In this document: positions 1-64,000 of the stretch, piece after piece | Layout of the letters: each line of letters begins with the position of its first letter | Numbering within the stretch: position 1 is the first letter of the stretch | Sequence record: NC_019929.1 | Direction: 5' to 3' (one strand) | Length of the DNA: 64,000 nucleotides | Notes under the pieces: model-generated | Databases searched by the model: none | What the model was told of the DNA's origin: nothing | Seen by the model: only the letters and a program-made list of their open reading frames with translations | Program-made: the position numbers and the translations under genes

Positions 1-231
1 AAGAACCAGCTGGATCTCGAGTATCGAACGCAATCTAACGAATTGGCAATTGAGAAAGAGAGGTTATCCCTACAGAACAAGCGAGAGGAAAATGAAATCA
101 AACAACGGGCAGAAGTCCGCAAAGACCAATATGAGGCGCGTTCGATTCATCGTAAGGACGGGTCAGAGTTCTTAAAGGCAATCCCTGCGTTTATGGCGGC
201 TGGTGTCGCAGTGATAGGGATGCTAATGTAG
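1..231 (+). CDS. 3' end of a hypothetical protein (5'-truncated by window), coiled-coil-like with C-terminal hydrophobic tail
   Basis: Frame open from base 1 (KNQLDLEYRTQSNE...) to TAG at 229-231; ends AFMAAGVAVIGMLM. Confidence 0.7.
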   Translation, partial: KNQLDLEYRTQSNELAIEKERLSLQNKREENEIKQRAEVRKDQYEARSIHRKDGSEFLKAIPAFMAAGVAVIGMLM

Positions 232-243
232 GGAGGCCATGCA

Positions 244-2019
244 GTGTTTAAAGATGCGATAAGAAAGATTAAGGAAGACGGTAAGATTGTCCCCTTCAAT
301 CGTGCAATCGCGGAAGGTGTCGGCTACACGCAGGCAAAAGACGGGATACATGACCGTGTGCATCAGATTCTGCGACGTGAGTTAACTCATGACCGGATTG
401 AGAACCCACGCTTACCCGAAGGTCTGTCTGTGTTGAACGTCCGCCACATGGCTCCGTTTGAATCATTTATCTACAAACTGTCCAAGTCAGACAGCAACCG
501 TGCGGGAAGAGGGCGTACAGCGCTGTCAATCGCTGCCACGGACACGTACATGGTCATGGCTACCTTCCGTATACCGGGAGACGGTCGTCCTACGTCGCGT
601 CCAATTAGCCTGCCGTTTATACGGCGTGGCGGTCTCATGAATTACTTCGGTACCACGTATCACGTTGCGCCGGTAATTCACCAACCGGGTATCTGTCGTG
701 AACATGGCGGTATTTTCATCAACTTTGACTTCACTCGTAAAGTCTCGTTGAAGTTCTGTAAGAAACCAACGAAGATTTTGGTGAATGGCATGAAGGAGGA
801 ATTGTTCCTGCCGGGTACGTCGAACTTGTTCGTCTCGAAAAACCCGATAGGTCACGATACCGACGAAAAACCATTGATGTATTGGATGTTCGGACGTTAT
901 GGCTTTAAGGAAGCCGTTAAGCGTTACACCGGTGTTGACGTTAACATCTGGCCTGCATTCAAAGTACCCGATCTCGACTTGAATAAAGTTGCGGTAATAG
1001 GTTCGGGCGAACAACAGTACAACCGTCAGATTCAATACGTCGTAACGGTGCCTGTTGACGCATTACCGAATCTCCACAACACACGTTGGGATCAGAACGA
1101 ACACTCCCTGTTGATTGCCGTCTCTGCGTTCTTTAAAGCGGCGCACTATTACGCCAGCAAGCAGAACAGCAAAGGGGGTCGTGCTCCAACCCTTCCGGCA
1201 CTGTTTACCCAGATAAACGAATTCGCGATGGATGAAGACATTGCTAACTTGAACTCTCCGGCAATTTGGAAGGAGATTCTTGGTCGCAGTATCCTCGGCA
1301 TGAAACCATCCGACATCGAACTGGGTCGTAGCATGGGCAGCCACTTTGTGGAATGCGAACGCTATGTGAACAGTACCTTCCGTGGCGAACTGATGGCAAA
1401 CGATCCGAACATCCCTGATGACATGGATATGTTTGACTTTCTCTGGTATACCACGCAGATGATGGTACGTACTCGCCTGACCAAACAAGAAGACATCCCG
1501 TCGATGTATGGCAAGCGTTTAACGGTAACCGATTATCTGCTGCTGGGACAGCGTGGCTTTACCACAACGATCTCGAAGATACGTTGGCGTCTGGGCCAGA
1601 TGGAAAACCGTACCCCGGAATCCTGCTCGAAAGCGATTCGTGATGCGCTGAACAAAGAGATTGTGCTGAATCTGGTGTTGCGTAACATCACCGGTAACGG
1701 CGGTATCAGTTTCTTTAACGCCTCCACGGAATCAATGGTATTAGCTGTCTCGACTCACGCGATTGGCCAAACGGAAACGGATGCCAAGCGTACGAAGAAA
1801 GGCGGTAAAACGGTGAACCTGAATGACCGTACGAAGCACGCTTCTGCGTCGCATCTGGAATGTGGTAACGTCTACTATATTCCCAAGTCGGCACCATTCA
1901 AGTCCAACATCCTCAACCCGTACATGAAGACGAACCTTCACTTGGTGATGGTACGTAATCCGAAGTTGGCTCCGTACATCAAGCCAACCGAAGAAGACAT
2001 TGCAAAAATCGGCCGTTAA
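244..2019 (+). CDS. Non-virion multisubunit RNA polymerase, beta subunit N-terminal part (phiKZ gp123-like)
   Basis: 591 aa, GTG start after GGAGG; LPFIRRGGLMNYFGTTYHVAPVIHQPG resembles the rpoB-like 'P....G.f.i.G' segment; position upstream of portal matches phiKZ/SPN3US synteny. Confidence 0.75.
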   Translation: MFKDAIRKIKEDGKIVPFNRAIAEGVGYTQAKDGIHDRVHQILRRELTHDRIENPRLPEGLSVLNVRHMAPFESFIYKLSKSDSNRAGRGRTALSIAATDTYMVMATFRIPGDGRPTSRPISLPFIRRGGLMNYFGTTYHVAPVIHQPGICREHGGIFINFDFTRKVSLKFCKKPTKILVNGMKEELFLPGTSNLFVSKNPIGHDTDEKPLMYWMFGRYGFKEAVKRYTGVDVNIWPAFKVPDLDLNKVAVIGSGEQQYNRQIQYVVTVPVDALPNLHNTRWDQNEHSLLIAVSAFFKAAHYYASKQNSKGGRAPTLPALFTQINEFAMDEDIANLNSPAIWKEILGRSILGMKPSDIELGRSMGSHFVECERYVNSTFRGELMANDPNIPDDMDMFDFLWYTTQMMVRTRLTKQEDIPSMYGKRLTVTDYLLLGQRGFTTTISKIRWRLGQMENRTPESCSKAIRDALNKEIVLNLVLRNITGNGGISFFNASTESMVLAVSTHAIGQTETDAKRTKKGGKTVNLNDRTKHASASHLECGNVYYIPKSAPFKSNILNPYMKTNLHLVMVRNPKLAPYIKPTEEDIAKIGR

Positions 2020-2050
2020 CAGTTTTCCCCATTAAGGAGTATGAATTAGA

Positions 2051-3682
2051 ATGAGCATCACTATCGAAGAAGTCACTAACGTCCTGAAGCAGAACCTGTC
2101 CCGCGACAACGTGTTGGCCACGCTGAACCAGGTGATGACTGACAACGGTATGTCTCCCGATCAGGGTTTGAAGGTGGCACGCGCCGTAGGTATCTACGCA
2201 CAGGCCAAGAAGCTGAACAATCAGCAGGTTATTCAGTACATCATCGATGCGTACAAAGCCTGTGTGTATCAATCTATCGCCGCAAAAGGCAATACGTTCT
2301 CAAGCGACATCCACGGTAAGCTGATGTCGATGTGGGGTGATGTGGAGAAGATTATCCAGATCCTGCGTAACGCTAACAGCGGTGGTGGTTTAGGTGGCGG
2401 TGGAATCGGTGGGTCTGGTGGTGGCATCCGTGTCTCCGAAGGACTGACCTTGTCTGCGCCGGAAGTAGGGGTAAGTGCCCAAGCGTCTGCCGGGTTGAAA
2501 GTCGTTATGCCGCAAACCGATCTCGATTTCGGTAGCGATAATGGGCTGACTTTCGTGAACGAAGCTCCGACTCAGCAAACGCCTGTGGCCCCACAACCGG
2601 CAGTAGTCGATCCAGCAACCGCACCGCAAGCTACTATCAACTTTAATGCACCTGTTAACAACCCAATCGGTGCCGCGACTTCTAAGGGACAGAACATGAG
2701 CATGAACGATCCAGTCATTAACATTTTGCAGGAGATTGAAGTGGAAGATTACGCAGCTCACGAACTGGTAGCACCAGTCGAGAAAACCAGCGTACCAGCG
2801 AAGGAAGCGAACAGCCGCATCAAGTCTTCGCAGTATGCAGAATCGCGTGACTGGGTTAGCCCGCTGCAAAGCATCATTTCAGGTGAAGATGAAATCGTGC
2901 TGTACAAAGGGGCTGGTATTATCGTGCGTGCGCGTGACAGCTACCGTCCGTATCTGGTTGGTACCACCGAAGCCAGCGTGAATGTGATGCGTGAATTCCT
3001 GGCAACACACAACGCCGCGAAAAGCGATCTCGACGGTCTGACCGAAGTGAACGACGTAGAAAAACTGATGGATCGTGTCATGAAAACCATCAGCAAACTG
3101 CGTGGCGCTGCAAAGGCAATCCATGACTTCGCATTAGAGAAATCTGATGAGCCCGAAGTGGTGGTGTCTGAAGTTGCTCGTTTCGCCAATGCGTATCTGG
3201 CGAACCTGACCCTGCTTATCCACAACGGCATCTCGCTGGGTACTAACCACGGTACTGACGTCCCAACCGTACCGGGTATCTCGCTGGAACGTGCACCGGA
3301 CGACATCAACTGGTTTGCAAGCGACCTCTACACCCAGACTACCGGGGGTAACGGCGTAAGCGAGCACGAAGATTTCTTCCGTGACCTGTTCCTGACAGTG
3401 GCTAACTCTATCCGTAAGTTGACGCTGAAACTGGATGATAAAGGTCAGGTTGTAAATCTGGTGCAGAGCTGCATCACTGTCGTGGTACCGGGCATGTATC
3501 AATCTGTGAGCAAATATCACATGGTTGAAATGGCCTCGTTGGGTAATGCCTCTGAGCCGGTGATCGCGATTTACGAAGCACTGCAAAACGATGTACCGCA
3601 CTCGCAGGTTATCCTGCAAGTACCACAAGGTCAGTTCCTGTTGCTGAGCAACGGCGAACCAACTGCGCCGGTACGCTACTAA
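2051..3682 (+). CDS. Hypothetical jumbo-phage protein with central Gly-rich and Pro/Gln-rich linker
   Basis: 543 aa ORF, AAGGAG SD, strong codon bias, followed by terminator. Confidence 0.8.
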   Translation: MSITIEEVTNVLKQNLSRDNVLATLNQVMTDNGMSPDQGLKVARAVGIYAQAKKLNNQQVIQYIIDAYKACVYQSIAAKGNTFSSDIHGKLMSMWGDVEKIIQILRNANSGGGLGGGGIGGSGGGIRVSEGLTLSAPEVGVSAQASAGLKVVMPQTDLDFGSDNGLTFVNEAPTQQTPVAPQPAVVDPATAPQATINFNAPVNNPIGAATSKGQNMSMNDPVINILQEIEVEDYAAHELVAPVEKTSVPAKEANSRIKSSQYAESRDWVSPLQSIISGEDEIVLYKGAGIIVRARDSYRPYLVGTTEASVNVMREFLATHNAAKSDLDGLTEVNDVEKLMDRVMKTISKLRGAAKAIHDFALEKSDEPEVVVSEVARFANAYLANLTLLIHNGISLGTNHGTDVPTVPGISLERAPDDINWFASDLYTQTTGGNGVSEHEDFFRDLFLTVANSIRKLTLKLDDKGQVVNLVQSCITVVVPGMYQSVSKYHMVEMASLGNASEPVIAIYEALQNDVPHSQVILQVPQGQFLLLSNGEPTAPVRY

Positions 3683-3688
3683 CAGATA

Positions 3689-3719
3689 AGGGAACCTTCG
3701 GGTTCCCTCTTCTTTTTTT
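3689..3719 (+). terminator. Rho-independent terminator
   Basis: AGGGAACC-TTCG-GGTTCCCT then T-tract. Confidence 0.9.
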
Positions 3720-3759
3720 AAGCGCTTATTATAGAGTAGCTCTATAGTGAGGTTAGAGT

Positions 3760-4068
3760 ATGGTCAAGTTGATTGTGATAAACCTGGACTTTGATCGCAG
3801 TGTCAGATTCCGCTTTGAATTACCCGACACGAAAGCCACGGAAGCGTTCTTAGTCCACTTTCGCAAGTCAAAGACTACCATTAATCATGGGCGTCGCTGG
3901 ATTATCTATTATAACGCCCGTGAGACGCTCTTACAGGCGATTCGTGTAGGAAAGCTTACCGATGTATTGGAAAAGCTCAAAGCCTTTGAGAATGACACTC
4001 TGGCGATTGGTATCATGATTGACGAGCCAGCGAACAAACCCAAAGAGCCGACACTTGATGACGAATAA
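3760..4068 (+). CDS. Hypothetical protein
   Basis: 102 aa ORF between two terminators, GAGG SD. Confidence 0.75.
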   Translation: MVKLIVINLDFDRSVRFRFELPDTKATEAFLVHFRKSKTTINHGRRWIIYYNARETLLQAIRVGKLTDVLEKLKAFENDTLAIGIMIDEPANKPKEPTLDDE

Positions 4069-4115
4069 AAAAAGAATACCTACTCCCGAAGGAGTAGGTA
4101 CCTTTATTTTTTTTT
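4067..4115. terminator. Bidirectional intrinsic terminator
   Basis: A-tract, TACCTACTCC-CGAA-GGAGTAGGTA, T-tract; between convergent genes. Confidence 0.9.
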
Positions 4116-4118
4116 GCC

Positions 4119-6842
4119 TTAGAGCGGAATATCGTCGTCGTTTTGATCGTCGGTATTCGCGTCATCGGTATTGGCATTGTCGTCCGTGTTAGCGTTGTCA
4201 TCCAACAGGGTGTTGTTATCGCTACCGTCACCGTTGTTATCGTCATCTAACCCGGTATCCGTACCGTCACCGTCCATGTTCAGATCGTCATCACCGCCAA
4301 GACCGCCATCATCTCCACCGGTGTTGTTGTCATCGAAACCACCCGCACCCGCAGCATTCTCATCGAGGTCAGCGGCTTTCGCCAGCGTTTCGATTTTACC
4401 CGTAACACGCTTCGCCAGCTGGATAAGGGTTTTGCTTCCGGCCGCCACTTCATCCGAAATCGACTTGACGTTATCTGCACGCTTCTCATCGTCGTAGATA
4501 AGGTCAAAGAAGTCATTCTCAATCCCTTGCTTACGCAGCCAGTTACGGGCGTAGTAGGTTTTAAGCATGGTCTTCAGGTCGTCTGGTGAAATACCGATAC
4601 CTTCGTTCTGCAAGCTGTTGGACATGTCGTCCGTCACAACCAAGTCAGCCAGCTTCTCGAAGAACTCCATGCGCTTATCAAACAGATCCATTTGCGAAGA
4701 AGCCGCAGAGGTGTCCGGTGGTGGCAACGTAACTTTCATGCCATTGATAAACTTCGCCAGAATCTCAGAGGTCTGTTTGGTCAAACCGTCTGTGGTGATA
4801 CCTGGGTCTGTGGTCTTCAGGTGCTCTACAATGATTTTCAGCAACGCTGATTGCAATGCAGGGGATGCCTGAATGGAGTTGGTCACGTACCGGGTCAGTG
4901 GGGTGGATAAGATTTCCTGCTTCTTGGTAATCTGCTGAGTAACCAACAGGGACTTCGAGAAAATCTGCGAGGCGAACTCGAGGTTTTCTGGAGTCAACAC
5001 CAGGTCAGGGTCAACACCGGCGATGTGACAGGTACGACGCAGTAACGTTTCATCAAACTCCGCATCCGGGGCTTTATACTCCGGGGTGGTGTCTGACTGG
5101 GTAATTTTGTGACTCGCGTAGTAGTCATTACCGGTAACGTTAAAGGCCAAGCCTGCGTTCGAGGCCATTGACCAGATGTCGTTCATGTCCCCCCACTGCG
5201 GCATCCTGCGGTTGTAGGAGTTGATGATGTCAGACTTCGCCTGGTCAACCGTTTTCTGACCGTTCATATCGTCCGGTGACAGTTCAATGTCGAACTGCAT
5301 GTGACGTGCCGAGTTCAGAATCGCGGTGTTCATGGTGGCAAACAGCAACGCCATACGCACAGACGAGATAATGAAAGAACGCTCAGTAATCGACACACCG
5401 ATACCGTCTTCATCGAAGTCGGTCGCGAAGTAGCACAGGTTGCCCGCAGGAATGTAGATAACCTGCGTGTGACGTTTCGCCAGATGACGGGCTAACATGA
5501 TACGACCAAAGGTTTCGGTCACAGTCATGCTCAGCTCAGCCCCACCCAACGCATCACCCAGTGCTTTGGTCAGCTGGTCTTCGGCAATCTCACCGTAACG
5601 GGCAGTCAGACGGGCAGCAATGTCGGGCGTAACCCGACTGCTATTACCCATGCCGATGTTTGCACGGTTGATGATACTGTCGTTCATCCCGTCGTTGTTC
5701 AGGTAGTTCATAAAGTTCGCATCGCCATACAGCGAAGAACGCGAGTTAATGAAGTTACCCATTTCATCAACGATAGCCAGATAGCCAATCGGATTTCGGA
5801 CATCATCACCGATAACCAGTGGTAGGGTCGATTCCGCAGGCAGCAGACGTTCGATGTATTCGATTTTGTTCGGGTCAGCCATGGAGATGGTTGGGACTTC
5901 CCCGTACATCTTGACCTGTGGCGTTTCCTTATATGCTTCGTTCAAATCCCCCAGGTTGACCAAGCCCTGTTTGGCAGCTTGTTCATCACGGTCTTTAAAC
6001 GCGTCTGCATCGTACTGAGAACCACCCGACGGTGTGCTCGGCTGTTCATATGCGTACTGCTCTAACTGACCGTACAGCTGCGTACGTGCGTTCTCTTGCG
6101 CGACGCGCTCGTAGGCCAGAGGTAGCATCATGATGCGGGGGTTATCGGTCAGTGTCAGGTCGAGTTTGAAATCGCTGGAGAAGCACTTATCGCCTTTACC
6201 GAAGTCCAGTGTAAAGGTTTGGGGTTTTGGACGACGGGCTTCCCCACGGGCACGGCCCAGGATACTTTCTACCCCGACCTTTGGTGCTTTCTCAGGATTG
6301 ACATCACCGAGAATACCCAGCTGTGCTTCAAAGAAGTCCGCTTGCGATTTCTTGGTGGACTCTTGTGCCACACTCGGCTTTAAGCCAAAGAGTTCGTCAA
6401 AGCCGGTGTCTGACAGAATCATCACCGGTGAGGCACCTTTGGATTTCAGCGCATCGTACATCCACTGGTACAGTTTCTTCGGCAGGTCGCGTGCTTTGTC
6501 GTGGAACTCACGTACCGGTTCCAACATTGCCACCCGTAAATCAATCGGGATATCCGCAGTGTTGTCGTAAATCAGTGTCGTGTTAATCAAATCTTTTGTG
6601 GACAGGAGTGATGACGTCGCAATGGTGACGATTATCTCCAGTTCCGGTAACGCATCGAAAATACGCTCAGCATTTTTGACTGTGCGGATGCGCGAACTCG
6701 CTATCCCGGTGAGTTCTGACCGGGTGGGTGTTACACCGCCTTCTTCACGCTTACCACGCTCTTGCGAGGCAGAGGGGCCTGTGCTTTTACGCAAGACCGC
6801 TGAAATGGCGGGGTCGCCCGTTAATTTACTATAATCGTCCAT
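4119..6842 (-). CDS. Portal protein (phiKZ gp129/SPN3US gp81-like)
   Basis: 907 aa, opposite strand, head-to-head with a large virion gene as in phiKZ-like phages; acidic low-complexity C-tail; AQE motifs in the N-terminal third. Confidence 0.7.
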   Translation of the reverse strand: MDDYSKLTGDPAISAVLRKSTGPSASQERGKREEGGVTPTRSELTGIASSRIRTVKNAERIFDALPELEIIVTIATSSLLSTKDLINTTLIYDNTADIPIDLRVAMLEPVREFHDKARDLPKKLYQWMYDALKSKGASPVMILSDTGFDELFGLKPSVAQESTKKSQADFFEAQLGILGDVNPEKAPKVGVESILGRARGEARRPKPQTFTLDFGKGDKCFSSDFKLDLTLTDNPRIMMLPLAYERVAQENARTQLYGQLEQYAYEQPSTPSGGSQYDADAFKDRDEQAAKQGLVNLGDLNEAYKETPQVKMYGEVPTISMADPNKIEYIERLLPAESTLPLVIGDDVRNPIGYLAIVDEMGNFINSRSSLYGDANFMNYLNNDGMNDSIINRANIGMGNSSRVTPDIAARLTARYGEIAEDQLTKALGDALGGAELSMTVTETFGRIMLARHLAKRHTQVIYIPAGNLCYFATDFDEDGIGVSITERSFIISSVRMALLFATMNTAILNSARHMQFDIELSPDDMNGQKTVDQAKSDIINSYNRRMPQWGDMNDIWSMASNAGLAFNVTGNDYYASHKITQSDTTPEYKAPDAEFDETLLRRTCHIAGVDPDLVLTPENLEFASQIFSKSLLVTQQITKKQEILSTPLTRYVTNSIQASPALQSALLKIIVEHLKTTDPGITTDGLTKQTSEILAKFINGMKVTLPPPDTSAASSQMDLFDKRMEFFEKLADLVVTDDMSNSLQNEGIGISPDDLKTMLKTYYARNWLRKQGIENDFFDLIYDDEKRADNVKSISDEVAAGSKTLIQLAKRVTGKIETLAKAADLDENAAGAGGFDDNNTGGDDGGLGGDDDLNMDGDGTDTGLDDDNNGDGSDNNTLLDDNANTDDNANTDDANTDDQNDDDIPL

Positions 6843-6853
6843 TGGGGTCTCCG

Positions 6854-9043
6854 ATGCAGAGATTTAACATATTTCGAGATCAGGCCATCGCCCTCGCCAA
6901 ATCCTTGATTATCAAATCGGATTCGATTGCGAAGCAGATGAACCTGGCAATTACAGAGAGTGGCGGATACGTTTCCGATAACCGCGCAACGTGGCGTTAC
7001 TACCAGCACTTGGCCGGGCAACGTCACGCCATTGATAAACCGATTTATATCACGTCGTTAGACAGCGCTAACAACGAGCAGATAGAACTCACGACAGCGA
7101 ACCTGTCTCGTCATAAAAAGACCTCTAACGTTTACCGATCGAACCCCGAGTACATCGACCAGTTGATTCTCAACAATCTCGAATACGCGGTGTATATCCG
7201 TGGGGTGTTCTGGCCGGTGGATTTGGCCTACGCATTGCGCGTAGATGACTGTTCTATTCTGTATTACGACTCCGCGTTAGTGGAGTCCCAGGAGACGTCG
7301 TTAATTCCGTCTCTGGAAGCCCGTATCCGGGCACTGCATGTGCGGTACATGGCAGAAGGGTGGAAAGTCCATAACGATGCGTTCGTGCTGGCGTTCTATT
7401 CGATTCTGTTCCCGAACCTGCCGGGTATCATTATCTACCTGCGCGGGACAATGCAGCACACCACAGAAACGCACAGCTACTACGTCACGGAATTCCTGGC
7501 CTCTCACCAGGAGCTGCATGAGTTTATGCCGTACCTGACGCAGAAGCAGAAGTTTATTCTGTACCGCAACATCCGTTACTGGGAACGCAACTCAGGTAAA
7601 GAGGAAATCTTTAGCTGGCAGATTGACGCGCTCTTGACCGGATGGGGAATGCCTGCGGTGGGCTATAAAGTGGGTCAACAGATTCACGACCCGACCACCG
7701 GCAGTGACGATGACCTGTCACCGTTACCGATTGGCTACCAACAGTCACTCAACTACACCGAGAAAGATTCTGGGCGTGATTTAGACCTGGTTACCACCAC
7801 GGACATCATCCAGAAAGAAGTTGGGTTGGCTTATAACAACGCGGTATACGAACCGGAATACCAAACGGCGCTCGATACCCGACTGTCGTTGACCCAGTAT
7901 CCGAACCTGCCAACGAAACTCGTTGAGGTCACGGCCGTTGACCCCGAAGCTATCGAACGTTTTGAATTCATTCATAACCTCTTTAATGAATGGGTGCATT
8001 TGGTGGCCGAAGGGAAATACAACATCTACCACGAAATCCTTAACCCGACCAACGGGGATACTTTAAAACTGTCATCAAAAGAACTGCTCGCTCTGTTCTT
8101 GTATGCCAGCTATAAAGGTTACTCGGATGTTGCACTGGAAACCATCCCGGTGTTCAACGTATTTGGGGTGTTGATTAAACGCTGGGTACCGTTCACGGAA
8201 ATGGAGCAGCACCTTATCCCGAGCTGGGATAAACGCTTTGATGCCCTGATTAACTACTACACCGACACCCACACTGAGGTGATTGGCAGCGTAGGCTCTG
8301 CGGATGAACTCTACGATAACATCACGGAGATTATCACGCAGAAGCGCCGCCGGTGGCGTTACGGTAAGAACCGTCGCAAGTTAAAAGACCGTGCAGCGGG
8401 CGAGATGTTGTTTGCTTACCATTACCGCGACTACAAATGCGACCTGAAAATGTCGTATACCAGCTACGACCAGTTTTTCAAAACCTTCGGGTTTGATTAC
8501 ACACTGGTTTCAGCTGAGACGTGGCAGGATATCGCAACCGATGCGTTGAACGTTGCCACCAACATGGAAACCCGTGCGACTATCTCGCAGTCAGAGATTC
8601 AGCGGGCCATGGTACGGTTGATGACGAAGCTTTCTTCGTACACGGTTCACTTCGCTGCCCGTATGGGGTCTGATTCCTACGATGTGATGGACCCATTGTG
8701 TCCGATACTGGATGATATCCCCGCCAGTGGTGAAGGTACTGTTGATATCGTGGAGCCGTTGTTAGGCATCCAACGTGTCAGTCGTAACCAGTTCATGACC
8801 ACCGACACCGTTTTACCGGCCGCGCCGGTTATTAAATCGTTGGCAATTCCCCAACGCATCAAGCTTCGGATGAACGTTTACATGGGTATCCGTGTGAAAG
8901 TCAACCAAGAGGTGGTGGTCGATGTTAACCAACCGTCCGTGGATGTGATTCGCGTCCGGACGTCGTCTGATGAGTGGTCATTGAGCGAACGTGTGCCGCA
9001 AGGCGTGCTCGATGGTTTCCACCTCGACCAATTACCAAAGTGA
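6854..9043 (+). CDS. Large virion structural protein (phiKZ gp128-like, probable tail/baseplate)
   Basis: 729 aa from ATG 6854 (ORF-track extension to 6728 overlaps portal and is unlikely); synteny with portal. Confidence 0.65.
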   Translation: MQRFNIFRDQAIALAKSLIIKSDSIAKQMNLAITESGGYVSDNRATWRYYQHLAGQRHAIDKPIYITSLDSANNEQIELTTANLSRHKKTSNVYRSNPEYIDQLILNNLEYAVYIRGVFWPVDLAYALRVDDCSILYYDSALVESQETSLIPSLEARIRALHVRYMAEGWKVHNDAFVLAFYSILFPNLPGIIIYLRGTMQHTTETHSYYVTEFLASHQELHEFMPYLTQKQKFILYRNIRYWERNSGKEEIFSWQIDALLTGWGMPAVGYKVGQQIHDPTTGSDDDLSPLPIGYQQSLNYTEKDSGRDLDLVTTTDIIQKEVGLAYNNAVYEPEYQTALDTRLSLTQYPNLPTKLVEVTAVDPEAIERFEFIHNLFNEWVHLVAEGKYNIYHEILNPTNGDTLKLSSKELLALFLYASYKGYSDVALETIPVFNVFGVLIKRWVPFTEMEQHLIPSWDKRFDALINYYTDTHTEVIGSVGSADELYDNITEIITQKRRRWRYGKNRRKLKDRAAGEMLFAYHYRDYKCDLKMSYTSYDQFFKTFGFDYTLVSAETWQDIATDALNVATNMETRATISQSEIQRAMVRLMTKLSSYTVHFAARMGSDSYDVMDPLCPILDDIPASGEGTVDIVEPLLGIQRVSRNQFMTTDTVLPAAPVIKSLAIPQRIKLRMNVYMGIRVKVNQEVVVDVNQPSVDVIRVRTSSDEWSLSERVPQGVLDGFHLDQLPK

Positions 9044-9050
9044 GAGGCTT

Positions 9051-9572
9051 ATGGGATACCGTATTGATTTGACCAAACCCCCCAAGCAGATTCTGGTTGA
9101 CCGTTTTAACTACGTGTTCGGTCTATCCTATACTGCGGACAATTACGACTTCCACCCGGCAGGTGCTCAGCCCCTGACCAAAGAGGAAGTCCGTAAGAAA
9201 GGGGTCGAGTCTAAAGTTGCGGCGCGCTTTAAGAACGGCATTACCGGTCACCGTGAGTTTTACTTAACCCGTGCAGACTTGTCCAAGTTCCTTGTCGGGA
9301 TTGAAGTGGAAGTGCCGAAGGGTGCGGTAGAGTGGAGCCATGAACTCGCTCCCTACGTCATCGACCAGATTGGCTTAGACCTTGAGAAGTACGACATCAT
9401 GGTTGAGCCAATCACCGATGATATGGAAACGTATCAAGCTCGACTGATGCCAAATCACCTGTCTTTTAAAGGCACCATCACTATTGTATTTGTCGACCCG
9501 ACACCACGCTTGCTGGCGAACCTCGTCACGAAGCGGGCCTTGGATGGGTTCCTCTATGGAGTATTTCTATAA
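9051..9572 (+). CDS. Probable virion structural protein with anchor-like domain and C-terminal LDGF motif
   Basis: 173 aa from ATG 9051 after GAGG; YLTRADLSKF and LVTKRALDGFLY resemble the 41.6-61.3 kb paralogues. Confidence 0.65.
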   Translation: MGYRIDLTKPPKQILVDRFNYVFGLSYTADNYDFHPAGAQPLTKEEVRKKGVESKVAARFKNGITGHREFYLTRADLSKFLVGIEVEVPKGAVEWSHELAPYVIDQIGLDLEKYDIMVEPITDDMETYQARLMPNHLSFKGTITIVFVDPTPRLLANLVTKRALDGFLYGVFL

Positions 9573-10459
9573 TGGCTAACACCAAAGTTTACGATGGTAA
9601 ACTCTCGACGGTGACGTTAAACGCAATGCGTCTGGCCACTGCGCTTATCATGGGTTGTGATGTTCAGTATCCGCAGAAGTCAACGCTGAACGAATATTAC
9701 AAGCTCCAGACGGCAAAGCTGCCTGACGGCACCGAACGCCCCCACCTCCAGTACCTGTCCATCGGTAACCGTGGTCACATGGTTGACCAGTCAGATGTGG
9801 TAGCAGACGTGGTGCCGGTGGCGAAGACGCCGATTACTTCCGGGATGTTCTCCCGTGTGCCATTGGTGCTGCGTACGTTGGACAATGACCTGTCTGACGA
9901 ACAGCGCAAGCAATACGCCTTCCGTAACCGTGAAACCATCAACGGTCGCGAATACTGGGCCTATTACCTGAAACGCATTGACATGCGTGCGGTGAAAACG
10001 ACCGACCTTGATATCACCCGTGAAAACGGCGTGGAGAAAATCGAAGACTTCGTGTACACCGATACAGAGCTGAACCCGGTACCGAAAGAGCTGCCGGATT
10101 ACGATTACGACGATGACGGCACCGTGGAAATCCCGGACGGTCGTTACGTGGAATCGGGCGCTGACCTGGTGATCCCATGGACCGAATTTGACGTCCAGGA
10201 ATACATGAACGTGACCAGCATCATGCGCGGCTCCCCACGCAGTTCTATCATCTCTGAGATTGCCTTAAGCTCCGGTATTGATACCGTGGCCACCGGTAAA
10301 TCTGCAACAGGTTCAGATTTCAGCTACGATGAAGCCATCGGCGTGCAAGCGCTGTACTACATCTCGCTGTTCACTAACCTGGCACAAACCAACGATCGTC
10401 TGTCGCTGACTATCCGTGTAGGCCAGCCTGCACCGTTCTTCTTGGGGACTGCATCTTAA
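9572..10459 (+). CDS. Conserved phiKZ-like virion structural protein
   Basis: 295 aa; RTLDNDL...YAFR...YWAYYLKRID motif recalled from phiKZ-group structural proteins; TAATG coupling. Confidence 0.6.
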   Translation: MANTKVYDGKLSTVTLNAMRLATALIMGCDVQYPQKSTLNEYYKLQTAKLPDGTERPHLQYLSIGNRGHMVDQSDVVADVVPVAKTPITSGMFSRVPLVLRTLDNDLSDEQRKQYAFRNRETINGREYWAYYLKRIDMRAVKTTDLDITRENGVEKIEDFVYTDTELNPVPKELPDYDYDDDGTVEIPDGRYVESGADLVIPWTEFDVQEYMNVTSIMRGSPRSSIISEIALSSGIDTVATGKSATGSDFSYDEAIGVQALYYISLFTNLAQTNDRLSLTIRVGQPAPFFLGTAS

Positions 10460-11112
10460 TGCTAATCCCTGAGCCGAGATTCCCCGACAGAATGATCAGG
10501 ATAGGTGCAGTTGACCCCGGTACCTCCCATCTTGGGATGGCGGTACTTGACTGGGAATACGGTGCTGACATCGCTGAAGTTGTTTGGGCAGACACGGCTC
10601 ACGTTACGAACTCAGCCAACTACTCTTCGTTCGCGGAAGTGGTTGGCAATCGTGACGAACGGTTAGTGGAGTTAGAGGAACGCTATCGTGAGTTCTTGCG
10701 AATTGCGCGCCCTACCTTCCACTGTACCGAAACGCCATTCATGCGTCGGTCAATGTTATCGGCGTACGAATCTGGGGTGGAATTGCAGTTAATGCTGCGT
10801 CGGACACTCTGGGAAGTCTACCCAGAAAAAATCCTCCATGGGTTCAACCCCATTATTGTGAAATCATACGTCGGTGTTGAAGCCAAGGGAACGGACAAGT
10901 CGCACATGCAAGCGGCTGTCTGTAAACTGTACGCAGACCACACCCTCGTTGATTTGTCGACGCTGGATGAACACAGCATCGATGCCGTGGCGGTGGGTAA
11001 CATCTTCGTCAGGGTCAACTTACTAAACTTAAATAGCCTGCTCCCACCGCGTGTCAAAGCGCCGAAAGGTGCAACAGGCAAACGGCGGCGAAGTCGGCGT
11101 CGGAGGAAATAG
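10459..11112 (+). CDS. RuvC-like Holliday junction resolvase
   Basis: IGAVDPGTSHLGMAV (RNase H fold beta1 Asp), TETPF, KSYVG...DKSHM, HSIDAVAV acidic catalytic pattern. Confidence 0.8.
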   Translation: MLIPEPRFPDRMIRIGAVDPGTSHLGMAVLDWEYGADIAEVVWADTAHVTNSANYSSFAEVVGNRDERLVELEERYREFLRIARPTFHCTETPFMRRSMLSAYESGVELQLMLRRTLWEVYPEKILHGFNPIIVKSYVGVEAKGTDKSHMQAAVCKLYADHTLVDLSTLDEHSIDAVAVGNIFVRVNLLNLNSLLPPRVKAPKGATGKRRRSRRRRK

Positions 11113-11114
11113 CG

Positions 11115-11693
11115 ATGTCGCAGTCTTTGCAGGAAGCCTCCACCGCAGTGTTGGACGTTCTCATTCAAGCGGGCACCAATAAGCTCAGTAAAGATGAAGC
11201 GGACAAACTGACGGCGGCTGCTACAACGGCACTCGGTGCCGGTGCCATTATCGATGTGACCAAACCCGCGAACATCATTCTCGCTACCTTACGTCCGGTG
11301 TTGCTCGACAGCATTGGTAAGATGGCCGAGGGTTTTGAAAACCGTGCGGTGGTCTCCGTTGAGGGGCTGGGTGATGAGATGGGTAAGGAAACGATGCTCA
11401 CCTTGTGGCCTAAGCTTGGCGGTGCCCAACGGATGTTAATCATCATGTTAGCACTGACCACTGTAGTTGTTTCTGGTTTCCTGGCGTACGACACCCACTT
11501 GCATTACCCGGATGACATTACCGACGTATTGCTCGTGAGTCTGCTCCCCCTTTTCGCTTTGTTTGTGTTCGCAACCTGGCCAATCAAGACCCTGGCGTAC
11601 AAATCGCTGGAAGTCGCGACCCGTGTTGTAGAAGCAAAACTTCAAAAAGGTTCGCAACAGTCGAAGCCTACCACGACTACACCTACTAAGTAA
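11115..11693 (+). CDS. Membrane protein with two predicted TM helices
   Basis: 192 aa; hydrophobic runs MLIIMLALTTVVVSGFLAY and VLLVSLLPLFALFVFATW. Confidence 0.7.
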   Translation: MSQSLQEASTAVLDVLIQAGTNKLSKDEADKLTAAATTALGAGAIIDVTKPANIILATLRPVLLDSIGKMAEGFENRAVVSVEGLGDEMGKETMLTLWPKLGGAQRMLIIMLALTTVVVSGFLAYDTHLHYPDDITDVLLVSLLPLFALFVFATWPIKTLAYKSLEVATRVVEAKLQKGSQQSKPTTTTPTK

Positions 11694-11699
11694 TTAAGC

Positions 11700-11733
11700 A
11701 CTCCTACCTTCGGGTGGGAGTCTTTCTTTTTTT
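11700..11733 (+). terminator. Intrinsic terminator
   Basis: ACTCCTACC-TTCG-GGTGGGAGT plus T-tract. Confidence 0.85.
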
Positions 11734-11736
11734 AAT

Positions 11737-11760
11737 TACAATTTTAGCGGTTAATGTGAT
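11737..11760 (+). promoter_or_regulatory. Putative phage promoter, TACRM-N13-TGTGAW class
   Basis: TACAA-N13-TGTGAT right after a terminator; same spacing at 21302 and 22902. Confidence 0.5.
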
Positions 11761-11784
11761 AAGTCTTACCGAAGGATAATAACC

Positions 11785-12441
11785 ATGAACTTAGAGTTTC
11801 GCCGACGTTCCCTGCTTCTCCCTGTTACGGCGCTCTTGGGCAGCATCAATAACCTCTCCCGTGTCCGCTTTACCCCCGAGGACAGGAAGAACCTGGTGTT
11901 AGCTGCTATCTACGAATATCTCGGCTATGCCCACGGTACCGTCCCGCTTGACCGCATTATCGATACGCCGTACCACGAAGGCCGATTTGGCCAGGCGGTA
12001 ATGGCGGTGTTGAATCGTCAGCACGTAAAAACCGCGGGGTTAGAAGTCGAACTGAATTCACTGCACACCAAAGTCTTCCAGCAGCTGCACGAGCTGTTAT
12101 TCAATTATGGTATGCTGACCAATGATGTCGTTGACAAACGCGACAACGGCGTACCGGGGTGTTTCGACCACGGTTACACGTTAAAGCTGGTCTCACCGAA
12201 AGGCAAGACCGGGCGCAGCAACGGCGCTTGGGTATTGGTGGAATGGGTTCGTCCCACCCTCGATATGGAGGAGATGTCAGTTAACACATTCTTCCTCCGC
12301 ATTGCCAAACATCTTGCTACACGAAAACAGCCACTCGATTACTGGTTAGTGGTGTTTCGAACCACCCGTCTGGAAGCCTTTCTCCAGATAGCGAACTTCG
12401 ACATTCTGCTGACGGTACTCCGGGCAGCTGGGAGAAAGTAA
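11785..12441 (+). CDS. Hypothetical protein
   Basis: 218 aa, AAGGA SD. Confidence 0.75.
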   Translation: MNLEFRRRSLLLPVTALLGSINNLSRVRFTPEDRKNLVLAAIYEYLGYAHGTVPLDRIIDTPYHEGRFGQAVMAVLNRQHVKTAGLEVELNSLHTKVFQQLHELLFNYGMLTNDVVDKRDNGVPGCFDHGYTLKLVSPKGKTGRSNGAWVLVEWVRPTLDMEEMSVNTFFLRIAKHLATRKQPLDYWLVVFRTTRLEAFLQIANFDILLTVLRAAGRK

Positions 12442-12442
12442 C

Positions 12443-12922
12443 ATGCACCAGATTGACGTTTCATTAGACAAAATATCCGAGAAGAACTTTCCCGGACTCA
12501 AAGCCTACCTCACCGACTTAAACTCTATCCGGGATGAACCGGTACGAGTCACGATGGCGGTTGAAGACGATATCGTTCATGGTGCAATGGTGTGGGAACC
12601 GGGCAACTTGATTTACGTGGTAGTCAGTGAACAGTCTCGCCGTCAAGGTGTGGCGTCGTTCCTGCTGAAGTACCTTATGCAGAACTCTGACCGTAAGCAC
12701 GTTGCCTGCCGAGTCCATCCGGCAAACATCGGCGGACTGGGATTCTTTTCTGCCCGAGGCTTCCAAATCGACCGTTGGTATATCGCGCAGGATAGCAAAC
12801 GCTATTTTCGTATGACGAACAGTTATAACGTTGCGTCGTACACGCCACCGGAAGAAGGCCACTTGGCTGAGTTTATCGACAACACTCCAATCTTTCTCTC
12901 GGTAGCGAATAGCGTCTACTAA
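12443..12922 (+). CDS. GNAT-family acetyltransferase
   Basis: VVVSEQSRRQGVASFLL (motif A, R/Q-x-x-G-x-A), NIGGLGFFSARGF (motif B). Confidence 0.8.
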   Translation: MHQIDVSLDKISEKNFPGLKAYLTDLNSIRDEPVRVTMAVEDDIVHGAMVWEPGNLIYVVVSEQSRRQGVASFLLKYLMQNSDRKHVACRVHPANIGGLGFFSARGFQIDRWYIAQDSKRYFRMTNSYNVASYTPPEEGHLAEFIDNTPIFLSVANSVY

Positions 12923-12938
12923 CAGCGAGAGCAGCACC

Positions 12939-13415
12939 ATGTTACGTGTTGTGTATGAAACACGGAGTCTGGATGATATCCAGTCAAAAACAATACGCTG
13001 TGTAGAACGGGTGGCCGAACACGAACTGGATATTAAAACCGGTAAGCTGCGCGGTACACCTGTTAACATTCTTCAATACAGTGTTTGTAATACTTTTAAA
13101 GCAAAGACTACACCCGCAATACGGTCCAGTAAAAGAAAAAGCTTTGCCGACTTAAAACACCGGTTACAACGACACTTTCGTCGGAGTTCTTGGAAAGCCC
13201 TCGTTGAAATGGTTGTGGATGATTTCATCAAGGAACTGGAGTGGGAAGAAGTCCTCAAGGAAGCTGGCTATCCAACAAAGCCTTTTTCGTACCACTGGCA
13301 TCACTTCAAAAAACAGTACCATGAAGCCCTACGCTGGTCACCGAACACTCGGAACATGATGCAGCGCCTGGAAACCATGGACTGGCTACAGAGCTATTTA
13401 GAAGAGGATGCGTAA
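12939..13415 (+). CDS. Hypothetical protein
   Basis: 158 aa ORF in operon. Confidence 0.7.
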   Translation: MLRVVYETRSLDDIQSKTIRCVERVAEHELDIKTGKLRGTPVNILQYSVCNTFKAKTTPAIRSSKRKSFADLKHRLQRHFRRSSWKALVEMVVDDFIKELEWEEVLKEAGYPTKPFSYHWHHFKKQYHEALRWSPNTRNMMQRLETMDWLQSYLEEDA

Positions 13416-13417
13416 AG

Positions 13418-13810
13418 ATGCGTATTGTATTAGTTGTGTTACTAGCCTTATTTTCGGCGTACGCACCAGCAAAAGCTTTTGTACCTGCGGATATTCAGCA
13501 GTTCAAACCGGCGATTCCTGGTGAGAAACCGATTGTCTTTAAAGCCGACGATGACCCGCAAATCGTTACTCGTAATGAGGAGTGGGTGGTTGTGAATTAC
13601 GGTAAATCGGATTTGTGTCCAGCCGGTGGATTCTACTTGGTTAATCTCAAGCGATCTACCTACCAGTTTGTTGATGCGGGAACGTGCTCTGCCCGAACCC
13701 GTGTAGCGATTGAAGTCGCTCCGCACAAAAACAAAAATATCAATATTCAGTTATTGACGTTTTACGTGGGAAATGACATTGCCACGCGATATCCGTTATA
13801 CGGTTACTAA
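13418..13810 (+). CDS. Secreted/periplasmic hypothetical protein
   Basis: Sec signal peptide MRIVLVVLLALFSAYAPAKA; two Cys. Confidence 0.75.
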   Translation: MRIVLVVLLALFSAYAPAKAFVPADIQQFKPAIPGEKPIVFKADDDPQIVTRNEEWVVVNYGKSDLCPAGGFYLVNLKRSTYQFVDAGTCSARTRVAIEVAPHKNKNINIQLLTFYVGNDIATRYPLYGY

Positions 13811-13818
13811 CTCACCTA

Positions 13819-13852
13819 CAGGGGGGCAACCCCCTGGTTCCTTTATTTTATT
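13819..13852 (+). terminator. Intrinsic terminator
   Basis: CAGGGGG-GCAA-CCCCCTG plus T-rich tail. Confidence 0.75.
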
Positions 13853-13900
13853 TGTCCCCGGTTACTATGACATTAAGCCAGCACGAGCGGGAGAACAGGA

Positions 13901-14518
13901 ATGTCGTTTGTAATAGACTTCTCACATCACCATAGCCAAACCCTCCTCGATCTAGTGAACTTTGTCAACCAGGGAACGGTCTATGTGCCACTTTCAACAG
14001 AAAACATCGCTCTGGAGAACTTGGCTCCGCCGACACGAGAAGGCCGTTGGTCAGTAAAGCTGTCCGACAAAAAGAAACCAAGCGACTATGTGGTCGTGCA
14101 GTACACCAAAATAAACCTGGACGAGTTTATTACCATTCCGGAGAAACACCTGGGGTGGTTCGATTTATCAAAGGGTAAGCCGAAGGATTTATCGGTTTGG
14201 TCGCAGCCTGCGCTCGAAGCCTTTGAAACCACTTGTGAAGATTACGGCATGGTTATTGCCAAGTCATGGGAAAACCCTTCACAGTGTCATGTTGAGTACG
14301 ATTCTGTGCTCGACCGGTACGTTCTAATCTACGAATGTGAATCGTTTGTCTACGGTCCCCGTAGTCGCTTTGTGTTGCCGTATAACTTAGGCCAAGACCT
14401 GACCACGCCAACATTAGACGGGTTGAATTATGACCTGGCAGGATTCTGGGGACGGAAACTCCAGGAACTTGTAACGATTCGACGCATGGATGGATTTAAA
14501 TACCGTGTGTTTCCATAA
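13901..14518 (+). CDS. Probable virion protein, distant member of the anchor-domain family, with two C-terminal LDG(L/F) motifs
   Basis: 205 aa; QTLLDLVNFVN, YTKINLDEF, LTTPTLDGLNY, VTIRRMDGFKY. Confidence 0.6.
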   Translation: MSFVIDFSHHHSQTLLDLVNFVNQGTVYVPLSTENIALENLAPPTREGRWSVKLSDKKKPSDYVVVQYTKINLDEFITIPEKHLGWFDLSKGKPKDLSVWSQPALEAFETTCEDYGMVIAKSWENPSQCHVEYDSVLDRYVLIYECESFVYGPRSRFVLPYNLGQDLTTPTLDGLNYDLAGFWGRKLQELVTIRRMDGFKYRVFP

Positions 14519-14521
14519 CCC

Positions 14522-14555
14522 ACCCTGCCTTCGGGCAGGGTTTCCCTTATTTTTT
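14522..14555 (+). terminator. Intrinsic terminator
   Basis: ACCCTGCC-TTCG-GGCAGGGT plus T-tract. Confidence 0.85.
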
Positions 14556-14587
14556 CCAAATGGAACAATGGGTATGGAGGAACGTCT

Positions 14588-15184
14588 ATGAAAGAATACA
14601 AGATTGCGGTGGTTGGGTCGCGTGAGACGCCACCGGAAGTAATGCACGAGATGTACATGGTGTTGCTGCGCGGGTTCAACATGCTCATTCGCCGCAATTA
14701 CAAGATTCTTTTTCGCAGCGGCGGGTGCTACAAAGGTCCCGACCAACTGGAGTTCCAATTTGCCCGCCAATGGGACAACACCATTGACCAGGACACAGGG
14801 CGAAAGGCAGAACGTCCTGATCAGTTTATTTGCTATCTGCCGGATGACAAAAAGCTGTGGTTGAAGAATGTCCACAAAAACGTGGAGTTCCGTGTAATCG
14901 AGCAAACCGAAGCCTACCGAGAAATCGTCAGTCGCCACCACCCTGCCCCGGATAAACTCCAGCCGTTCGCCTGGGGGTTGCATGGCCGTAACCTCAACAT
15001 TGTTATGGGCGATAATTTAGACGACCCAGTTGATGCCGTCTATTATTCTGCCGAACACGACAAACACGGCAATCCGAAAGGCGGGACAGCCATGGCCGTG
15101 AAATATGCGAAGGAGTGCGGGGTACCCTGTTTCTTCCACGCAACTGATGCTCGGGCCTGGCTGGAAAGCCTGCGTTTATTATGA
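14588..15184 (+). CDS. SLOG-superfamily (DprA/Smf-like) protein
   Basis: IAVVGSRETP, RSGGCYKGPD, HGRN...VMG, GGTAMAVKYAK match DprA-like motifs. Confidence 0.75.
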   Translation: MKEYKIAVVGSRETPPEVMHEMYMVLLRGFNMLIRRNYKILFRSGGCYKGPDQLEFQFARQWDNTIDQDTGRKAERPDQFICYLPDDKKLWLKNVHKNVEFRVIEQTEAYREIVSRHHPAPDKLQPFAWGLHGRNLNIVMGDNLDDPVDAVYYSAEHDKHGNPKGGTAMAVKYAKECGVPCFFHATDARAWLESLRLL

Positions 15185-15215
15185 CCCGAGCGCTTTGACA
15201 ACGAGGCCCTCTGTT

Positions 15216-15482
15216 ATGCAAACCACTGGATTAGCCCAACGTTTGTGGGAAGCGTTCTTTCCCCCTACCCAGCCGAAAAGAAAAGTGTCTCTTCGTCGCT
15301 GGCAAGGCACGGAAGAAGAATTCTTCGATTATCTCAACCGTAAAGGGTTCGACGCGAAAGTTGCTCCTGAAGACAACAATCCGTACGTGACCATTTACAC
15401 ATCCAAAGAAACCGGCGAGGCCATTGGGACACATGTCCGTTGGCCAGGGCGTAACCACTACTACACCATGACGGTTTCATGA
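15216..15482 (+). CDS. Hypothetical protein
   Basis: 88 aa from ATG 15216 after GAGG. Confidence 0.65.
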   Translation: MQTTGLAQRLWEAFFPPTQPKRKVSLRRWQGTEEEFFDYLNRKGFDAKVAPEDNNPYVTIYTSKETGEAIGTHVRWPGRNHYYTMTVS

Positions 15483-15492
15483 GGGACAACTC

Positions 15493-16482
15493 ATGTCGCT
15501 TGATTTAGATTACATTACGCTGGAGGAGGACCTGGACAAGGTCCTTGCACTGGAGTCGCGTGGCGTGGGCCTAAACAACCCCGCCATTCAGTCGATTCGC
15601 AAACGTTGGTGTGTGGATACCCATGTGGCTCGCGAGTCGCGTGAACGTACCCAGACCACCTCCTCAACGCTGTATCAGATGTACCATGAAGTCGTTGGGC
15701 TTTTCAGCAACCGTTATCACGACGCTGTGCGGGTGATGACCAAGAACGCTGAGAAGATTGACGAGCATGTCGCCAAGATGGAAGGCTGGATGAAGCGTAC
15801 GTCGCATTTCACCGCCAAAGAAGTTCCATCCGCGGGGTGGTGCGCCCGTGTCTGTTACGAAGACGTACCGGACATCAAAGAGTGCATCAAACTGGCTAAC
15901 TCCGCGAACGGGTTAGAAGCTGCTGTGAAGCAGTACACTATCGTCACCAGTCAGATGGTGCTCGACCCCGGTAAAATCAAACGCAAAGTAGAAGACGGTG
16001 AACTGAAGGTCATTGGTTATTCTACCGCCGCAGCGGTACACCGTGCTTCGGGTATCCTGGGTCGCTTTGGTGAGGATGATGTGCAGGCTCGTCCAATGGC
16101 CGGGAATGTCTACGTCGTCACTTATGGGTCAGGCGATAAAGCCAAGCTGGACTTTGGGGTAGGGAATGGCGGTAACTACCGCGATACCATTGCTGCCTTA
16201 ACGGAAAGCGAATGTCGTCAGGCACTGGCCGCGGCTAAGAAGATTGCCAAGGCACTGCGTGACCGTGGGGCGAAAAACGGTATCTTTGGGTACAGCGGGA
16301 TTTACGAGGAAGTTGAGAAGATGAAAGCTCAGCTGAAAGACATGCACGGTGATGAACTGCGCGTGGCGACTCGCCGCTACAAGAACGCCTTGAAACTCGA
16401 AGATGCGTTCACTACCGCACTTGACCGTGTGGCCGATGGCCTCATCAGTTGGGTCGGTGCAACGTTGAAAGCCAACCAATAA
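15493..16482 (+). CDS. Probable internal head protein with cleavable propeptide (paralogue of next gene)
   Basis: 329 aa; ALES/ARES (AxE) motifs in N-terminus; aligns with 16495 protein (GVGLxNPA, WxxxVCxED, RPxAGNV, YKxAxxLEDxFTTAL). Confidence 0.65.
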   Translation: MSLDLDYITLEEDLDKVLALESRGVGLNNPAIQSIRKRWCVDTHVARESRERTQTTSSTLYQMYHEVVGLFSNRYHDAVRVMTKNAEKIDEHVAKMEGWMKRTSHFTAKEVPSAGWCARVCYEDVPDIKECIKLANSANGLEAAVKQYTIVTSQMVLDPGKIKRKVEDGELKVIGYSTAAAVHRASGILGRFGEDDVQARPMAGNVYVVTYGSGDKAKLDFGVGNGGNYRDTIAALTESECRQALAAAKKIAKALRDRGAKNGIFGYSGIYEEVEKMKAQLKDMHGDELRVATRRYKNALKLEDAFTTALDRVADGLISWVGATLKANQ

Positions 16483-16494
16483 CAGGAGCCGGAA

Positions 16495-17646
16495 ATGTCG
16501 ACGCTCGAATTGGATTTTGCAGTGCTCACCGATGACTGGGAGCGCTTGGTGGCGTTAGAGTCAATCGGTGTCGGGCTCGACAACCCGGCGGTACAAGCGA
16601 TTTGTCGTCGTTGGTGTATCACTGACGAAGAGTTACTCGTTGCCCGTGAATCGCGCGAGATGATGGAACGTGCCCAGGTGGTATCGGATTCCGCCGCCAA
16701 TCCCCGTCTGATTGAGAAGGTGATTATTGGTGGTGCACACCAGGCTGGACGGTTAGCCGAGAAGGGCATCCGTAAAGGTGCGAAAGCCGGTGCCCGTGGC
16801 GTGGCAAAAGTGTCAAAGAACCTGTTGTCGCGTTTTAATGCTTTCGCAGAAGATTTAGCGAAAGAACAAATCGAGTATATGAAGCACGCCGTTTCCAAAG
16901 CCACAAAGCTTGAGAAAGGAATGCAGCATCTGGCACTTGATTTAAAAGAACACAAATCCCTCGACATCCACCCGATTGAAACCGGTCGCTGGACATCGAA
17001 GGTGTGTATCGAAGATAAGGTTGATGTACACGGGTGTATCAGCTTTATCAGCCGCGGCAGCTCGTTAGAAGGGGCGGTACAAGAGTACGTGGTGAAAACC
17101 CGCGGCATTCTTGAATCGAAGAAAGTCACTGAGACCGGCAGCCTCGATAAGTTCGGGCGTTCCACGAACTGGGCGATTAAACGCTCTGCTGGGATTATGG
17201 GAATTGTCAACCCCTTCAAGAAAGTCTCTGCTCGGCCGCTGGCGGGTAACGTCGTGTTGGTTGAACACCACAACGGCGCGATTCAATACGCCGTGGCCAA
17301 TGACGGCGATTACGCTGACCATATCCCGTCCTTGTCTCATGCGGACTGTGAAGCGGCACTGAAAGCGGTACATCAAATTGTGGGTCTGCTGCGTGAGCGC
17401 GGTGTGAAACGCAAAACGGTGGGCTACACCGGCATCAGTGAAGAAGTCAATCACATGCGGCGTGAACTGAAAGGTGCCGAAGGCAAAGACATGATTGCGC
17501 TAACCAAGGCGTACAAGTCGGCAATGGCGCTGGAAGACTCCTTTACCACGGCATTAGTGCGGGTAGGCGAAGGGCTTTTGGAATACGTAAAACGTTCGCT
17601 AAAAGGGCAAGGCAGCAATGAAAGTCATTCTGATAACAAAGCCTGA
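16495..17646 (+). CDS. Probable internal head protein with cleavable propeptide (paralogue of previous gene)
   Basis: 383 aa; LVALESIGVGLDNPAV...VARESRE. Confidence 0.65.
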   Translation: MSTLELDFAVLTDDWERLVALESIGVGLDNPAVQAICRRWCITDEELLVARESREMMERAQVVSDSAANPRLIEKVIIGGAHQAGRLAEKGIRKGAKAGARGVAKVSKNLLSRFNAFAEDLAKEQIEYMKHAVSKATKLEKGMQHLALDLKEHKSLDIHPIETGRWTSKVCIEDKVDVHGCISFISRGSSLEGAVQEYVVKTRGILESKKVTETGSLDKFGRSTNWAIKRSAGIMGIVNPFKKVSARPLAGNVVLVEHHNGAIQYAVANDGDYADHIPSLSHADCEAALKAVHQIVGLLRERGVKRKTVGYTGISEEVNHMRRELKGAEGKDMIALTKAYKSAMALEDSFTTALVRVGEGLLEYVKRSLKGQGSNESHSDNKA

Positions 17647-18082
17647 TAGCAAATACGGGAAGCTTTATAGCGAAGGACTACTGGGACTACACAATGAACT
17701 CTACGACGACCAGCACGAAAAGCTCGACCAACTCAACGGCCGTCAGGGCTTTTCTCGCATTAGCGAACTCGACGAGGTTTGGGGTGTGGGGACTCTATGC
17801 GCGTGCGCTGTTGATGACCGCGATAGTCCTGTGGGCTTCATTACGTTTTCATACACCAAGCAGGGCAATCGTTTTCTCTGGGTGCACAACTTCTTTGTAC
17901 AAGAAGCCTACCGCTCCGAAGGCGTTGGCCAAACCCTGATAGATACCGTAAAGGATTACGGTAAGTCGAAAGGCTGCAAATGGATGCAACTCACTGTGCT
18001 GGACAATAACTCCCGCGCAATTGCGTTCTACGAACGTTACGGTTTCCGTACTGAATACCAGGATATGGTAAAGGAGTTGTAA
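17618..18082 (+). CDS. GNAT-family acetyltransferase
   Basis: FFVQEAYRSEGVGQTLI, LTVLDNNSRAIAFYERYGF: canonical motifs A and B. Confidence 0.9.
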   Translation: MKVILITKPDSKYGKLYSEGLLGLHNELYDDQHEKLDQLNGRQGFSRISELDEVWGVGTLCACAVDDRDSPVGFITFSYTKQGNRFLWVHNFFVQEAYRSEGVGQTLIDTVKDYGKSKGCKWMQLTVLDNNSRAIAFYERYGFRTEYQDMVKEL

Positions 18083-18691
18083 ATGACTTCCATCCGCAGC
18101 GTGCCGCATCAACCTGGCTCGCGCTTTACATTTGCTGTAAAACGTTTCTGGGGCGGTCAACGTCCTGGCTGGAAAGTGGTACGTGTGGCGGGTGTGTTTT
18201 GGTCACTGCCTCCAGGCACACTCGATTACTTGTCGGTGGATGAGATAATGCAGTTTGCGGCGTTAGCCGATAGCAAACAGCGTTACTCGTTCAACAGTGT
18301 GGTCGAGTGTTCCTCACAGGGTAAAACCCGTGACGCGTGTAAACCCGGCATTTACTGGACAGGACAGAAAGCCTTCCAGGTCGGTATGTGTCAAGACCGT
18401 TGCATCAGCACACCGTTCCAGTGGGTTGATGGCGACGTAACGTTCACCGGCATCTTCGTGAGTTTCCCGGATGCGCCTGAACGCGACTATTATCTGGCTA
18501 CGCCGAAAGATGTGAGCATGGCCACCTTTTATAAATATCTCCTGTTCTACAAGCAACACATTGGCATCCACCCAGTGCAGGAGGATTGGTATTATCGCAA
18601 CCCTCTGCCGTATGGCCGGGACAGGAGATTAAATAGATGTTCTATGACGAACTTCGAAAGTACACCCACGCAATTAGCGCTGGAAATATAA
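18083..18691 (+). CDS. Hypothetical protein
   Basis: 202 aa, abuts previous stop. Confidence 0.7.
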   Translation: MTSIRSVPHQPGSRFTFAVKRFWGGQRPGWKVVRVAGVFWSLPPGTLDYLSVDEIMQFAALADSKQRYSFNSVVECSSQGKTRDACKPGIYWTGQKAFQVGMCQDRCISTPFQWVDGDVTFTGIFVSFPDAPERDYYLATPKDVSMATFYKYLLFYKQHIGIHPVQEDWYYRNPLPYGRDRRLNRCSMTNFESTPTQLALEI

Positions 18692-19008
18692 GCAAAGATA
18701 ACAATTTACAAGACGTGGTGGATGTGGTTGGGCGTTCCGACGATGTATTGTATGTGGATGTCGATGAAGCCTTTGTCGCGGAAGGGGTGAAACGTGTGCA
18801 GTTAACTGTACGGGCCAAAGCAGGTAGCTGTTCTCTCTCCTTTCGCGTCAGTGCCGAATTCTTTATTCCTTTGCGTTGTTACTTTAGTCACGATGGCGAT
18901 GTGTATCCTGCCCGCTGGAATGACAATTATCAAAAATTTGGCTACCCACTCGAAGAACACCGGCGTACGGTGTATGACTTTATGAAGTCTGTCATCGAGG
19001 GGTTCTAA
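18637..19008 (+). CDS. Hypothetical protein
   Basis: 123 aa, GGAG SD, overlaps previous gene by 55 nt. Confidence 0.65.
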   Translation: MFYDELRKYTHAISAGNISKDNNLQDVVDVVGRSDDVLYVDVDEAFVAEGVKRVQLTVRAKAGSCSLSFRVSAEFFIPLRCYFSHDGDVYPARWNDNYQKFGYPLEEHRRTVYDFMKSVIEGF

Positions 19009-19019
19009 TGGGGTAAACT

Positions 19020-19622
19020 GTGATGTCTGAGATGATTCTCGATTCGCTGTTTTTGGTGACGATTACCCACATCAACAAAAACGGCAAGCCGCCGCGGAAC
19101 GTGTTTATCGAACGTCATGGGTTTATACGCCGTTATCACCTGCAAGCGGTGTTAGTTATTGCGTGTAAAGTGGCGCAGATGAAACGACCGTCGGTGGCCT
19201 GTAGTACCAATCACATTCTGATGATTCTGCAACGGGCTATCTCCGTTATCCGTCGTAAACGTCGTCGTGCTTCTTTTCGTTTTTATCCGAACTCGACCAA
19301 CAAAGTGGTAGGTGGGGATATGAGTAAAGTGGTTGACTTGCGTGAAGCGTCGTGCAACGTACGGGGTTTAGCATTAAACCGTCTGCTGGGTGTCATTAAC
19401 GAAACCGGTCGTGAACCAACTCCGCCAGAAGGACAAGCGGCGTTGGAACTGCTGCGTAATGCAGAACTGGTTATCGTGGATACCGATTTGCAATCCGCCC
19501 GGATGCAAAACTACCTGGCTCGCCAAGTGCTGTTAACCTTGTGCGTGACCGGTGAGCAAGCGTCGGAGCTGACCTTGCCAGAAGTTCCTGTGTGGGGCGA
19601 CCCACAGGTGGATCATCAGTAA
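19020..19622 (+). CDS. Hypothetical protein
   Basis: 200 aa followed by terminator. Confidence 0.7.
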   Translation: MMSEMILDSLFLVTITHINKNGKPPRNVFIERHGFIRRYHLQAVLVIACKVAQMKRPSVACSTNHILMILQRAISVIRRKRRRASFRFYPNSTNKVVGGDMSKVVDLREASCNVRGLALNRLLGVINETGREPTPPEGQAALELLRNAELVIVDTDLQSARMQNYLARQVLLTLCVTGEQASELTLPEVPVWGDPQVDHQ

Positions 19623-19628
19623 GCAGTA

Positions 19629-19665
19629 CCCCTCACTTCGGTGAGGGGCTACTCTATTATTTTTT
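19629..19665 (+). terminator. Intrinsic terminator
   Basis: CCCCTCAC-TTCG-GTGAGGGG then T-rich run. Confidence 0.75.
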
Positions 19666-19687
19666 GGATAGATTTCATCTAAGCGAA
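19666..19687 (+). promoter_or_regulatory. Putative early-class promoter (variant)
   Basis: GGATAGATTTCATCTAAGCGAA aligns with the AGATAKATATTA...GTGA motif. Confidence 0.45.
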
Positions 19688-19703
19688 CCCAACCTAAAGG
19701 AGT

Positions 19704-20408
19704 ATGAACTTGGACACGCTTATGAAAAACTTCGGGGCACGTAACATCAGCGAAGTGATGAAACATCCCAGCTACAAATTCGTTAGCCAACACGGCGATA
19801 AAGGGGCAACGCTGGCGTTGTACTATTTCCGCATTATCGACACCCCAGAGAGAATGCAAGGCTTCTTCGTCGATGTGAAAAGCGGGGCGATTCTGTTTCC
19901 GATGGGCTATCAACCGCAGTACAAAGTTGACGACCCGTATGTCTACGAAGACATCCTTTGTGAAACCTCGCGTTACTACATCGAACATTGCCGGTTGGAT
20001 GAAGATATACTCGAGGCGCTAACGCAAGGCGACCGACACAAACTGGCGAAATTGGAACCTACGCTATATGCGTTATACGACCTGGCCAACCGCGTCTACA
20101 GCAAAGCATTCAGTGTACAGATGCGCGCCATGAAGTATAAAGAGGTGTTGCAGTTTGAACGCATCCCAATGGCGATTCTCGGTAAGCAACGACAGGTGTG
20201 GGTTGAACGCGAAATCCGTTTCTACTCCCGCCGTAAACAAATCATCTACCGAATTGAATTAGGTGGCACCAAGGCACACCCGCAAACCATTCAGCTGGTA
20301 CGCAAGTTCACGCTGGAGCGCATCCCAACCTTGACAGAGTTCGTGATGCTGCCTGAGAACCTTCCCTTTATGGAACTCTATTACGCGCGCGATAATAGCG
20401 AGAAGTGA
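19704..20408 (+). CDS. Hypothetical protein, distant paralogue of 20497
   Basis: 234 aa; CCTAAAGGAG SD; GDRHKLAKLEP and IPTLTEFVM motifs. Confidence 0.75.
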   Translation: MNLDTLMKNFGARNISEVMKHPSYKFVSQHGDKGATLALYYFRIIDTPERMQGFFVDVKSGAILFPMGYQPQYKVDDPYVYEDILCETSRYYIEHCRLDEDILEALTQGDRHKLAKLEPTLYALYDLANRVYSKAFSVQMRAMKYKEVLQFERIPMAILGKQRQVWVEREIRFYSRRKQIIYRIELGGTKAHPQTIQLVRKFTLERIPTLTEFVMLPENLPFMELYYARDNSEK

Positions 20409-20496
20409 TTTTTTACGTCAGTACCAGTGTATATGCAATACCCGTAGTGAGTCGGGCAAAACTCACCAAACCTTAACTTATATAGAGAGACACATC

Positions 20497-21249
20497 ATGT
20501 TAGAAGCCAATGTATTGTTTTCCAAAGACGGCAAGAAAACCATCAGCCTTGTTGAGTCCAAATTGAAATCCCGCAATCCCGATTTTAAGCATTATAATAT
20601 CGCGATTACGGATTTAGAGACAAACGAGACGTGGCCATTTGCTACGCACTTTCAGACAAACTCAACAATCTCTGATGAGGAAAACAAAGCGCGCGCTGTA
20701 CAAGCTTACATGAACGAACTGGGCATCTTGTTCTTTAAACTGATCGCCCGAAAAGATGAAGCCCGTGAAGCATATATCGCCGATGACTGGGAAAAGCTGG
20801 CTGAACTTTGCCCACGCTATATCATCACCAAGGACTTCCTGGAACCGCTTTCCCTGCACCTGCTGGGTACCCCGTGGGTGCATCCGCCTGTGTCACATTC
20901 ACGGAAAGCCACACTGAACTTCCGTGCTAATCACAAAGGTGTGTTGTTGGTGGCAACTTGTAAGCTAGGTTGGAGTCATCGGGCAATCTGTTCTGACCAG
21001 GTTACGGTGACGTACGATTTTAGTTTGCAAAGCGGTACCGTGAATGATTTTCGCGATGTCGGGTATCTCCAACTTCGTCACCATTACCAAAACGGTAACT
21101 GGCCAACCCTTAAGCAGTTTATGACCGAGTCACGCGTAGAACGTGTGATTGATGCCTGGCTATTGTCGTACAAGAATTTTCCGGCAAGCGGCTCGTCCGT
21201 ACAAATGACGCCTGTCCCTATTTCCACCCTTGATAATAACGAGAAGTAA
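20497..21249 (+). CDS. Hypothetical protein, distant paralogue of 19704
   Basis: 250 aa; DDWEKLAELCP and WPTLKQFMT motifs. Confidence 0.75.
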   Translation: MLEANVLFSKDGKKTISLVESKLKSRNPDFKHYNIAITDLETNETWPFATHFQTNSTISDEENKARAVQAYMNELGILFFKLIARKDEAREAYIADDWEKLAELCPRYIITKDFLEPLSLHLLGTPWVHPPVSHSRKATLNFRANHKGVLLVATCKLGWSHRAICSDQVTVTYDFSLQSGTVNDFRDVGYLQLRHHYQNGNWPTLKQFMTESRVERVIDAWLLSYKNFPASGSSVQMTPVPISTLDNNEK

Positions 21250-21270
21250 GCAGTACCATTCTTCCCGCCC

Positions 21271-21300
21271 AGGAGACCTTCGGGTCTCCTTCTTTTTTTT
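21271..21300 (+). terminator. Intrinsic terminator
   Basis: AGGAGACC-TTCG-GGTCTCCT plus T-tract. Confidence 0.9.
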
Positions 21301-21301
21301 A

Positions 21302-21325
21302 TACGCCCCGTCCTAATAGTGTGAA
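21302..21325 (+). promoter_or_regulatory. Putative phage promoter, TACRM-N13-TGTGAW class
   Basis: TACGC-N13-TGTGAA right after terminator, upstream of tmk. Confidence 0.5.
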
Positions 21326-21355
21326 CAGCAACAATAATTAACTCGGGGATTTATC

Positions 21356-21979
21356 ATGTTAAGATCGGTGTCTATCGACGCTCCAGATTTCGCGGGCAAA
21401 GACACATTGTCAAACCTTGTCGTTGGGATGTTACGTGCAGCGGGCATTAACGCTGTCATGATTAACCACCCTACCAACGTGACTGAGCCAGGCATTCGTG
21501 CCCGTAACTTGGTCGGGCAAAGTGCGGCAAAACAAAAAATTGCAGAAGCCATGTGTGAAGACTTCCACATCACCATGGATGTAAAGGTGCCGATGTACGA
21601 CGTGGTCATCTTTAACCGCTTCTGTATCTCCACGATCGCCTACCAGGGTGTCGACGGTAAAGGCGAGGTGTTCCGCTCAAAGGTCGCTGACCATCCCAAT
21701 GCCCCACAGCTGTATGTGGCCATTGATGTTGATTACGACACTGCAATGACACGCTACAAAAAGCGTTTAGCAGAACAAGGCAAGAACTGGGATGACGAAG
21801 TCTTGACCATGCGCTATTTGCAGGACGAGCGTTCGTGGAACAGTTTGCGTGACGCCTATCGTTTTGCGCACCAGATTATCACTGAGGGCGGGGACAAGTT
21901 CCCGTTGGTTAATGTGGTCTCGGATGACAATATCGCATTAACCGCCAGCCAGATTGTACAGCGCATTCTGGAAGGTTAA
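21356..21979 (+). CDS. tmk: Thymidylate (dNMP) kinase
   Basis: P-loop variant IDAPDFAGKDT; FNRFCISTIAYQG equals the DR(Y/F)xxSxxAYQG signature. Confidence 0.8.
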   Translation: MLRSVSIDAPDFAGKDTLSNLVVGMLRAAGINAVMINHPTNVTEPGIRARNLVGQSAAKQKIAEAMCEDFHITMDVKVPMYDVVIFNRFCISTIAYQGVDGKGEVFRSKVADHPNAPQLYVAIDVDYDTAMTRYKKRLAEQGKNWDDEVLTMRYLQDERSWNSLRDAYRFAHQIITEGGDKFPLVNVVSDDNIALTASQIVQRILEG

Positions 21980-21982
21980 TGT

Positions 21983-22019
21983 AACCCCTCTTGCCTACGG
22001 GTAGGAGGGGTTTTATTTT
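21983..22019 (+). terminator. Intrinsic terminator
   Basis: AACCCCTCTTGCC-TACG-GGTAGGAGGGGTT plus T-tract. Confidence 0.85.
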
Positions 22020-22028
22020 AAATTATCT

Positions 22029-22100
22029 TAGATATATTTTACCTAGGTGAGAGTTGTACATTGAACTCTTATTCGACTATTAATCTAAAGGAGTATTACC
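22029..22100 (+). promoter_or_regulatory. Early-class promoter plus conserved 5' leader cassette
   Basis: TAGATATATTTTACCTAGGTGAGAGTT is 24/27 identical to 38277-38303; downstream ATTCGACTATTA and CTAAAGGAG SD. Confidence 0.65.
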
Positions 22101-22472
22101 ATGGCCCGTTTTAAACACGAATCAATGCACATTGTAAAAATGAAATTCCTGGTACGTTTGTCTTTCATTATCAAACGTATTACCGAAGTGGACATCACCC
22201 AGAAAGAGCTGGCTGAATTCATCGGCTGCTCCGCTTCCCAAATCTCCGCCGTGAAGAATGAGCGTGAACGCGCCGTCACGGTTGAGACACTGATGCGTAT
22301 CGCGGATGCCCTCAAGCTGACGTACAGTATTGAGCTGCGTTCCTTTAACGGTAAGGTGACCGAAGCCTTCCGCCTGGAATCGGCGGTAGAATACATGAAA
22401 GAGAATCCTATCCGTGTACTGGAAACCGGTATCCGTATTCTCTCTCGTCGTCACGACGTTGTCACGCACTAA
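22101..22472 (+). CDS. XRE-family helix-turn-helix protein
   Basis: ITQKELAEFIGCSASQISAVKNER...VTVETLMRIADAL. Confidence 0.85.
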   Translation: MARFKHESMHIVKMKFLVRLSFIIKRITEVDITQKELAEFIGCSASQISAVKNERERAVTVETLMRIADALKLTYSIELRSFNGKVTEAFRLESAVEYMKENPIRVLETGIRILSRRHDVVTH

Positions 22473-22481
22473 GGAGACGGT

Positions 22482-22862
22482 ATGAACTGGCATGTCCATG
22501 GAATCACCGCCAAGGTGATGAAAGAAGACCATGACCGTTGTAAGCATTTGAAGGTCGGGCAAATGGCAACACGTTACACCGCAGAGTGTGATTTGTTCGG
22601 ACGAGAAACGTACTACGTGTGCGAACCGTGCTATGTGAAGTTGCAGGAGGAATTGAAACAGGAAGAGGTAACATGCTCGGACTGTGGCGGAAACTTCCCT
22701 CGCAAACAAACGACGATGTGGAAGTGGTACGATTTCGACCACTTGCAAGGCGATGAAGCATTGTGCATCTGTGACAATTGCTCGTCCTTGCCCCGCCATC
22801 AGAATCGGGTCGAACAAGACAAGCGTAACTACGAGGAAGAGTTCCCCGAAGTTGCCGAATAA
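22482..22862 (+). CDS. Cys-rich putative zinc-binding protein
   Basis: CD...CEPC, CSDC, CICDNC clusters; AAGGAG SD. Confidence 0.7.
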   Translation: MNWHVHGITAKVMKEDHDRCKHLKVGQMATRYTAECDLFGRETYYVCEPCYVKLQEELKQEEVTCSDCGGNFPRKQTTMWKWYDFDHLQGDEALCICDNCSSLPRHQNRVEQDKRNYEEEFPEVAE

Positions 22863-22868
22863 GAAACT

Positions 22869-22894
22869 GGGAGCTTAGGCTCCCTTTCTTTTTT
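22869..22894 (+). terminator. Intrinsic terminator
   Basis: GGGAGC-TTAG-GCTCCC plus T-tract. Confidence 0.8.
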
Positions 22895-22901
22895 GTCTTT
22901 T

Positions 22902-22925
22902 TACACGATACCCTATTGTTGTGAA
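22902..22925 (+). promoter_or_regulatory. Putative phage promoter, TACRM-N13-TGTGAW class
   Basis: TACAC-N13-TGTGAA after terminator, upstream of dam. Confidence 0.5.
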
Positions 22926-23061
22926 AGCCTGTGTCTTTTGGACAAGGCGTAAACTATCACCTACGGCTATGCACGGCGATACGTTCTCAAGTTGACGTGG
23001 TTATCAGGGAAGTTAATAAAAACCTGCCACAGGGCTTCTGAGAGCGTTTTAGAGGGTATTA

Positions 23062-23880
23062 ATGATTAAACCAATTCTTAAGTGGATGGGTGGGAAGTCT
23101 CGTATCCTCCCTGTCCTATTACAACACCTGCCTCAACGCAACACGTTTGTGGAACCGTTCGTGGGTGCAGGTTCGGTATTCCTGAATACCGATTATGACA
23201 ATTACATTTTGGCGGATTCAAACCCTGACCTGATTGAGCTATTGTCAATTGCAAAAGACCAACCCGAAGCGTTAATCGCTGCTACCCAACCGTTGTTCGT
23301 AGACGGGAATGTACGGCGAACGTTTATGGAGCGGCGTGAGGCGTTTAACGCCGCAGGTACCGATGGGATGTCGCGAGTTGATCGTGCAGCAATGTTTTTG
23401 TACTTAATGCGCCACGGGTATAACGGGATGTGTCGTTATAACGGAAGCGGGGGCTTTAATGTGCCGTTCGGCAAATACCCCAACGGGGTGTATTATCCGC
23501 TGAATGAGATTAATGCCTGGGCGAAGAAATGCAAAGACGCTGATGTGACTTTGCTGTGTGCAGATTTCCGCACCGTACTGGAGTCGTGTCCAGACAACGC
23601 AGTTATCTACGCTGACCCGCCATATATCCCGCTGTCCGAAACAGCGAAACACGCGCAATACCACAAAAAAGAATTCTCGCAAACCGACCACCGTGTGCTT
23701 TCCCGTATGCTGTTCGCGCAGGTTGAACGGGGAAACAATGTGGTGTTGTCCAATGCAGATACTTTATTAACTCGCGAAATCTATCACGGCTTCAACTGGC
23801 ACACAGTGGAGGTCGGACGGTATATGTCCGCGGATAAATCGAAACGTAAAACGGTACCTGAATTAATCGGTGTACTGTAA
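23062..23880 (+). CDS. dam: DNA adenine methyltransferase (Dam/D12 class)
   Basis: KWMGGKSR, EPFVGAGSVF (motif I), GYNGMCRYN..G.FNVPFGKY (target recognition), DPPY (motif IV). Confidence 0.95.
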   Translation: MIKPILKWMGGKSRILPVLLQHLPQRNTFVEPFVGAGSVFLNTDYDNYILADSNPDLIELLSIAKDQPEALIAATQPLFVDGNVRRTFMERREAFNAAGTDGMSRVDRAAMFLYLMRHGYNGMCRYNGSGGFNVPFGKYPNGVYYPLNEINAWAKKCKDADVTLLCADFRTVLESCPDNAVIYADPPYIPLSETAKHAQYHKKEFSQTDHRVLSRMLFAQVERGNNVVLSNADTLLTREIYHGFNWHTVEVGRYMSADKSKRKTVPELIGVL

Positions 23881-23889
23881 GGGTAAGCT

Positions 23890-24696
23890 ATGAACGTTTA
23901 TGATGTTTACGCCGATAACGATGACCAGAAATCGGTTACCTTTGCGGGCAAACTCACACGGCTGGAGAAGGTCAGGGAAAGTATTCAGGGGATGCGTCCG
24001 TTGGATGAGGACAGTCACTGGTTGGTGGTGACGAACAGCGGTACTGTGCAACTGTATTTCCGTGGCACAGTCAATGGTGGGGTGTTGTATCTGTACGAAC
24101 TGCATTCGCTGTGTGCGGAGCCGATGTTTACCGCCTGGCGGTCGTTGATGCGCCAGTTAGAAGTGAAGCACATTGATTTGTCTGTACGTCATGACGATCG
24201 TAGCCACGTTCATCTGTACGAACAGCTGGGTTTCGAGTGCGTTTCCCAACGTGTGGAAATCACCGTTACCGCAGATGCTGTCTTTGAACCAGATTCCAAC
24301 GTGGTGGGTATCGAAAACCTGAGTATTGAGCAGACAGGTGAATTGTGTACGCTGATACGTGCTCGAGCTGTCACTGACAAAGCTGCCGAAGAGTTGCTCG
24401 GCGAGTTGGCGATGGGGTTCATCAGTGGTGTCGTGCTGCTGACGGACAATCACGTTGGGGCGTGTTTGTTGTACAAAGAGTTCCCGAAGATGTTGGTCGG
24501 GGAACAATGTTTCTGTGTGATGGCCACCACTGACCCGGACTACGGTCATGTCTTTGGCCTGTGTTACGCTGGGTTAATGTTGTTGGGGCAGCGCACACAG
24601 AAGAAAATTAATCTGGGCTTTGCTGCCGATTATCACCCAACCGCACAGGAGGGCGTGGTCTATCGGCCAGTAACGCACCACTATTCGTTGCGATGA
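23890..24696 (+). CDS. Degenerate GNAT-fold protein, possibly two-domain
   Basis: HIDLSVRHDDRSHVHLYEQLGF resembles GNAT motif B; no clear motif A. Confidence 0.5.
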   Translation: MNVYDVYADNDDQKSVTFAGKLTRLEKVRESIQGMRPLDEDSHWLVVTNSGTVQLYFRGTVNGGVLYLYELHSLCAEPMFTAWRSLMRQLEVKHIDLSVRHDDRSHVHLYEQLGFECVSQRVEITVTADAVFEPDSNVVGIENLSIEQTGELCTLIRARAVTDKAAEELLGELAMGFISGVVLLTDNHVGACLLYKEFPKMLVGEQCFCVMATTDPDYGHVFGLCYAGLMLLGQRTQKKINLGFAADYHPTAQEGVVYRPVTHHYSLR

Positions 24697-25523
24697 GGGC
24701 AGGCATGTTACGAATTGTAGAACGCACAGAGCATTTGTTGGATAGGGAATGGTTGGAAGACCGACACGCTTTGTTCTTTCTTGAACGTATCCGTTTAGAT
24801 GACATGAAACCACCGCGTAAGTTGTTTTATCGAATCTTTGAAGCGTTTGAGAGTGAGTCTCCGGCACCGAGTGCGGTGGTTTTGTGTTTAGACCACGGTT
24901 TCATGCTGGAGCTTATCACCATGGCTCGCGACGAGAAGGCTAAGCTGTCTTCCCTCGCCGACGACTTACTGACCGCGACGTTGCACACGTATATCGTGAC
25001 GCACACCGTGGAAGAAGGTGAGGTGTACGCCCGTATGGGGTTCCATTGTTCTACCGTGAACTACCGCATTAAGAACCCGCAACCGGAACAACCGGATGTT
25101 GACTTCCAGCCTACACTGGAAGCGGCATTTGATACCCGCGAGAAGTTTCTGGAATGGATTTCGGTCATTTACGGCCGCGAATCCATTTACGACATCATGC
25201 TCACTGGGGGTCGGTTTGTTTCGATGCGGGATGACGCAGGGCTATGTGTGACGGTTATCTCTACGTCCCCTGGCAATGAGCGTTGGGTGGTCGGCAAAGC
25301 GTTTGACGGGCAGGGCAATATTCTGCAACTGACTACCGCACGCTTTGCGGCGTTTATGAAATGTATTTTGTCCTCGTTACCGAAAGGTGAAGAGGTGGTT
25401 TATACCTACCACCAGTTTGAAGGTGGGAATGAAGCCATGTGGTTGCTGCAAAACGGTTGGCTACCGGAAAGCTTTGAATACGCCCGTTCTAAATCCCATA
25501 AAGGAGTAACTAATGCAAATTAA
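24693..25523 (+). CDS. Degenerate GNAT-like protein, similar in architecture to the previous gene
   Basis: EVYARMGFHC and terminal WLLQNGW resemble motif B twice; ATGA coupling. Confidence 0.4.
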   Translation: MRAGMLRIVERTEHLLDREWLEDRHALFFLERIRLDDMKPPRKLFYRIFEAFESESPAPSAVVLCLDHGFMLELITMARDEKAKLSSLADDLLTATLHTYIVTHTVEEGEVYARMGFHCSTVNYRIKNPQPEQPDVDFQPTLEAAFDTREKFLEWISVIYGRESIYDIMLTGGRFVSMRDDAGLCVTVISTSPGNERWVVGKAFDGQGNILQLTTARFAAFMKCILSSLPKGEEVVYTYHQFEGGNEAMWLLQNGWLPESFEYARSKSHKGVTNAN

Positions 25524-25797
25524 TCGTTCTATTGCCAAAACCAAAGAAGTGGTTTACACCGTTGTCGACGGTAACGACGAACAGTTCGCTGCGGTCATCG
25601 ATGAAGACCATGTTTTGCAGGTAGCCTACCCAGGCGAAGAAGTGACCCGTGGACACCAACGTGTCCTGGATAAACTGATTGCCAAAGTGAAAGGTCGTGA
25701 CGGGGTGAAAACCTACAATGTGCTGACTGGCTACACGCTGCAACAAGGCGAGAGCGAAATCCTGATTGTGGCCAACGGCGTATCCGAACTCGTTTAG
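25513..25797 (+). CDS. Hypothetical protein
   Basis: 94 aa, AAGGAG SD. Confidence 0.75.
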   Translation: MQINRSIAKTKEVVYTVVDGNDEQFAAVIDEDHVLQVAYPGEEVTRGHQRVLDKLIAKVKGRDGVKTYNVLTGYTLQQGESEILIVANGVSELV

Positions 25798-25812
25798 TAT
25801 GACCCTGAAACT

Positions 25813-26313
25813 GTGTTGAGGTTTACCATGGATATGATCGAACTTGGTCAAATGGACCAGCACAACTTCGACCTGGATGTTCGTAGCCGCGAAGACTGTT
25901 CACCTGAGGTGATGATGTCGGCGTACCACGAACTGTTAACCGGCGAGCCACTGACTGACGAATACGTACACCGTTTCGAGAAAGTGCTTGCTGGCCTTAT
26001 CGGGTCGAATGCTGCCCATGTTGGCCTGCTGCATGAAATGAACTTCTCAGGCGTCGAACCACTGGATGCTGCGGCTATCTTAAAAGACGGCGCAGCCCCT
26101 GGCGACGAAGTGATGGACATGATTGCAAATATCCGCGCGCAGTTTGATGAAGCTGCTGAGAAGTACGCGGAGGAATTGGAAGGACGAGATTTAGTGGCCC
26201 CACTAGACCCGAACCCAACCGATGAACAGCGTCGTGCAGCAAAACTGACGCTCGCACGTTATATCATCGCAGCCATCCTCACCGATGACCGTGAAGAAAA
26301 CGAGCTGAGTTAA
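25813..26313 (+). CDS. Acidic hypothetical protein
   Basis: 166 aa; true start may be the downstream ATG after GAGG; terminator follows. Confidence 0.7.
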   Translation: MLRFTMDMIELGQMDQHNFDLDVRSREDCSPEVMMSAYHELLTGEPLTDEYVHRFEKVLAGLIGSNAAHVGLLHEMNFSGVEPLDAAAILKDGAAPGDEVMDMIANIRAQFDEAAEKYAEELEGRDLVAPLDPNPTDEQRRAAKLTLARYIIAAILTDDREENELS

Positions 26314-26319
26314 GGCGTG

Positions 26320-26359
26320 CCTCCTTGCCTACGGGTGAGGAGGTTCCCTTTATTTTTTT
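26320..26359 (+). terminator. Intrinsic terminator
   Basis: CCTCCTTGCC-TACG-GGTGAGGAGG plus T-tract. Confidence 0.8.
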
Positions 26360-26412
26360 ACACTGGGCCACCTACTTATGTGAAAATCGCCCAACCTTTG
26401 AGGAAGAAATAA

Positions 26413-26748
26413 ATGTGGATTAGTTCGATTCATCGTGACCTGCCTAAAATTGTGGACTTCGGCACTTCGACAACCGGTGACCCGCACCCGGAGCCAGTCC
26501 AGATTGACGTGGGACTGGTGCGCTTTGACCGTATGGAAGAAGGCATGTTCATCGTTATCGATGACAAAGAAAACGAATTTGTGCTGTTCCACGAAGAAGT
26601 GGATACCAGCGAAATCGTTGAAGGTGTCTGGCTGGCAAGCTGGCACGACAAAACCACGGACAAGTGGATGTGGGCAACCGCAAAACAAGTCGGCGAAAAT
26701 TCCTTTGTGCTGAGTGAGAAGCATCACGTCGAGCCGATTCCTCACTGA
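26413..26748 (+). CDS. Hypothetical protein
   Basis: 111 aa, GAGGA SD. Confidence 0.7.
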   Translation: MWISSIHRDLPKIVDFGTSTTGDPHPEPVQIDVGLVRFDRMEEGMFIVIDDKENEFVLFHEEVDTSEIVEGVWLASWHDKTTDKWMWATAKQVGENSFVLSEKHHVEPIPH

Positions 26749-26761
26749 TCGCAAATCCTTT

Positions 26762-26785
26762 CAGATAGATGTTATTCAAGGGAGA
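26762..26785 (+). promoter_or_regulatory. Putative early-class promoter
   Basis: CAGATAGATGTTATTCAAGGGAGA aligns with the 38277 motif; CCTAAAGGAA SD downstream. Confidence 0.55.
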
Positions 26786-26821
26786 ACTTATACACTCCCT
26801 GTTAAACCTAAAGGAATACTC

Positions 26822-27442
26822 ATGAAATCAATCGCCATCCCCATGGGCACTGTTCAGTTCCCAGAGTTTTCTGGCATCCGTATTTACCTGGCCGAAGCCT
26901 TGGCAGGTGTTGCACACAAACTGGTGGAAGGTCCTTACTCCGCCATTGTTCGCAAGATGTTGGATGATGCACAGATTCCAGCAGACCAGAAAGTTTTCCT
27001 TACCATTGACGAAAAGGAACTGGCCGCCGGTCAGCCGCATCGTCGTGGTGGTGCACACATCGACGGTGTGTACGATATGTTTGCCGATGAAACCCGTATG
27101 GGCTGGGGCGGCGGTGGTGGTTGGTTAAATGGTGTTCCTGGTCGGATGCTTGACGATGCAGGCCACAAACGTTCTTACCAAAATGAGAACGGTGGCATGT
27201 TGATCGTTTCCAGCTTCCCTGCCTGTCAGGTGTGGACCGGTGAGTTAGACGGTGTGGCCGGACAAGGCGGGAGTTGCGAGCATCTGCGCGACAAGTTCGA
27301 TACTCTGGAGACGAGCGTAATGGACGCCAACCGCGTTTACAAAGCCAGCTCCATGTGTATCCACGAGTCGCTTCCTGTAACGCAGGACGTTAAACGTCAG
27401 CTGTTACGAATCACGCTGTCGGAGCAATACCAATTTCATTGA
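26822..27442 (+). CDS. Putative 2OG-Fe(II) dioxygenase-like protein
   Basis: RRGGAHIDG (HxD), distal CIHES (His), then RQLLRI; start at ATG 26822. Confidence 0.5.
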   Translation: MKSIAIPMGTVQFPEFSGIRIYLAEALAGVAHKLVEGPYSAIVRKMLDDAQIPADQKVFLTIDEKELAAGQPHRRGGAHIDGVYDMFADETRMGWGGGGGWLNGVPGRMLDDAGHKRSYQNENGGMLIVSSFPACQVWTGELDGVAGQGGSCEHLRDKFDTLETSVMDANRVYKASSMCIHESLPVTQDVKRQLLRITLSEQYQFH

Positions 27443-27465
27443 GGTAGGCTCCAAGGAGAAATCCC

Positions 27466-27780
27466 ATGGCTAAGCAATATACCATTGTTAAACGTGAAGG
27501 TACGACGCTGCTGTACGCAGAGAAGGATGGCGACAAAGACGCCGTGGCCAAGAAACTGAACCTGCAAGGGTTCCTCTATCAGGGTCTGCGTAAAGGTCTT
27601 ACTATCGTCTTCAAAGGGTTACCTCAAGCCAAGAACCTGCGTGTTCTTCGTGCCGACGGTAACCTGAAGGCGTTGACTCCGGATGTTCCAGTTGACACCT
27701 TGCCGGTGAAAGCTGTGAAGAAGCCCGCAGCCAAAACCGCCAAAGCTCCTGTGAAGTCTCGCAGCCGGGTAACGGCATAA
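27466..27780 (+). CDS. Basic protein with Lys/Ala/Pro-rich tail, possibly nucleic-acid binding
   Basis: PVKAVKKPAAKTAKAPVKSRSR; AAGGAG SD; strong codon bias. Confidence 0.75.
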   Translation: MAKQYTIVKREGTTLLYAEKDGDKDAVAKKLNLQGFLYQGLRKGLTIVFKGLPQAKNLRVLRADGNLKALTPDVPVDTLPVKAVKKPAAKTAKAPVKSRSRVTA

Positions 27781-27783
27781 CCT

Positions 27784-27820
27784 AATCCCTACCCCGATAA
27801 AGGGTAGGGATTCTTTTATT
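27784..27820 (+). terminator. Intrinsic terminator
   Basis: AATCCCTACCC-CGATAAA-GGGTAGGGATT plus T-rich tail. Confidence 0.85.
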
Positions 27821-27843
27821 AATTCCCTAGGGAAATAAACATC

Positions 27844-28293
27844 ATGTTTCAAAACTCAGTTGTGTCAACGACGGAATTAGTTGCGTTCAAACGGCGCACC
27901 TCCCAGGCACTTGAGGAGGAAAACCGTCTTGGTGGAATGAAGGAAGTGGTGGAAGCCTTCCTTAACTGGCCGCACGTTGCCACCCTGTGGTGTAACGAAG
28001 GGCAAACCCGTGTCGAAGGTGGAAAGCATCGCACGCGGAACCATCATTATATTTCGTTTGTGGTAACGCAGGAAGGACTGCATGACCTTGAGAACATCTA
28101 CAGTGCGTGGCAGACTCACCCGTTAAGTGAGCGTATTCAAATCACGCTTTCCAGAATGCGTTTTGGCCCAGCAGAAACCGAGACCTTCGGCGGTTGGACG
28201 TTCAAACTTAACTACCGTCCTGACCCAGAAGTTATAAAGGATGTGTGTGAGCATTGGTTAAAGATCGCCAATTTTACAGATAGCGACCATTAA
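27844..28293 (+). CDS. Hypothetical protein, paralogue of 28316 (TYW3-like 'TxxxCxGH' family, degenerate)
   Basis: LVAFKRRT.QALEE...EVVEAFLNWPHVATLWCNEGQ. Confidence 0.7.
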   Translation: MFQNSVVSTTELVAFKRRTSQALEEENRLGGMKEVVEAFLNWPHVATLWCNEGQTRVEGGKHRTRNHHYISFVVTQEGLHDLENIYSAWQTHPLSERIQITLSRMRFGPAETETFGGWTFKLNYRPDPEVIKDVCEHWLKIANFTDSDH

Positions 28294-28315
28294 ATGTAAG
28301 ACCCTAAAGGAGGAT

Positions 28316-28792
28316 GTGATGAAGAAGCGTTATGGTGGTATTAGCTTATCGGATTTGAAAGCGTTTAAGCAACGTACCTTTGAAGCACTGGAAAAGAAAT
28401 GGATTGAAGCCGGTATCCGGGAAGCGTGTAAAGCCATCAATAAGCACCCTGGCGCAACTACCGTGTGGGCTTGTCAGGGACACGGCCCGTACTCAAAGAA
28501 GAAGGCTCCGAACAACTGCAACATTGTGTTTGCGGTAGCCGCTGGGTACGAGCACCTGATTGATGAGTTTATCGCTGAGTTGATGGACTCAGAGTTGCCC
28601 CCGTTATGGAATCTGGCACTGTGCCGTTTACAGTATCCCGATGCGTCGTTCCACATGTTGGAAGACACCACGTTGAAGAACACTTACAACGCCTGGCAAA
28701 TCTCCTACGGGTTCATGCACACCGAAGCGATATTGCGCGAAGTGCGTAAGACTTTCCTTTCCGCTGCTAATAAGGTATTCCGTTCAAAATGA
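28316..28792 (+). CDS. Hypothetical protein, paralogue of 27844 (TYW3-like 'TxxxCxGH' family)
   Basis: LKAFKQRTFEALE...IREACKAINKHPGATTVWACQGHG. Confidence 0.7.
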   Translation: MMKKRYGGISLSDLKAFKQRTFEALEKKWIEAGIREACKAINKHPGATTVWACQGHGPYSKKKAPNNCNIVFAVAAGYEHLIDEFIAELMDSELPPLWNLALCRLQYPDASFHMLEDTTLKNTYNAWQISYGFMHTEAILREVRKTFLSAANKVFRSK

Positions 28793-29490
28793 GCAAACAA
28801 AAGAAACCCCGCAACAAAAAATATAATCCTCGCCAGGCACTGGACAACAACGCCTTGCAGGTTGCTGAGAACGCCCTGAACCGTATCACGTTCATTGGCA
28901 GCTCCATTCGACGTATGGCCCCGTATGCCGGTCGTGGGTTCCACATGACCACCACACCACGTATTCGCATGATCGCCACGGATATGCTCGTACAGGGCCT
29001 CTACGACCAGAACCGGGCATGGAAGCTCTGGGTCGCTCACTTGTCTTCCAACTCTGCTGGGGAAATTGAGGCTGAGTCAATGGTCTGTACCCTGGACGAT
29101 TACAACCTAGGTGATTTCTGCCAACACGCGGAACAAATCATTCGTGACCTGCGTCCCGAAGGTGCAGGAGAATACTTCGGTTACGCGTTTGTCGCCGCGC
29201 CTAACGAGCGCTACGAACTGGCGGAATCCGAAGACCGTCTGCTGGAAAACTTCATGCACTCTGGCCTCCTCGATAAAGAGAAACACCTCGACGAGAAAGA
29301 CCAGTTTGTCACCCGTGAACAAATGACCATTATGCTGATGTCGGACACCGGTAAGTTCGATGTGAACGTTCAGCATAAAGTCGAAGTACCGGATATGGTC
29401 TACAAGACCCGTGAAGAAACCTTATTGGAGACAGTCGATGTTCCTGAAGAGAATAAAGGCGCTGTTCAAGAAAGAGAAGACGACTACTGA
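28789..29490 (+). CDS. Hypothetical protein
   Basis: 233 aa, basic N-terminus KQKKPRNKKYNPR; ATGA coupling. Confidence 0.75.
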   Translation: MSKQKKPRNKKYNPRQALDNNALQVAENALNRITFIGSSIRRMAPYAGRGFHMTTTPRIRMIATDMLVQGLYDQNRAWKLWVAHLSSNSAGEIEAESMVCTLDDYNLGDFCQHAEQIIRDLRPEGAGEYFGYAFVAAPNERYELAESEDRLLENFMHSGLLDKEKHLDEKDQFVTREQMTIMLMSDTGKFDVNVQHKVEVPDMVYKTREETLLETVDVPEENKGAVQEREDDY

Positions 29491-29968
29491 TTTTTCTCCC
29501 ATTGACCAAGCCATTAAGGATTTTATCCACACTGGTGCGACATGGGATGAGATTCAGCAGTTAGCCCGCCACATGAATTTCGGGTCAGTGTTTGACATGT
29601 GGCTTTACGTGGAAGACGCTGGCCTGCGCAGTGAGTTACGGGTACGTTGTGACCCGGATACCCGTAAGCGTATTGAGGATTACTGGCATCAAGAGATTTA
29701 TGGCAAACAACCGGTCACGATGATTCACGATTCCCGAACGGTAGCGTTTGAGAATCTGGAAATGCTGACCCGTTGGGTGTGGGATGCCATGATGACACGT
29801 TATCCAGCGCAGCGTCTCCAGTTCCGTGCACAGTGGGTGTCTCGTCGTCCTAACCGAGTACGTGTCGAGGTTCACTCGATGGGCGGGCATTCGCATTACG
29901 AGACGGTCGATATTGAAGGTGTGACCCGTCACCAAGCGAAGAAGTTGATGGAAAGCTACCCAGCATAA
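29438..29968 (+). CDS. Hypothetical protein
   Basis: 176 aa from ATG 29438 after GGAG; overlaps upstream gene by 53 nt. Confidence 0.7.
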   Translation: MFLKRIKALFKKEKTTTDFSPIDQAIKDFIHTGATWDEIQQLARHMNFGSVFDMWLYVEDAGLRSELRVRCDPDTRKRIEDYWHQEIYGKQPVTMIHDSRTVAFENLEMLTRWVWDAMMTRYPAQRLQFRAQWVSRRPNRVRVEVHSMGGHSHYETVDIEGVTRHQAKKLMESYPA

Positions 29969-30019
29969 CTGGGAGCAGTGGTACCAAACTATTAAATCTT
30001 TAATCTAAAGGAATATGTA

Positions 30020-30481
30020 ATGGAAATCGTACGCAAAGTGGCAATTGAAGCAGACAAGGGTGGTTCAGACGCTTACTGGGTCGTGAAGGTTGCTGACCTG
30101 GATGCGTTTACGCGCAACAATGTAAAGTACGTGGGTAAACCGCGTAACCTGCTGCGTGACTTCTTCCGCCGTCCGCACACTTTCTGCGAGGTCGAGGAGC
30201 CTAACCTGGCAATCTACAACCGTCTGACACCGAAAGGGTCGGATGAGTACATCGGTCGTATCAATACGGTCGTGCAAAAGAACATCTGTGGCGCGTTGTC
30301 TAATCCGCGTGTTGCAGCTGATGGACGTTCCATTAACCTGGAACTCCGTCCGTGGGGCCCCCATGCGTCACGCCTGCGTGAGTTACTGCAAAGTGACATC
30401 ACCCCGGTCTTCGCCATGCGTGCCATGACGGATGTTGACGGTAACGTTGACAAAGTTATTACCTGGGATTTGGTTGGGTAA
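30020..30481 (+). CDS. Truncated, probably inactive paralogue of the T4 gp21/phiKZ gp175-type prohead protease
   Basis: FCEVEEP (cf. GExxHP), RINTV..KNIC (cf. R...I...nv.h), RPWGP.A..L..LL, VFAMRAM (cf. FSxRS), KVITWDLV (cf. IxTxDxV). Confidence 0.6.
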   Translation: MEIVRKVAIEADKGGSDAYWVVKVADLDAFTRNNVKYVGKPRNLLRDFFRRPHTFCEVEEPNLAIYNRLTPKGSDEYIGRINTVVQKNICGALSNPRVAADGRSINLELRPWGPHASRLRELLQSDITPVFAMRAMTDVDGNVDKVITWDLVG

Positions 30482-30561
30482 TAAGGTAGTGCCCGGAGGT
30501 TCGCCTCCGGTTGTTGTACCCTATGTAGTTTGATTATAACAATTCCAATAAGGAGAAATAT

Positions 30562-30738
30562 ATGGAAAATGTGTATGTAGTAATAATGGTTTTATTCGGG
30601 TTCTGTTCTGGTTTCACTTTCGCAAGATTCTTGAGACTCAGAAAGAAACGTGACTTCACTGCTTCGGCAGGGCAACTCTTAATGGCTATCGCCTTCGCGG
30701 CAGTCTTTATCTGGGCGGCATGGCAACGTTGGATGTAA
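30562..30738 (+). CDS. Small membrane protein, two TM segments (absent from ORF track)
   Basis: MENVYVVIMVLFGFCSGFTFARFLRLRKKRDFTASAGQLLMAIAFAAVFIWAAWQRWM, 58 aa, TAAGGAG SD. Confidence 0.75.
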   Translation: MENVYVVIMVLFGFCSGFTFARFLRLRKKRDFTASAGQLLMAIAFAAVFIWAAWQRWM

Positions 30739-30739
30739 C

Positions 30740-31030
30740 ATGAAACGAATAGTTCTGGTAGTTATAGGTGTCCTTGTGGCACCTATTTTTGCTCACGCGC
30801 AAGCAAACGAAGTCGTCGTGGAAATAGACCAAGAGGTCTACGAACGCGTATTTCTGGAATGCGTGAAAAGTTTTAAGGGTCCGGATGTGACGAACTTCAA
30901 TGACTTGGATGAGGCTATCCGTCAGTGTGGATCACAAGCGGGACACATCGCTATTCGAAAAGGCGAGTACAGTATTGACCAGGGAGCAGACTGGTTGAAA
31001 GCCAAACCTTACGTGAAGGAAAACAAATGA
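30740..31030 (+). CDS. Secreted/periplasmic hypothetical protein
   Basis: Signal peptide MKRIVLVVIGVLVAPIFAHA; two Cys. Confidence 0.7.
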   Translation: MKRIVLVVIGVLVAPIFAHAQANEVVVEIDQEVYERVFLECVKSFKGPDVTNFNDLDEAIRQCGSQAGHIAIRKGEYSIDQGADWLKAKPYVKENK

Positions 31031-32139
31031 CACGCGTTGTGACACTAACCGGTGGCGTTGATTCGTCCTGGAATCTGATGAACATGATTAACCGTGCGGG
31101 AATGAGCGAAAGCATCCGTCCGCTCTACATGGATTTCAAACAAGGTCAGGATGCGTCCTTTGCTGAGTTTGTTCTGGGTAGCGAAATCGCTCAACGGTTA
31201 CTGAAACAAAGTCAAGGTTATCAGTCTCTTTTGCAGTGGATTTCACCCCCGGACAATTTCTTTCCAGAAGTCCGTGTAACCCAGCACCACCAGTTGGGTA
31301 GTCGGTTGACCCAGCAGGGCTACACTATTTTGGGTGTGGCTTGGGTAATGAATAAAGTGTTGGGACAATCACCGGGTTCTACGGCAACGGTTGGCTGGAA
31401 TATGGCGGACACCGTAGAGGCTTCTGGTGCTCAAGCCGAATGGTCTACTGAGGACTACGGGCGGTTGAAGCGGATGTATAGCGACCTTATCTATTTCCAG
31501 GACCACGGTTATCGTGCAGCGCCTTTGCTCGCCCCCGCCTGGGAAATGGATAAGTTTGAAATGTGGTCTGCGCTTCCTGCGAACGTGCAAGAACTCATCA
31601 CGGTTGCTACGCATTATGAAATCGCTATTCGTTATATTCCGGGTGAAGAATACTTCTACATCGAAACCCAACTGCGTGGCTGTGGGAAAGCCCTCCGCTA
31701 CCAGCGTCGTGGAATTGTATTGACCCATGCCTGGCGTGTTAAGCTGGACGATGAATTTTATCGTCGCGTGTACAGTGGTAACTTCCCGGCTGAAAACTTG
31801 GGTGGTGGGCCGCGTAAGTTCTTGAAGGAGCTTAAGGATAAGCGTGACCCGTTCCGTGAACTGACAATCGGTCTCGATGACGCATCGTTGGATATACGTT
31901 CTTACAACGAGGAAGAGTGGGAGAAAGAAAAACTCGACCTTGAACTGCGTTGGGCGGCGTACAATGGCGAAGAAAGTGAAAATCTGGACGCTCCAGATGG
32001 CGAAGTGGCGAGTAGCCGAAGCGAAGGGGATTCCGGCGATCAACACAACGGTGAAGTCGGGTCTGAAACATCTGGCACCGACGTGGGACTTTCTGAGCGT
32101 GTATCAGAAGTCGGACAAGGGGCCGCAAGCGCAAGCTGA
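31027..32139 (+). CDS. PP-loop ATPase of QueC-like type
   Basis: VVTLTGGVDSSW (SGGxDS), LYMDFKQGQ (cf. fdYGQ), PAWEMDKFEMW (cf. P....K..i); Zn-binding Cys cluster reduced to GCGK. Confidence 0.6.
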   Translation: MTRVVTLTGGVDSSWNLMNMINRAGMSESIRPLYMDFKQGQDASFAEFVLGSEIAQRLLKQSQGYQSLLQWISPPDNFFPEVRVTQHHQLGSRLTQQGYTILGVAWVMNKVLGQSPGSTATVGWNMADTVEASGAQAEWSTEDYGRLKRMYSDLIYFQDHGYRAAPLLAPAWEMDKFEMWSALPANVQELITVATHYEIAIRYIPGEEYFYIETQLRGCGKALRYQRRGIVLTHAWRVKLDDEFYRRVYSGNFPAENLGGGPRKFLKELKDKRDPFRELTIGLDDASLDIRSYNEEEWEKEKLDLELRWAAYNGEESENLDAPDGEVASSRSEGDSGDQHNGEVGSETSGTDVGLSERVSEVGQGAASAS

Positions 32140-32347
32140 TTATACCCGTTTGTACAATTTGAAGTTAGACCGGTTGTTAGATGACGACGCGGAGAAGCTC
32201 GTGGAGATTCTTCGGATGGGGGAAGTGGCACTGATGTGTTATTGCCCTGCTGGCCAATTCTGCCACCGGTATTTGTTAGTCGAGAAACTGCGTGAAGTAG
32301 CTGAATGGTTCGGTTATGAATTAGAGTACGCAGGAGAGTTAACCTAA
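31964..32347 (+). CDS. DUF488/YeaO-like protein
   Basis: LAPTWDFL, VALMCYCPAGQFCHRYLL; ATG 31964 lies inside the upstream gene. Confidence 0.65.
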   Translation: MAKKVKIWTLQMAKWRVAEAKGIPAINTTVKSGLKHLAPTWDFLSVYQKSDKGPQAQADYTRLYNLKLDRLLDDDAEKLVEILRMGEVALMCYCPAGQFCHRYLLVEKLREVAEWFGYELEYAGELT

Positions 32348-32350
32348 AGG

Positions 32351-32794
32351 ATGATGAACATGAAATTAATTATGCCCGCTAAAACTATCAAAAACTTTGA
32401 CTACAACGCAATGATGAACGTGAACTCGTTGCGCGGTATTGTGCAAAATGCTGCACGTCGTCTGGAAGCAGAAATCGTTGAGTGTGACTACGAAGAGTTT
32501 GTGAAGTATTCCTTCGTAGGTGAAGCGTACCGCATTGCACTTTACCATGCGTTGTATGCTGATGACATCAGCGATGTGAAGAACTACCTTTCGCGCTGTG
32601 TGGAAGTCTTCCAGGGCGAACGCGAAGAGATGGCCTTTGTCGATGGGGAGTTCCCGGATTATGTCCGTGCCGGATTCGATAAGCTGTTGTCCAACATCAA
32701 CAAGAAGCTGGAAGCCAACGGTGTATCCGGTGCCTATGGTAATGTGTCCCCGTCCTATTACGATAAAGATGCCAAGCAAACCCTGCTTCACTAA
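32351..32794 (+). CDS. Hypothetical protein
   Basis: 147 aa, CCTAAAGGA SD, terminator downstream. Confidence 0.75.
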   Translation: MMNMKLIMPAKTIKNFDYNAMMNVNSLRGIVQNAARRLEAEIVECDYEEFVKYSFVGEAYRIALYHALYADDISDVKNYLSRCVEVFQGEREEMAFVDGEFPDYVRAGFDKLLSNINKKLEANGVSGAYGNVSPSYYDKDAKQTLLH

Positions 32795-32806
32795 GCAGTG
32801 TGTGCC

Positions 32807-32842
32807 ACCCTACTCCGTGTGGAGTAGGGTTCTTCTTTTTTT
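32807..32842 (+). terminator. Intrinsic terminator
   Basis: ACCCTACTCC-GTGT-GGAGTAGGGT plus T-tract. Confidence 0.9.
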
Positions 32843-32856
32843 AGCCTAAAAATATT

Positions 32857-32880
32857 CAGATAGATATTATCTCAGTGAAT
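32857..32880 (+). promoter_or_regulatory. Putative early-class promoter
   Basis: CAGATAGATATTATCTCAGTGAAT aligns with the 38277 motif. Confidence 0.6.
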
Positions 32881-32937
32881 GTGTGAAATTTACGCATACC
32901 CCAGTCGATATGTATTGTCCCTTAAGGAGCATTTTCC

Positions 32938-33345
32938 ATGACTCAAAAAGTACAGAATAGCGGTATGTCTGGTGCCATCGGCAAGAACCTTTTTAAGGTT
33001 GCTTGTGTGGAAGTTGCAACGGATGTAGAAGGTGAAGGGGAAGTGAAACTGATGCACCGGGTGATTGACCTGGTGAACAAACACAACGAAAGTGAAGCCG
33101 ATTTCAAACTGGAAATCCTTCCTATCCCCCGCTGGCCCATTGGACAACGTACCATGATTGTCTTCGAACGTTTCATGAATTGTCTCCGCACGTTTGAAAG
33201 CGACCCAACACGTACCACCGCCGCCATGTTGGAAAGCGTATCTGTTCTGGCAGCCAACTACGATAAGCCCGTTGCCGTTGTCGGTGCTGGTCGACCAATC
33301 GGCCACAATTTTCTGACTGAACTCGTCAAACGTAACGCGCGATAA
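32938..33345 (+). CDS. Hypothetical protein
   Basis: 135 aa, TAAGGAG SD. Confidence 0.75.
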   Translation: MTQKVQNSGMSGAIGKNLFKVACVEVATDVEGEGEVKLMHRVIDLVNKHNESEADFKLEILPIPRWPIGQRTMIVFERFMNCLRTFESDPTRTTAAMLESVSVLAANYDKPVAVVGAGRPIGHNFLTELVKRNAR

Positions 33346-33370
33346 CCTAACCCCCTGAAGGAGTATTACC

Positions 33371-33889
33371 GTGTCATTAACCATTAACATGAACTTCTTT
33401 ACCAAGCGAGAGCGGCAGGTACTGGAGTCCGGTGCTGCTGCCGTGTCACCTGACCTGAACATTGACCCACTTAAAGCCAAAGTCGCAGAGATGTTTCCCG
33501 TGGGTGAGTGGGACATCTGGTACTTCCGCTGCCGCAGTGTGGCGAACGCGTTAACCCAGCTGTCGAATTACCATCCATCGGCCCGTGTGGAGGACTGGAT
33601 TTGGCGTGTACCCCGCACACCGACATCGGTGATGTACGAAGGGGGTGAGAAGCAGGTTTACATCAAACCCGTGGCTAACCCGCCCCGCCTGAACGAATTC
33701 CTGGAAGTTATCTGGGACAGACCGCGTGAAGAACTGCGTGCAATTGTTAACGTTTTAAGCGCGTTGCAAATTGATGGCGTGATGGGACTTCGCATGGAAT
33801 CCCGTGATGACAAGAAGTCGTACTGGGAACTGTCGTGGACAGAACCTAAGTTCGAAAACGTCAACCTTATTTTCCTGCACCGGGGGTAG
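33371..33889 (+). CDS. Hypothetical protein
   Basis: 172 aa, GTG start after AAGGAG. Confidence 0.75.
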   Translation: MSLTINMNFFTKRERQVLESGAAAVSPDLNIDPLKAKVAEMFPVGEWDIWYFRCRSVANALTQLSNYHPSARVEDWIWRVPRTPTSVMYEGGEKQVYIKPVANPPRLNEFLEVIWDRPREELRAIVNVLSALQIDGVMGLRMESRDDKKSYWELSWTEPKFENVNLIFLHRG

Positions 33890-33892
33890 GGT

Positions 33893-34183
33893 ATGTTGGA
33901 TTGGTTATTGGGTCTGATTAACAAACGCCAGGCACAACTTTATAAAGAGAACCAGGAGCTGCGTAAGTACAAACAAGGCTGGGATAAGCTGGCGACTGCG
34001 GCAGTTCAGTCTCAAGCGGCGCTTGCCCTTACCGCGAAGTTTATTGCCGCTGGCCGTACGCACTCTGTTGCCGACGCACAGAAGCTCGTCGAATTAGCCG
34101 AAGAACTTGGTCTCAAAGTAGACCATGCCATTTATCATCAATTAGAAGCGGAGAAATGCAATGGAAAACGTAACAGTAACTGA
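33893..34183 (+). CDS. Hypothetical coiled-coil protein
   Basis: 96 aa. Confidence 0.7.
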   Translation: MLDWLLGLINKRQAQLYKENQELRKYKQGWDKLATAAVQSQAALALTAKFIAAGRTHSVADAQKLVELAEELGLKVDHAIYHQLEAEKCNGKRNSN

Positions 34184-34571
34184 CCCGAAAGAAGAACTGG
34201 CACTGGCGCTTAAGTCGATGGAAATTCATCAGTTGCAAAGTCTCCAGCACGAAACGGCCGGACAACGTGATCACTTCATCACTGTGGCACAAGCAGCGAT
34301 TAACCTGAATAAGGTCTTGCTGCAAAAGCTGTACAATTTAGAACACGCAACCGTCCATGCCAAAGGTCTGGCTGATGCTTCGGAGAAAGTTACCGACGTC
34401 CGCCTGTTCGCGTCTAATCAGATGGAGAAAGTACAAAATGAATGGGATGTTGCCTGCAATAGTGAACGTAGTACCAACGACCCCCGCAAAGTTGGAGCGA
34501 AACCGGGACTCTTCGTCGGTGACACAACCGTCGCTGAATATACCGGCTTCAATCGGGATGGCCATCGCTAA
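34161..34571 (+). CDS. Hypothetical coiled-coil protein
   Basis: 136 aa, GGAG SD. Confidence 0.7.
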   Translation: MENVTVTDPKEELALALKSMEIHQLQSLQHETAGQRDHFITVAQAAINLNKVLLQKLYNLEHATVHAKGLADASEKVTDVRLFASNQMEKVQNEWDVACNSERSTNDPRKVGAKPGLFVGDTTVAEYTGFNRDGHR

Positions 34572-35067
34572 CGAGTTAATGCGTCTGGGGATTACAAAGC
34601 TGGATTATATTCATCCGGCTTTGCACCCGACTGCGGATAACATGGAAGCGAAGTTCTGGTATGACCAGGCGAAGGTCATGGGTGTCAAACAGCTGGTACG
34701 CAGTTTAATCAAACTCACGTACCTGTCTGGGTTTATCGAACATCCGCTGTACCACGAACTGATGATGCTCCAGTGTGCGGAGCCGGTTACACCGGATGAA
34801 ATGGTTGAGCGGATGTACCGGGTGTTTGAGAATGCGACAGAGTGTCACTTCCCAGACATCCGTGAATGCACAGTAGAATTTAAACGGGGTAATGATTGTG
34901 GACTCTACTTCGAATGTGAACCTGTCTGGCATGTCGCCGATGGAGATTGCACAGTACCTGATGCAGGGCGGTTTATTGGCGGATACGCCGGAGAACGCGA
35001 CAAAGATAGTGATGTCGCTAATGGTCACCAAAGGGCACTACCACGAGGTCGTTTTCCTTGGGAGTGA
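34558..35067 (+). CDS. Hypothetical protein
   Basis: Start chosen at ATG 34558 to minimise overlap; ORF track starts at 34357. Confidence 0.6.
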   Translation: MAIANELMRLGITKLDYIHPALHPTADNMEAKFWYDQAKVMGVKQLVRSLIKLTYLSGFIEHPLYHELMMLQCAEPVTPDEMVERMYRVFENATECHFPDIRECTVEFKRGNDCGLYFECEPVWHVADGDCTVPDAGRFIGGYAGERDKDSDVANGHQRALPRGRFPWE

Positions 35068-35204
35068 GATTTGTGTGCGGACACATTGTCGTCGTCATGA
35101 GGCAGGTCGCGTGCCGTTAACCTTAGGGGGTGCATTGCTACTGATGTCACATGCTGACCACTATGTTAACGATTGCATGATGTGGGTTGCAAAAGGTGGA
35201 GATA

Positions 35205-35438
35205 ATGGGTTTTAGAAAATGGATAACGTCGTTTGGGGCAAGTGCACGATTGCAGCACCGTATCCAAATGCTCGAACTGGAGCTAGAGGCTGCACAGCTG
35301 GCCCACAAGGGCACGCAAGACGCGTATCGTCAGGCGTTTAAAGAGATCTATGCCGAACTCCAGGACATTAAACGAGAAATACAGTGGAGCGATGTCCCTG
35401 TAGATTTCCCGTTAACCCCAGAGGTGAGCAATGGCTAA
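35205..35438 (+). CDS. Small coiled-coil hypothetical protein
   Basis: 77 aa after GGAG. Confidence 0.7.
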   Translation: MGFRKWITSFGASARLQHRIQMLELELEAAQLAHKGTQDAYRQAFKEIYAELQDIKREIQWSDVPVDFPLTPEVSNG

Positions 35439-35679
35439 ATTAGTTGCTTGGTTCAGAAACACGTTCTACACAAACTGGCGTGCTGCGGAGGATGAATTGA
35501 CTGCGACACTGGAACACGAGCGTATATTCACAATCGCAATGGTTGAATACATGCTGGAAGGTGACTTTACTCGCGAAGAAATTCTGACGGTAATGCGTCA
35601 TGGTCGCACACCACAGGATCAGGCCAAAATCGAGAAAGAGATCTTCGCCCTGAAAAATGGTAGCGTGCACAATGGCTAA
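35431..35679 (+). CDS. Small hypothetical protein
   Basis: 82 aa after GAGG. Confidence 0.7.
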   Translation: MAKLVAWFRNTFYTNWRAAEDELTATLEHERIFTIAMVEYMLEGDFTREEILTVMRHGRTPQDQAKIEKEIFALKNGSVHNG

Positions 35680-36016
35680 ACGTCTCCGTATCACTTTTCT
35701 TGAAAACTCGCTTTCTATCTATCAGGGTAAAAAGCGTATCTATCACGAACCGTTTGTTCCTGTTGAATTCTTTGCAGGACGTATCACAGGTGTGGACAAA
35801 CGTACTACCCATCTACAGAAGGTGGCTTGTGGTGCGATTGCCCGTACGCTGAGAGAACGGCAACTGTGGGCACTTCATCAGTGGTGGAAGAACGCATACC
35901 GCACAGCACGCCCTGCCTGTTTGGACTGGACGCCTCGTGTTCACTTTAACCTGTTGCCTGTAATGACGAAGATTGATATCAAAGATTTAAACGAAATGCT
36001 CACGGTACGCCCGTGA
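35672..36016 (+). CDS. Hypothetical protein
   Basis: 114 aa, 8-nt overlap with upstream gene. Confidence 0.65.
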   Translation: MAKRLRITFLENSLSIYQGKKRIYHEPFVPVEFFAGRITGVDKRTTHLQKVACGAIARTLRERQLWALHQWWKNAYRTARPACLDWTPRVHFNLLPVMTKIDIKDLNEMLTVRP

Positions 36017-36035
36017 AACCAAACCCTTAAGGAGT

Positions 36036-37292
36036 ATGAAAATGTTAAAACCCCGTAAGCAAGTCCGTCTGCAAATGGTAAAAGTAGAATTGCCTCGCAG
36101 TTCTCGTGCAGACTGTGCCAACATCTACCTTGGCAAAAAGCTGATAAAGCACATTGGCCGTAAGACCTTGTACGAGGCAGGTAAGCATGTCCGCGATATC
36201 GTTGAAGATCGCAACGGCGAGAAAGGTGATTATTTCCAGTTACGCAAACCTCTGCGTGACGCTTACCGCCTGACTCAACTGGAATGGTTACTCAGTTGGG
36301 TACCTGGCCGTAACACGTTGTACATGCTGCGTAAGTTCCCACGTCCCGTAGTGACTGCGGCAATGAAGAAAGCCCAGGAAGAAGCATTCAGAGACATCCT
36401 GGATTCCTGGGATATGCCCACCATGTTAACTCGCAACGTTGAGCCGTCCCCCGACATCAGAAAGCTTTACGATCGTCTTCGTGAGAGACACGCGGGTAAA
36501 CCGATGACAGTTATTGTACCCAGCGCACCTCGGTTACCGGGCCGTTCGTCATTTGAAGCATACGTGCGCAGTGGTGCGACGTGTTCGCCTGCACATCAAC
36601 GTATGCTGGATATTCAGGCGGCGTTAAACCTGCTCGGTGTGAAGGACTTCAAAGCCCTGCGGATAAGCGATGTGGATATGTCCGGCATCGACGAGCCTGA
36701 GCGTAAGTTCCATGCTGCGTCTGTACTGGTGACACTGGGTGGTAAACCGCTTGACCGTAAAGAGAACTCGCGCTTGGCTGGCATCATCGCTAACTTCCTG
36801 ACCGAGTTCCGGCGGCAGGTCGGTGTCGAACGCATGTTGGCCTACCCGTCCACTGGCCCACAGATTCATCGTTGGTTAGCCCACATCGGTACTATCGTTC
36901 CCACGTTAGGTACATTGCCGAAGCGTGAGAACGCCATTGACTTCTTAACTGAACAGCAGTGGGGTGTGTTCGGGGTGAACTTCCACGAACTCATTAAGTC
37001 GGTTCACGTCTCCTTGTGTTTGTTGGATAAGAGCGAACGCCACGGTCGTATTGGGGCAATGGGTGACCATTTCCCAAATGGTGAGCTGGATATTTACGCT
37101 TGGCCATCCCAGCGTATTGCCGATAAAGAAATAGATATTGACAGTATGCCGTTATTGCACGTCGGTGAAGTCGATGGTGCGAAATACTTTGCGCAAGTTC
37201 TCAAAACGCGTAAAGCAGGCAAAGGTCAAGAGTTCACAATTGACTCACTCGGTGCGTTTAAAGAAGACCCTAAAGGAGAAAGTGATGCTTAA
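36036..37292 (+). CDS. Hypothetical protein
   Basis: 418 aa, TAAGGAG SD; N-terminus (MKMLKPRK) similar to next gene (MLKPKKRK). Confidence 0.8.
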   Translation: MKMLKPRKQVRLQMVKVELPRSSRADCANIYLGKKLIKHIGRKTLYEAGKHVRDIVEDRNGEKGDYFQLRKPLRDAYRLTQLEWLLSWVPGRNTLYMLRKFPRPVVTAAMKKAQEEAFRDILDSWDMPTMLTRNVEPSPDIRKLYDRLRERHAGKPMTVIVPSAPRLPGRSSFEAYVRSGATCSPAHQRMLDIQAALNLLGVKDFKALRISDVDMSGIDEPERKFHAASVLVTLGGKPLDRKENSRLAGIIANFLTEFRRQVGVERMLAYPSTGPQIHRWLAHIGTIVPTLGTLPKRENAIDFLTEQQWGVFGVNFHELIKSVHVSLCLLDKSERHGRIGAMGDHFPNGELDIYAWPSQRIADKEIDIDSMPLLHVGEVDGAKYFAQVLKTRKAGKGQEFTIDSLGAFKEDPKGESDA

Positions 37293-38205
37293 GCCTAAGA
37301 AACGTAAGAACGGGGCGGTAATTCTGTCACCCCGTATCTGTGTGGCGGTGGGTAAGAAACTGATTGCACAGGACGGCAAGTGGGTCAGCGAAGGGTTTAG
37401 TAAATACGCTTCACTGTCCATGTGCGCAGACATGTTAAAGATGCATGGGAAGGCAGGTCGTAATCGTCGGGCACAGATGTCGAAGGTTATCCGTACGGTT
37501 GCAGGCTGGTACATGCGCTACATGAAGAAGAACTTCCCACAAGCAGCCACAACGTTTGAAGAAGGGACTTTTGTTCGCACAGAACCAACCGCGATCGGTG
37601 GTGAGCTCCCGATGCGAACTGGCACCGCGTTGCAGCCTAGACTGTATGCTTCGCTGACTAACCGCCCGGAGTCAAAACCAACCCCACCGGAAATTGAACG
37701 TATCCTTCGTTCTAAACGCCACGCAGTTAAGAGCGCACCAAATGAGAACGGTGCCCGTCTGGAAACCGTCTTCACGCATTACGAAGAAGGTGGTTACGGT
37801 GTGTTCAGTCGTTGGGTCGATGACCAAGGTCGTCCAACCAACAGCAAAGGTGAGCTGCTGAACCTGCCGGAAATCAAAGGTGTGAAACTTAAGAGCGGTG
37901 GGAACACTGAAGGTATTCCCGCCAAACTTATCGACACGCTGGATGATGAAACGATGGCCGACATTGTTAAAGAATACGGTAACGCCGCAGAACAATCGTT
38001 GCTGGATTCTATCAAACTCGGTGCACCTAACGAAGTGGATTCCAACAAGGTGAAGGATGTGTTGAAGGTCATCCTCACTCGCTATGTGCAGAAAGAGTTG
38101 AAGGTGTCTCTGCCACACAGCAAGGTTGACGTGAAGTTCCGTAGTCCGACTATGGAAGACATCGATAATCTGCGTGATGCCTTACAGGAACGTGATGGGA
38201 AATAA
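37285..38205 (+). CDS. Hypothetical basic protein
   Basis: 306 aa from ATG 37285 after CCTAAAGGAG. Confidence 0.75.
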   Translation: MLKPKKRKNGAVILSPRICVAVGKKLIAQDGKWVSEGFSKYASLSMCADMLKMHGKAGRNRRAQMSKVIRTVAGWYMRYMKKNFPQAATTFEEGTFVRTEPTAIGGELPMRTGTALQPRLYASLTNRPESKPTPPEIERILRSKRHAVKSAPNENGARLETVFTHYEEGGYGVFSRWVDDQGRPTNSKGELLNLPEIKGVKLKSGGNTEGIPAKLIDTLDDETMADIVKEYGNAAEQSLLDSIKLGAPNEVDSNKVKDVLKVILTRYVQKELKVSLPHSKVDVKFRSPTMEDIDNLRDALQERDGK

Positions 38206-38214
38206 ATAAGTGGC

Positions 38215-38250
38215 ACCCTACTCCTCCGGGAGTAGGGTATTTCTTTTTTT
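38215..38250 (+). terminator. Intrinsic terminator
   Basis: ACCCTACTCC-TCCG-GGAGTAGGGT plus T-tract; stem identical to 32807. Confidence 0.9.
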
Positions 38251-38276
38251 GTCTCAGCATTGATTAAAAATAATTT

Positions 38277-38352
38277 CAGATATATATTACTTAGGTGAGA
38301 GTTAATACAAATCTCTTACTAATCGACCATTTAACCTAAAGGAATTTGAATC
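38277..38352 (+). promoter_or_regulatory. Early-class promoter plus leader cassette
   Basis: Contains TATATTAC, the reported phiKZ early promoter core; near-identical to 22029. Confidence 0.7.
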
Positions 38353-38709
38353 ATGACTATCGTAACTACTGGTGTTCTGAATGCGCGTCTGGCAGAAACT
38401 GTTGCAGTGATTAAAGAAACTGATGCGCTTTACAATGACCACCGTGACGGTGAGAAATACCTGAGCTATGCCGACATTAAATACTTCGGCGTAGCTTACC
38501 ATCCGGAGTTCGGTCTGTGCTTAGTCGCAGCCCATTCTCCCGTACAGTCGCTGAACCGCATCACGGTTCGCGATGGTAAAGCTTACATCACCACTTGGGA
38601 TGTAGGCGGTACTCTGCGTGCTGATTGGCACAAGGACGACATGGAAGCAGCATTGAACGCGCTCATGTCAGCGAAGTACAGCAACCTGGTTGCAATCTTC
38701 AAAGCGTAA
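38353..38709 (+). CDS. Early hypothetical protein
   Basis: 118 aa, strong codon bias. Confidence 0.8.
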   Translation: MTIVTTGVLNARLAETVAVIKETDALYNDHRDGEKYLSYADIKYFGVAYHPEFGLCLVAAHSPVQSLNRITVRDGKAYITTWDVGGTLRADWHKDDMEAALNALMSAKYSNLVAIFKA

Positions 38710-38772
38710 GACAACCCTTGGCCACCACACGGTGGCCTTTCTAATTCGACTATTACCATTAGGAGCATTACC

Positions 38773-39201
38773 ATGTTTACACTGAACTCTGAATTACGTG
38801 ACTTCGTTCGCAACAACCCTAACGTTGCCTCTCTCGTTATCGTCATCGCCGTTAATGGGCAGGACCCGAACGAATACGCTATTGAACAATACGAAGCGTT
38901 GCTCAAAGAAGCAAAACGTGCAGCGCTGTATGCACCACTGCCGAAGCGCGAACATTTCCCAGAAGGCGAACTGGGCGATACCATCTATCACGATATTCGT
39001 GCGCAATACTTCGTCAACCAACGCGTGTTCGATATTGAACAAGCACCACTCGAAGGTCGTACCTTCGGTGACATGATTCGCAACTGGCGCGAAGAACTGA
39101 TGAAAGATAACACTATCGCTGAACTCAGCAAATCTTTCAGCCAGACTTCACTGGACTTCGAGCAGCGTAACATCGCACTCGCTACCCATCGCGTTATCTA
39201 A
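38773..39201 (+). CDS. Early hypothetical protein
   Basis: 142 aa; leader ATTCGACTATTA...AGGAGCATTACCATG shared with 22071. Confidence 0.8.
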   Translation: MFTLNSELRDFVRNNPNVASLVIVIAVNGQDPNEYAIEQYEALLKEAKRAALYAPLPKREHFPEGELGDTIYHDIRAQYFVNQRVFDIEQAPLEGRTFGDMIRNWREELMKDNTIAELSKSFSQTSLDFEQRNIALATHRVI

Positions 39202-39210
39202 GTAACACTC

Positions 39211-39230
39211 GGGAGAGCCTAGGCTCTCCC
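39211..39230. repeat. Perfect 20-bp palindrome (hairpin)
   Basis: GGGAGAGCCTAGGCTCTCCC. Confidence 0.7.
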
Positions 39231-39275
39231 TTCTCTTATACTCATCTCAAATCTAAGACAAAAAGGAAATTCACC

Positions 39276-39509
39276 ATGCGCAACTTATTCACTGCTACTA
39301 CTACTTCTGTAATCGCTACCGCTTCTGCTGGCAGCAAAACTACTTCTCGCAAACCTGACCTGCTAGACGTCCTGCTGAAACTGTCTCACACCGAGCGTGA
39401 AGCAGTCATGAAAGAACTGAAAGAAGGCAACAAAATGGTAGACAAATTAGATGTGGTCTACGGTTCTAAAGACAAGAAGGATTCTGGCGGTCTGCTGTTC
39501 ATGGCCTAA
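39276..39509 (+). CDS. Small early hypothetical protein, Thr/Ser-rich N-terminus
   Basis: 77 aa, AAAGGA SD. Confidence 0.75.
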   Translation: MRNLFTATTTSVIATASAGSKTTSRKPDLLDVLLKLSHTEREAVMKELKEGNKMVDKLDVVYGSKDKKDSGGLLFMA

Positions 39510-39515
39510 GGCTAA

Positions 39516-39608
39516 CGCGATGCGAAACTATTACTTGCGATGTTGATGTCCTGGGGAAACCTGGGGCATCACATCGTGACGTAATCATCGCGCTTTTCTT
39601 TTTTTTTT
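39516..39608 (+). ncRNA. Long imperfect RNA hairpin with GAAA tetraloop and U-tract (candidate structured RNA or processing/termination element)
   Basis: About 32 bp in nested helices spanning 39516-39592, then 14 T in 15 nt. Confidence 0.45.
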
Positions 39609-39706
39609 CGTTTGCCCCTTGAGCACGATACCGTTTCATTTTGAATCTGTTCTCCTGACGGAAATTGCTATGCAATAAACCGAACCTTACTACACAGGAG
39701 AGCACC

Positions 39707-41524
39707 ATGACCACCCAAGCAATGGCCGTCATCTCATTCGATCGTTGTGCTTCCATCGGTGCATTACGTGCAACCGAACCTGCTCAGCCAGGTCAACGTA
39801 TTGATTTGAAAGAATATAGTCAGGGCACTGGCTACGGCGGAGGTTACTTCATTCACCAAGAGAATGATACGACTTCACCGGACGATGGGGGTTATTGCAT
39901 CGTGACGCCGAAAGGTGCGCGCTGGAAACGTGCGTTAAACTCTTTACATGAACTCAACGTCTGTCACTTCGGTGCAGTCGGGGGTGGTAAAGTAGATACC
40001 GCTGATGCGTTCGCGAAAATGATGGCTTGGTCTCAGGCAAACATCCCTGCTATCGGCGTACAATATCCTGCCGGTATGTTCAAGCTTTCCAAGTTTACCA
40101 ACACCAAAGAGATTGCGCGTTTCCGTGTAGCGGGTGCGCCAGTCAACAGTGACTTCGGTTATTTCAATACCACAACCCTTATCGGTGACAACACCGAAGA
40201 GGGCTTTATCCTGGATATCGTGGCACGCCGTACGTCTATCGCGCACATCAACTTCGAAGGTGCTGCTGATCCGTTCGCGGCTAATGACAAGAAAGTGGCA
40301 GGGCTGAAAGGCTTCCTGCGTAACACTTGTCCGGGCGGTCAATACGTTCGTGTTAGCAACTGGGCAAGTTCGTTTGTTGGGGGCGTGACCTTCAGTATCC
40401 TTGATGCGCTGGACACCAAGTTTGACCAGTTCTACGTTTCCAAGCACACCAACAGTTTCATCTATGGTCGTTGGTCTGGCCAGACGTGGGGCGTGTGGGA
40501 TCACGAAACTGCTATCGAGCTGTCAAACTTCAACGTGCAGAACTGTACCGGGCCGCACGTCTTTGACCTGCCGCGTGCTACACAGTCTGAAATCAACAAT
40601 GGTTGGATTGAACACACGACTAACCCTGGTAACTTGTCTGACGGCCATTGGCTTATCAGCAACTTCTCCATGGAAGGGTGTGGCCCGATGCTGATTGAGA
40701 ATGCGCGTTTAACACGCCATCACATCAACCTGCAAGCGGGGTCGAGCTGGGACAAGACTACCGGTAACTCTAGCTGGACAGGTCTGTCAGGCTACGAGAA
40801 AGGTGACCTGCAACTGGAGTGGCACGGCATTGACGTTGCCGGTTCCATGACAGCAAGCTACTACTCGCCGGAGTTTCGTCTCGACAACAACAAAGGGTCA
40901 TCACAGTGGTTCTACCTCGGGAACATCCGCACCACCGGTGTGGGTGAGAACGTGAAGATTACCCTGCAAGGTACGCGTGGTTATAACTCGGTTAAAGGCG
41001 ATGCTACGCAACACGGTGGGGCTGCACAGGCTCACGGTGCCGCAGTTATCAGCATCAAAACCGTGTCATCTAACTACGTTGACCTGGAGTGGGATGGCGA
41101 GGGTGCCTGTCCGGTGAAGAACGTCAAGTTCACGAAACCGTTCAAGAACTCCTGCCATGTCTTCGTGGAGCTGTTCGACTGGACGCGTTACGTGTCACCG
41201 TTCGTACAAGTCACCTCGAAGTCTCGCTTTGAAGCAGGGATTCCGTTTGATGTCGTCTACGATGGCCGGGCACTGACCCTGGCTGAAATCCAGGCCATTG
41301 TCGATACCCAGTCAGCTGCGGCGGGTTCAACGATTGAACTGCTGGATGGCGTGACTGGGATGTGTTTCGGTGCCAAGAACGGTATCGGTTGGAACGGGCA
41401 AGGCGACCTGCTGCTGCGCTTTGCGCTGAAAGACGGCTACCTGCCAGTGAAGATTACTGACCCGGTAACGGAGCGCGTGACGCAAGGCTACATCAAGGTC
41501 GAAACATCTATTCCGGCGAAGTAA
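39707..41524 (+). CDS. AmsF/WceF-like protein with tailspike (beta-helix) fold; putative EPS-binding or EPS-modifying protein
   Basis: 605 aa; DDGGYCIVTPKGARWKR and LNVCHFGAVGGG tailspike-type N-module; WDHETAIELSNFNVQ...LPRATQSEINNGWIEH recalled from the AmsF family. Confidence 0.6.
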   Translation: MTTQAMAVISFDRCASIGALRATEPAQPGQRIDLKEYSQGTGYGGGYFIHQENDTTSPDDGGYCIVTPKGARWKRALNSLHELNVCHFGAVGGGKVDTADAFAKMMAWSQANIPAIGVQYPAGMFKLSKFTNTKEIARFRVAGAPVNSDFGYFNTTTLIGDNTEEGFILDIVARRTSIAHINFEGAADPFAANDKKVAGLKGFLRNTCPGGQYVRVSNWASSFVGGVTFSILDALDTKFDQFYVSKHTNSFIYGRWSGQTWGVWDHETAIELSNFNVQNCTGPHVFDLPRATQSEINNGWIEHTTNPGNLSDGHWLISNFSMEGCGPMLIENARLTRHHINLQAGSSWDKTTGNSSWTGLSGYEKGDLQLEWHGIDVAGSMTASYYSPEFRLDNNKGSSQWFYLGNIRTTGVGENVKITLQGTRGYNSVKGDATQHGGAAQAHGAAVISIKTVSSNYVDLEWDGEGACPVKNVKFTKPFKNSCHVFVELFDWTRYVSPFVQVTSKSRFEAGIPFDVVYDGRALTLAEIQAIVDTQSAAAGSTIELLDGVTGMCFGAKNGIGWNGQGDLLLRFALKDGYLPVKITDPVTERVTQGYIKVETSIPAK

Positions 41525-41529
41525 TACCC

Positions 41530-41567
41530 AGGGAGGCTTCGGCCTCCCTTTCCCCTTTCTTTTTTTG
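41530..41567 (+). terminator. Intrinsic terminator
   Basis: AGGGAGGC-TTCG-GCCTCCCT plus T-rich tail. Confidence 0.85.
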
Positions 41568-41635
41568 CCCCTTTTAATATGCTGGCAGGGGGTCATAGAC
41601 GTGACCTCAACAATCCCTTTAAACGAGTTAACGCG

Positions 41636-42433
41636 ATGTCTCTTACTTCTAAACAGAATCTGCTAAAACTCATCAACGAAGAAAACAAAATCAGCCCTCC
41701 GCTGAGTTTGGATGACGTTGATATCGGACTGCCGGAGGTGGTGTCAGTAGATGGGCGTGATTCGCAGGTAGTATTGACTTCCAAAATGCGCGGGGACGAA
41801 GGTTCCCAGGTGACTGTGGATTACCACCGTCGCCCATTAGAAGATTACCTGAAAGACGACAATGTCTTTGGTGACGAGGATGTGCACACCACGCACGACC
41901 TTATCACGGCGATTAACGAACGGTTCGGGTTGAAGTTGGTGGCTGAGGATATCGAAGATAATCCGGTTGCTGGCATCTCCCACGATGTCGTGGCGGTAAC
42001 GGATTCCCATGAGTGGCGAAGCGTTGCAACCATCGAAATCAAACCTGCCACACCCCTGGCGGATGTGATTCCAAACACGGAGCTGGACGGTCTTCTGTAT
42101 CCCGATCATCAAGACACGCAATTCGGTCAAGCGTATATCTATTCGCGTGATGTCGACTGTAGCCACATCTCACCGTTCCTGAGCAAGTTAGCAGTAGGTA
42201 TCGATGTAGATGACACAGCGTTAGCAGTTGAATTAAACAAATGTGTGCCTGAACTTTGGGTTGCTCAAGATACAGCCGCCCCGTATAACCTCCGTAATGC
42301 GAAGGTCATCTTCGATGGCATTCCTGCGGACTTACCGGGTGCTAACACGAAATACGCGTACGTGGTCTCAGTGGAACTCACTGACCTGTGCTCGAACTTC
42401 CGTGGTGCGCTGAACTTACACTTTAACAACTAA
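41636..42433 (+). CDS. Virion structural paralogue, family I (anchor domain + domain X), copy 1
   Basis: LLKLINEEN, YHRRPL, PNTELDGLLYP, C-terminal GALNLHFNN. Confidence 0.75.
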   Translation: MSLTSKQNLLKLINEENKISPPLSLDDVDIGLPEVVSVDGRDSQVVLTSKMRGDEGSQVTVDYHRRPLEDYLKDDNVFGDEDVHTTHDLITAINERFGLKLVAEDIEDNPVAGISHDVVAVTDSHEWRSVATIEIKPATPLADVIPNTELDGLLYPDHQDTQFGQAYIYSRDVDCSHISPFLSKLAVGIDVDDTALAVELNKCVPELWVAQDTAAPYNLRNAKVIFDGIPADLPGANTKYAYVVSVELTDLCSNFRGALNLHFNN

Positions 42434-42443
42434 GGGGGTCTGA

Positions 42444-43277
42444 GTGTCTATTTACGATAAACCCTCGCGGGAGATGTTGTTAGAGGCCATTAACAAACAG
42501 AACAATACCGCGCTCACCTGGAACCAGATTGCCTCCGGTTATCCGGAAGTGATTCAATCCGAAGGTGCGGAACGTAATACGCGCGTGCTGCTCTACGGCT
42601 TAAACGGCCAAGGGTACAAAGGTTCGGTCTCTATTGAGTACGACCGTATCGACATGCCGACGTTGTTCCGTAATCTGGTGCCGGTGATTATCACCAACCC
42701 GAAAGACAGGCTCTCGGACTTACTCCCGTTCTTAAACGAGAAGTACGGACTGTCGTTGATTGCTGATGACATTGTTGACCAGTCCGTTAAAGACCTGGGT
42801 GACAGTTGGCTACTGGATGTGGCAATCAAACCGGGCTGCTTGGCCTGGCAGGGTGGGTTTACGCTGCGCTTTGCGAAGTTTATCCCGAACCTGAAAGATG
42901 TGGTGACCGATGTTGACTTGAGCGTGATTATTGCGCCGTATACCGTGGACGTCAAACCCCACGCTGAATACGTGGCGTACGGTTACGATTGGTCAGAGTT
43001 GTCCAAATCATTCGTCACTGACTGGGCGTTTAACCGCGTCTTAACAGCAGCGGATGTTGATGCGTTGAATGAAGTGGTGCCATTGAAGTTTGCTTTTGTA
43101 AACGGAGCGACTGCGCAACCAGGGCAGATTGCTTTGTCCGGTGCACGGTTTAAGGGTGTGACTGCGGTGACCCCGAACTCCAAGTACGACGAAGACTTCG
43201 AACGGGTAGCCACCATTGACCTCGCCGCCGACAGCAACTACTCGGGCAGCCTTATCCTTCACTTCCAACCGGTATAA
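42444..43277 (+). CDS. Virion structural paralogue, family I, copy 2
   Basis: LLEAINKQN, RNTRV..YG..G.GY.G, YDRIDM, C-terminal GSLILHFQP. Confidence 0.75.
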   Translation: MSIYDKPSREMLLEAINKQNNTALTWNQIASGYPEVIQSEGAERNTRVLLYGLNGQGYKGSVSIEYDRIDMPTLFRNLVPVIITNPKDRLSDLLPFLNEKYGLSLIADDIVDQSVKDLGDSWLLDVAIKPGCLAWQGGFTLRFAKFIPNLKDVVTDVDLSVIIAPYTVDVKPHAEYVAYGYDWSELSKSFVTDWAFNRVLTAADVDALNEVVPLKFAFVNGATAQPGQIALSGARFKGVTAVTPNSKYDEDFERVATIDLAADSNYSGSLILHFQPV

Positions 43278-43286
43278 GGATAGACG

Positions 43287-44141
43287 ATGCCTATTTTAGC
43301 CACAGCTGAAAAGCTTATTCTGGCCGAGATAAACGTAGAGAACGGACTTGACCTGAAAGATAATGAAGTGTCTTTCGGCCCTCCGGCCGTTCCTACTGAA
43401 CCTGACGACGTAGCCAAAGCCAACGGGCACAACTCGATGGTGTCGGTACAAGCATTACCTATCGCGAACGCGACAGGTCGTGCCACTGTGTATTACGATC
43501 GTTTAGAGTTCAGTGACATGTTTACTGGCCTCGACGGTAATCAGCCGCTGCGTGTTCCGGCGCGTTTAGATTCGGTGTTTACCGCGCACGATATTGTCCC
43601 GCTGGTCAATCAATATTTCGGGTTGAGCCTGCGTACGTCGGATGTCGAGAACACAGAGATTAACCGCTCCTCGTGGGTGGTGGACTTTGTGGCCACAGCC
43701 GATTCACTGGGATGGTTAGGCACCATTGAAGTGCAGGTGCTGCCGGGAGATGCGTTACTGCCCAGTAACTTCGACCCGACAACGGTTGACCCGTATATCA
43801 TTCCGTACTTTAACACCAAAGTTGGCCAGGCCGCAGTCTATGGCTACCCGTGGCGGTTCGATGACTACGCCGCAGAACTGATGGCGATGGGCACCACCAC
43901 AACGGATGCCAAAAATATCCGACTGGCACAGATTCTCCAGAAGGTCACAGGTGACCTGTGGCAGGTTTACCGTAACCCGGTGAACTTTAACCTGAAAGAG
44001 AATACCTTTGTCTACAACGGTAAGAACAGCGCTTCCTTCCCGACGAACCCGTCTTACGACAACGTACTGGTGATTGAGCTGTCCTTGTACTGCCTGAACT
44101 TTGGTGGGCGTATGTACATCCATTACAACGACCCTGATTAA
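43287..44141 (+). CDS. Virion structural paralogue, family I, copy 3
   Basis: ILAEINVEN, YYDRLEF, C-terminal GGRMYIHYND. Confidence 0.75.
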   Translation: MPILATAEKLILAEINVENGLDLKDNEVSFGPPAVPTEPDDVAKANGHNSMVSVQALPIANATGRATVYYDRLEFSDMFTGLDGNQPLRVPARLDSVFTAHDIVPLVNQYFGLSLRTSDVENTEINRSSWVVDFVATADSLGWLGTIEVQVLPGDALLPSNFDPTTVDPYIIPYFNTKVGQAAVYGYPWRFDDYAAELMAMGTTTTDAKNIRLAQILQKVTGDLWQVYRNPVNFNLKENTFVYNGKNSASFPTNPSYDNVLVIELSLYCLNFGGRMYIHYNDPD

Positions 44142-44161
44142 TCCTGCTAAAGGAAGTTAGA

Positions 44162-45058
44162 ATGAAACCTTTAAACAAAACGTCCGACCTCCTGGTTCTC
44201 GATTTCATCAATGAGAAGAACTCAGGTGCGAATCTCGAACTGACCAAAGTTATTCTGGGTACGCCTGTTGAAAACACCGGTGCGGACAAAGATGACCGTA
44301 ACACCCAGATGGATGTCAAGGCGCGTAAGAACTCCGGTTACATCGGCGATCAGGGCGTGACCTATAACCGTCTGGAAGGTGAGAAGCTGTTCCTGAACGT
44401 CACGGCTTACCTGGACGTGAAAGAACCGAAAACCACCACTGACCTGCTGAGCAAACTGAACGAGCAGTACGGTCTGAAAATCACCGAAGACGACATCGAC
44501 CCAACGGCTATCCCGGACGGCACTAACCCGCCAGTAACCAACCCGGAAGATCCAGACCCGGCCCCGGTTGATCACCTGGTGACCTTCAAAACCGATTGCT
44601 ACGCCTACCTCGGCGCTATCCCGGTGAAAATCGGTGCTAAGCCACAGGTCGGTGAGCGTCTGAGCCTGGTCATCACCCAAACTCAGCTGGATGGCCTGGT
44701 ATACCCAGACACCCCGATTGAGAACAAAGGTCAAGGCTACATCTACTCCTACGGTGTGGACTGTTCTGCCATTGCTGCGTTCCTGGATGTGCAGGCAACC
44801 GGCGTGATGGCGAACGACACGGCGTTTGCCGTCGAGCTGAACAAAGTGGTTCCAGAGCTGTGGGTTGCGGAAGATGCCTCTAAGGATTACAACCTGAAAG
44901 GCGCAAACGTAACCTACGTTGGCCTGACTGCGGACGACGGTACGGGCAAACCTGTTGAAGGCGCGAACACCGCTTACAACAAAGTGATGCTGCTGGAGCT
45001 GGACGACACCAAGTGCTCTAACTTCACCGGTACCATGTTCCTGCACTTCAACGCCTAA
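44162..45058 (+). CDS. Virion structural paralogue, family I, copy 4 (probably abundant)
   Basis: VLDFINEKN, RNTQM, YNRLEG, TQTQLDGLVYP, GTMFLHFNA; extreme codon bias. Confidence 0.8.
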   Translation: MKPLNKTSDLLVLDFINEKNSGANLELTKVILGTPVENTGADKDDRNTQMDVKARKNSGYIGDQGVTYNRLEGEKLFLNVTAYLDVKEPKTTTDLLSKLNEQYGLKITEDDIDPTAIPDGTNPPVTNPEDPDPAPVDHLVTFKTDCYAYLGAIPVKIGAKPQVGERLSLVITQTQLDGLVYPDTPIENKGQGYIYSYGVDCSAIAAFLDVQATGVMANDTAFAVELNKVVPELWVAEDASKDYNLKGANVTYVGLTADDGTGKPVEGANTAYNKVMLLELDDTKCSNFTGTMFLHFNA

Positions 45059-45065
45059 TGGCACG

Positions 45066-45108
45066 CTAGGGGGAGGCTATCCTCCTCCTAGCACTGCTTT
45101 CTTTTTTC
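45066..45108 (+). terminator. Intrinsic terminator
   Basis: CTAGGGGGAGG-CTAT-CCTCCTCCTAG then T-rich run. Confidence 0.7.
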
Positions 45109-45126
45109 TGTGCCGAGGAGGCTGCT

Positions 45127-45963
45127 ATGGCGATTTATAGTCAGTCTCAGCGACAGTATCTCTTTGATGCAATCAACGCGGAGAACCCTGGCGCGATTAT
45201 GCCCATGGGGTTGAACAACGCGATTATCGGGAAACCGAAAGTGATTCCAACAACAGAGACTGGAGCCAATACCGAGATTGTCATTCGTGGCCGTCAAGGG
45301 CGGGGCTACGCAGGCGGACAAACTTTCCGCTACAAGCGTTTGTCGCTGAACGACTTATTTAAGAACCTGGTTGCGACGGTGACTTCACCGCAGGCGTATG
45401 GCTGGCTGAACAACGATGCGAAGAAACTCGCGTTTGTCCAAAACGTCAACGCGCGCTATGGTCTTAATCTGGAAGCCATTGATATTCCAGATGTGTACGT
45501 ATACCTCAACAACAAGAACACGGTCAACGTGTTAGCAACCTGTGTCCAGTACACCGGTGGGATTACCTTTAACTCGGTTAGAGGGAAGAACTCGCTGGAA
45601 GAAGCAATTCTGGATGATGTGTTGAAGGTACTGAATCACCCTATTGACGTCGACGACCAAAAGCTCTGCGGAACGATGCTGGGTTATAGCGTGGACTTTA
45701 CAGACGAGCCGCAAATTATGCAGGCGTTTGTGAATGGGCGTATGGACGTGGGGGCGAACTTTACTTCGGGGGCCAGTGATAACCTGGTGACACTGATGGT
45801 CAGTCGTGGGTTACCGTCGTTTGATTTTACCGGTGCCACGATTAAGCGTGTGAAGACCACCGCGGAACCACGGGCCAACACAATGTACGATAACGTGCTG
45901 GTTATCACGAACGTTAACGATCCTCACGTCGGTGGCGATTGGCTGCTGCACTACAACGATTAG
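45127..45963 (+). CDS. Virion structural paralogue, family I, copy 5
   Basis: LFDAINAEN, YKRLSL, GGDWLLHYND. Confidence 0.75.
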   Translation: MAIYSQSQRQYLFDAINAENPGAIMPMGLNNAIIGKPKVIPTTETGANTEIVIRGRQGRGYAGGQTFRYKRLSLNDLFKNLVATVTSPQAYGWLNNDAKKLAFVQNVNARYGLNLEAIDIPDVYVYLNNKNTVNVLATCVQYTGGITFNSVRGKNSLEEAILDDVLKVLNHPIDVDDQKLCGTMLGYSVDFTDEPQIMQAFVNGRMDVGANFTSGASDNLVTLMVSRGLPSFDFTGATIKRVKTTAEPRANTMYDNVLVITNVNDPHVGGDWLLHYND

Positions 45964-45974
45964 GAATAAAACGA

Positions 45975-46862
45975 ATGGCAATCTATCAACCTTCGAAGGA
46001 CGTCATTCTGGCCGCCATCAATGCACAGAACTCCATCGCGGTTAAAGCGACAGACATTGTGTACAGTGCGCCGAAAGACATTCGTGGTACTGATAAAGGT
46101 AACACGACCAAAAAGAACACCCAGGTTAAAGTCACCGCCGACGGCGTTGTGGGGTCAACCTGGTCGGGCAAAAAGAACGTGTTTTACGACCGTCTCCAGA
46201 TTCAGGACTTGGTGGTGCTGATTGGTGACACGCTCTACATCGGACCGTCAAACAACCATCTTCAGGAAGCTATCCCTGCCCTGAACCTGCGTTATGGTTT
46301 TGTGTTTGAAGCGGGTGATTTGCAAGAAGCAGAAATCCTGTGGAACGAAGACAAAACGGCGGGCACGGTAAAAGTGAAAGCAGTTGAGACTTCACTGGGC
46401 TGGATTGGTGAGTACAACTTTAAAGTGGCGAAAGGTGACGAATCCCTGCCGTCGAAAGTGTCAACCAACACCCTGTCCGGTCTGAAATACCCGAATGGTC
46501 AGATGGGTTCCGAGACGGTCGCAGCCACCATTGCGCAGGTTTACTCGTACCCGTTCAACTTCACCGTGTACCACGACCTGTTCAAATCATTCACACCGGG
46601 TGTGTTGACGGGCGATGCCCTGACCAACTTCGTCAACGCGATGAAGGTCATCACTGGCGGATCGTGGGTTACCACCAACAACGCCACCTGGGGTCTGTCT
46701 GGTGCAGAAGTTACGTTCGTGGGCGACAACGACGCAGTTACCATGCCAACCAACAGCAAGTACAGCTTCGTGCTGGCGGTGAAACTGCCTGCGTCGCTGA
46801 CGGCGATGGTCGGTACGATGTACCTGCAATTCAACAAACCAGAAGACCCGAACGAGGTGTAA
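45975..46862 (+). CDS. Virion structural paralogue, family I, copy 6
   Basis: ILAAINAQN, YDRLQI, STNTLSGLKYP, GTMYLQFN. Confidence 0.75.
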   Translation: MAIYQPSKDVILAAINAQNSIAVKATDIVYSAPKDIRGTDKGNTTKKNTQVKVTADGVVGSTWSGKKNVFYDRLQIQDLVVLIGDTLYIGPSNNHLQEAIPALNLRYGFVFEAGDLQEAEILWNEDKTAGTVKVKAVETSLGWIGEYNFKVAKGDESLPSKVSTNTLSGLKYPNGQMGSETVAATIAQVYSYPFNFTVYHDLFKSFTPGVLTGDALTNFVNAMKVITGGSWVTTNNATWGLSGAEVTFVGDNDAVTMPTNSKYSFVLAVKLPASLTAMVGTMYLQFNKPEDPNEV

Positions 46863-46865
46863 TGT

Positions 46866-47711
46866 ATGGGACTCAACTACAGTAAGCCTTCTGACTTGCT
46901 GGTCTTCGATCTGTTAAACCGGGACAACCCCGGTTTACCGATTCCGGTGGATGCGAATAACGTCATCATCGAGAAGATTACGCAAGTGACGCCAGGCCCG
47001 GCCAATAACAACCGCAACACCCAGGCACGGTTACGTGGGGTACAGGGAATGGGGTTCCGCGATTCCCTGACCTTGTACTACGACCGTATCAGTTTGGCAC
47101 GGCTTATCCCTTGGTGGAGCTACGGTACAACTACACGTACCGCGTGCGGTATTACCAACTTCACAGCAGCGAACCTGCACGAACTCCTGCCATCCATTCT
47201 GGATACGTACGGTATTAACCTGCAACCCAAAGATGTGACCAATCAAAACTTTAGTGGTGTAGGCCAACCGAACTATAACTTCACCTACGCTTGTAATGCG
47301 TTGGCGACTTCGCCTGCGTATTTCAGCGGTTTCACCGGTTACCTGATGCGTGGTCTGCCGGTGCTGGATACGTCGATTACGATTGACACCTTGAACGTCA
47401 TGAAGCACCCGATTGGCATTGACACCAATCAGATGTGTGTGGACTTGATGACCTGGGGTATCGATTTCACGGCGTACAAGAACCTGCTGACGGTCACGTC
47501 GGGCGGTCTGCCAAACTGGGCAGGTCTACGTAACCTGTTGGACAGCCTGGGTGTGCCGAACTACGCTGCACCGATGAGTTCCAACACGGTGCAAGACGTC
47601 GCCACCACGGGGAACCAGTGGGCGAACAAAGACTACGACCGCGTGGTGATTCAAACCGGTATCGATGAGACCGGAGCGAAGGGTGTAGCCTACTATCACT
47701 ACAACAACTAA
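46866..47711 (+). CDS. Virion structural paralogue, family I, copy 7
   Basis: VFDLLNRDN, RNTQARL.G..G.GF, YYDRISL, GVAYYHYNN. Confidence 0.75.
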   Translation: MGLNYSKPSDLLVFDLLNRDNPGLPIPVDANNVIIEKITQVTPGPANNNRNTQARLRGVQGMGFRDSLTLYYDRISLARLIPWWSYGTTTRTACGITNFTAANLHELLPSILDTYGINLQPKDVTNQNFSGVGQPNYNFTYACNALATSPAYFSGFTGYLMRGLPVLDTSITIDTLNVMKHPIGIDTNQMCVDLMTWGIDFTAYKNLLTVTSGGLPNWAGLRNLLDSLGVPNYAAPMSSNTVQDVATTGNQWANKDYDRVVIQTGIDETGAKGVAYYHYNN

Positions 47712-47714
47712 ACC

Positions 47715-47741
47715 AAGGGCCTGCGGGCCCTTTCTTTTTTG
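47715..47741 (+). terminator. Intrinsic terminator
   Basis: AAGGGCC-TGCG-GGCCCTT plus T-tract. Confidence 0.8.
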
Positions 47742-47765
47742 TCGTAGGTGGGCTTAGGAGTCACT

Positions 47766-49184
47766 ATGCAATTCTATTCCAGTGCTGCGTTACAACTGAT
47801 ATACGACCAGGTGAACCGAGACAACCCGGATTTACCGGTAAAGCTTACCCAGGACGTCGCGGCACTCAAGAGTGGGCCGACGGCTAACTCTGCCAATGGG
47901 CGCAATACCCGTGCGGTATTTGTTGCCTATCCCGGTAAAGGGTACCGTGGTGAAATCACACTCTATTACGACCGTGTTAACTTAGGACAAATCTTTACCA
48001 CGACACTCCGCCCGCTTATCAGCCTGCCTACGACAGTGAAGACGTTAGCAGATGCGTTGCCGTATTTGAACGACTTGCTCGGGCTCAGTCTGACCGTTGA
48101 GGATTTACAATCCCCCACGATGGCCCTGGCTCCGGATACCACCGTTAAGAATACCCAGGCGGCGATTGTCTCCACATCACCAGCGTTTCAGGGTGGGGTG
48201 AATTTCTCGTACCAGGCAGAAGGGCTTGGCTATTACCCGAATTCAGGCCCAGGGCCAAAGACGCTCCGCGCGGGCAATACCTTGATGGGGTATTTCGGCA
48301 AGGTGGACGCGTCTGAACTGTATACGCACGCAGAGCTGTATAACCTGACACTGAAAGGTACACCGGCGACGCTGTATGCAGGAACCGAAGGGTGGTACAA
48401 GTTCTTTTATCAAGGCGGGATTATTTATCTACCGGTAACGCCACTCGCGTATAACGTTAACTGGTCTATCATCTATAACGCGGGGATAGCGTACGGTATC
48501 GAGGGTGTCGGCGCATACCCAACCGTCACACCGGTCAACCAGTCGAAGATTCTGACGAAGTCACTGCCTGAGGGCAAGTTCTATCTGCGTCCACGTTTAC
48601 CGACAGCCAGTGTGAAGGACCCGATGACCGCAACCACCGGCACACTGCCAATTGCAGAGTACGTCGGCAGTATCCTCGAGTTAATGTTGAAAGTGCGAGA
48701 CGGGACGTGGGAATCTAACACCGAAGGTCGGTGGAATGACTGGGCAGTGTTCCTGAACAGCATCGCCGGGACAACCGGTAGTTTTAAACTGGTGGTACCG
48801 CTGTCAAAGAACGGTACCAACGTCGTCAAAACCAATACCGCTACCGCTTGGTACTGGTGGCCGGTGTTAGAGTTGGTGGATACCAATACCACGTTATTGA
48901 AACTGGAAGACCTGACCGGAAAACTGGAAACCTCCTTTACCCCGATTGTGGCCAGCCGTGAACAGAAGTTCGCGTTAGCGCCTGCGGTGTTCAGTGGGCC
49001 GAAGACCACGTTGTTCCAGCCGGTTGTCACGACGCCAGAGAATAGCTTGGCTATTGCTCCACCGATTCCGCTGTTACCGAAGACTGTTGATTTCCGTCCG
49101 GTCGTTGCAACGGGCAGTCAGGTAGATGCACCAACCAAAATCAATCTTTCCTCCCTCAATGGCGAATTGAGCGGGTTTAATTAG
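47766..49184 (+). CDS. Triplet module 1, gene A: anchor domain + domain Y + Pro-rich spacer + NGELxGF tail
   Basis: 472 aa; YYDRVNL, SGPGPK..GN..GYFG, WWPVLEL, NLSSLNGELSGFN. Confidence 0.8.
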   Translation: MQFYSSAALQLIYDQVNRDNPDLPVKLTQDVAALKSGPTANSANGRNTRAVFVAYPGKGYRGEITLYYDRVNLGQIFTTTLRPLISLPTTVKTLADALPYLNDLLGLSLTVEDLQSPTMALAPDTTVKNTQAAIVSTSPAFQGGVNFSYQAEGLGYYPNSGPGPKTLRAGNTLMGYFGKVDASELYTHAELYNLTLKGTPATLYAGTEGWYKFFYQGGIIYLPVTPLAYNVNWSIIYNAGIAYGIEGVGAYPTVTPVNQSKILTKSLPEGKFYLRPRLPTASVKDPMTATTGTLPIAEYVGSILELMLKVRDGTWESNTEGRWNDWAVFLNSIAGTTGSFKLVVPLSKNGTNVVKTNTATAWYWWPVLELVDTNTTLLKLEDLTGKLETSFTPIVASREQKFALAPAVFSGPKTTLFQPVVTTPENSLAIAPPIPLLPKTVDFRPVVATGSQVDAPTKINLSSLNGELSGFN

Positions 49185-49196
49185 AGGTAAGACGCC

Positions 49197-50186
49197 ATGG
49201 CATTTATATTGCGCTGGACGAACCCAAACGCAATGAGCACGGTGATTAACATTTACCGTGACACCAAAGACATCCTCACCAGTGCCTTGCCTGCACCGAT
49301 TGCCACGTTAAGTAATGGCGAAACCGAATGGCGCGACACTACCGCACTGGGCGGGAAAACCTACTACTACCTGATGACCGTTACCGCTAACGGTAAAACC
49401 GTCGCTGGCCCTTCCACCCCGTATACCGTCGCGGTGAAACGCGGTATTGGTCCGAGTACCTTTATCCACGGGGACGACAAGCTGGGCTTTATGGGGGTGG
49501 TGCCGTACGAAGAACGTTTCGACGTTAACCAACTTCCTGCAACCTTCCTGTCCATGTTCCCAAACGCGTTCACCGATCGTCCTGTGTTGTTGAAGTTCAG
49601 CTACTACGGGAAGATTATTTACGTCCCGGAATTCTCTCCCTCTATTGGGTTTGCCAGTTGGGCAGCACTTTACACCAACGGGTTAATCTACGGACGTGAT
49701 GACAATGGCCCGGATGGGGGTTGGGGAACACTGACACCTACGAAGCAGGATGCCAAAGTTGTCCATAAAGGTGACATTTACCGGATGCGCGTACCACGGG
49801 GTATCGTGGGGCAGAACACACCAGAGGTATTAGCCTTTAATAACGATTTCCAGTTGAAAGACCATGACGCGGTTGACCTTGGTAACAACGAGTTCAACGA
49901 CTTGATGTACGCCATGGTACTGGACTTCCCAGTAAAGCAGCGTGCCATTAATGCCCACGTATACAGCTCAACGTATCTCGGTGCGGGTGGTGTAGTTAGC
50001 GCTAACCCGAATTTGAACGGTGGTACGGTGTGTATGGAGCACGACAGTGCAAGTGAGCGAGTGTTACATCGCGGACATTATATTACCGCAACGAACCAAT
50101 CGCAGCTCAGTCTAATGCAGCGTATCAACTACGTGACTCCGCAGCAGGCTGGCCGTTATCTTCCCATCTTTGAACTGGTAGAATAG
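49197..50186 (+). CDS. Triplet module 1, gene B: FN3-like domain + domain Y
   Basis: LRWTNPN..IYR..YYYL (FN3-like W/Y pattern), GIGP..HGD..GFMG, YLPIFEL. Confidence 0.8.
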   Translation: MAFILRWTNPNAMSTVINIYRDTKDILTSALPAPIATLSNGETEWRDTTALGGKTYYYLMTVTANGKTVAGPSTPYTVAVKRGIGPSTFIHGDDKLGFMGVVPYEERFDVNQLPATFLSMFPNAFTDRPVLLKFSYYGKIIYVPEFSPSIGFASWAALYTNGLIYGRDDNGPDGGWGTLTPTKQDAKVVHKGDIYRMRVPRGIVGQNTPEVLAFNNDFQLKDHDAVDLGNNEFNDLMYAMVLDFPVKQRAINAHVYSSTYLGAGGVVSANPNLNGGTVCMEHDSASERVLHRGHYITATNQSQLSLMQRINYVTPQQAGRYLPIFELVE

Positions 50187-50194
50187 GAGCAGTT

Positions 50195-51124
50195 ATGACC
50201 ATTCGTTTAAGCTGGGTTTCACAGGCCAGCAAAAACCTGACTGCTATCGAAATCTATCGTAAAGTTGGGTATGCAGCCACACTCGACGTGAATGCTCCTG
50301 GGACGCCGTATAAGACACTTTCTCCAACAGCCACAGAGTTTATCGAGAATGTGTCTGACGTGACGGAGAAGACCATCTACAGCTACTGGGTAGCAGGTGT
50401 GAAAGATACTGAACGTTTGTTCGGCGCACGGATCGTGCAAGGGTTCTTTTTGGATACTGGGCCAGGCCCACAAACCATTCTCCGTGGAGATTGGTACTGT
50501 GGTTACTTTGGACCGGTTTCTGCTGCGGACTTCTTTACGACCGCTGAAATAAAATCCCTGCTGCCTACAACGCAGGCAGCGATGTTCAGCAACGAACCAG
50601 GAACATGGCACAAGTTTATCTACCTGGGTAGGATTGTGTTCATACCGGCTTCGCAACATACCCAAGCCATTTTTTCTAACGCATACACCCGTGGAATGGC
50701 TTACGGTACCGATGACAACGGTACTATCGTCCCCACAGGCCAAACGGCAACGAAACAAGATGCCCGTATCGCGAAGAATGGCCGCACGTACCGTATTCGT
50801 TTACCTCGAGCTGATGCATACGACACTAAACTCGATGTTACCAACGGTGAGTGGTTCTCGACCATGGGTCGAATGTTTAACAACGCCAACGATTACTCGA
50901 AGGTGGTGGATGCGAATGGGGTAGGGCGTGGAAAATTTGGTGGGTTGGCATTGCTGGGCAATACCGCCAACCAAACCGATCCTGGTGCACAATGTTTAAT
51001 GCCGATGTATAGCGCCGGGACCGTGTTCTTTGCTTACGGTTACCGACCAGATTCGTGGACCACCACCTCATCGCTGAGTACGAACATCGGTATGAGTTTT
51101 GTGTTTGAATTAATCCTCCCGTAA
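50195..51124 (+). CDS. Triplet module 1, gene C: FN3-like domain + domain Y
   Basis: LSWV..IEIYR..YSYWV, TGPGP..RGDW..GYFG, FVFELILP. Confidence 0.8.
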   Translation: MTIRLSWVSQASKNLTAIEIYRKVGYAATLDVNAPGTPYKTLSPTATEFIENVSDVTEKTIYSYWVAGVKDTERLFGARIVQGFFLDTGPGPQTILRGDWYCGYFGPVSAADFFTTAEIKSLLPTTQAAMFSNEPGTWHKFIYLGRIVFIPASQHTQAIFSNAYTRGMAYGTDDNGTIVPTGQTATKQDARIAKNGRTYRIRLPRADAYDTKLDVTNGEWFSTMGRMFNNANDYSKVVDANGVGRGKFGGLALLGNTANQTDPGAQCLMPMYSAGTVFFAYGYRPDSWTTTSSLSTNIGMSFVFELILP

Positions 51125-51136
51125 TGGAGAACCACC

Positions 51137-52537
51137 ATGGGGTTTTACAGTGATACGTCGTTGGCACTGTTGTGTCAACAGATTCTCCGTGATAACCCCG
51201 GATTACCTTACCCGCTGACGAAAGACAATGTGCTTATCTTAAGCGGGCCTTTAACTTCCGGTTTAGGGACGAGTGGGCGTAACAGCCGCATTACCTTAAA
51301 CGGGAAGTTAGGGTCGGGTTTTTCTGGGCGTAAGGAGTTCTTTTACGATCGCCTGAAAATGGAATCCATTTATACCAGCCTGCTATCGACGCTGGTACTG
51401 ACGATGCCAAATGGCGTAGCGACCAATGCAGACTTGCTCCCCACTATCAACGATGCGTTGGGATTAGGGTTAGCGTCAACAGACTTAGCTGCCCCCAGTA
51501 CCACGTTAGGGTTAGGCCGTACACCAACCACTGCAACGCTGGCATTGGCCACTAACTGTCCGTGTTTTACTGGCACCCTCACCGTGCAGTGGCAACGCGG
51601 CAGTACCGCGATTTATCCCGATTCGGGCCCTGGCAGTAAAGTGATGTTGATGGGTGACTTGAACGAAGGTTACTTCGGGATGGTGACACAACAGGAACTG
51701 GCAAAAGGGGTGGATGTCTATGCTGCATTTGCTGAGGGGAAATCCTTAGGCACAGCAGGTGGGGTCGATACCGCAGATATGTTCTGGCTGAAGTTTGCGT
51801 TAGACGGCAAGATTTGTTATTTCCCGTCACGCAACATCGGTGCAAACATCACCTGGAATACCCTGGCTAATAACGGGGCAGCCCGCGGAGATGCCAAATA
51901 CCCGATAACCTTCGAAGCAGGTGATGGCAGTACCGTCTTTGCACAACTTCGCCTACCCAACATCAGCACCACCGAAGTTGTTAATCCGAGTCGTGGCGAT
52001 CCTACGTCCGACCCAGTGCGGTTGTTCAACAAAGTCCACAAACAGACATACGGCACCGGTGTCTGGGACGAACTCACCACCATTAACATGGCTGAGGTGT
52101 TCTGGTGGTTAAACCGATATGCGGCATCCAGTGGTAACTCGGCTGTTATCAGTCAGTTTAACATCGCCTCTGTTAACGCCAATGCCATTGTCAATACACA
52201 CAACTGGCGACCCATGCTGGTGTTGGTGGATGGGGAATTGGTACTGGTTCCTCTTCGGAATGTGCAGGGTGAACGCTATTCGGTGTTATCCGCGCCGGGA
52301 CTAACCTACGATCGTACTCCTGACCCGAAACAACTTACGCGTGTGCGGGATGTGAATGGTACGCTGGATAACCCGGTTAGGAAGCCTTGGTTGAACCCAG
52401 TGGGCAGTGCGCCATTAACGGCAGTGCATAACCTCGCCATTGTTCGCGGGTTAAAGCCTATCCATCCGCAAGTAAGTGTGACCATCAACACCAAGATTAA
52501 TCTGGCCACGGCCAACGGTGAATTAACCGGTTTCTAA
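51137..52537 (+). CDS. Triplet module 2, gene A
   Basis: 466 aa; FYDRLKM, SGPGSK..GD..GYFG, WRPMLVL, NLATANGELTGF. Confidence 0.8.
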   Translation: MGFYSDTSLALLCQQILRDNPGLPYPLTKDNVLILSGPLTSGLGTSGRNSRITLNGKLGSGFSGRKEFFYDRLKMESIYTSLLSTLVLTMPNGVATNADLLPTINDALGLGLASTDLAAPSTTLGLGRTPTTATLALATNCPCFTGTLTVQWQRGSTAIYPDSGPGSKVMLMGDLNEGYFGMVTQQELAKGVDVYAAFAEGKSLGTAGGVDTADMFWLKFALDGKICYFPSRNIGANITWNTLANNGAARGDAKYPITFEAGDGSTVFAQLRLPNISTTEVVNPSRGDPTSDPVRLFNKVHKQTYGTGVWDELTTINMAEVFWWLNRYAASSGNSAVISQFNIASVNANAIVNTHNWRPMLVLVDGELVLVPLRNVQGERYSVLSAPGLTYDRTPDPKQLTRVRDVNGTLDNPVRKPWLNPVGSAPLTAVHNLAIVRGLKPIHPQVSVTINTKINLATANGELTGF

Positions 52538-52549
52538 AAGGGCAAGTAT

Positions 52550-53587
52550 ATGTCTTTAAAACTCTCGTGGAACAACCCCAACGTTGTTCCTACCCGTGTC
52601 CGGATTTATCGGAAAGACACGGATTTCGATTCCAGCACGTTGCCCGCACCGTTAGTGGAACTGACGAACGGTGAAACCACCTGGATTGACCCGACCGCCG
52701 TTGATGGTAACAGTTACTATTACGTTCTCGGGTCAAAGACCGACACGGATGAGGTCTTCACTGCCAGCCAAAAGATTCTGGTGGCAGATAACCGGGGCGT
52801 CGGGTCGAGCACCATTCTGCACGGTGATGCATCGCTGGGTTACATGGACTCGATTCTGTCTGTGGATTTTGTTAACTCGTCAACCATTCTGGCAGCTGCC
52901 CTTAATGCGTCCGGTTTACCGGTTGCGCTGGTACAGCCGACATGGCACAAGTTCATTCGCAACAACAAAATCATCTATGTTCCTGACCAGCAATTCGGGA
53001 CGGCCTCTTTCCCGAATCTGTACCGTGCCGGGTTTGTCTACGGTACGGACTCTGTGGGGCCAGAAGGTTACCCAACAGCTGGTCTGGCAGCACCCGTAAA
53101 CCAGTTACGGATTATCGAGTTCAAAGGCCAGAAGTACAAAATCCGCCTGATGCGGGGCTGGAGTGACGGGGTGATTACTGACGTTAACAACTGGGCCAGC
53201 ACCGGTCAAAGCAACATGGATTTGGTGCCGGAGGCGCAGAACAACGAGTACAGTGACCTTATCTACTCACTGGCAAAATTCGTACCGTTAAAACAACGTA
53301 CGCCGAACTGGCTTAATCTGTCGGTTGACCCGTGGCTGGGCGCACCTTTGTCATCTTACGACAGTGCCACCATCAACAGCTGGCGTGCCACGTTCCGTGT
53401 TCTGTGTCAAGAACGGCGGGCAAACGGGAACATTTTTACGCGCAGTATGCGTGAGTGTACGCTGAACCAAAACCAGGGTAGCCCGAACTCGAAAGCGAAC
53501 TTGACGTACGTGTTTTTGGGCGATGTTAACCAGGCCACTATTTGGATTCCGGTACTGGAACTCGTTGAACAAACCGCCACACTGTAA
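52550..53587 (+). CDS. Triplet module 2, gene B
   Basis: LSWNNPN, RGVG..HGD, WHKF, WIPVLEL. Confidence 0.8.
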   Translation: MSLKLSWNNPNVVPTRVRIYRKDTDFDSSTLPAPLVELTNGETTWIDPTAVDGNSYYYVLGSKTDTDEVFTASQKILVADNRGVGSSTILHGDASLGYMDSILSVDFVNSSTILAAALNASGLPVALVQPTWHKFIRNNKIIYVPDQQFGTASFPNLYRAGFVYGTDSVGPEGYPTAGLAAPVNQLRIIEFKGQKYKIRLMRGWSDGVITDVNNWASTGQSNMDLVPEAQNNEYSDLIYSLAKFVPLKQRTPNWLNLSVDPWLGAPLSSYDSATINSWRATFRVLCQERRANGNIFTRSMRECTLNQNQGSPNSKANLTYVFLGDVNQATIWIPVLELVEQTATL

Positions 53588-53598
53588 GGGAGGCTGGC

Positions 53599-54483
53599 AT
53601 GGGTATTAAACTCAAGTGGGACGATCAGTCGGCCCAGAATCTGGACGGGATTGAAATCTACCGTTCAGCCACAAAGATTGACAGCAACAATCCCGGTGCC
53701 CCACTGGCCACGATTGCCGGTAGCGCAACAGCGTACGAAGACAACAGTGTTCTGAACAAGTCACTGTATTACTATCGTATCCTGGCGAAGAAAGGCACGG
53801 ACAAAGCCTGGTCAGAAAATATCCTGGCCGGGTATTTCGCAGAAACGGGGCCGGGTAACCCAACGCCATTACGTGGCGATTGGAATGCTGGGCTGATGGA
53901 CACTGTGCTGCCGCAGGATCTTATCACCAATGCGGCACTACGGGCGAAGGTGCCATCGTTGGCAGCACTCAGTGGCGCTGCGGAACCTGGTGCTTGGTAT
54001 AAGTTCTGTTATAAAGGGACCGTGTTCTTCTGCCCCAGCGCATCCATCGTTACCGCGAGTTGGTCACAGTTATATTCGGCTGGTTTGGTCTACGGGACAG
54101 ACGATGTGGGTGTGTCACCTTCCGGGCCAACAGGGACTGTCAAACAACGGACAGTGGTGAACATCAACGGGCTGAACTATATTCTGCGGTTACCACGCAT
54201 GTCGACCTTGCCGTTAAACCAGTACGTGGTTAATCAGGCTGACACGCTAGGCAGTGAGTGGCGCGACACCGTTGCGCGTTTAGTTGCAGACGGGGTAGAC
54301 ACTTCACCGGGAAGCCGGACTCGCCTGTTTGATTTGGGTTCCTTCGCAAATGCGTTGGGGCCACACCTCAATACCAACGTTAACGTGGCAGGGGTGACCT
54401 CTACAAAACCTGAGACATTGGTTGCTTACAACAGCGGTGCTTCGGTTGCGCAAACTTTGGTGTTAGAACTCATCATGCCTTAA
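53599..54483 (+). CDS. Triplet module 2, gene C
   Basis: LKWDDQ, TGPG..RGDW, WYKF, LVLELIMP. Confidence 0.8.
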   Translation: MGIKLKWDDQSAQNLDGIEIYRSATKIDSNNPGAPLATIAGSATAYEDNSVLNKSLYYYRILAKKGTDKAWSENILAGYFAETGPGNPTPLRGDWNAGLMDTVLPQDLITNAALRAKVPSLAALSGAAEPGAWYKFCYKGTVFFCPSASIVTASWSQLYSAGLVYGTDDVGVSPSGPTGTVKQRTVVNINGLNYILRLPRMSTLPLNQYVVNQADTLGSEWRDTVARLVADGVDTSPGSRTRLFDLGSFANALGPHLNTNVNVAGVTSTKPETLVAYNSGASVAQTLVLELIMP

Positions 54484-54493
54484 TGGAGGGGTT

Positions 54494-56017
54494 ATGGGGC
54501 TTTATAACAAGACGTCCCTCGAACTGTTGTGCCAACAAATCGAACGGGACAATCCCGCAACCGCGGGTCAACTTGACGCGGCGTCGATACTGGTGCTCAG
54601 CGGGCCCTTAACCACTGGTCTTGGAACAAGCGGGCGCAATGCCCGCATTATCCTGAACGGTCGTTTAGGAAATGGTTTTATCGGAAAGAAGGAATTCTTT
54701 TACGACCGTTTAAACATTGGACAAATGTTCAAAGGCATCACAGTGGTGTTTCAGGCAGAGGGGTCGTCTAAGACGTACGCCGATTTACTGCCCGCGCTGA
54801 ATGCGCAATATGGATTGGGGTTAGCGGCGGCAGACATTGCCAACGCCACCACCAAACTCCCTTATGGCTACGCGCCAACACAGCTCACGTTAACCATCGC
54901 TGCAACGTCCCTGGCGTATACGGGTACGTTGTCAGTGACCTGGTCACGGAAACCGGTGGGTGTCTTCCCGGAATCTGGCCCAGGTTCGAAGGTCATGCTT
55001 ATCGGGGACATGAATGAGGGCTATTTCGGGGTTGTGACCGAAGCCGAGTTGTTCAGCCCAGTGGAAGTCCTCAGTCAACTGAACGAAGGGCGTACTGAGC
55101 CTTACGGGACGTTACAGGCCATGCCAACCAGTCGGTTTTGGTATAAGTTCGCACGCGATGGGAAAATCTTCTATCTCGCGAACTACAACCAAATCAGTAT
55201 TCGCTGGCAGGAGTTGTACCGCTTGGGGGGTATCTACGAAACGGATACGCCAGACAATAAACAGTTCCCGCCCGATGGGGTGCTGTCTCGTCAAAAGAGC
55301 GTGTTGAAGAAGAAGGAAAATGGGCGCGATTGGTATCTCTCTCCAACCGCACCGAAACTCGCGGGGAGTGACCCGTGGGAGTACGCCGGAGTAAACCAAA
55401 CCCCTGACCCAGGTGGGGACGTTGCGAGACTGTTTGCAAAGGTTGTACCATCGGGTGGTTTCGCCACCGGGGAATGGGATGGTCAAATCATCAATGCTGA
55501 CGGGTTCTGGATGTCCACGACATCACAAACCTCGCCTGCAAATGCATACGGCAGTAGCATGATCGGTGCCAACCAGGGTCAGTACAATAAAACCAACTTT
55601 GTTGGGGGCTGGCGACCGTTCCTGGAACTGGTTGATGTAACCAAAATCGCATTAGGCTTGAACCCGTTCAGTGGGGTACCGGAAGGGGTGTTAAGAAAAC
55701 CTCTGGTCTCCATCAGTCCAGAAGTGACGGATGTGTTGTTAACCCTGAGTGATGTGAAGTGGGAACAAAACGGGGCATTGCGCATTCCGTTAGTGTCGCA
55801 GACATTGCAACCGTTACAAATGACCACGTATTTTGGCTGGACGCGGTTACTTCGTCCGGCTCTCGTGACGGTAAAGCATGAGCCGATACGTAACGTCAAC
55901 CAGGTAGGGTGGACTCGCCCTCTCCGGCGACCTGTCGCGGCACTGACCGTGGACTACAAGGAATCAACAGCCTTTAACTTAGCCAACGCCAACGGTGAGC
56001 TAAACGGCTTTAAATAA
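54494..56017 (+). CDS. Triplet module 3, gene A
   Basis: 507 aa; FYDRLNI, SGPGSK..GD..GYFG, GWRPFLEL, NLANANGELNGFK. Confidence 0.8.
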   Translation: MGLYNKTSLELLCQQIERDNPATAGQLDAASILVLSGPLTTGLGTSGRNARIILNGRLGNGFIGKKEFFYDRLNIGQMFKGITVVFQAEGSSKTYADLLPALNAQYGLGLAAADIANATTKLPYGYAPTQLTLTIAATSLAYTGTLSVTWSRKPVGVFPESGPGSKVMLIGDMNEGYFGVVTEAELFSPVEVLSQLNEGRTEPYGTLQAMPTSRFWYKFARDGKIFYLANYNQISIRWQELYRLGGIYETDTPDNKQFPPDGVLSRQKSVLKKKENGRDWYLSPTAPKLAGSDPWEYAGVNQTPDPGGDVARLFAKVVPSGGFATGEWDGQIINADGFWMSTTSQTSPANAYGSSMIGANQGQYNKTNFVGGWRPFLELVDVTKIALGLNPFSGVPEGVLRKPLVSISPEVTDVLLTLSDVKWEQNGALRIPLVSQTLQPLQMTTYFGWTRLLRPALVTVKHEPIRNVNQVGWTRPLRRPVAALTVDYKESTAFNLANANGELNGFK

Positions 56018-56028
56018 CAGGTGGAAAC

Positions 56029-57012
56029 ATGGCACTTAAACTTCTCTGGAAGAATCCCAATACCGTTGCAACCACGATTGACATTTACCGCGGTGACACG
56101 TCGAACGTTAGCTTAACCACGCCACTGAAAACCGTGGATGGTGCGGAGACGTCGTGGATTGACACCACGGCATTGTTTGGGAAAACGTACTATTACGTCT
56201 GGGCAGTAAACTCGGCAGTTGACCGGGTCGTGTCTCGTCCGCAGAAAATCGAAGTCTCTGACCGTCGTGGGCCAGGGTCGAACTTGTTGCGTCACGGTGA
56301 TGAGAACTACGGTTACTACGGTGCGGTGTCAGCGGCGGACTTCGTTAACAGCACCACGCTGTATAACGCAGCGAAAAACACCTCCGGTTTACCGACTACC
56401 GTTATCTACCCGACGTGGCACAAATTTGCCCGTAAAGGGAAAGTCGTCTTTGTGCCCAACCAGTGGTTCGGGGATGTTACCTGGCAGAGTCTGTATGACG
56501 CGGGTCTGGTCTACGGGACAGATGATGTTGGCGGAGCCAATCCGGCAGGCACCGTTAACCAGTTGACCACTTTTGATTTCAACGGTGAAACGTTCCTGAT
56601 TCGTTTGATGAAAGGAATGCCAGAGGGTCTCGTGTGGGACGGGTCAAACTTTAACCCGAATACCTTCGCCCCGATGAAAGACGTCTACGCCGAATACGAG
56701 GACTTCCTCTACCCGTTGTGTAAAGACGCGCCGTTACGCCAAAGAATGGTCTCGGTTGATACACTCGACGGCAGGGCCTGGATACCAGGGGCAGCCTACA
56801 ACAACCGTGTCAACTATGGGGTGATTTGTCAGGAAGCCCTGGCCAACGTGTTGGTACGTGGTACGCCGAACTACAACAACGACCCGTCAACACGCAGTTC
56901 CATGGAATCCACGATTGCCCGCAGTCGTACCGCCGGGACACCGTGGGTACCGGTTGTCGAATACGTGGGTCGTGTAGGTGAGACCTTTACCCTGCCGAAG
57001 ACGGCCAAGTAA
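56029..57012 (+). CDS. Triplet module 3, gene B
   Basis: LLWKNPN, RGPG..HGD, WHKF, WVPVVEY. Confidence 0.8.
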   Translation: MALKLLWKNPNTVATTIDIYRGDTSNVSLTTPLKTVDGAETSWIDTTALFGKTYYYVWAVNSAVDRVVSRPQKIEVSDRRGPGSNLLRHGDENYGYYGAVSAADFVNSTTLYNAAKNTSGLPTTVIYPTWHKFARKGKVVFVPNQWFGDVTWQSLYDAGLVYGTDDVGGANPAGTVNQLTTFDFNGETFLIRLMKGMPEGLVWDGSNFNPNTFAPMKDVYAEYEDFLYPLCKDAPLRQRMVSVDTLDGRAWIPGAAYNNRVNYGVICQEALANVLVRGTPNYNNDPSTRSSMESTIARSRTAGTPWVPVVEYVGRVGETFTLPKTAK

Positions 57013-57022
57013 GGAGTAGAAC

Positions 57023-57919
57023 GTGGGTATTAAAATTAACTGGGACGACCAGACTGACCAGGCACTGGATGCAGTAGAAGTGTATCGGAGCACCTCACCT
57101 ATTGATGAGAATGCACCTGGAACCCCTATTGCGACTTTACCGGGCACGGCACGAGAGTACGAAGACACCGGCGTGAAGAACGGTAACACGTACTACTACC
57201 GTGTGGCAGTGGTGAAAGGCGCTAATCGCTCTTTCGGTACTCAACAGACCGCAGGGTACTACTCTAACCTCGGGCCCGGTCCGAAGAAGATTCTGCGGGG
57301 CGATTGGATAGCTGGGTATTTCGGTGAGATGCTGAATGCAGACTGGGTGTTGCCGTTGGATGTGGCGAACAAAATTACCGCAGCCCTGAAATCCACCGTT
57401 GGGATTAACTACATCACCTCGTCTGACCGTTGGCACAAGTTTATCTATAAAGGTAAAGTGTTGTTCGTGCCATCTACCCGACTGATGTACTCGACGTATG
57501 CAAACGCGTACAACGCCGGGTTCTTGTTCGGTGAAGACGGCGTTGGCCAACTGCCGACGGGGCCTGCGGGGAACGTTAATCAGAAAACGGTTATCGAGAT
57601 TGGTGGGTATCAGTTCCTGGTACGCCCTATCCGCATGTCGGACAAACCAACTTCGCAGTACCTGACCGCACAAGCGGACTTTGTGGAAAGCGAATGGAAG
57701 AAGACGTTTGCCCGTTTGCGTATCGATGCGAACGCACAAACCGACCCAACCATCTTTGCCCGGTTCAGCGACTACACCACCATCGACTGGTGCGGCGGCC
57801 CACACCAGGCAAGCGCAACGACGTGTGCAACTGCGGTTAACGGCAACCCGGAGAATCTCGGTACCACGGCGAACACCAGTAACATCAACTGGTGTATTGC
57901 ATTGGAATTGATTCCGTAA
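57023..57919 (+). CDS. Triplet module 3, gene C
   Basis: INWDDQ, GPGP..RGDW..GYFG, WCIALELIP; GTG start after AAGGAG. Confidence 0.8.
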   Translation: MGIKINWDDQTDQALDAVEVYRSTSPIDENAPGTPIATLPGTAREYEDTGVKNGNTYYYRVAVVKGANRSFGTQQTAGYYSNLGPGPKKILRGDWIAGYFGEMLNADWVLPLDVANKITAALKSTVGINYITSSDRWHKFIYKGKVLFVPSTRLMYSTYANAYNAGFLFGEDGVGQLPTGPAGNVNQKTVIEIGGYQFLVRPIRMSDKPTSQYLTAQADFVESEWKKTFARLRIDANAQTDPTIFARFSDYTTIDWCGGPHQASATTCATAVNGNPENLGTTANTSNINWCIALELIP

Positions 57920-57923
57920 GCCT

Positions 57924-57961
57924 TACCCTCTCGCCTTCGGGTGGGAGGGTATTTCTTTTTT
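57924..57961 (+). terminator. Intrinsic terminator
   Basis: TACCCTCTCGCC-TTCG-GGTGGGAGGGTA plus T-tract. Confidence 0.9.
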
Positions 57962-58008
57962 ACGCGTATGGTATGAACCATTGTTGTTAATGCTATAAGG
58001 AGGCCATT

Positions 58009-58608
58009 GTGGCTGCTGTTGCTCGTTTTAGTAAAGAAGGTATCATCCGTGCGAAGACTGCGATTGAAGCAGGCTACGTGAACAATCCCAACGACCTGGG
58101 CGGGGAAACCAACCACGGGATTACCATTGCAACTGCGCGTGAATTTGGCTATACCGGAAACATGCGTGACCTGACTGTTGAACAAGCGTTGGTCATCTAC
58201 GACAAAGGTTGGTGGCAGCGTATGCGCCTTGACCAGATTCTGGCCATGAACGTAATGCTGGCTGACCGCCTGTTCGACTTCGGTATTAACGCCGGTCGTG
58301 CAAACGCCATCAAATCCTTGCAGCGTGTGCTGAACGTGTTAAACCGTCAAGGTAAACTGTACAGCGACATTGATGCGGATGGTGGTATCGGGACGTTGAC
58401 TCTGACGGCACTGGCAGGCTTTATCAAAGCCCGTGGTGCAGAGGGTCTGAACCGTCTGATGTTTGCCCTGACCTGTCACCAGGTGGCGTACTACACGGAA
58501 ATCAGTGAGAAGCGTGTACAGAACGAAGAGTTCACGTACGGCTGGTACGACCGTGTGTACAAAGAGATGCCGGACTACGTTGTCCAGCTGGGAATGTGCT
58601 CAAAATGA
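58009..58608 (+). CDS. Endolysin: glycoside hydrolase family 108 lysozyme with peptidoglycan-binding domain
   Basis: EAGYVNNPNDLGGETNHGIT (EGGYxNxPxDxGGxTNxGIT), FDFGINAG, LQRVLN, ADGGIG..TL, FTYGWYDRV. Confidence 0.9.
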   Translation: MAAVARFSKEGIIRAKTAIEAGYVNNPNDLGGETNHGITIATAREFGYTGNMRDLTVEQALVIYDKGWWQRMRLDQILAMNVMLADRLFDFGINAGRANAIKSLQRVLNVLNRQGKLYSDIDADGGIGTLTLTALAGFIKARGAEGLNRLMFALTCHQVAYYTEISEKRVQNEEFTYGWYDRVYKEMPDYVVQLGMCSK

Positions 58609-58712
58609 AATCCAACTGGTTCATCACGTTAATGCGTGCGGTCGGACGTGCTCTGTTAGCGGCAATGCGGAGAAAACGTCATGACAAACCCGAAAGCGGA
58701 TTCAAAGCCTGA
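58605..58712 (+). CDS. 35-aa cationic amphipathic peptide (absent from ORF track)
   Basis: MKSNWFITLMRAVGRALLAAMRRKRHDKPESGFKA; ATGA overlap with endolysin stop. Confidence 0.5.
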   Translation: MKSNWFITLMRAVGRALLAAMRRKRHDKPESGFKA

Positions 58713-58767
58713 CGCAGGCTTCTTCAAACTGTTACGGGCCATCTTTCTGCGAAGAGTGGTCGAGTAG
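58681..58767 (+). CDS. 28-aa cationic amphipathic peptide (absent from ORF track)
   Basis: MTNPKADSKPDAGFFKLLRAIFLRRVVE; GGAG SD 8 nt upstream; stop 8 nt before next start. Confidence 0.5.
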   Translation: MTNPKADSKPDAGFFKLLRAIFLRRVVE

Positions 58768-58775
58768 GCACACCC

Positions 58776-59417
58776 ATGGAAAAGCTCAACTATAAGCTGT
58801 TAGAGAAGCCGTGGTTCGTTCTCACGGAAGATTTCCACTTCGTCTTTACCTTACGGTCGCTTTACCGTGAAGTCGGTGGAATGGATGAGATGGTGAAATT
58901 GTCAGGCGTGTTGCCCGACAAAGAACTGTTTGTGACTGCACCCAAAGGTTTCGTAACCGACATGGCCAGTATCCCTGAACCGCTCCAACCTATCCTGCAT
59001 CCGGATGGGCCGTGGGCGGCAGCAGCCTGTGTCCATGACCTGTTCTACCAGAAGTGTTCCAGCGTGGGGGTTTATCCAACCGGTGATGCGGGCGATCTCT
59101 CTCGTGCGGTGGATAAACGGTTCGCGGACATTATGTTCCTGCGGATTATGGAAGCGCTCGGGGTTGACCCGTTTATTCGCAAGTCGTTTTACGAAGCGGT
59201 TCACCAGTTTGGTTGGCCGTCATACGTGGACAACAACGCGAAAGTTCAATACAGCCACCCGGTGGAGAAAACCCTGACGTATAATCGCAACTACCTGTTC
59301 ATTCGTGAGCAGTGTGAAGTGGCGATTCCGGAACACGAGCGGGTAGACCTCACCACAGGACATTCCGTCAATGTGAAGTATTTGAACATTAAACGGGCTT
59401 TCCTGAGCCTCGATTAA
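58776..59417 (+). CDS. DUF1353-family protein
   Basis: PKGFVTDMASIP, GPWAAAACVHDLFY, ADIMFLRIM. Confidence 0.75.
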   Translation: MEKLNYKLLEKPWFVLTEDFHFVFTLRSLYREVGGMDEMVKLSGVLPDKELFVTAPKGFVTDMASIPEPLQPILHPDGPWAAAACVHDLFYQKCSSVGVYPTGDAGDLSRAVDKRFADIMFLRIMEALGVDPFIRKSFYEAVHQFGWPSYVDNNAKVQYSHPVEKTLTYNRNYLFIREQCEVAIPEHERVDLTTGHSVNVKYLNIKRAFLSLD

Positions 59418-59489
59418 TTCGTAAGGTCATTTATCGTCTTACGGATTAAAAGCGCTTAGAACGCTTCCTAGGCGCTTGTAGGGGGCAAA

Positions 59490-59540
59490 TAAAGAAAGAA
59501 TTACCCACTCCTTTGCGGGAGTGGGTAATCTCTTTTATTT
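59490..59540. terminator. Bidirectional intrinsic terminator
   Basis: A-rich flank, TTACCCACTCC-TTTGCG-GGAGTGGGTAA, T-rich flank, between convergent genes. Confidence 0.85.
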
Positions 59541-60050
59541 CGCGTCGACTTTGTCTGTCGTTTCGCTTGGAGACGGGGTAATTAACACGGGTACCGATGG
59601 CTGGTCGAGGGGCCCGATGATACAACGGAAGAAGGTCATGCCGGAACCGCTGCCCGTCAGTGGGCTGACAGTTGAATAATCAAACGACGGTGAGCCTGTC
59701 AGTAATCCGTTGGTACGGTAAAAGCGTTTCCCCGACTTGGTATCGATGTTCCCGTCAATCTTACCGGTGGCATCTTTATACAACTGCGGTGCTTCTAACT
59801 TACCACCGTCCCAGGTCGCTACCCAATTCGCCCCTACATCCATAACCGTAACGGCACGAGGGAAAACAGCGATGCTGGAAGCAACGGGTCGGTAATCAAC
59901 AAATTCCGTCTCCACACCCGTACAGGTGTAGATGACCATATCGTGATTAGTGACAGGGACAGTGGAGAACTGTCCTTTATCATCTGCGTTCATGGCACAA
60001 CCTGAAAGCAACATGATAAACGCGAGCACGCACAACAAGTGCTTGGTCAT
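59535..60050 (-). CDS. Lipoprotein
   Basis: MTKHLLCVLAFIMLLSG/C lipobox; AGGA SD. Confidence 0.8.
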   Translation of the reverse strand: MTKHLLCVLAFIMLLSGCAMNADDKGQFSTVPVTNHDMVIYTCTGVETEFVDYRPVASSIAVFPRAVTVMDVGANWVATWDGGKLEAPQLYKDATGKIDGNIDTKSGKRFYRTNGLLTGSPSFDYSTVSPLTGSGSGMTFFRCIIGPLDQPSVPVLITPSPSETTDKVDAK

Positions 60051-60184
60051 GATGAGGTTCCTGTTCGGTGAAGGTTAGTTTTATTCCAGACGAGATTAAC
60101 AATCGTCATATAAACCTAATAATAGCGTGAATTTTTATTGCTTTTTATATGCACCCCAACAGCCTGTTGTAAGAGGAACTACCC

Positions 60185-60709
60185 ATGGCAAAAACAGCAC
60201 GAGCGCAATTTATTGCGATGTTCAACGCGGATAACACTGGTCTGGCGCAAGCACTGGTCGAAGCAGATGTTACCTTTGGCGCAGTGGCCGAATATGACCC
60301 TGCCGATGAGGCCGATACCCGCAACTCCAAAGTGACGCTGACTGCCGTTGCAGAAAGCACGCACTTTACCGGGGAAAAGGAATTCCACTTCACCCGTCTG
60401 GCTGCAAACATCGTTGGTGCGAAAGCAGTTACCGATGACCAGGCCGACTGGGACACCGATGCCGAAGTCCTGGCATTCCTGAATGCTGACGTTATCTCCG
60501 CTGGTAAAGCGGATGATGCGTTTGCACTCAGCGAGCTGGACATTGTTCGTACCGATGGTGCGGATGATGCGAAAGTGATTACCGTCACTATCAAAGCCGG
60601 TCACCTGAAGTTCCTGCCAGGCGATGTGGCAGTCTACACCATTACGCAAGAGATCACTAAAACTGACCTCTCTACCACAAATGGTGAGCTCAACGGTTTC
60701 ACAGCTTAA
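60185..60709 (+). CDS. Short virion paralogue: anchor domain + NGELNGF tail (probably abundant)
   Basis: FIAMFNADN, RNSKV, FHFTRL, DLSTTNGELNGF; strong codon bias. Confidence 0.8.
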   Translation: MAKTARAQFIAMFNADNTGLAQALVEADVTFGAVAEYDPADEADTRNSKVTLTAVAESTHFTGEKEFHFTRLAANIVGAKAVTDDQADWDTDAEVLAFLNADVISAGKADDAFALSELDIVRTDGADDAKVITVTIKAGHLKFLPGDVAVYTITQEITKTDLSTTNGELNGFTA

Positions 60710-60732
60710 TAAGCTACTAAAACCGCTATTCA

Positions 60733-60766
60733 CGGGAGACCATTAGGTCTCCCGCTTTTTATTTTG
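60733..60766 (+). terminator. Intrinsic terminator
   Basis: CGGGAGACC-ATTA-GGTCTCCCG plus T-tract. Confidence 0.85.
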
Positions 60767-60791
60767 TTTACTTTAACGGAGTGAAGTAAGT

Positions 60792-61298
60792 ATGGCTAAG
60801 TCGTTGCAAGAACTGTTTGTCGATATGATCAACGAAGTCAATCCAGATTTAGGGTTAACGCTCAGTGACGTCACATTCGGTGCGCCTTCCGAATACACCC
60901 CTGCGGATTCAGGGGACACCCGTAATACCGTGTTGACCTTAGTGGCAAAAGATGACAGCCCGAATTTCAAGGGCAGTAAAGATTACCACTTCTTCCGCTT
61001 CAATTTCACTAACCCTGGCGGTGTCACTACCCCAACATTAACCACCGGGGATTTGATTGGGAACTGGCAGGACGATGCAAAGGTCTTGATGGTCATGAAC
61101 ATGATGCTGCCGAATTACAAACTGACAGCAGAAGAGATTGGCATCGAACGCGTGACCGTGGATGCCACCACGTTAGATGTACGCATCACCATCGACCCGA
61201 ATCATTTAAAGTGGCACGGGACATTTGTGACACGCGTAATCGACGAAGGGAAAACCAACCTGCAATGGTTGAATCCCGAGTTGAGCGGGTTCAAATAA
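60792..61298 (+). CDS. Short virion paralogue: anchor domain + NPELSGF tail
   Basis: FVDMINEVN, DVTFGAP, RNTV, YHFFRF, NLQWLNPELSGFK. Confidence 0.8.
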   Translation: MAKSLQELFVDMINEVNPDLGLTLSDVTFGAPSEYTPADSGDTRNTVLTLVAKDDSPNFKGSKDYHFFRFNFTNPGGVTTPTLTTGDLIGNWQDDAKVLMVMNMMLPNYKLTAEEIGIERVTVDATTLDVRITIDPNHLKWHGTFVTRVIDEGKTNLQWLNPELSGFK

Positions 61299-61348
61299 AA
61301 AGAAAGCGACCTACTACCTTTACGGGTAGTAGGTCTGCTTATTTTATT
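61297..61348. terminator. Bidirectional intrinsic terminator
   Basis: A-tract, GACCTACTACC-TTTACG-GGTAGTAGGTC, T-rich tail. Confidence 0.85.
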
Positions 61349-61351
61349 CGC

Positions 61352-62020
61352 TTACAACAAGCCTTCTTCGGTCGCCACGGATTTGATACCCGTGAAGTCC
61401 TGTGCTTCAGCCAGTGTACGAATCGTACGCTTGAGTTCCGTCATCGCTGCGTGCAGCTGCGCATCACGTTCCACGATGGCTGCCAGCACCGCTTTACACG
61501 CTGCAACGTCGAACGGATGTTCTTCACTGCCTAAGCGGTTGTTCTGCGCATCCAGCCAATACCCCGGTGAGGTATCGGATTGAACGTACGAGGCCAGCGA
61601 CGCACGAGACTTCTCATCGGCTTGCAGCAGGATGCCCTGGAATTCGATGTTCTCGTGACGCTGAGTTTCGTAGCGTTCCGCGATACGGGTATAGATAGGC
61701 TGAATCTCTTGGTAGAGATAGTTTACCGTCGAGGTCAAGCCTTTGCGGATTTCGTCCAGCGGCAGCTCTAACACGGTTTCGATAAACTCTTTCGCCTTAC
61801 GCAGCGTGAACTGGGCTTCCGGTTCACTGAGGTCGTACTCACGCAGCTTTTTGACAGCCGCTTTATCCGATACCCCGTTCAACAGATGATAATGCAGCAG
61901 GGTACAGTACCCCTGCTTGGTCTCATCGTCTTTCGCCAGAATGGTCATGTAATTACCGTGGCGGTCAATCGGGTTACCGAATTCGAAGTAACGGGCCTTT
62001 ATCTCGTCATTACTAAGCAT
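61352..62020 (-). CDS. DUF4376-like domain protein (tail-fibre-assembly-associated)
   Basis: FQGILLQADEKSRASL...YWLDAQN...F...C..VL.AI..R...LHA in the C-terminal half. Confidence 0.6.
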   Translation of the reverse strand: MLSNDEIKARYFEFGNPIDRHGNYMTILAKDDETKQGYCTLLHYHLLNGVSDKAAVKKLREYDLSEPEAQFTLRKAKEFIETVLELPLDEIRKGLTSTVNYLYQEIQPIYTRIAERYETQRHENIEFQGILLQADEKSRASLASYVQSDTSPGYWLDAQNNRLGSEEHPFDVAACKAVLAAIVERDAQLHAAMTELKRTIRTLAEAQDFTGIKSVATEEGLL

Positions 62021-62589
62021 TCAGATTCTCCTGCTAACCCGAGGTCCATCAGCAGGCCGAAGTCAACCATCTGGAAGTGTTCGGATAATTCCTCACCCCA
62101 GATAAATTTCATCTTCTCTGCTAAGTCCCCGTTCTGTTCCTGGAAGATAAAGATTTGGTGCATTTCCTCACCAAACGAGTCGAACTGATGGTTAGAACGC
62201 AGCGCGCGTACGCGCACACCGATCAAATCCGCAGCTTCCGGATTCTCCGGGTCGGCCCAGTTTAATGCCAGGCCAATCAGGTTATCGGTATCCAGGTTCT
62301 GCGTAGAGCGACGCAGGATTTCGATTTTGTGGCGCGGGAATTCCGCAACACGCTGTTCGAAGCCCGGATTACGGATGGCCACCTGCTCCACAGAGTTGTG
62401 TGTTTTCTCAACCCCGTCCAGCGGCAGAATGACGTTCAGTCCGAAGCGCACACACAGACGACGAATCTCATCAGTAAACGTGTCCGGTTCCACAATCGCG
62501 TGGATGTTGTACATGCCGTGCTTTTGCATAAACGCGGCAACAAGGTGAAGATTACGCTTCGTAAAATTGTGTATCAGCAACGACTTCAT
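61999..62589 (-). CDS. Hypothetical protein in radical SAM operon
   Basis: 196 aa, overlaps both neighbours (22 and 38 nt). Confidence 0.7.
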   Translation of the reverse strand: MKSLLIHNFTKRNLHLVAAFMQKHGMYNIHAIVEPDTFTDEIRRLCVRFGLNVILPLDGVEKTHNSVEQVAIRNPGFEQRVAEFPRHKIEILRRSTQNLDTDNLIGLALNWADPENPEAADLIGVRVRALRSNHQFDSFGEEMHQIFIFQEQNGDLAEKMKFIWGEELSEHFQMVDFGLLMDLGLAGESECLVMTR

Positions 62590-63895
62590 TCGCTGGTGCT
62601 CCTAATTGGTTTTTCTTCTCGGCTGCTAATTTGCGATCGCGCACACAAGACACACAGTAGCACTGGGTCTTATCGTTCAGATCGGTATAACGGGTAGTAC
62701 CGGTTTTCTGGTAGAAGTATTCTGCTACCAACAGTTTGGCGGTAGTCCAGCCACACTGACGACGCTCAGCGTGATACGCTTTACGGTCTTCCATTTCCCC
62801 GTCACCGTTCTCGTATGATGCCGCGGCACAACTACCACACGCGTGCTTCATCGGACAACCCAGGCACGTTTCTGGATAGTTGGTGTACTGCGTTTGAATT
62901 TCGTTCAACAGCTTATTGTCATCGATATTGACAATCTCACGGCCACGCAGTTCTGCGATAGCCTGACGTGTCGTTACCGTGGACATAAAGCGGTTACAGC
63001 CGTAAATCTTGCGGTCGAAGCCCAGGCAGGTCATGTGGGTTACGGTACCGCAGAACGGACGCACACGCTCCGGGTTCAGACGCGTTGCTTCGTCGTCCAG
63101 GAGCTTCTGACGCCAATCCGGGTCCCAGGTTGCCATGAAGTCCAGGCCATCCGGGAAGATGTGGGTCAGGCGGTTACGTGGGTCTTTCTCAAACCCTTTG
63201 TCGAACCAGTAGTCAATCACGTCCATCATCTGCAACGCAATCGACATTGCCATGGTGCGCGGCAGAATGTCTTCGTACGTGACGTTACCGGAAATGGTAC
63301 CGCCGCCGGTGACGTCCATCAGGTGCTTCATGGACTCGGCGTATTTCGGCAGGGTCTCAGAGGTAAAGGTGGCTTTGATACCCAGTTCCAGGATACCGAC
63401 CGATTTCAGGTAGTTGTAACCACGCATCGCTTTTTCGTACGACCCTTCACGGGTAGTCGTAAAGATACGATAACGGTCATGCACTTCCGGCAGACCATCG
63501 ATAGACACGCCGATGGACAGTTTGTCACGCCAGCGTTCGATAATCTCGCGGTTCAGCGGCTTGTCGAATAACGTGCCGTTCGTCGAGATGGAGAAGATAA
63601 CGTCACGGTTATCACGCTTCGCCAGTTCTTCGGCCGTTTCAAATACGGCTTTCAGAATCTTCGGCTGCATCATGGGTTCACCACCGATGATATCGATGAT
63701 AACTTCCACGTTCTTCAAATGACGGTCACGGTCGAAACACGCATGAATGAAGTCCACTGCATCATCGGCTTTATTGTTACGCGGGTATTTACGCTCGTAG
63801 CAATATTCACAGTCGAGGTTACAGGAGAGGTTGGTCACCACCTGATAGGTTTTGGTGATTTTGGGCTCTTGGGCCGGTGCTTTGGTATCACGCAT
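62552..63895 (-). CDS. Radical SAM enzyme with SPASM-type domain (peptide/protein maturase class)
   Basis: CNLDCEYC (CxxxCxxC), IGGEP, STNGTL, SIDG..EVHD.YR, CG...GCNRF, CLGCPMKHACGSC, C. Confidence 0.9.
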   Translation of the reverse strand: MRDTKAPAQEPKITKTYQVVTNLSCNLDCEYCYERKYPRNNKADDAVDFIHACFDRDRHLKNVEVIIDIIGGEPMMQPKILKAVFETAEELAKRDNRDVIFSISTNGTLFDKPLNREIIERWRDKLSIGVSIDGLPEVHDRYRIFTTTREGSYEKAMRGYNYLKSVGILELGIKATFTSETLPKYAESMKHLMDVTGGGTISGNVTYEDILPRTMAMSIALQMMDVIDYWFDKGFEKDPRNRLTHIFPDGLDFMATWDPDWRQKLLDDEATRLNPERVRPFCGTVTHMTCLGFDRKIYGCNRFMSTVTTRQAIAELRGREIVNIDDNKLLNEIQTQYTNYPETCLGCPMKHACGSCAAASYENGDGEMEDRKAYHAERRQCGWTTAKLLVAEYFYQKTGTTRYTDLNDKTQCYCVSCVRDRKLAAEKKNQLGAPANEVVADTQFYEA

Positions 63896-64000
63896 TGCGA
63901 TTTAACCCCGCTTGTATTACACGATTCATGTACTGGTAAGCGTCATAGCCAATGACTTCGGCCAGACGGTTACAGCCCGAGTTCAACACATCTATGGCAT
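63888..64000 (-). CDS. 3' end of upstream gene of radical SAM operon (truncated by window)
   Basis: Open frame ...AIDVLNSGCNRLAEVIGYDAYQYMNRVIQAGLNRNA-stop, overlapping the rSAM start by 8 nt. Confidence 0.6.
   Translation of the reverse strand, partial: AIDVLNSGCNRLAEVIGYDAYQYMNRVIQAGLNRNA

Follow-up and report, generated by a model that had tools for sequence, protein, structure and literature searches.

The short motif that recurs among the proteins of Erwinia phage phiEaH2 (Chimalliviridae, genus Erskinevirus) is a conserved linker, here called the clip, which follows the N-terminal domain (NTD, here called the socket) of DUF7941 proteins, and on balance we favour a mechanism in which the clip docks in trans on the next NTD and NTD+clip proteins polymerise into heteropolymeric virion filaments. 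The window is the whole stretch of DNA that was analysed, 64,000 nucleotides corresponding to bases 1-64000 of the phage (NC_019929.1), and its relevant genes are the following:

gp006, 6854..9043, + strand: baseplate wedge protein, homologue of phiKZ gp128; clip-like motif at nt 8981-9025.
gp007, 9051..9572, + strand: short DUF7941 protein (PF25613; clip profile 13.9 bits; SPN3US gp83 orthologue); NTD at nt 9051-9503; the clip, at nt 9510-9557, stops four residues short of the C-terminus.
gp008, 9572..10459, + strand: DUF7208 baseplate spoke protein (PF23838, E=6e-100), no clip.
gp015, 13901..14518, + strand: clips at nt 14387-14431 and 14459-14503; annotated start 13985.
gp059, 41579..42433, + strand: family I (NTD-clip-CTD), clip at nt 42056-42103 (Pfam 5e-71; clip profile 22.6 bits).
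gp060, 42444..43277, + strand: family I, degenerate clip at nt 42891-42938 (family alignment; clip profile 7.2 bits).
gp061, 43287..44141, + strand: family I, degenerate clip at nt 43758-43805, under the profile threshold (alignment and NTD HMM).
gp062, 44162..45058, + strand: family I, clip at nt 44660-44707 (Pfam 2.7e-82; clip profile 20.1 bits).
gp063, 45127..45963, + strand: family I, degenerate clip at nt 45595-45642 (alignment and NTD HMM; clip profile 7.1 bits).
gp064, 45975..46862, + strand: family I, clip at nt 46446-46493 (Pfam 4.8e-76; clip profile 9.9 bits).
gp065, 46866..47711, + strand: family I, degenerate clip at nt 47364-47411 (alignment and NTD HMM; clip profile 10.1 bits).
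gp066, 47766..49184, + strand: triplet A; the NTD, at nt 47766-48224, is followed by a beta-rich middle domain, a tail rich in Pro and predicted disordered (aa 382-457) and a clip at nt 49137-49178 that stops one residue short of the C-terminus.
gp067 and gp068, 49197..51124, + strand: triplet B and C (paralogue BLASTP).
gp069, 51137..52537, + strand: triplet A (Pfam), clip at nt 52493-52534, the very C-terminus.
gp070 and gp071, 52550..54483, + strand: triplet B and C (paralogue BLASTP).
gp072, 54494..56017, + strand: triplet A (NTD HMM), clip at nt 55973-56011.
gp073 and gp074, 56029..57919, + strand: triplet B and C (paralogue BLASTP).
gp079, 60185..60709, + strand: short paralogue of NTD and clip only (Pfam), clip at nt 60659-60700.
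gp080, 60792..61298, + strand: short paralogue (Pfam), clip at nt 61251-61292.

The DUF7941 family occurs in Chimalliviridae, phiEaH2 included, and corresponds to 'paralog family B' of SPN3US. Its NTD was found in 13 window proteins: eight (gp007, gp059, gp062, gp064, gp066, gp069, gp079 and gp080) matched PF25613 (DUF7941) with 33-277 bits against a gathering cut-off of 27 bits, and five (gp060, gp061, gp063, gp065 and gp072) were tied to the family through BLASTP matches and an HMM of the NTD derived from the 13 NTD proteins of the window itself. Pfam returned no match for gp006, gp015, gp067 or gp068; by BLASTP the triplet B and C proteins have the middle domain in common with triplet A and carry neither NTD nor clip. 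For gp015 the longer reading frame starting at 13901 is probably correct over the annotated start, and besides its two clips it may have a divergent NTD, to which the similarity is weak. The family profile matches phiKZ gp127 in PDB 9xqd (E=3e-17), and the AF2 NTD of gp066 retrieved the solved phiKZ gp127 NTD (9xqd_0) as top Foldseek match, with probability 1.00 and TM 0.52 over the 150-residue target. The adjacent gp008 has PDB matches to phiKZ gp139 and to the Goslar counterpart of that protein (E~5e-33). Among the neighbour genes scanned against Pfam the only matches were DUF7208 and DUF1353, the latter falling on a gene annotated as tail assembly chaperone.

Every motif occurrence listed in the preliminary description is present in the sequence. 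The motif lies mid-protein, directly after the NTD, in gp059, gp062 and gp064, and is C-terminal in gp007 (ORF 9051), gp079, gp080 and the triplet A proteins gp066, gp069 and gp072, where it indeed sits, as described, about 300 aa downstream of the anchor domain; in gp006 (729 aa), which has no DUF7941 domain, five residues separate it from the C-terminus. Of the two copies described in ORF 13901 (gp015) one is strict and the second has M for L, and both were found by the family-derived clip profile (11.7 and 6.5 bits). In gp060, gp061, gp063 and gp065, the remaining members of family I, this linker is present but the G[FL] core is missing. A profile of the clip alone, constructed from relatives outside the window, was significant for the 'LDG[FL]xYP' type and not for the shorter 'NGELxGF' type nor for the gp006 copy; the assignment of these as clips rests on position and orthologue conservation. 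In a family-wide sample of 215 NTD copies from 150 diverse phage representatives, the clip columns (two leucines 81% each, G 71%, F/L 64%, P 75%) are on par with the best NTD core columns, conserved at 77-82%. Among gp079 orthologues (n=44) no 10-residue block is better conserved than the clip, which has the lowest entropy in the protein (0.47), and the residues after its F vary in number from 0 to 8, while all 29 triplet A orthologues agree at four clip residues, which come after a tether of entropy 2.2-2.5.

The architecture of related proteins gives indirect support to an inter-subunit role. Tandem arrays of 2 to 9 NTDs are present in 53 of the 150 top representatives, with a significant clip in 54 of 66 NTD-NTD junctions, whose length varies little (median 33.5 aa, IQR 31-39), and in three related tandem proteins an inserted domain puts the clip ~97 aa from the upstream NTD and 9-13 aa before the downstream one. 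The AF2 model of tandem protein P0158 (pTM 0.79) gave pLDDT values of 94-96 for a clip with an NTD after it and of 67/57/48 for the motif at the free C-terminus, a contrast to be read with the caveat that an inter-domain linker is expected to be better ordered than a free end anyway. From these AF2 confidence values and the architecture we infer that the clip may dock on the next NTD. In the favoured mechanism, each clip would bind in trans to the NTD of the following protomer, and NTD+clip proteins would assemble head to tail, forming flexible, heteropolymeric filaments on the virion. The short paralogues gp007, gp079 and gp080 (together with gp157, outside the window) would be minimal NTD+clip extenders and family I (gp059-065) extenders with an additional C-terminal domain, whereas triplet A proteins (gp066, gp069 and gp072), combining a socket, the beta-rich domain common to the socket-less B/C proteins and, at the end of a long disordered tether, a clip, could bring side domains into the chain; a wedge protein with a C-terminal clip and no NTD could start the chain at the baseplate.

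A preprint on Goslar has already proposed that the DUF7941 linker docks on the NTD of the next protomer to form flexible head-to-tail filaments, on the basis of AlphaFold3 dimers, of filaments that purified gp22 forms in negative-stain images and of phiKZ gp126-gp127 fitted into baseplate density, and it predicts that gp23, made of NTD and linker only, oligomerises (10.64898/2026.04.21.720040). The preliminary description, which has the peptide bind the next subunit's anchor domain and interchangeable subunits form chains, was therefore an independent rediscovery of the mechanism in this 2026 preprint, with some new details. This part of the interpretation is supported, as it matches the preprint's proposal, and the tandem proteins, the P0158 model and the wedge-tail clips also lend it indirect support; the donor strand and the seeding of all subunits by gp006, discussed below, are not supported. 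The 'disordered linker' of Goslar gp22/gp23 aligns to the clip profile positions, and their NTD-linker-(optional CTD) architecture is also that of the window proteins, as judged from alignments and the AF2 model of gp066. Goslar and phiEaH2 are alike in Pfam family, in having NTD-linker-(CTD) and NTD-linker-only forms and in the proposed docking, and the abundant pair of long and short paralogues in Goslar (gp22/gp23) is likewise seen in SPN3US (gp141/gp160). In its accessible text, however, the preprint names the element a disordered linker without a defined sequence motif and describes no wedge-protein clip, tethered C-terminal clip or tandem concatemers, and it assigns the filaments to the periphery of the baseplate, whereas the SPN3US orthologues of the window proteins are mostly head-associated. 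The phiKZ proteins gp127/gp126 (PDB 9xqd; PMC13250141) resemble the present ones in having an NTD homologous by sequence and fold and the same gene order, but phiKZ has only about 3 family members, the LDG[FL] core is absent from the gp127 linker, gp126 consists of the NTD alone and is a possible chain terminator of which no counterpart is evident in phiEaH2, and gp128 has no C-terminal clip.

By alignment, gp006 is a phiKZ gp128-type baseplate wedge protein (PDB 9xqs_C, E=3.5e-79, aligned residues 4-629 only), and orthologues with 60-92% identity retain its tail motif. The gene order portal (-), wedge (+), DUF7941 was found in phiKZ, Goslar and both of the metagenomic contigs with distant wedge homologues that were examined. 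On four distant wedge homologues the clip profile, made from non-window sequences, scored 15.8, 12.4, 5.9 and 3.0 bits, all within the last 80 residues, against a null expectation of 0.1 hits per set; in one metagenomic contig a wedge gene with clips is followed by NTD+clip+CTD and NTD-only genes. The clip is portable: wedge proteins of several lineages carry it C-terminally without an NTD, the gp006 copy being degenerate.

The location of the SPN3US orthologues bears on where such chains could be rooted. One-to-one orthologues of 31-80% identity link gp138-153 to gp059-074, gp83 to gp007, gp160 to gp079 and gp237 to gp157 (gp83, gp138-154, gp160 and gp237 being best BLASTP matches in conserved gene order), and the abundant SPN3US gp141 and gp160 are orthologous to gp062 (75%) and gp079 (66%), respectively. 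In SPN3US, a close relative, two tailless mutants kept nearly all orthologues on purified heads; those of gp007, gp059-074 and gp079 remained at wild-type levels with DNA-filled heads after buoyant-density purification, gp82 (the gp006 orthologue) was lost, and among the paralogue orthologues only those of gp015 (gp91, 205 aa, tail-associated) and gp157 behaved as tail proteins (PMC5694885; PMC5105663; PMC10052503). The seeding of all ~14 subunits by gp006 is not supported, as the wedge orthologue leaves and most paralogue orthologues stay, and this retention also conflicts with a filament cloud rooted at the baseplate. The accessible text of the same papers treats paralog family B as head proteins of unknown function and proposes neither a motif nor a polymerisation mechanism for it.

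A more elaborate scheme, which we advance only tentatively and consider doubtful, would make clip and NTD a modular wiring code of starters, extenders, branch points and caps, with two polymers and class-specific sockets. Clip-bearing, NTD-less wedge proteins would root a short tail-associated chain (in phiEaH2, gp006 followed by gp015 or gp157), and a separate, much larger polymer of gp062- and gp079-type subunits would coat or hang from the head or neck; triplet A proteins would be branch points whose tethered clip hangs B/C-type domains on this larger polymer, and the LDG[FL]xYP and NGELxGF classes would pair with different sockets. A clip profile search of the phiEaH2 genome found no clip-only head protein, which counts against the favoured mechanism.

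Returning to docking in trans, the clip could instead be an in-cis linker only, i.e., the last NTD element or a conserved hinge packing on its own chain, whose recurrence reflects paralogy and which has no inter-subunit role, an explanation that we judge unlikely. It would fit the position of the motif directly after the last NTD strand in most members and the large share of the enrichment that homology accounts for, and three tandem proteins with long junctions, in which the clip stays beside the upstream NTD, count against trans docking. Nonetheless, in triplet A the clip terminates a tail of ~90 residues predicted to be disordered, far from any domain (in the AF2 model of gp066 the domains are confident and residues 382-472 have pLDDT<50), and the solved phiKZ gp127 chain ends at residue 150, upstream of its own linker; on these two grounds the clip is probably not an in-cis strand. 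The wedge-protein tails without NTD, the low AF2 confidence where no NTD follows, the predicted oligomerisation of Goslar gp23 and the gp22 filaments (10.64898/2026.04.21.720040) likewise argue against an in-cis linker only.

Head retention in SPN3US would also suit a virion-targeting signal, read by a single capsid or neck receptor or assembly factor rather than by NTDs and loading many proteins onto the particle, and the motif is the sole element common to otherwise different architectures. This explanation is quite improbable in our view: carriers are also located in the tail (the orthologues of wedge gp006, gp015 and gp157 in SPN3US), tandem NTD-clip arrays would be hard to account for, a candidate receptor was not found, and Goslar gp22, once purified, polymerises with no other phage protein present (10.64898/2026.04.21.720040).

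As to the form of the preferred interaction in trans, chaperone-usher pili follow a similar logic, with a socket domain in each subunit and a short peptide that fills the socket of its neighbour, giving non-covalent head-to-tail polymers. The pilus-like donor strand of the preliminary description is nevertheless disfavoured. The DUF7941 NTD is not Ig-like and not predicted to be incomplete, the gp066 NTD being a mixed helix/strand fold modelled confidently without the peptide (pLDDT 83-94); the chaperone-usher donor peptide is N-terminal and a full beta-strand, whereas the clip is C-terminal to its domain with no long strand predicted, the P0158 model showing a 2-residue strand, a 4-residue helical turn and one bridge. 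Foldseek gave no significant pilin match for the NTD (best fimbrial E=3.6, probability 0.06), and the neighbours scanned against Pfam included no dedicated chaperone or usher genes of the pilus type. Recognition of short linear motifs by domains, such as beta-augmentation by C-terminal peptides in PDZ domains, is another parallel in that a conserved peptide of 12-16 residues, in disordered surroundings and often C-terminal, is movable between unrelated proteins; it differs in that the clip needs no free carboxylate at a fixed distance, and the folds are not related.

Relative to 2000 rounds of shuffling the residues of all 82 annotated proteins, the core L[DSNT]G[FL] was observed 13 times (3.9 expected), the full pattern 11 times (0.94 expected) and the core within the last 12 residues in 7 proteins (0.13 expected). 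Paralogy explains most of this excess, the carriers being homologues within the DUF7941 family. The core matches in gp003 and gp049 are probably due to chance, and a lone C-terminal match in a non-family protein, as in gp006, has an expectation of ~0.1 among 68 proteins and is not significant alone. Chance or compositional recurrence of a functionless four-residue core, to which these three matches and the expectation of about four cores would conform, is highly improbable as a general explanation, being already disfavoured by the conservation data, given the C-terminal excess, the residues invariant across orthologues at 40-80% identity and the column conservation across the whole family.

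The motif L-x(6-8)-L-[DSNT]-G-[FL], here called the clip, was recovered at all the occurrences named in the preliminary description, from the 3' end of gp006 through gp080, in translations of the 82 annotated genes of this part of phiEaH2 (NC_019929/JX316028), a 243-kb giant phage of the Chimalliviridae, genus Erskinevirus. By megablast the window matches phiEaH2 bases 1-64000 without a difference, in the same numbering. When 2000 shuffles of these 82 translations served as the null, the four-residue core L[DSNT]G[FL] was seen 13 times (3.9 expected), the full pattern 11 times (0.94 expected) and the core inside the last 12 residues in 7 proteins (0.13 expected); the excess is real, yet paralogy accounts for most of it. 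Pfam assigns DUF7941 (PF25613) to gp007, gp059, gp062, gp064, gp066, gp069, gp079 and gp080, while gp060, gp061, gp063, gp065 and gp072 were added by BLASTP and by an HMM built on the N-terminal domain (NTD). Over the whole phiEaH2 genome one member lies beyond this set, gp157, which adjoins the 2382-aa gp159, the counterpart of the tape measure gp239 of phage SPN3US. For gp015 the annotation begins at 13985, probably too far downstream: reading from the ATG at 13901 gives 205 aa, as in its SPN3US orthologue gp91; a weak NTD-like similarity resides in the added N-terminal residues, and a comparison of the gp015 and NTD profiles gave a probability of 19%. The core was also matched in gp181, which has orthologues in SPN3US-like phages and for which a search for virion evidence found none.

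127157-127699 (13157-13699 of locus L004), minus strand: gp157, outside the window; 180 aa, NTD with a canonical clip at the end
13901-14518, plus strand: gp015 from the ATG at 13901, possible weak DUF7941 member with two clips
163627-164037, plus strand: gp181, outside the window; hypothetical protein of 136 aa, core match four residues from the C-terminus

Two classes of clip were distinguished, a longer one of the LDG[FL]xYP kind (family I, i.e., gp059-065, with gp007, gp015 and gp157) and a second, NGELxGF-like one that is shorter by two residues (gp079, gp080 and the triplet A proteins gp066, gp069 and gp072). In the seven proteins of family I the motif is the linker joining an NTD of ~155 residues to a C-terminal domain of ~110 residues; its first leucine and closing proline are invariant, and the G[FL] core is missing in four. 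The chains of the short paralogues gp007, gp079 and gp080 end right after the linker. Triplet A proteins run from the NTD through a beta-rich domain and a Pro-rich tail to the motif, which comes last, and the beta-rich domain is found also in the triplet B and C proteins, which have no NTD and stop at the position where the triplet A tether starts. An AlphaFold2 model of gp066 based on 36 homologues is confident for both domains and gives pLDDT < 50 for residues 382-472, motif included, so that the clip is placed at the end of a predicted-disordered tether and, in this model, is not folded back onto its own NTD. The gp066 sequence had no match in the PDB; a Foldseek search of the PDB with its model matched the NTD alone, the middle domain being without a solved relative, and BFVD returned only uncharacterised giant-phage virion proteins. 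Within the tether, residues ~401-420 resemble 431-450. Within each triplet, the SPN3US spectral counts of A, B and C are broadly alike, which hints at A-B-C complexes.

48909-49136, plus strand: gp066 tether, residues ~382-457, with a Pro-rich segment of ~25 residues duplicated internally
49197-51124, 52550-54483 and 56029-57919, plus strand: triplet B and C genes (gp067-068, gp070-071 and gp073-074), no NTD and no clip, sharing the triplet A middle domain

Searching 1.8 billion representative proteins with a profile brought up 3,425 DUF7941 relatives, and in the 215 NTD copies of the best 150 of these the clip columns rank among the best conserved: both leucines at 81% each, proline at 75%, glycine at 71%, F/L at 64% and tyrosine at 52%, as compared to 77-82% for the best columns of the NTD core. 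Among 10-residue blocks of gp079, compared over 44 orthologues, the clip varies least (mean entropy 0.47 vs. 0.55-1.35 elsewhere), and its phenylalanine is followed by 0-8 variable residues. Four residues of the clip are the same in all 29 of 29 triplet A orthologues, the tether that precedes them being far more variable among phages. Five triplet A orthologues stop cleanly ~13 residues early and represent natural clip-less variants; in Machina, Caitlin and pEa_SNUABM_8 the triplet A orthologue lacks the clip, yet Machina and pEa_SNUABM_8 retain a gp079-type protein with the clip, and clips are therefore not simply lost together. Such a short, highly conserved peptide, lying within or closing a segment predicted to be disordered, has the look of an interaction motif.

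The preliminary description proposed that this peptide binds the anchor domain of the next subunit, and the same docking has already been put forward for homologues. The DUF7941 profile matches phiKZ gp127 in PDB 9xqd (E=3e-17), the modelled NTD of gp066 matches the solved gp127 NTD, and the phiKZ atlas puts gp127 at the outer baseplate, at the end of the gp139 spoke (PMC13250141). According to a preprint of April 2026 on phage Goslar (bioRxiv 10.64898/2026.04.21.720040), DUF7941 proteins consist of an NTD followed by a disordered linker and, optionally, a C-terminal domain (CTD); in AlphaFold3 dimers the linker, plus the CTD if present, docks on the NTD of the next protomer, purified Goslar gp22 forms filaments in negative stain, a gp126-gp127 heterodimer was fitted into unassigned phiKZ density, and a 'cloud' of filaments rooted at the peripheral baseplate was proposed. 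Since the linkers of Goslar gp22, gp23, gp31, gp33 and gp34 occupy the same profile positions as the clip, the central idea, although reached independently, is already in the literature for homologues. In the accessible parts of the cited work we did not find the explicit motif, its extreme conservation, its relocation behind the triplet A tether, clips on the tails of baseplate wedge proteins, abundant natural tandem concatemers or a head-vs.-tail split of the paralogues.

The natural fusions bear on whether the clip would dock in trans or pack against its own domain. Tandem NTDs, two to nine per protein, are present in 53 of the 150 top representatives; a significant clip is present in 54 of the 66 NTD-NTD junctions, which differ little in length (median 33.5 aa, IQR 31-39). 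In P0158, a natural NTD-clip-NTD-clip protein modelled with AlphaFold2 (pTM 0.79), the clip with an NTD after it has pLDDT 94-96, and the same motif at the free end 67, 57 and 48. Packing against its own domain should order the clip equally at both sites, order being judged here by pLDDT, which is generally lower at termini. Three related proteins with an inserted domain have the clip ~97 aa past the upstream NTD and only 9-13 aa before the downstream one, but their support for trans docking is modest, because three other long junctions show the reverse arrangement. Among long single-NTD proteins, compared to see if the two clip positions exclude each other, a C-terminal clip occurs in 0 of 7 with an adjacent clip vs. 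8 to 10 of 24 without one, in a sample too small and phylogenetically dependent to count as evidence. The solved gp127 chain covers residues 1-150 only and excludes its own linker. On balance, a plug-and-socket mechanism, as previously proposed for the homologues, is probably right in outline.

The likeness to donor-strand complementation in pili, also suggested in the preliminary description, extends to the logic of one socket and one plug per subunit and not to the features of that family: the DUF7941 fold is neither Ig-like nor predicted to be incomplete, the clip lies C-terminal to its domain and its predicted structure is a short turn and isolated bridges, and the neighbouring genes that were scanned yielded no chaperone or usher. 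A prohead-protease site or capsid-targeting propeptide was rejected, paralog family B of the SPN3US-like phages being missing from the processed proteins given in the SPN3US papers (PMC5694885, PMC5105663, PMC10052503). A tetragonal lattice of unidentified protein, repeating every ~67 Å, has been described in SPN3US lysates, for which its authors point to the compartment-enclosing proteinaceous sheet reported for 201phi2-1-infected cells (PMC7552025); its closeness to the predicted protomer spacing of ~7 nm for Goslar DUF7941 is probably a numerical coincidence.

The 729-aa gp006 is a homologue of phiKZ gp128, the helical baseplate wedge subunit (E=3.5e-79), and lies between the portal gene gp005 and the DUF7941 gene gp007, followed by gp008, a spoke protein matching phiKZ gp139 and Pfam DUF7208.

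4119-10459, portal on the minus strand: the order portal, wedge, DUF7941, common to phiEaH2, phiKZ, Goslar and two distant metagenomic contigs

The spoke gene comes next in phiEaH2, and homologues of it are close by in Goslar and in the metagenomic locus L011, where a wedge protein with clips is followed by an NTD+clip+CTD protein and an NTD-only protein, an order that reads like starter, extender and cap. The motif of gp006 is non-significant both alone and against the clip profile, and it is retained in orthologues down to ~60% identity while its flanks vary. A clip profile built from non-window sequences only gave hits in four distant wedge homologues (15.8, 12.4, 5.9 and 3.0 bits), all within the last 80 residues (0.1 expected by chance); the Goslar wedge protein carries two clip-like repeats in a C-terminal extension, and no clip was found in phiKZ gp128. 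The clip is thus a portable module put on the wedge by several lineages. Six proteins of SPFM Salmonella phages (P0055-P0058, P0060 and P0064; SPFM7-12 and SPFM20), left out of the tail analysis, match gp006 by HMM with a BLASTP coverage of only 3-6% and look like mis-framed ORF calls.

Whether gp006 seeds the ~14 appendage subunits, as had been supposed, can be judged from its orthologue in SPN3US, the close relative on which most work has been done. SPN3US gp82, gp83, gp84, gp91, gp160 and gp237 correspond to gp006, gp007, gp008, gp015, gp079 and gp157, and gp138-153 to gp059-074. In quantitative proteomics of heads from a tail-tube amber mutant, isolated with step and buoyant-density gradients, SPN3US gp82, gp84, gp91 and gp237 fell to 0-6% of wild type, while gp83, gp138-154 and gp160 remained at or over the wild-type level, and the pattern was the same in another tailless mutant studied earlier (PMC5694885, PMC5105663, PMC10052503). 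Tailless heads thus keep most paralogues without gp82, and the wedge protein cannot be a root that the large cluster requires; it might at best start a chain on the tail that includes gp015 and gp157, the orthologue of the latter being among the few family members behaving as a tail protein. No clip-only head protein scored above the ~3.2-bit null in the whole phiEaH2 genome, family members aside. The head retention in SPN3US conflicts with the baseplate cloud proposed for Goslar, and the conflict is a real one, the phiKZ and Goslar structures placing DUF7941 at the outer baseplate and the tailless proteomics placing most of it on the head. In SPN3US the NTD-bearing gp154 and gp155 come after the cluster. 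The gene preceding family I in phiEaH2 encodes a protein whose attachment to the virion is not explained by the clip system, as it bears neither NTD nor clip.

39707-41524, plus strand: gp058, annotated EPS depolymerase, directly 5' of the family I genes, lacking both NTD and clip

Paralog family B, with roughly 20 members and a large share of the virion protein species, has been without a function since 2016, and its link to the head-to-tail filament model of DUF7941 offers a concrete, testable mechanism. The clip, more conserved than most of the fold, is a sequence signature searchable in any protein, and may reveal chain starters (e.g., the tails of wedge proteins) and adaptors (e.g., triplet A). 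Family B/DUF7941 proteins probably contribute to first host contact, which would bear on cell recognition by giant phages of Erwinia and Salmonella. Two further paralogue pairs in the window are unrelated to the motif; the members of the first are annotated as internal head proteins and are 32% identical.

15493-17646, plus strand: gp018/gp019 pair
27844-28792, plus strand: gp036/gp037 pair

What the first reader, a model, noticed from the sequence alone, without database searches (positions are those of the whole stretch)
47766..57919. An A-B-C three-gene module repeated three times: candidate heterotrimeric receptor-binding system
Seen: nine genes fall into a strict period of three. A (466-507 aa) has anchor + domain Y + spacer + NGELxGF. 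B (327-345 aa) starts W-x-NPN with an FN3-like domain + Y and has HGD. C (294-309 aa) starts W-[DV] with an FN3-like domain + Y, has RGDW and ends EL-I-x-P. All nine share domain Y: GPG..GD..G[YF].G, W.KF...G....P, Y..G..YG.D..G, RL, [SN]E[WYF], terminal P.LEL. Each protein resembles its positional counterpart in the other modules more than its neighbours, so the triplet was the duplication unit. Inference: three distinct hetero-oligomeric adhesin heads, each tethered by A, giving nine binding sites and possible combinatorial mixing. I know of no description of this architecture.
Basis: partly seen in the sequence, partly recalled or inferred. Interest (0 to 1): 0.75.

Follow-up and report, generated by a model that had tools for sequence, protein, structure and literature searches.

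The report
Repeated three-gene head-protein modules, jumbo phage
The nine genes are a real A-B-C triplet repeated three times in Erwinia jumbo phage phiEaH2, but their counterparts in a related phage sit on the phage head, not the tail, so they are more likely a fast-evolving head-borne appendage than the main receptor-binding system.

Summary
The window is bases 1-64000 of Erwinia phage phiEaH2, a phiKZ-like jumbo phage. Genes gp066-gp074 form three A-B-C triplets. A tree of the shared Y domain gives A, B and C clades (98/88/94% bootstrap) and never groups by module. Relatives carry one, two or three complete triplets, and whole triplets have been exchanged between phages.

- The array is longer. 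Seven upstream and two downstream paralogs share A's N-terminal domain.
- It is orthologous to the published SPN3US "paralog family B".
- Mass spectrometry of tailless SPN3US particles places all nine A/B/C counterparts on the head, at low copy number and uncleaved.

Domain anatomy:
- A is an anchor domain (fold like phiKZ gp127), then Y, an 80-106-residue disordered linker and a conserved C-terminal peptide.
- B and C are FN3 plus Y, with no anchor.

Y has no relative among solved structures. In other phages it occurs as tandem Y-Y-Y chains and is fused to Kelch, lectin-like, discoidin and Ig-like domains. The modules are the divergence hotspot between near-identical phages.

Best reading: A tethers B and C through Y-Y contacts into a low-copy, variable appendage on the head or neck. 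This part is inferred, not shown.

The parts
41579..47711 (+). Seven short paralogs gp059-gp065 (277-298 aa, full-length DUF7941 type). They share the N-terminal anchor domain with A1-A3 and are themselves ordered a-b-c, a-b-c, b.
   Evidence: (gp062)
47715..47732 (+). Terminator-like GC hairpin followed by a T run, between gp065 and A1. It is the upstream bound of the nine-gene block.
47766..49184 (+). A1 (gp066, 472 aa): anchor, Y, 80-aa linker, C-terminal peptide.
49197..50186 (+). B1 (gp067, 329 aa): FN3-like domain plus Y.
50195..51124 (+). C1 (gp068, 309 aa): FN3-like domain plus Y.
51137..52537 (+). A2 (gp069, 466 aa): anchor, Y, 81-aa linker, C-terminal peptide.
52550..53587 (+). B2 (gp070, 345 aa): FN3 (residues 1-76, nt 52550-52777) plus Y (nt 52778-53584). 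AlphaFold2 model has pLDDT 92.
53599..54483 (+). C2 (gp071, 294 aa): FN3-like domain plus Y.
54494..56017 (+). A3 (gp072, 507 aa): anchor at nt 54494-54958, Y at 54959-55636, disordered linker at 55637-55954, conserved C-terminal peptide at 55955-56014.
56029..57012 (+). B3 (gp073, 327 aa): FN3-like domain plus Y.
57023..57919 (+). C3 (gp074, 298 aa, GTG start): FN3-like domain plus Y.
57924..57951 (+). Terminator-like 12-bp hairpin followed by a T run, directly after C3. It is the downstream bound of the nine-gene block.
60185..60709 (+). gp079 (174 aa): a 'minimal A', with the anchor domain followed directly by the same C-terminal NGELxGF-type peptide. It is the counterpart of the abundant SPN3US head protein gp160.
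60792..61298 (+). gp080 (168 aa): a second minimal anchor-plus-peptide paralog.
49300..54600 (.). Divergence island against the same-species phage Stratton. Nucleotide identity is 47-90% here, against 93-100% over the 9.6 kb upstream and mostly 90-99% downstream (one 300-nt window in C3 at 86%).

Best explanation
The nine genes are the distal part of an array of 18 head-associated paralog genes in the phiKZ-like jumbo phage phiEaH2. The array is orthologous to SPN3US paralog family B.

Each A-B-C module encodes three proteins that carry the Y domain, which among predicted viral structures matched only phiKZ-like jumbo phages. Only A also has a virion-attachment module. That module is an N-terminal anchor domain of the DUF7941 / phiKZ gp127 fold, plus a conserved C-terminal peptide at the end of an 80-106-residue disordered linker. 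B and C are FN3 plus Y and have no anchor.

The most likely mechanism has four steps:
1. The nine genes are expressed as one unit.
2. Within a module, A, B and C join through their Y domains.
3. A fixes the assembly, at low copy number, to the outside of the head or the neck.
4. The C-terminal half of Y, which changes fastest, is an exposed surface that binds something variable in the host envelope or surroundings.

This would work as an accessory head-borne adhesin in the manner of T4 Hoc, not as the primary tail receptor-binding apparatus.

Shown: the triplet structure, its duplication and exchange as a unit, the domain anatomy, and head association of the orthologues. Inferred: the A-B-C complex, the exterior location and the binding role.

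Confidence by sub-claim: triplet as unit 0.95; head-associated 0.8; A-B-C complex 0.55; exterior and adhesive 0.5.
For: Identity and orthology:
- The window is 100% identical to phiEaH2.
- gp059-065 are 58-80% identical to SPN3US gp138-144, and module 1 is 45-55% identical to gp145-147, in the same order.

Triplet as the unit:
- Type clades have 98/88/94% bootstrap support with congruent subtrees.
- Triplet counts are 1 in CR5, 2 in Kwan and EarlPhillipIV, and 3 in phiEaH2, Stratton, Asesino, SPN3US and JN03.
- JN03 module 3 groups with the Erwinia-phage module 3 in all three trees.
- PhiEaH1, a different genus, has two triplets, each one A-type Y protein plus two FN3-Y proteins.

One transcription unit:
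- Spacers inside the block are 8-12 nt.
- Two of the three strongest hairpin-T sites of the region bracket the block.

Head location (PMC10052503 supplement):
- SPN3US gp145-153 have head/WT ratios of 1.06-1.67 in tail-tube-mutant heads.
- They give 44-188 spectral matches, against 283 for the 12-copy portal.
- None is cleaved by the prohead protease.
- phiKZ gp83 is annotated as a head protein.

Anatomy:
- Pfam DUF7941 positions 1-156 match only the A proteins, at 78-102 bits.
- In the A3 model, residues 1-390 are folded and 391-493 have pLDDT below 50.
- The anchor matches phiKZ gp127, chain 9xqd_0, with E 9e-4 and TM 0.58.
- The B2 model has pLDDT 92, and its N-terminal domain matches FN3 domains with TM 0.53-0.67.
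- B and C give no anchor hit.
- The same C-terminal peptide ends gp079, gp080 and SPN3US gp160, and 37 of 53 A-family relatives.

Y-Y association:
- Natural single chains carry 2, 3, 4 and 5 complete Y domains. One is a 694-aa protein that is exactly Y-Y-Y.

Exposed or binding role:
- Fusion partners of Y in relatives are Kelch, ConA-like lectin, discoidin, Ig-like and SWM repeats.
- phiEaH2 and Stratton proteins are 99-100% identical in flanking genes, but 51% in B2 and 54% in C2.
- Within B, the FN3 domain is the most conserved part and the C-terminal half of Y the least.
- SPN3US capsids carry unassigned outer density (PMC7552025).
Against: - No proteomic or structural data exist for phiEaH2 itself. 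Head location is carried over from SPN3US and phiKZ.
- Modules 2 and 3 are only 27-41% identical to any SPN3US module.
- The tailless-particle criterion cannot tell outside from inside the shell, or shell from neck.
- The SPN3US authors suspected that abundant family members are ejection proteins.
- The only solved relative of the anchor domain, phiKZ gp127, was placed on the baseplate periphery. One SPN3US family member, gp237, is a tail protein.
- No multimer prediction could be run, so the A-B-C complex is untested.
- Tandem Y chains come with 2 to 5 or more copies, so a trimer is not singled out. Their Y domains do not sort cleanly into A, B and C types.
- No ligand is known.
Confidence: 0.5

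Rival explanations
1. Internal head proteins: the A/B/C proteins are packaged inside the capsid and delivered into the cell with the DNA. Their fast evolution would then reflect an arms race with host defences.
For: - They are head-associated in SPN3US.
- The SPN3US authors marked abundant family members (gp141, gp143, gp160) 'head ejection?'.
- phiKZ gp83 is a head protein but is not among the ten icosahedrally ordered capsid proteins.
- SPN3US heads hold much disordered internal protein.
Against: - None of the family is cleaved by the prohead protease or has its cleavage motif, whereas the major ejection proteins gp53, gp54 and gp47 are cleaved.
- B and C carry FN3 domains.
- Relatives fuse Y to Kelch, lectin-like, discoidin and Ig-like domains, which are typical of exposed binding proteins.
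- The anchor fold is seen on an external virion surface in phiKZ.
Confidence: 0.18
2. Purely structural decoration: the paralogs occupy different quasi-equivalent sites of the T=27 shell or the portal vertex and only stabilise the head. There is no binding function, and the divergence is drift in weakly constrained proteins.
For: - The T=27 shell has five hexamer classes.
- SPN3US shows an unassigned protein at each of 260 hexamer centres.
- Family members differ widely in abundance.
- phiKZ uses many minor proteins to stabilise its capsid.
Against: - A/B/C counts are near that of the 12-copy portal, far from 260 copies.
- Module number varies from 1 to 3 among phages with the same capsid type.
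- Whole modules are exchanged, and the sharpest divergence sits in one half of Y.
- The fusion partners are binding domains.
Confidence: 0.15
3. One reading: three heterotrimeric receptor-binding heads mounted on the tail or baseplate, which decide host recognition.
For: - The anchor domain resembles phiKZ gp127, docked at the baseplate outer periphery.
- SPN3US gp237, of the same family, is a tail protein.
- In PhiEaH1 the two triplets follow a tail fibre gene.
- In phiEaH2 an EPS depolymerase lies upstream and a tail assembly chaperone homologue downstream.
- The region is a divergence hotspot.
Against: - All nine SPN3US counterparts stay with tailless heads at full level. Known baseplate and fibre proteins (gp84, gp168-170) drop to 0.06 or less in the same samples.
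- phiKZ gp83 is annotated as a head protein and is absent from the 40-protein phiKZ atlas, which covers the neck, tail and baseplate.
- No fold match to any tail fibre or tailspike was found.
Confidence: 0.1
4. Intracellular docking: head-surface adaptors that hold capsids to a structure of the nucleus-forming infection cycle, such as the phage nucleus shell, filaments or virion bouquets.
For: - Among predicted viral structures, the Y fold matched significantly only proteins of phiKZ-like jumbo phages.
- The proteins are head-associated.
- Kelch partners can mediate protein-protein contacts.
Against: - A conserved intracellular partner does not explain about 50% identity in B2 and C2 between same-species phages.
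- It also does not explain copy numbers of 1 to 3.
- Lectin-like and discoidin partners point to carbohydrate ligands.
Confidence: 0.05

Closest known systems
SPN3US paralog family B (gp83, gp138-154, gp160/161, gp237; Thomas et al. 2016, Ali et al. 2017, Scheuch et al. 2023)
   Same: Direct orthologues in the same order: seven short genes, then three A-B-C sets. They are virion proteins, assigned to the head by mass spectrometry of tailless particles, not cleaved, and of unknown function.
   Different: The papers treat the family as one PSI-BLAST group. The period-3 structure, the domain anatomy, the module exchange and the fusion partners are not described there, as far as I could read. phiEaH2 lacks gp154/155 counterparts after C3 and has two gp160-type genes instead of one.
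T4 Hoc and other Ig-like or FN3-bearing head decoration proteins
   Same: A head protein that carries an Ig-superfamily-type domain. It is not cleaved. An outer hexamer-centre density in SPN3US has been likened to Hoc. The proposed role is accessory surface adhesion.
   Different: No sequence or fold match to Hoc came back. Here there are three different chains per unit, only one with an anchor. Copy number is low rather than one per hexamer. The main domain (Y) has no solved relative.
phiKZ gp127 (PDB 9XQD chain 0) and phiKZ gp83
   Same: gp127 shares the anchor fold (Foldseek E 9e-4; hhalign E 4e-4 at only 34.5% probability, so weak support by itself). gp83 begins with a Y domain (hhalign probability 92%). 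The SPN3US supplement lists these as the phiKZ matches of the family.
   Different: gp127 was docked on the baseplate periphery, not the head. gp83 is a single gene, with Y followed by a Kelch propeller and no FN3 partners. phiKZ has no triplets.
Branched multi-receptor-binding-protein systems of large phages (for example CBA120-type tailspike sets, PhiKp24 fibres). I recall these from general knowledge; they were not tested here.
   Same: Several paralogous binding proteins are encoded in a row. One chain acts as the adaptor for the others. Cassettes are exchanged between relatives.
   Different: Those sit on the baseplate and are homotrimeric beta-helix or fibre proteins. No such fold or location is found here.

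Membership tests
SPN3US paralog family B | Sequence homology to SPN3US gp138-154 | tested here: met
   Best hits are 58-80% identical for gp059-065, 45-55% for module 1 and 27-41% for modules 2 and 3, always to the same type.
SPN3US paralog family B | Same contiguous gene array and order | tested here: met
   Seven short genes then A-B-C three times in both phages.
SPN3US paralog family B | Virion protein present in tailless heads | not testable with these tools
   Shown for SPN3US only. No phiEaH2 proteome was found.
Pfam DUF7941 | Match above the gathering score over the whole 276-position profile | tested here: inconclusive
   A1, A2 and A3 score 78-102 bits against a cut-off of 27, but cover only profile positions 1-156. 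B and C give no match.
Fibronectin type III domain (N-terminus of B and C) | Pfam fn3 match above the gathering score | tested here: not met
   The only hit is C3, at 13.5 bits against a cut-off of 25.
Fibronectin type III domain (N-terminus of B and C) | FN3 fold | tested here: met
   B2 model residues 1-76 match many FN3 domains with probability 1.00 and TM 0.53-0.67. A profile of the B/C alignment A3 hits the FN3 domain of a pectate lyase with E 1e-3.
Tail fibre / tailspike receptor-binding proteins | Located on the tail or baseplate | tested here: not met
   The orthologues remain in tailless heads, while tail proteins drop to 0.06 or less.
Tail fibre / tailspike receptor-binding proteins | Fold or family match to known fibres or spikes | tested here: not met
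   There are no such hits in PDB sequence, profile or fold searches. The only PHROG 'tail' hit is to the FN3 stretch of a J-type fibre.
T4 Hoc-type head decoration | Homology to Hoc | tested here: not met
   No Hoc chain appears among the PDB hits.
T4 Hoc-type head decoration | Bound outside at hexamer centres | not testable with these tools
   SPN3US has such density, but it is unassigned.
phiKZ-type internal head / ejection proteins | Propeptide removed by the prohead protease | tested here: not met
   Published SPN3US data: every family B member is listed as unlikely to be cleaved.
phiKZ gp127-like baseplate periphery protein | Shared fold of the N-terminal domain | tested here: met
   Foldseek gives E 9.4e-4, probability 1.00 and TM 0.58 to 9xqd_0, which is PHIKZ127. 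hhalign gives E 4e-4.
phiKZ gp127-like baseplate periphery protein | Baseplate location | tested here: not met
   The SPN3US orthologues are in heads.

The most novel reading that the evidence does not exclude
Nucleus-forming jumbo phages carry a second, head-borne recognition layer. Each A-B-C module builds a three-chain Y-domain appendage that is tethered to the capsid by A alone. Phages vary it by changing module number (1-3), by swapping whole modules between lineages, and by rapid change of one face of Y. This would give function to the largest paralog family known in a phage genome.
Probability: 0.3. Interest if true: 0.75.

Novelty: new variant of a known kind. Interest (0 to 1): 0.55.

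Why it matters
The family these genes belong to has been called possibly the largest paralog family in any single phage genome. It makes up 21 of the 55 SPN3US head proteins. It has had no proposed function beyond a question mark.

This analysis shows four things:
- The family is built from three-gene units.
- Only one chain per unit can attach to the virion.
- The shared domain is a fold with no solved relative, and elsewhere it is joined to lectin-like and Kelch domains.
- The units are the fastest-changing part of otherwise near-identical phages.

Together these turn an unexplained gene block into a specific hypothesis that structural work can test: a heteromeric, exchangeable appendage on the head. 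It would also bear on how phages used against fire blight differ from each other.

Tried and rejected
Searches and analyses that led nowhere:
- Single-sequence and profile searches of PDB sequences with A3, B2 and their family alignments gave nothing for the anchor or Y domains. Only weak FN3 hits appeared.
- The fold search gave no significant match for Y.
- The first tree script timed out. The second failed on a distance formula and on a regular-expression domain cut. The result used is.
- Sorting the Y domains of tandem-fusion proteins into A, B or C types was inconclusive, because the scores differ little. They cannot be called single-chain A-B-C.
- The contig that carries the Y-Y-Y protein showed no recognisable neighbours.
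- Isoelectric point and composition did not separate the inside and outside hypotheses.
- The sigma-70 promoter scan was below chance, as expected for this phage group. The terminator count as a whole was at chance, and only the strongest sites are used.
- Four papers searched held nothing on these genes, and a literature search on phiKZ gp83 found nothing relevant.

Reading rejected: that RGD in C is an integrin-type motif. The G-D pair is in eight of the nine proteins (A1 has G-N), and R/W or H are type-specific neighbours.

Full report
**Identity of the window.** The region 47748-57919 is 100% identical to Erwinia phage phiEaH2 (JX316028 / NC_019929) at the same coordinates. The window is therefore the first 64 kb of that 243-kb genome, genus Erskinevirus, a phiKZ-like jumbo myovirus. 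The nine genes are gp066-gp074, annotated only as virion structural proteins. An EPS depolymerase gene (gp058) lies upstream. An endolysin (gp075) and a tail assembly chaperone homologue (gp077) lie downstream.

**The observation.** It is correct.
- The nine ORFs are at the stated places, with lengths 472/329/309, 466/345/294 and 507/327/298 aa.
- Proteins of the same position align end to end, with E values from 4e-36 to 5e-83.
- Proteins of different position share only about 75-215 residues.
The Y-domain tree splits into A, B and C clades with 98%, 88% and 94% bootstrap support. No module forms a group in any of 500 replicates.

**The array is larger than described, and periodic throughout.**
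- Seven genes upstream (41579-47711, 277-298 aa) share the first ~150 residues with A. These seven also fall into three types, with 96/98/97% bootstrap support, ordered a-b-c, a-b-c, b. In CR5 the order is a-b-c, a-b-c, b-c-b.
- Two genes downstream, gp079 and gp080, consist of the anchor domain followed directly by the same C-terminal peptide that ends the A proteins.

**The triplet is a unit in evolution.**
- SPN3US, JN03, Stratton and Asesino have three A-B-C sets. Kwan and EarlPhillipIV have two. CR5 has one. The sets are always complete and in that order.
- The A, B and C subtrees have the same shape. One branch holds module 1 of all phages, SPN3US modules 2 and 3, and JN03 module 2. The other holds the CR5 module, the Erwinia-phage modules 2 and 3, and JN03 module 3.
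- JN03 is otherwise nearly identical to SPN3US in modules 1 and 2. It therefore carries a third module of the Erwinia-phage kind, which implies exchange of a whole triplet.
- PhiEaH1, of another genus, has two triplets. Each is one A-type Y protein (without the anchor, with a C-terminal extension) followed by two FN3-Y proteins. The three-gene unit is therefore older than the fusion of the anchor to A.

**Domain anatomy.**
- Pfam finds DUF7941 in A only, and only its first half.
- The AlphaFold2 model of A3 (43-sequence alignment, mean pLDDT 74.7) is confident for residues 1-390. It is disordered from 391 to 493, and a short conserved C-terminal peptide follows.
- The linkers are 80-106 residues, rich in L, V, P and T.
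- The only significant solved-structure match of A3 is chain 0 of 9XQD (E 9.4e-4, TM 0.58), which is phiKZ gp127. A weak profile match (hhalign E 4e-4, 34.5% probability) places it on the anchor domain.
- The B2 model is very confident (pLDDT 92.2). Its first 76 residues match FN3 domains, and the rest matches nothing solved.
- Among predicted viral structures, all 37 significant matches (E ≤ 0.001) that carry an organism name, 27 of them, are proteins of phiKZ-like jumbo phages, and every annotated one is called a virion structural protein or uncharacterised, apart from a Kelch-like protein of phage EL.
- B and C have no anchor.

**What is known about the family.**
- In triplicate mass spectrometry of wild-type virions and of tailless particles from a tail-tube amber mutant, gp138-154 are all classed as head. 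The normalised head/WT ratios of gp145-153 are 1.06-1.67.
- In the same samples the homologue of phiKZ baseplate protein gp139 (SPN3US gp84) has ratio 0.056, and the fibre candidates gp168-170 are nearly absent (PMC10052503 supplement).
- Spectral counts of the nine (44-188) bracket that expected for the 12-copy portal (283 at 72 kDa). Scaling to the portal or to the capsid protein gives roughly 4 to 75 copies each. This is my rough estimate, not the authors'.
- Within modules, counts per kDa agree within about threefold.
- None of the family is cleaved by the prohead protease, unlike the major ejection proteins gp47, gp53 and gp54.
- The SPN3US supplement lists phiKZ ORF083 and ORF127 as the phiKZ matches.
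- phiKZ gp83 is annotated as a structural head protein. It starts with a Y domain and ends in a Kelch propeller.
- gp83 is not among the ten ordered minor capsid proteins of the 3.5-Å phiKZ capsid, nor in the 40-protein atlas.
- gp127, by contrast, was docked at the end of a gp139 band in the baseplate outer periphery. One SPN3US family member, gp237, is a tail protein.
- The anchor fold is thus used at more than one virion site.

**Evidence on how the proteins work.**
- A profile of the nine Y domains finds 2035 sequence clusters (E ≤ 0.001) in public data.
- Among them are single chains with two, three, four and five complete Y domains set 8-12 residues apart. One is a 694-residue protein that is exactly three Y domains. 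Such fusions argue that Y domains sit side by side in the assembled state. They do not fix the number at three, and their Y domains do not sort into A, B and C types.
- Other relatives join Y to Kelch propellers, ConA-like lectin domains, a discoidin domain, nine Big_6 repeats, Big_13 and SWM repeats. All of these are typical of exposed binding proteins.

**The modules are the variable part of the genome.**
- Between phiEaH2 and Stratton (same species), 300-nt windows are 93-100% identical over the 9.6 kb upstream and mostly 90-99% downstream of the island, with one C3 window at 86%. Identity falls to 67-90% from the start of B1 and to 47-60% from the 3' end of A2 through B2 and most of C2. 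It recovers in A3.
- Protein identities in order are 97, 83, 81, 75, 51, 54, 96, 99 and 98%.
- Within B proteins, FN3 is the most conserved part and the C-terminal half of Y the least. B3 against Asesino gives 75, 58 and 36%. The A linkers also change fast.

**Expression.** Spacers between the nine genes are 8-12 nt. Two of the three strongest hairpin-plus-T sites of the scanned 18 kb bracket the block, at 47715-47732 just before A1 and 57924-57951 just after C3; the third follows gp062. One transcription unit is inferred.

**Best explanation and rivals.**
- I conclude that each module most likely forms a Y-domain hetero-oligomer. Only A can attach it to the virion. It sits at low copy on the head or neck, most likely outside, and presents a variable face of Y.
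It moves the structure from the tail to the head, and it makes it an accessory rather than the primary receptor-binding device.
- The complex, the outside location and any binding are inferences.
- The main rival is packaging inside the head, which the lack of cleavage, the FN3 domains and the fusion partners make less likely.
- Pure structural decoration fits poorly with low copy number, variable module number and cassette exchange.
- The tail reading conflicts with the proteomics.
- An intracellular docking role does not explain the divergence between same-species phages.

**Limits.**
- There are no direct data for phiEaH2.
- Copy numbers from spectral counts are rough.
- The phiKZ gp127 placement was made by docking a predicted model into a map of about 4.4 Å.
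- No repaired, consensus or ancestral sequence was built.

Noticed in passing
window 41579-47711: The seven short paralogs upstream are also period-3. There are three types (96-98% bootstrap) in the order a-b-c, a-b-c, b. CR5 has nine, in the order a-b-c, a-b-c, b-c-b. In SPN3US their abundances differ more than tenfold, and the gp062 counterpart gp141 is very abundant.
   Followed up: partly
window 60185-60709 and 60792-61298: gp079 and gp080 are 'minimal A' proteins, with the anchor domain followed directly by the NGELxGF-type C-terminal peptide. In the regions examined, one such gene was seen in SPN3US (gp160, an abundant head protein) and one in Kwan, two here and four in SPAsTU.
   Followed up: partly
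window 39707-41524: The EPS depolymerase gene gp058 sits directly upstream of the array in Erwinia phages (phiEaH2, Stratton, Asesino, Kwan) but not in SPN3US or CR5. Its N-terminal ~100 residues match tail-fibre N-termini in PHROGs. Where it sits on the virion is unknown.
   Followed up: no
L006 (JN03) about 15990-16490: Salmonella phage JN03 has an unannotated gap of about 500 nt exactly between C2 and its Erwinia-type third module. This may be a trace of the exchange.
   Followed up: no
P0109-P0123 (metagenomic proteins): Long chains carry many Y domains. One is a 2172-aa protein with eight or nine Y matches, and another has a Kelch domain followed by four Y domains. I did not check whether these are true genes or merged gene calls beyond their regular 8-12-residue spacing.
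   Followed up: partly
L014 (PhiEaH1) 3686-14902: In PhiEaH1 an anchor-only gene, a 1292-aa tail fibre gene and then two A'-B-C triplets lie in a row near the tail sheath gene. This is a different neighbourhood from phiEaH2.
   Followed up: partly
L002 (SPN3US) 19836-23347; L005 (CR5) 12496-15989: SPN3US gp154/gp155 and CR5 gp143/gp144 form a pair of head proteins. gp154 has the anchor domain, and SPN3US gp154, gp155 and CR5 gp143 share a similar C-terminal tail. The pair lies after the modules in SPN3US and before the single module in CR5, and is absent at this place in phiEaH2.
   Followed up: no
window 62552-64000, - strand: A pair of radical SAM genes lies downstream of the array in every relative examined (phiEaH2, Stratton, Asesino, CR5, JN03, Kwan, SPAsTU, EarlPhillipIV).
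   Followed up: no

Follow-up and report, generated by a model that had tools for sequence, protein, structure and literature searches.

A jumbo phage cassette pairing radical SAM enzymes with cysteine-repeat proteins that may form tail-fibre tips

Results

Gene layout of the cassette

The DNA analysed here, referred to as the window, comprises bases 1-64000 of the genome of the jumbo phage Erwinia phage phiEaH2 (NC_019929.1). Record coordinates continue the numbering of the window beyond position 64000 and are used for the genes that lie outside it (Table 1). An initial annotation of the window had described at least four overlapping genes on the minus strand at its right-hand end. This is the arrangement found, with overlaps of 8 nt between gp084 and gp083, 38 nt between gp083 and gp082 and 22 nt between gp082 and gp081. 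The gene cut by the edge of the window had been called unknown; it is instead a second radical SAM gene, gp084. The window contains the downstream half of an eight-gene cassette in the order pepA-pepB-pepC-gp085-gp084-gp083-gp082-gp081.

Table 1. Features of the phiEaH2 cassette and its surroundings
Feature	Position	Strand	Description
Terminator-like hairpin	61308-61335	both	Stem of 11-12 bp; from a consensus scan only
gp081	61352-62020	minus	222 aa; C-terminal DUF4376; last gene of the cassette; putative tail-fibre chaperone
gp082	61999-62589	minus	196 aa; no family name; putative cluster-less pseudo-radical SAM protein or scaffold
gp083	62552-63895	minus	447-aa radical SAM/SPASM enzyme; putative maturase of Cys-X3-repeat proteins
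CYCVSC codons	62645-62662	minus	gp083 residues 412-417; extra C-terminal motif
SPASM-type auxiliary-cluster region	62753-63052	minus	gp083 residues 282-381; cysteine pattern
CNLDCEYC codons	63800-63823	minus	gp083 residues 25-32; radical SAM cluster motif, read from the sequence
gp084	63888-64793 (record)	minus	301-aa second radical SAM enzyme; last 37 codons and stop in the window
gp085	64810-65697 (record, beyond window)	minus	Cassette gene
pepC	65708-65914 (record, beyond window)	minus	Cys-X3-repeat protein, 68 aa
pepB	65959-66357 (record, beyond window)	minus	Cys-X3-repeat protein, 132 aa
pepA	66369-66752 (record, beyond window)	minus	Cys-X3-repeat protein, 127 aa
gp089-gp091	further upstream, beyond window	minus	Fibre/baseplate genes; gp089 and gp090 encode fibre proteins

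The cassette follows gp089-gp091 and is situated inside the tail/baseplate gene block; among the products of their counterparts in phage SPN3US, gp167-gp171, are the baseplate/fibre proteins gp168 and gp171 (PMC5105663). At least 59-62 related phage genomes share this arrangement, which is therefore not a chance pattern. Hairpins bound the cassette at both ends. The downstream one, between the convergent genes gp080 on the plus strand and gp081 on the minus strand, is likely to mark the 3' end of the transcription unit, while the upstream one, between gp089 and pepA, gave a weak RNAalifold consensus only, on a poor alignment. A scan for sigma-70 promoters was at background, with six found and 4.3 expected. 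SPN3US-like phages use their own RNA polymerases.

gp083 is a radical SAM/SPASM enzyme

The assignment of gp083 to the radical SAM/SPASM enzymes in the initial annotation was upheld. The protein has the CX3CX2C motif, scores 54.9 bits against PF04055 (gathering cut-off 29.5) and aligns over its full length with models of SPASM maturases. Across 30 homologues, down to 24% identity, Cys25, Cys29 and Cys32 of the cluster motif are at least 90% conserved. Towards the C-terminus there are cysteines at positions 282, 290, 300, 344, 347, 353, 356 and 381. Six of these (282, 300, 344, 347, 353 and 356) are invariant in the same homologues and Cys381 is at least 90% conserved, fitting the pattern of seven to eight cysteines for two auxiliary [4Fe-4S] clusters; the region is also covered by the SPASM maturase alignments. 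The Pfam SPASM model PF13186 had no match in gp083 at E <= 0.01, where only PF04055 and PF13353 were found, though it is present in some of the distant homologues.

Among the NCBIfam models the best matches were to PapB (NF047865; 133.4 bits, E 1e-38) and to TIGR04115 (121.2 bits, E 6.8e-35), the latter alignment spanning residues 16-375. gp083 is far below every NCBIfam cut-off, those of PapB and TIGR04115 being 340 and 350 bits respectively. Nearly all of the top matches are nevertheless to peptide or protein maturases, the strongest and longest being to the thioether-forming enzymes PapB, TIGR04115, SCIFF and CteB. CteB is also the best match in the PDB (5wgg, E 9e-14), and a weaker match was seen to an anaerobic sulfatase maturase (4e-18). 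The comparison with TIGR04115 and other SPASM families, which had been proposed as a check, places gp083 with the peptide maturases and not with the cofactor- or nucleotide-modifying enzymes. In IMG/VR it has 336 relatives, which come from phages of roughly 30 kb up to jumbo phages of 390 kb.

The extra CYCVSC noticed earlier at the C-terminus is present. Of the 20 jumbo-phage homologues listed, which go down to 49% identity, 19 retain its CxCxxC pattern; the one exception, P0073, has a different cysteine-rich tail at this site. The pattern is absent from a class of homologues of ~377 residues and from the bacterial relatives.

Three cysteine-repeat proteins are encoded upstream

The initial annotation had predicted that a cysteine-rich peptide or fibre segment would be encoded just upstream, and had recommended searching for Cx3C repeats beyond position 64000. 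Three paralogous Cys-X3-repeat proteins of 68-132 residues were found there, on the same strand and 1.8-2.9 kb past the edge. No RiPP precursor had been seen in the window itself and, in agreement with this, no open reading frame within it has more than three CxxxC motifs.

pepA, pepB and pepC each consist of a conserved N-terminal part of ~50 residues and a conserved junction, followed by a Cys-X3 run rich in Ser, Gly and Thr. The repeat cores are 25% Cys with 1.2% Lys and Arg and no Asp or Glu, and the cysteines are regularly spaced at three to four residues, with a spacing of four in 83% of the Cys-Cys intervals. Between phiEaH2 and Asesino the core has 20 synonymous and no non-synonymous changes and the leader has a dN/dS of 0.09; this strong purifying selection confirms the reading frame. 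pepA matches phrog_6085 over the whole profile (E 1.3e-48). With TIGR04114 all three fall just short of the cut-off of 20 bits (pepB 18.5, pepA 13.1 and pepC 11.3), and there is a near-threshold match to TIGR04117.

In the RefSeq entry for phiEaH2 two of the three proteins are called in the wrong frame and SPN3US lacks a correct annotation for any of them. With the frames corrected, the SPN3US genes are at 6001-6393, 6404-6808 and 6824-7030 of the locus sequence L010. In most of the 59 relatives, too, these GC-rich genes are either misframed or missed. The text and supplements of the essential-gene and proteome study of SPN3US make no mention of gp161-gp166 (PMC5105663). This omission counts for little, since the genes are absent from the annotation or misframed in it and the cores are so poor in Lys and Arg.

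The enzyme and the repeat proteins occur together

To describe the pairing, we counted open reading frames with at least five CxxxC motifs on the same strand as a relative of gp083 and no more than 3.5 kb from it. Such a reading frame was present in 77 of 79 IMG/VR loci, against a background of six reading frames with at least five motifs in 683 kb of farther flank. L035 had no reading frame at the threshold of five. A Logan phage contig and a Margulisbacteria MAG show the same pairing. With a relative of 33% identity, L006, no Cys-repeat reading frame was found; the radical SAM gene there is 1.6 kb from the end of the contig. The Cys-repeat partners differ in architecture, being free-standing, fused to a fibre or to an esterase, or with the repeats at the N-terminus.

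The remaining cassette proteins and the chemistry of the enzymes

gp084 scores 52.6 bits against PF04055 and has the cluster motif CNLDCSFC. Of 15 homologues, 14-15 retain its CX3CX2C motif and its three C-terminal cysteines, the last of which is inside the window. The protein weakly matches the MoaA, viperin, NrdG and QueE models (1e-7 to 3e-10), as well as maturases of metalloenzymes and of the tungsten cofactor, and its PDB matches are marginal (E about 1e-3). Phage radical SAM genes are often tied to nucleotide metabolism, an example being the QueE-like phrog_2076, and together with the weak matches of gp084 this could mean that both enzymes have nucleotides, DNA or a cofactor as their substrate, in DNA hypermodification or queuosine-type chemistry, and that the cysteine-rich reading frames are unrelated to them. 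We consider this highly improbable, given that gp083 matches the QueE-like PHROG with an E-value of 4e-4 and its own family, phrog_1802, with one of 1e-125, that relatives of gp084 are also found in the nearest non-jumbo modules, and that a Cys-X3-repeat reading frame so regularly adjoins the enzyme. For gp083 nucleotide or cofactor chemistry was rejected, on the basis of its SPASM cysteine pattern, its matches to maturases and this Cys-repeat neighbour.

It might also be that the repeat proteins are metal- or iron-sulfur-binding modules that are never cross-linked, with the radical SAM enzymes loading or maturing the metal site or carrying out other chemistry on cysteine, such as the formation of formylglycine or a dehydro residue. 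The abundance and regular spacing of the cysteines would suit such a role, as would the lack of an acidic acceptor residue in the cores, and the matches of gp083 to the sulfatase maturase and of gp084 to the metalloenzyme and tungsten-cofactor maturases leave room for such chemistry. The strongest and longest matches of gp083 are, however, to thioether-forming enzymes, a SPASM enzyme, CrpC, installs thioether links on the cysteine-rich protein CrpA (PMC13692751, 2026), and the cassette has no metal chaperone gene, so that this explanation seems quite improbable.

Neither gp082 nor gp085 belongs to a family in the Pfam and NCBIfam scans. The family model of gp085 is confident (pLDDT 87.7) and, judged by it, the protein is a new fold. 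The model has no structural neighbour in the PDB or BFVD except its own orthologue, and hence none that would indicate a function. Relatives of gp085 occur in 27 of 81 loci, all in the class of 30-100% identity, and are co-inherited with substrates that bear the pattern C..C.W.C at the junction. gp082 (phrog_7988) is rare, with only 25 relatives among 1.8 billion representatives; in the survey of loci, gp082 and DUF4376 genes were found in jumbo phages. Its AlphaFold model (pLDDT 90.4) predicts a partial TIM barrel that is most like radical SAM cores. The best Foldseek match was SuiB (5v1q, E 4e-4, prob 1.0), a PFL-AE domain (3can) gave TM-scores of 0.51/0.60, and PqqE and SkfB also matched. 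With TM-scores of 0.4-0.5 the likeness to these cores is modest, and TIM barrels in general reach comparable values. gp082 has only two cysteines and no CX3CX2C motif, and on this model it may be a cluster-less pseudo-radical SAM protein or a scaffold.

The repeat module at the end of fibre-like proteins

At the loci of the 30-36% identity class the repeat forms the C-terminal end of proteins that match tail-fibre PHROGs. phrog_6085, the profile matched by pepA, also has matches at the C-terminal ends of fibre-like proteins from L030, L031, L032, L037, L038, L051 and L005. The N-terminal parts match tail-fibre PHROGs in L031 (1.8e-10), L037 (1.7e-9), L038 (1.4e-31) and L034 (2e-40) and weakly in L051; the L034 protein has no match to phrog_6085. 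At L005 the substrate gene comes after that of a GpJ-like tail protein. These assignments come from the PHROGs, Pfam scans of the fibre-embedded substrates being mostly empty. In all phages with phrog_6085 fibre-like proteins a homologue of gp083 adjoins the Cys-repeat gene, and the position of the leader is taken by the fibre itself. No fibre domain can be recognised in the Cys-repeat protein at the loci that are most distant, among them a bacterial one, and the pairing of enzyme and substrate is thus not bound to fibres as such.

The last gene of the cassette, gp081, had been described as DUF4376-like, which the match to PF14301 substantiates (37 bits, cut-off 25; residues 115-206 of 222). 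The protein belongs to phrog_8169, is present in 62 SPN3US-like phage records and has no relative in the PDB by sequence. The DUF4376 proteins gp27 of phage V22 and gp9 of phage A5 are experimentally required tail-fibre chaperones of Alteromonas phages, and it is only for these phages that a role in folding or trimerisation of the cognate fibre has been shown (PMC7289586, PMC10579305). By analogy gp081 is a putative tail-fibre chaperone. The connection with tail fibres made in the initial annotation is thus supported on two sides, by the phrog_6085 module that ends fibre-like proteins beside a homologous radical SAM gene and by the chaperone function of DUF4376 proteins elsewhere.

The pep proteins have a leader and a core next to a modifying enzyme, as in the general definition of a RiPP cluster, and three paralogous precursors in a row beside radical SAM maturases are reminiscent of bacterial clusters of this kind. 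They could accordingly be precursors of diffusible cross-linked peptides, acting as a bacteriocin, signal or metal chelator, that are released at lysis and stay outside the virion, the association with tail genes being positional only. The family matches of gp083 to RiPP maturases and the distant pairs that lack fibre domains, including the one in a bacterial MAG, would agree with this, and metal-chelating, cysteine-rich modified peptides are known, such as the bufferins (PMC12452194). Against it, there is no recognisable leader peptidase, exporter or immunity gene: the Pfam and NCBIfam scans gave no peptidase or transporter family match in the five non-substrate proteins of the cassette, and gp081, gp082 and gp085 have no family matches of these kinds. 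Moreover, in the closest relatives outside the jumbo phages tail-fibre-like proteins carry the module within their own polypeptide, the final gene encodes a tail-fibre-chaperone domain and the cassette is located among tail and baseplate genes. A free product would therefore seem unlikely.

Discussion

Which bacteria are recognised by a phage depends on its tail fibres, and outside the cell these have to withstand attack by proteases as well as pH and redox stress. Their stability is known to come from trimeric beta-structures, from bound metal ions and from folding with the help of chaperones. For the phiEaH2 locus, we favour with reasonable though far from complete confidence the explanation that the eight-gene late cassette matures cysteine-repeat fibre-tip modules. 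The initial annotation had proposed a phage-encoded maturation system with a cysteine-rich substrate, and the pep proteins upstream and the placement of gp083 among the peptide maturases support this. By analogy with those maturases the cassette probably installs thioether links.

A possible mechanism can be outlined. With one radical SAM cluster and two SPASM clusters, gp083 would recognise the conserved junction before the repeats and proceed from there through the run. In doing so it would remove a hydrogen from a carbon of an adjacent Ser, Thr or Gly residue and bond this carbon to a cysteine sulfur. The outcome would be a ladder of thioether bridges of the sactionine or ranthionine type. 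gp084 may add a second type of link or handle a subset of the sites, gp085 may present the substrate and gp082, cluster-less but radical SAM-like, may be a scaffold. Like its relatives that act on tail fibres, gp081 would then assist as a chaperone in trimerisation or attachment. pepA, pepB and pepC would become part of the virion, where the product would serve as a covalently stiffened tip of the fibre, or as a filament associated with it, resistant to proteases and redox changes.

Several observations count against the fibre-tip explanation. The cores are free of acidic residues, so that both the acceptor used by PapB (CXXXD/E) and the one proposed for CrpA (C-X-X-Q/D) are absent. The NCBIfam scores of gp083 are below cut-off and Pfam gives it no SPASM match, gp085 has no structural neighbour, the likeness of gp082 to radical SAM cores is modest and, at the most distant loci, the repeat protein shows no recognisable domain of a fibre.

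A broader proposal, to which we give somewhat less than even credence, is that radical SAM thioether ladders in distal Cys-X3-repeat fibre tips are a widespread and undescribed modification of virions. In SPN3US-like phages the tip module would be split into three free-standing proteins of 7-13 kDa, which annotation, and with it virion proteomics, has missed in SPN3US itself, the group's model phage. The cassette suggests that phages chemically cross-link the fibres with which they recognise their hosts. If so, carbon-sulfur cross-linking by radical SAM enzymes would add a new principle to the biology of virion proteins, and RiPP-type chemistry would be extended from small secreted peptides to viral structural proteins. 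The orphan CXXX-repeat radical SAM family would gain a tractable biological setting and abundant natural pairs of substrate and enzyme. The locus also exposes a systematic annotation error, which would have hidden the Cys-repeat proteins from every proteomic study of SPN3US-like phages.

Comparison with known systems

Our literature search, which did not reach most subscription journals, found no publication describing a cassette of the phiEaH2/SPN3US type and no paper characterising TIGR04115. Of the characterised enzymes PapB, which makes the ranthipeptide freyrasin from PapA, resembles gp083: it is a SPASM enzyme, lacks an RRE extension at the N-terminus and acts repeatedly on Cys-X3 motifs. 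The links that PapB forms, however, join the Cys of CXXXD/E motifs to their Asp or Glu (PMC10739248), residues that the phage cores do not contain. CteB, which acts on the SCIFF peptide CteA, is the closest solved structure by sequence, in the radical SAM core, and shares the SPASM-type pattern of C-terminal cysteines. The match begins at residue 103 of CteB, and gp083 therefore lacks the N-terminal peptide-binding extension of that enzyme. The SCIFF substrate is a short peptide with six cysteines whereas that of the phage is a 20-cysteine repeat.

In Methanococcus voltae the SPASM enzyme CrpC puts thioether (ranthionine) links on a cysteine-rich repeat protein, CrpA, which like the pep proteins has a conserved N-terminal part, here of about 47 residues and common to a paralogue (PMC13692751). 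That system is archaeal and cellular, with a repeat unit of 17 residues containing C-X-X-Q/D and no link to a virion.

As regards gp081, the DUF4376 domain is C-terminal in this protein as in V22 gp27 (195 aa; residues 92-184) and A5 gp9 (239 aa; residues 138-231). All are proteins of ~200-240 residues. The genes of the Alteromonas phages are downstream of the fibre gene that they serve; in place of a single fibre gene, gp081 has a radical SAM cassette and three mini-proteins before it.

The CXXX-repeat radical SAM system, known from comparative genomics, consists of a TIGR04115 enzyme and targets of the TIGR04114 and TIGR04117 families. In both cases the gene of a SPASM enzyme adjoins that of a long Cys-X3-repeat protein, the alignment of gp083 with TIGR04115 covers nearly all of the model and pepB is just under the TIGR04114 cut-off. 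The score of 121 bits is nonetheless well below the equivalog cut-off of 350. The phiEaH2 cassette also differs in being viral, in having substrates that are related to fibre tips and carry C..C.W.C at the junction, and in its extra partners, namely a second radical SAM enzyme, gp085, gp082 and the DUF4376 protein. We rate the phiEaH2 cassette as a variant of this bioinformatically defined system.

Gene layout of the cassette

The window matches positions 1-64000 of Erwinia phage phiEaH2 exactly and shares its numbering. PhiEaH2 (NC_019929.1/JX316028) is a 243 kb SPN3US-like jumbo phage of the genus Erskinevirus. The cassette comes directly after the virion genes gp089-gp091, the SPN3US counterparts of which include gp168 and gp171, baseplate/fibre proteins by genetics and proteomics (PMC5105663). 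The unit running from pepA to gp081 is bracketed by terminator-like hairpins. The overlaps of 22, 38 and 8 nt between the minus-strand genes that were described in the initial annotation recur in the ORF list, and the gene that it called DUF4376-like, gp081, passes Pfam DUF4376, the domain lying at its C-terminus. The gene truncated at the end of the window, which had been left as unknown, is in fact a second radical-SAM gene, gp084.

Coordinates of the features discussed (phiEaH2 positions are those of the record)
Feature	Location	Strand	Description
sixteen-gene array	41579-57919	+	277-507 aa each
gp078	59535-60050	-	171 aa
DUF7941 paralogues	60185-60709, 60792-61298	+	phrog_4862
hairpin	61308-61335		
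gp081	61352-62020	-	222 aa (ORF list)
gp082	61999-62589	-	196 aa (ORF list)
gp083	62552-63895	-	447 aa (ORF list)
gp083 tail	62552-62600	-	ends QFYEA
gp084	63888-64793	-	radical SAM; stop at 63888
pepC	65708-65914	-	68 aa, 4 Cys
pepB	65959-66357	-	132 aa, 20 Cys
pepA	66369-66752	-	127 aa, 21 Cys
RefSeq gp087	65939-66184 (L001 8940-9185)		wrong frame over pepB
RefSeq gp088	66436-66570 (L001 9437-9571)		wrong frame over pepA
candidate stem-loop	66753-66818 (L001 9754-9819)		between gp089 stop and pepA start
SPN3US gp166	JN641803 143409-143744 (L010 6477-6812)		wrong frame over pepB
thrombospondin-type protein	L005 10876-11418		180 aa
Cys-rich stretch	L007 3868-5871		~660 codons, 112 Cys
esterase-repeat protein	L051 7273-8520		SGNH/GDSL domain, Cys-X3 tail

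The candidate stem-loop ahead of pepA was found by eye and seems to occupy the same spot in 6/6 phages (also L002, L003, L004, L008 and L009), its sequence differing between them; owing to the poor alignment, RNAalifold support is weak. It might act in attenuation or stabilise the RNA. At the other end of the cassette the two adjacent DUF7941 paralogues, which also have weaker matches to virion structural protein PHROGs, converge on it at a hairpin. The product of gp078 (phrog_9559, function unknown) has an N-terminal lipoprotein-type signal ending LSGC and may be a phage lipoprotein, encoded between the endolysin/DUF1353 genes and the cassette. The tandem array consists of paralogous genes with 4-12 paralogues per gene within the array at E < 1e-5; the last two, for which the annotation was read, are annotated as putative virion structural proteins.

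Three Cys-X3-repeat proteins

As had been noted from the sequence, no precursor can be seen in the window, the maximum being three CxxxC in any window ORF. A Cys-rich tail-fibre segment or peptide had been anticipated just upstream, beyond 64000, and listing the small ORFs across record positions 57000-77000 (L001) revealed three paralogous minus-strand ORFs, pepA, pepB and pepC, between gp089-gp091 and gp085 (record 65708-66752). Each start codon is preceded by a Shine-Dalgarno-like purine run, and each protein has an N-terminal part of ~50 aa followed by Cys-X3 repeats. The repeat cores contain Cys (25%), Ser (29%), Gly (25%) and Thr (9%) but lack Asp and Glu altogether, and successive cysteines lie 4 residues apart in 83% of cases and 3 apart in 16%. 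The proposed reading frame is preserved in Asesino, Caitlin, SPLA1a, SPN3US, Phobos and Wellington and has evolved under strong purifying selection: comparing phiEaH2 with Asesino gives 20 synonymous differences but no non-synonymous ones for the pepA core, and a dN/dS of 0.09 for the N-terminal part. By tblastn the N-terminal part of pepA is matched in 59 phage records, all SPN3US-like, from phages of Erwinia, Salmonella, Escherichia and Proteus.

Annotations mis-frame or overlook these GC-rich Cys-repeat genes. In the RefSeq entry for phiEaH2 only pepC is correctly called, as gp086, with gp087 and gp088 being wrong-frame calls. In SPN3US gp166 is a wrong-frame call, pepA and pepC have no annotation, and for the majority of the 59 tblastn hits no feature is annotated on the true ORF. 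Because the three proteins lie outside the annotation and have almost no tryptic sites, they are invisible to published SPN3US proteomics.

Radical-SAM enzymes

The putative maturase, gp083, passes Pfam Radical_SAM, with CNLDCEYC at residues 25-32. Its top models are peptide maturases, PapB (1e-38) and the CXXX-repeat family TIGR04115, with further matches to HxsB, geopeptide, SCIFF, CcpM, QhpD and anSME, every one of these scores being far below the curated cut-off. The comparison with TIGR04115 proposed in the initial annotation gave a match (7e-35, residues 16-375) that falls short of family membership. By sequence the closest solved relative is the thioether-forming CteB (5wgg, E 9e-14). 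Across 30 aligned homologues with identities as low as 24%, the radical-SAM triad is retained, six further cysteines (282, 300, 344, 347, 353 and 356) never vary and Cys 381 is almost invariant. The conserved C-terminal cysteines form a SPASM-type pattern, as judged from this alignment; the Pfam SPASM model has no match in gp083. The extra C-terminal CYCVSC reported earlier is present at residues 412-417, and CxCxxC is found there in 19/20 jumbo-phage homologues shown, to 49% identity, and is absent from shorter relatives. The last residues of gp083, which end in QFYEA, recur at the C-termini of many homologues whose tails otherwise vary and may be a docking motif.

The second enzyme, gp084, passes Radical_SAM with weak and mixed family matches. 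Three extra C-terminal cysteines, kept in 14-15/15 homologues, suggest an auxiliary cluster.

Pairing of enzyme and repeat protein across genomes

Scanning IMG/VR with the gp083 alignment gave 336 relatives, of which the best 79 loci were used (23-100% identity). In 77 of these 79 the radical-SAM gene has, no more than 3.5 kb away on the same strand, an ORF containing five or more CxxxC, which is upstream in 69 and only downstream in 8; the remaining flanks contain six such ORFs in 683 kb. The downstream arrangement occurs in the distant viral loci L040-L043, L047, L054, L055 and L079. Five of these, L040-L043 and L047, have the repeats close to the N-terminus, with the first Cys-repeat falling at residues 23-32, and in L040 a non-Cys domain of ~110 aa comes after them, which inverts the order seen in jumbo phages. 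The repeats of L054, L055 and L079 begin near residue 80.

Homologues of gp083 with 49-100% identity are almost only on contigs of ~225-264 kb. On the Logan phage contig L005 a GpJ-like tail protein gene is followed by those for a 258-aa protein ending in Cys-X3 repeats, a gp085 relative (E 3e-8), a pair of radical-SAM proteins and P0081, a gp083 homologue with 36% identity. Two genes downstream of this radical-SAM trio is a phage protein with a thrombospondin type-1 match (TSP1_ADAMTS, E 5e-13). In a Margulisbacteria MAG (L007) a 29%-identical homologue lies 0.9 kb downstream of a Cys-rich ORF, a single stop-free stretch that public gene calls break into smaller pieces.

Profile HMMs built from protein alignments and searched against the compared loci show that accessory gene content is nested. 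Relatives of gp084, gp085, gp082 and DUF4376 are present in 18/18 jumbo loci, a gp085 relative is usual and a second radical-SAM gene frequent in the 30-36% identity class, and in the most distant loci the enzyme stands alone with the Cys-repeat protein.

Relation to tail fibres

Over its whole length pepA matches phrog_6085 (function unknown, E 1.3e-48), which also matches far longer proteins at their C-termini, in L030, L031, L032, L037, L038, L051 and L005. Tail-fibre PHROGs match the N-terminal parts of the proteins in L031, L034, L037 and L038 (E from 1.8e-10 in L031 to 2e-40 in L034), and it is on these matches that the tail-fibre assignment is based. The L034 protein has a Cys-X3-repeat end but no phrog_6085 match. 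When the junctions were aligned (40 residues before and 30 after the first Cys), columns around the repeat start, CGGTCSWSC in phiEaH2 pepA, were common to the modules embedded in fibres and the free-standing proteins of jumbo phages. By sequence the putative substrates are homologous to fibre C-termini. In L051 a protein adjoining a gp083 relative has an SGNH/GDSL esterase domain (E 6e-26) at its N-terminus and a Cys-X3-repeat tail, which suggests that the module can also be attached to enzymatic receptor-modifying proteins.

Accessory proteins and proposed mechanism

No family match was found for gp085 (295 aa), and its confident family model (pLDDT 87.7) has no structural neighbour in PDB or BFVD. 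Only 25 relatives of gp082 were detectable among 1.8 billion representatives. Modelled with a pLDDT of 90.4, it is predicted to fold as a partial TIM barrel, for which the best PDB matches are radical-SAM cores (SuiB, a PFL-activase domain, PqqE and SkfB); ordinary TIM barrels score about as well, and gp082 has no cluster motif. Tentatively, it might be a cluster-less radical-SAM-like scaffold. In the Alteromonas phages V22 and A5, proteins with DUF4376 at the C-terminus serve as tail-fibre chaperones and are required (PMC7289586, PMC10579305).

The gene content, conservation, enzyme class and enzyme-substrate co-occurrence are direct observations. In the pathway that we infer, gp083 would form thioether bridges from the repeat cysteines, gp084 would add to or complement this chemistry, gp085 and gp082 would help to present the substrate and gp081 would chaperone assembly.

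Comparison with known systems

The phage system works like the NCBIfam CXXX-repeat radical-SAM/target pair, itself defined by comparative genomics, and has similarities to CrpC/CrpA, a system characterised recently that cross-links protein (PMC13692751). As the curated thresholds of TIGR04115, TIGR04114 and PapB are not reached, it was kept out of these equivalogs. PapB links Cys to Asp/Glu (PMC10739248) and the CrpA motif is C-X-X-Q/D (PMC13692751), whereas the phage cores have no Asp or Glu; given this and their Cys spacing, neither chemistry can apply as such. No account of such a cassette was found in the searchable literature, the coverage of which excludes most subscription journals. Compared with the known systems, the viral setting, the putative fibre-tip substrate and the extra partners are new, and so is the jumbo-phage arrangement, in which the module has been split up as free-standing proteins.
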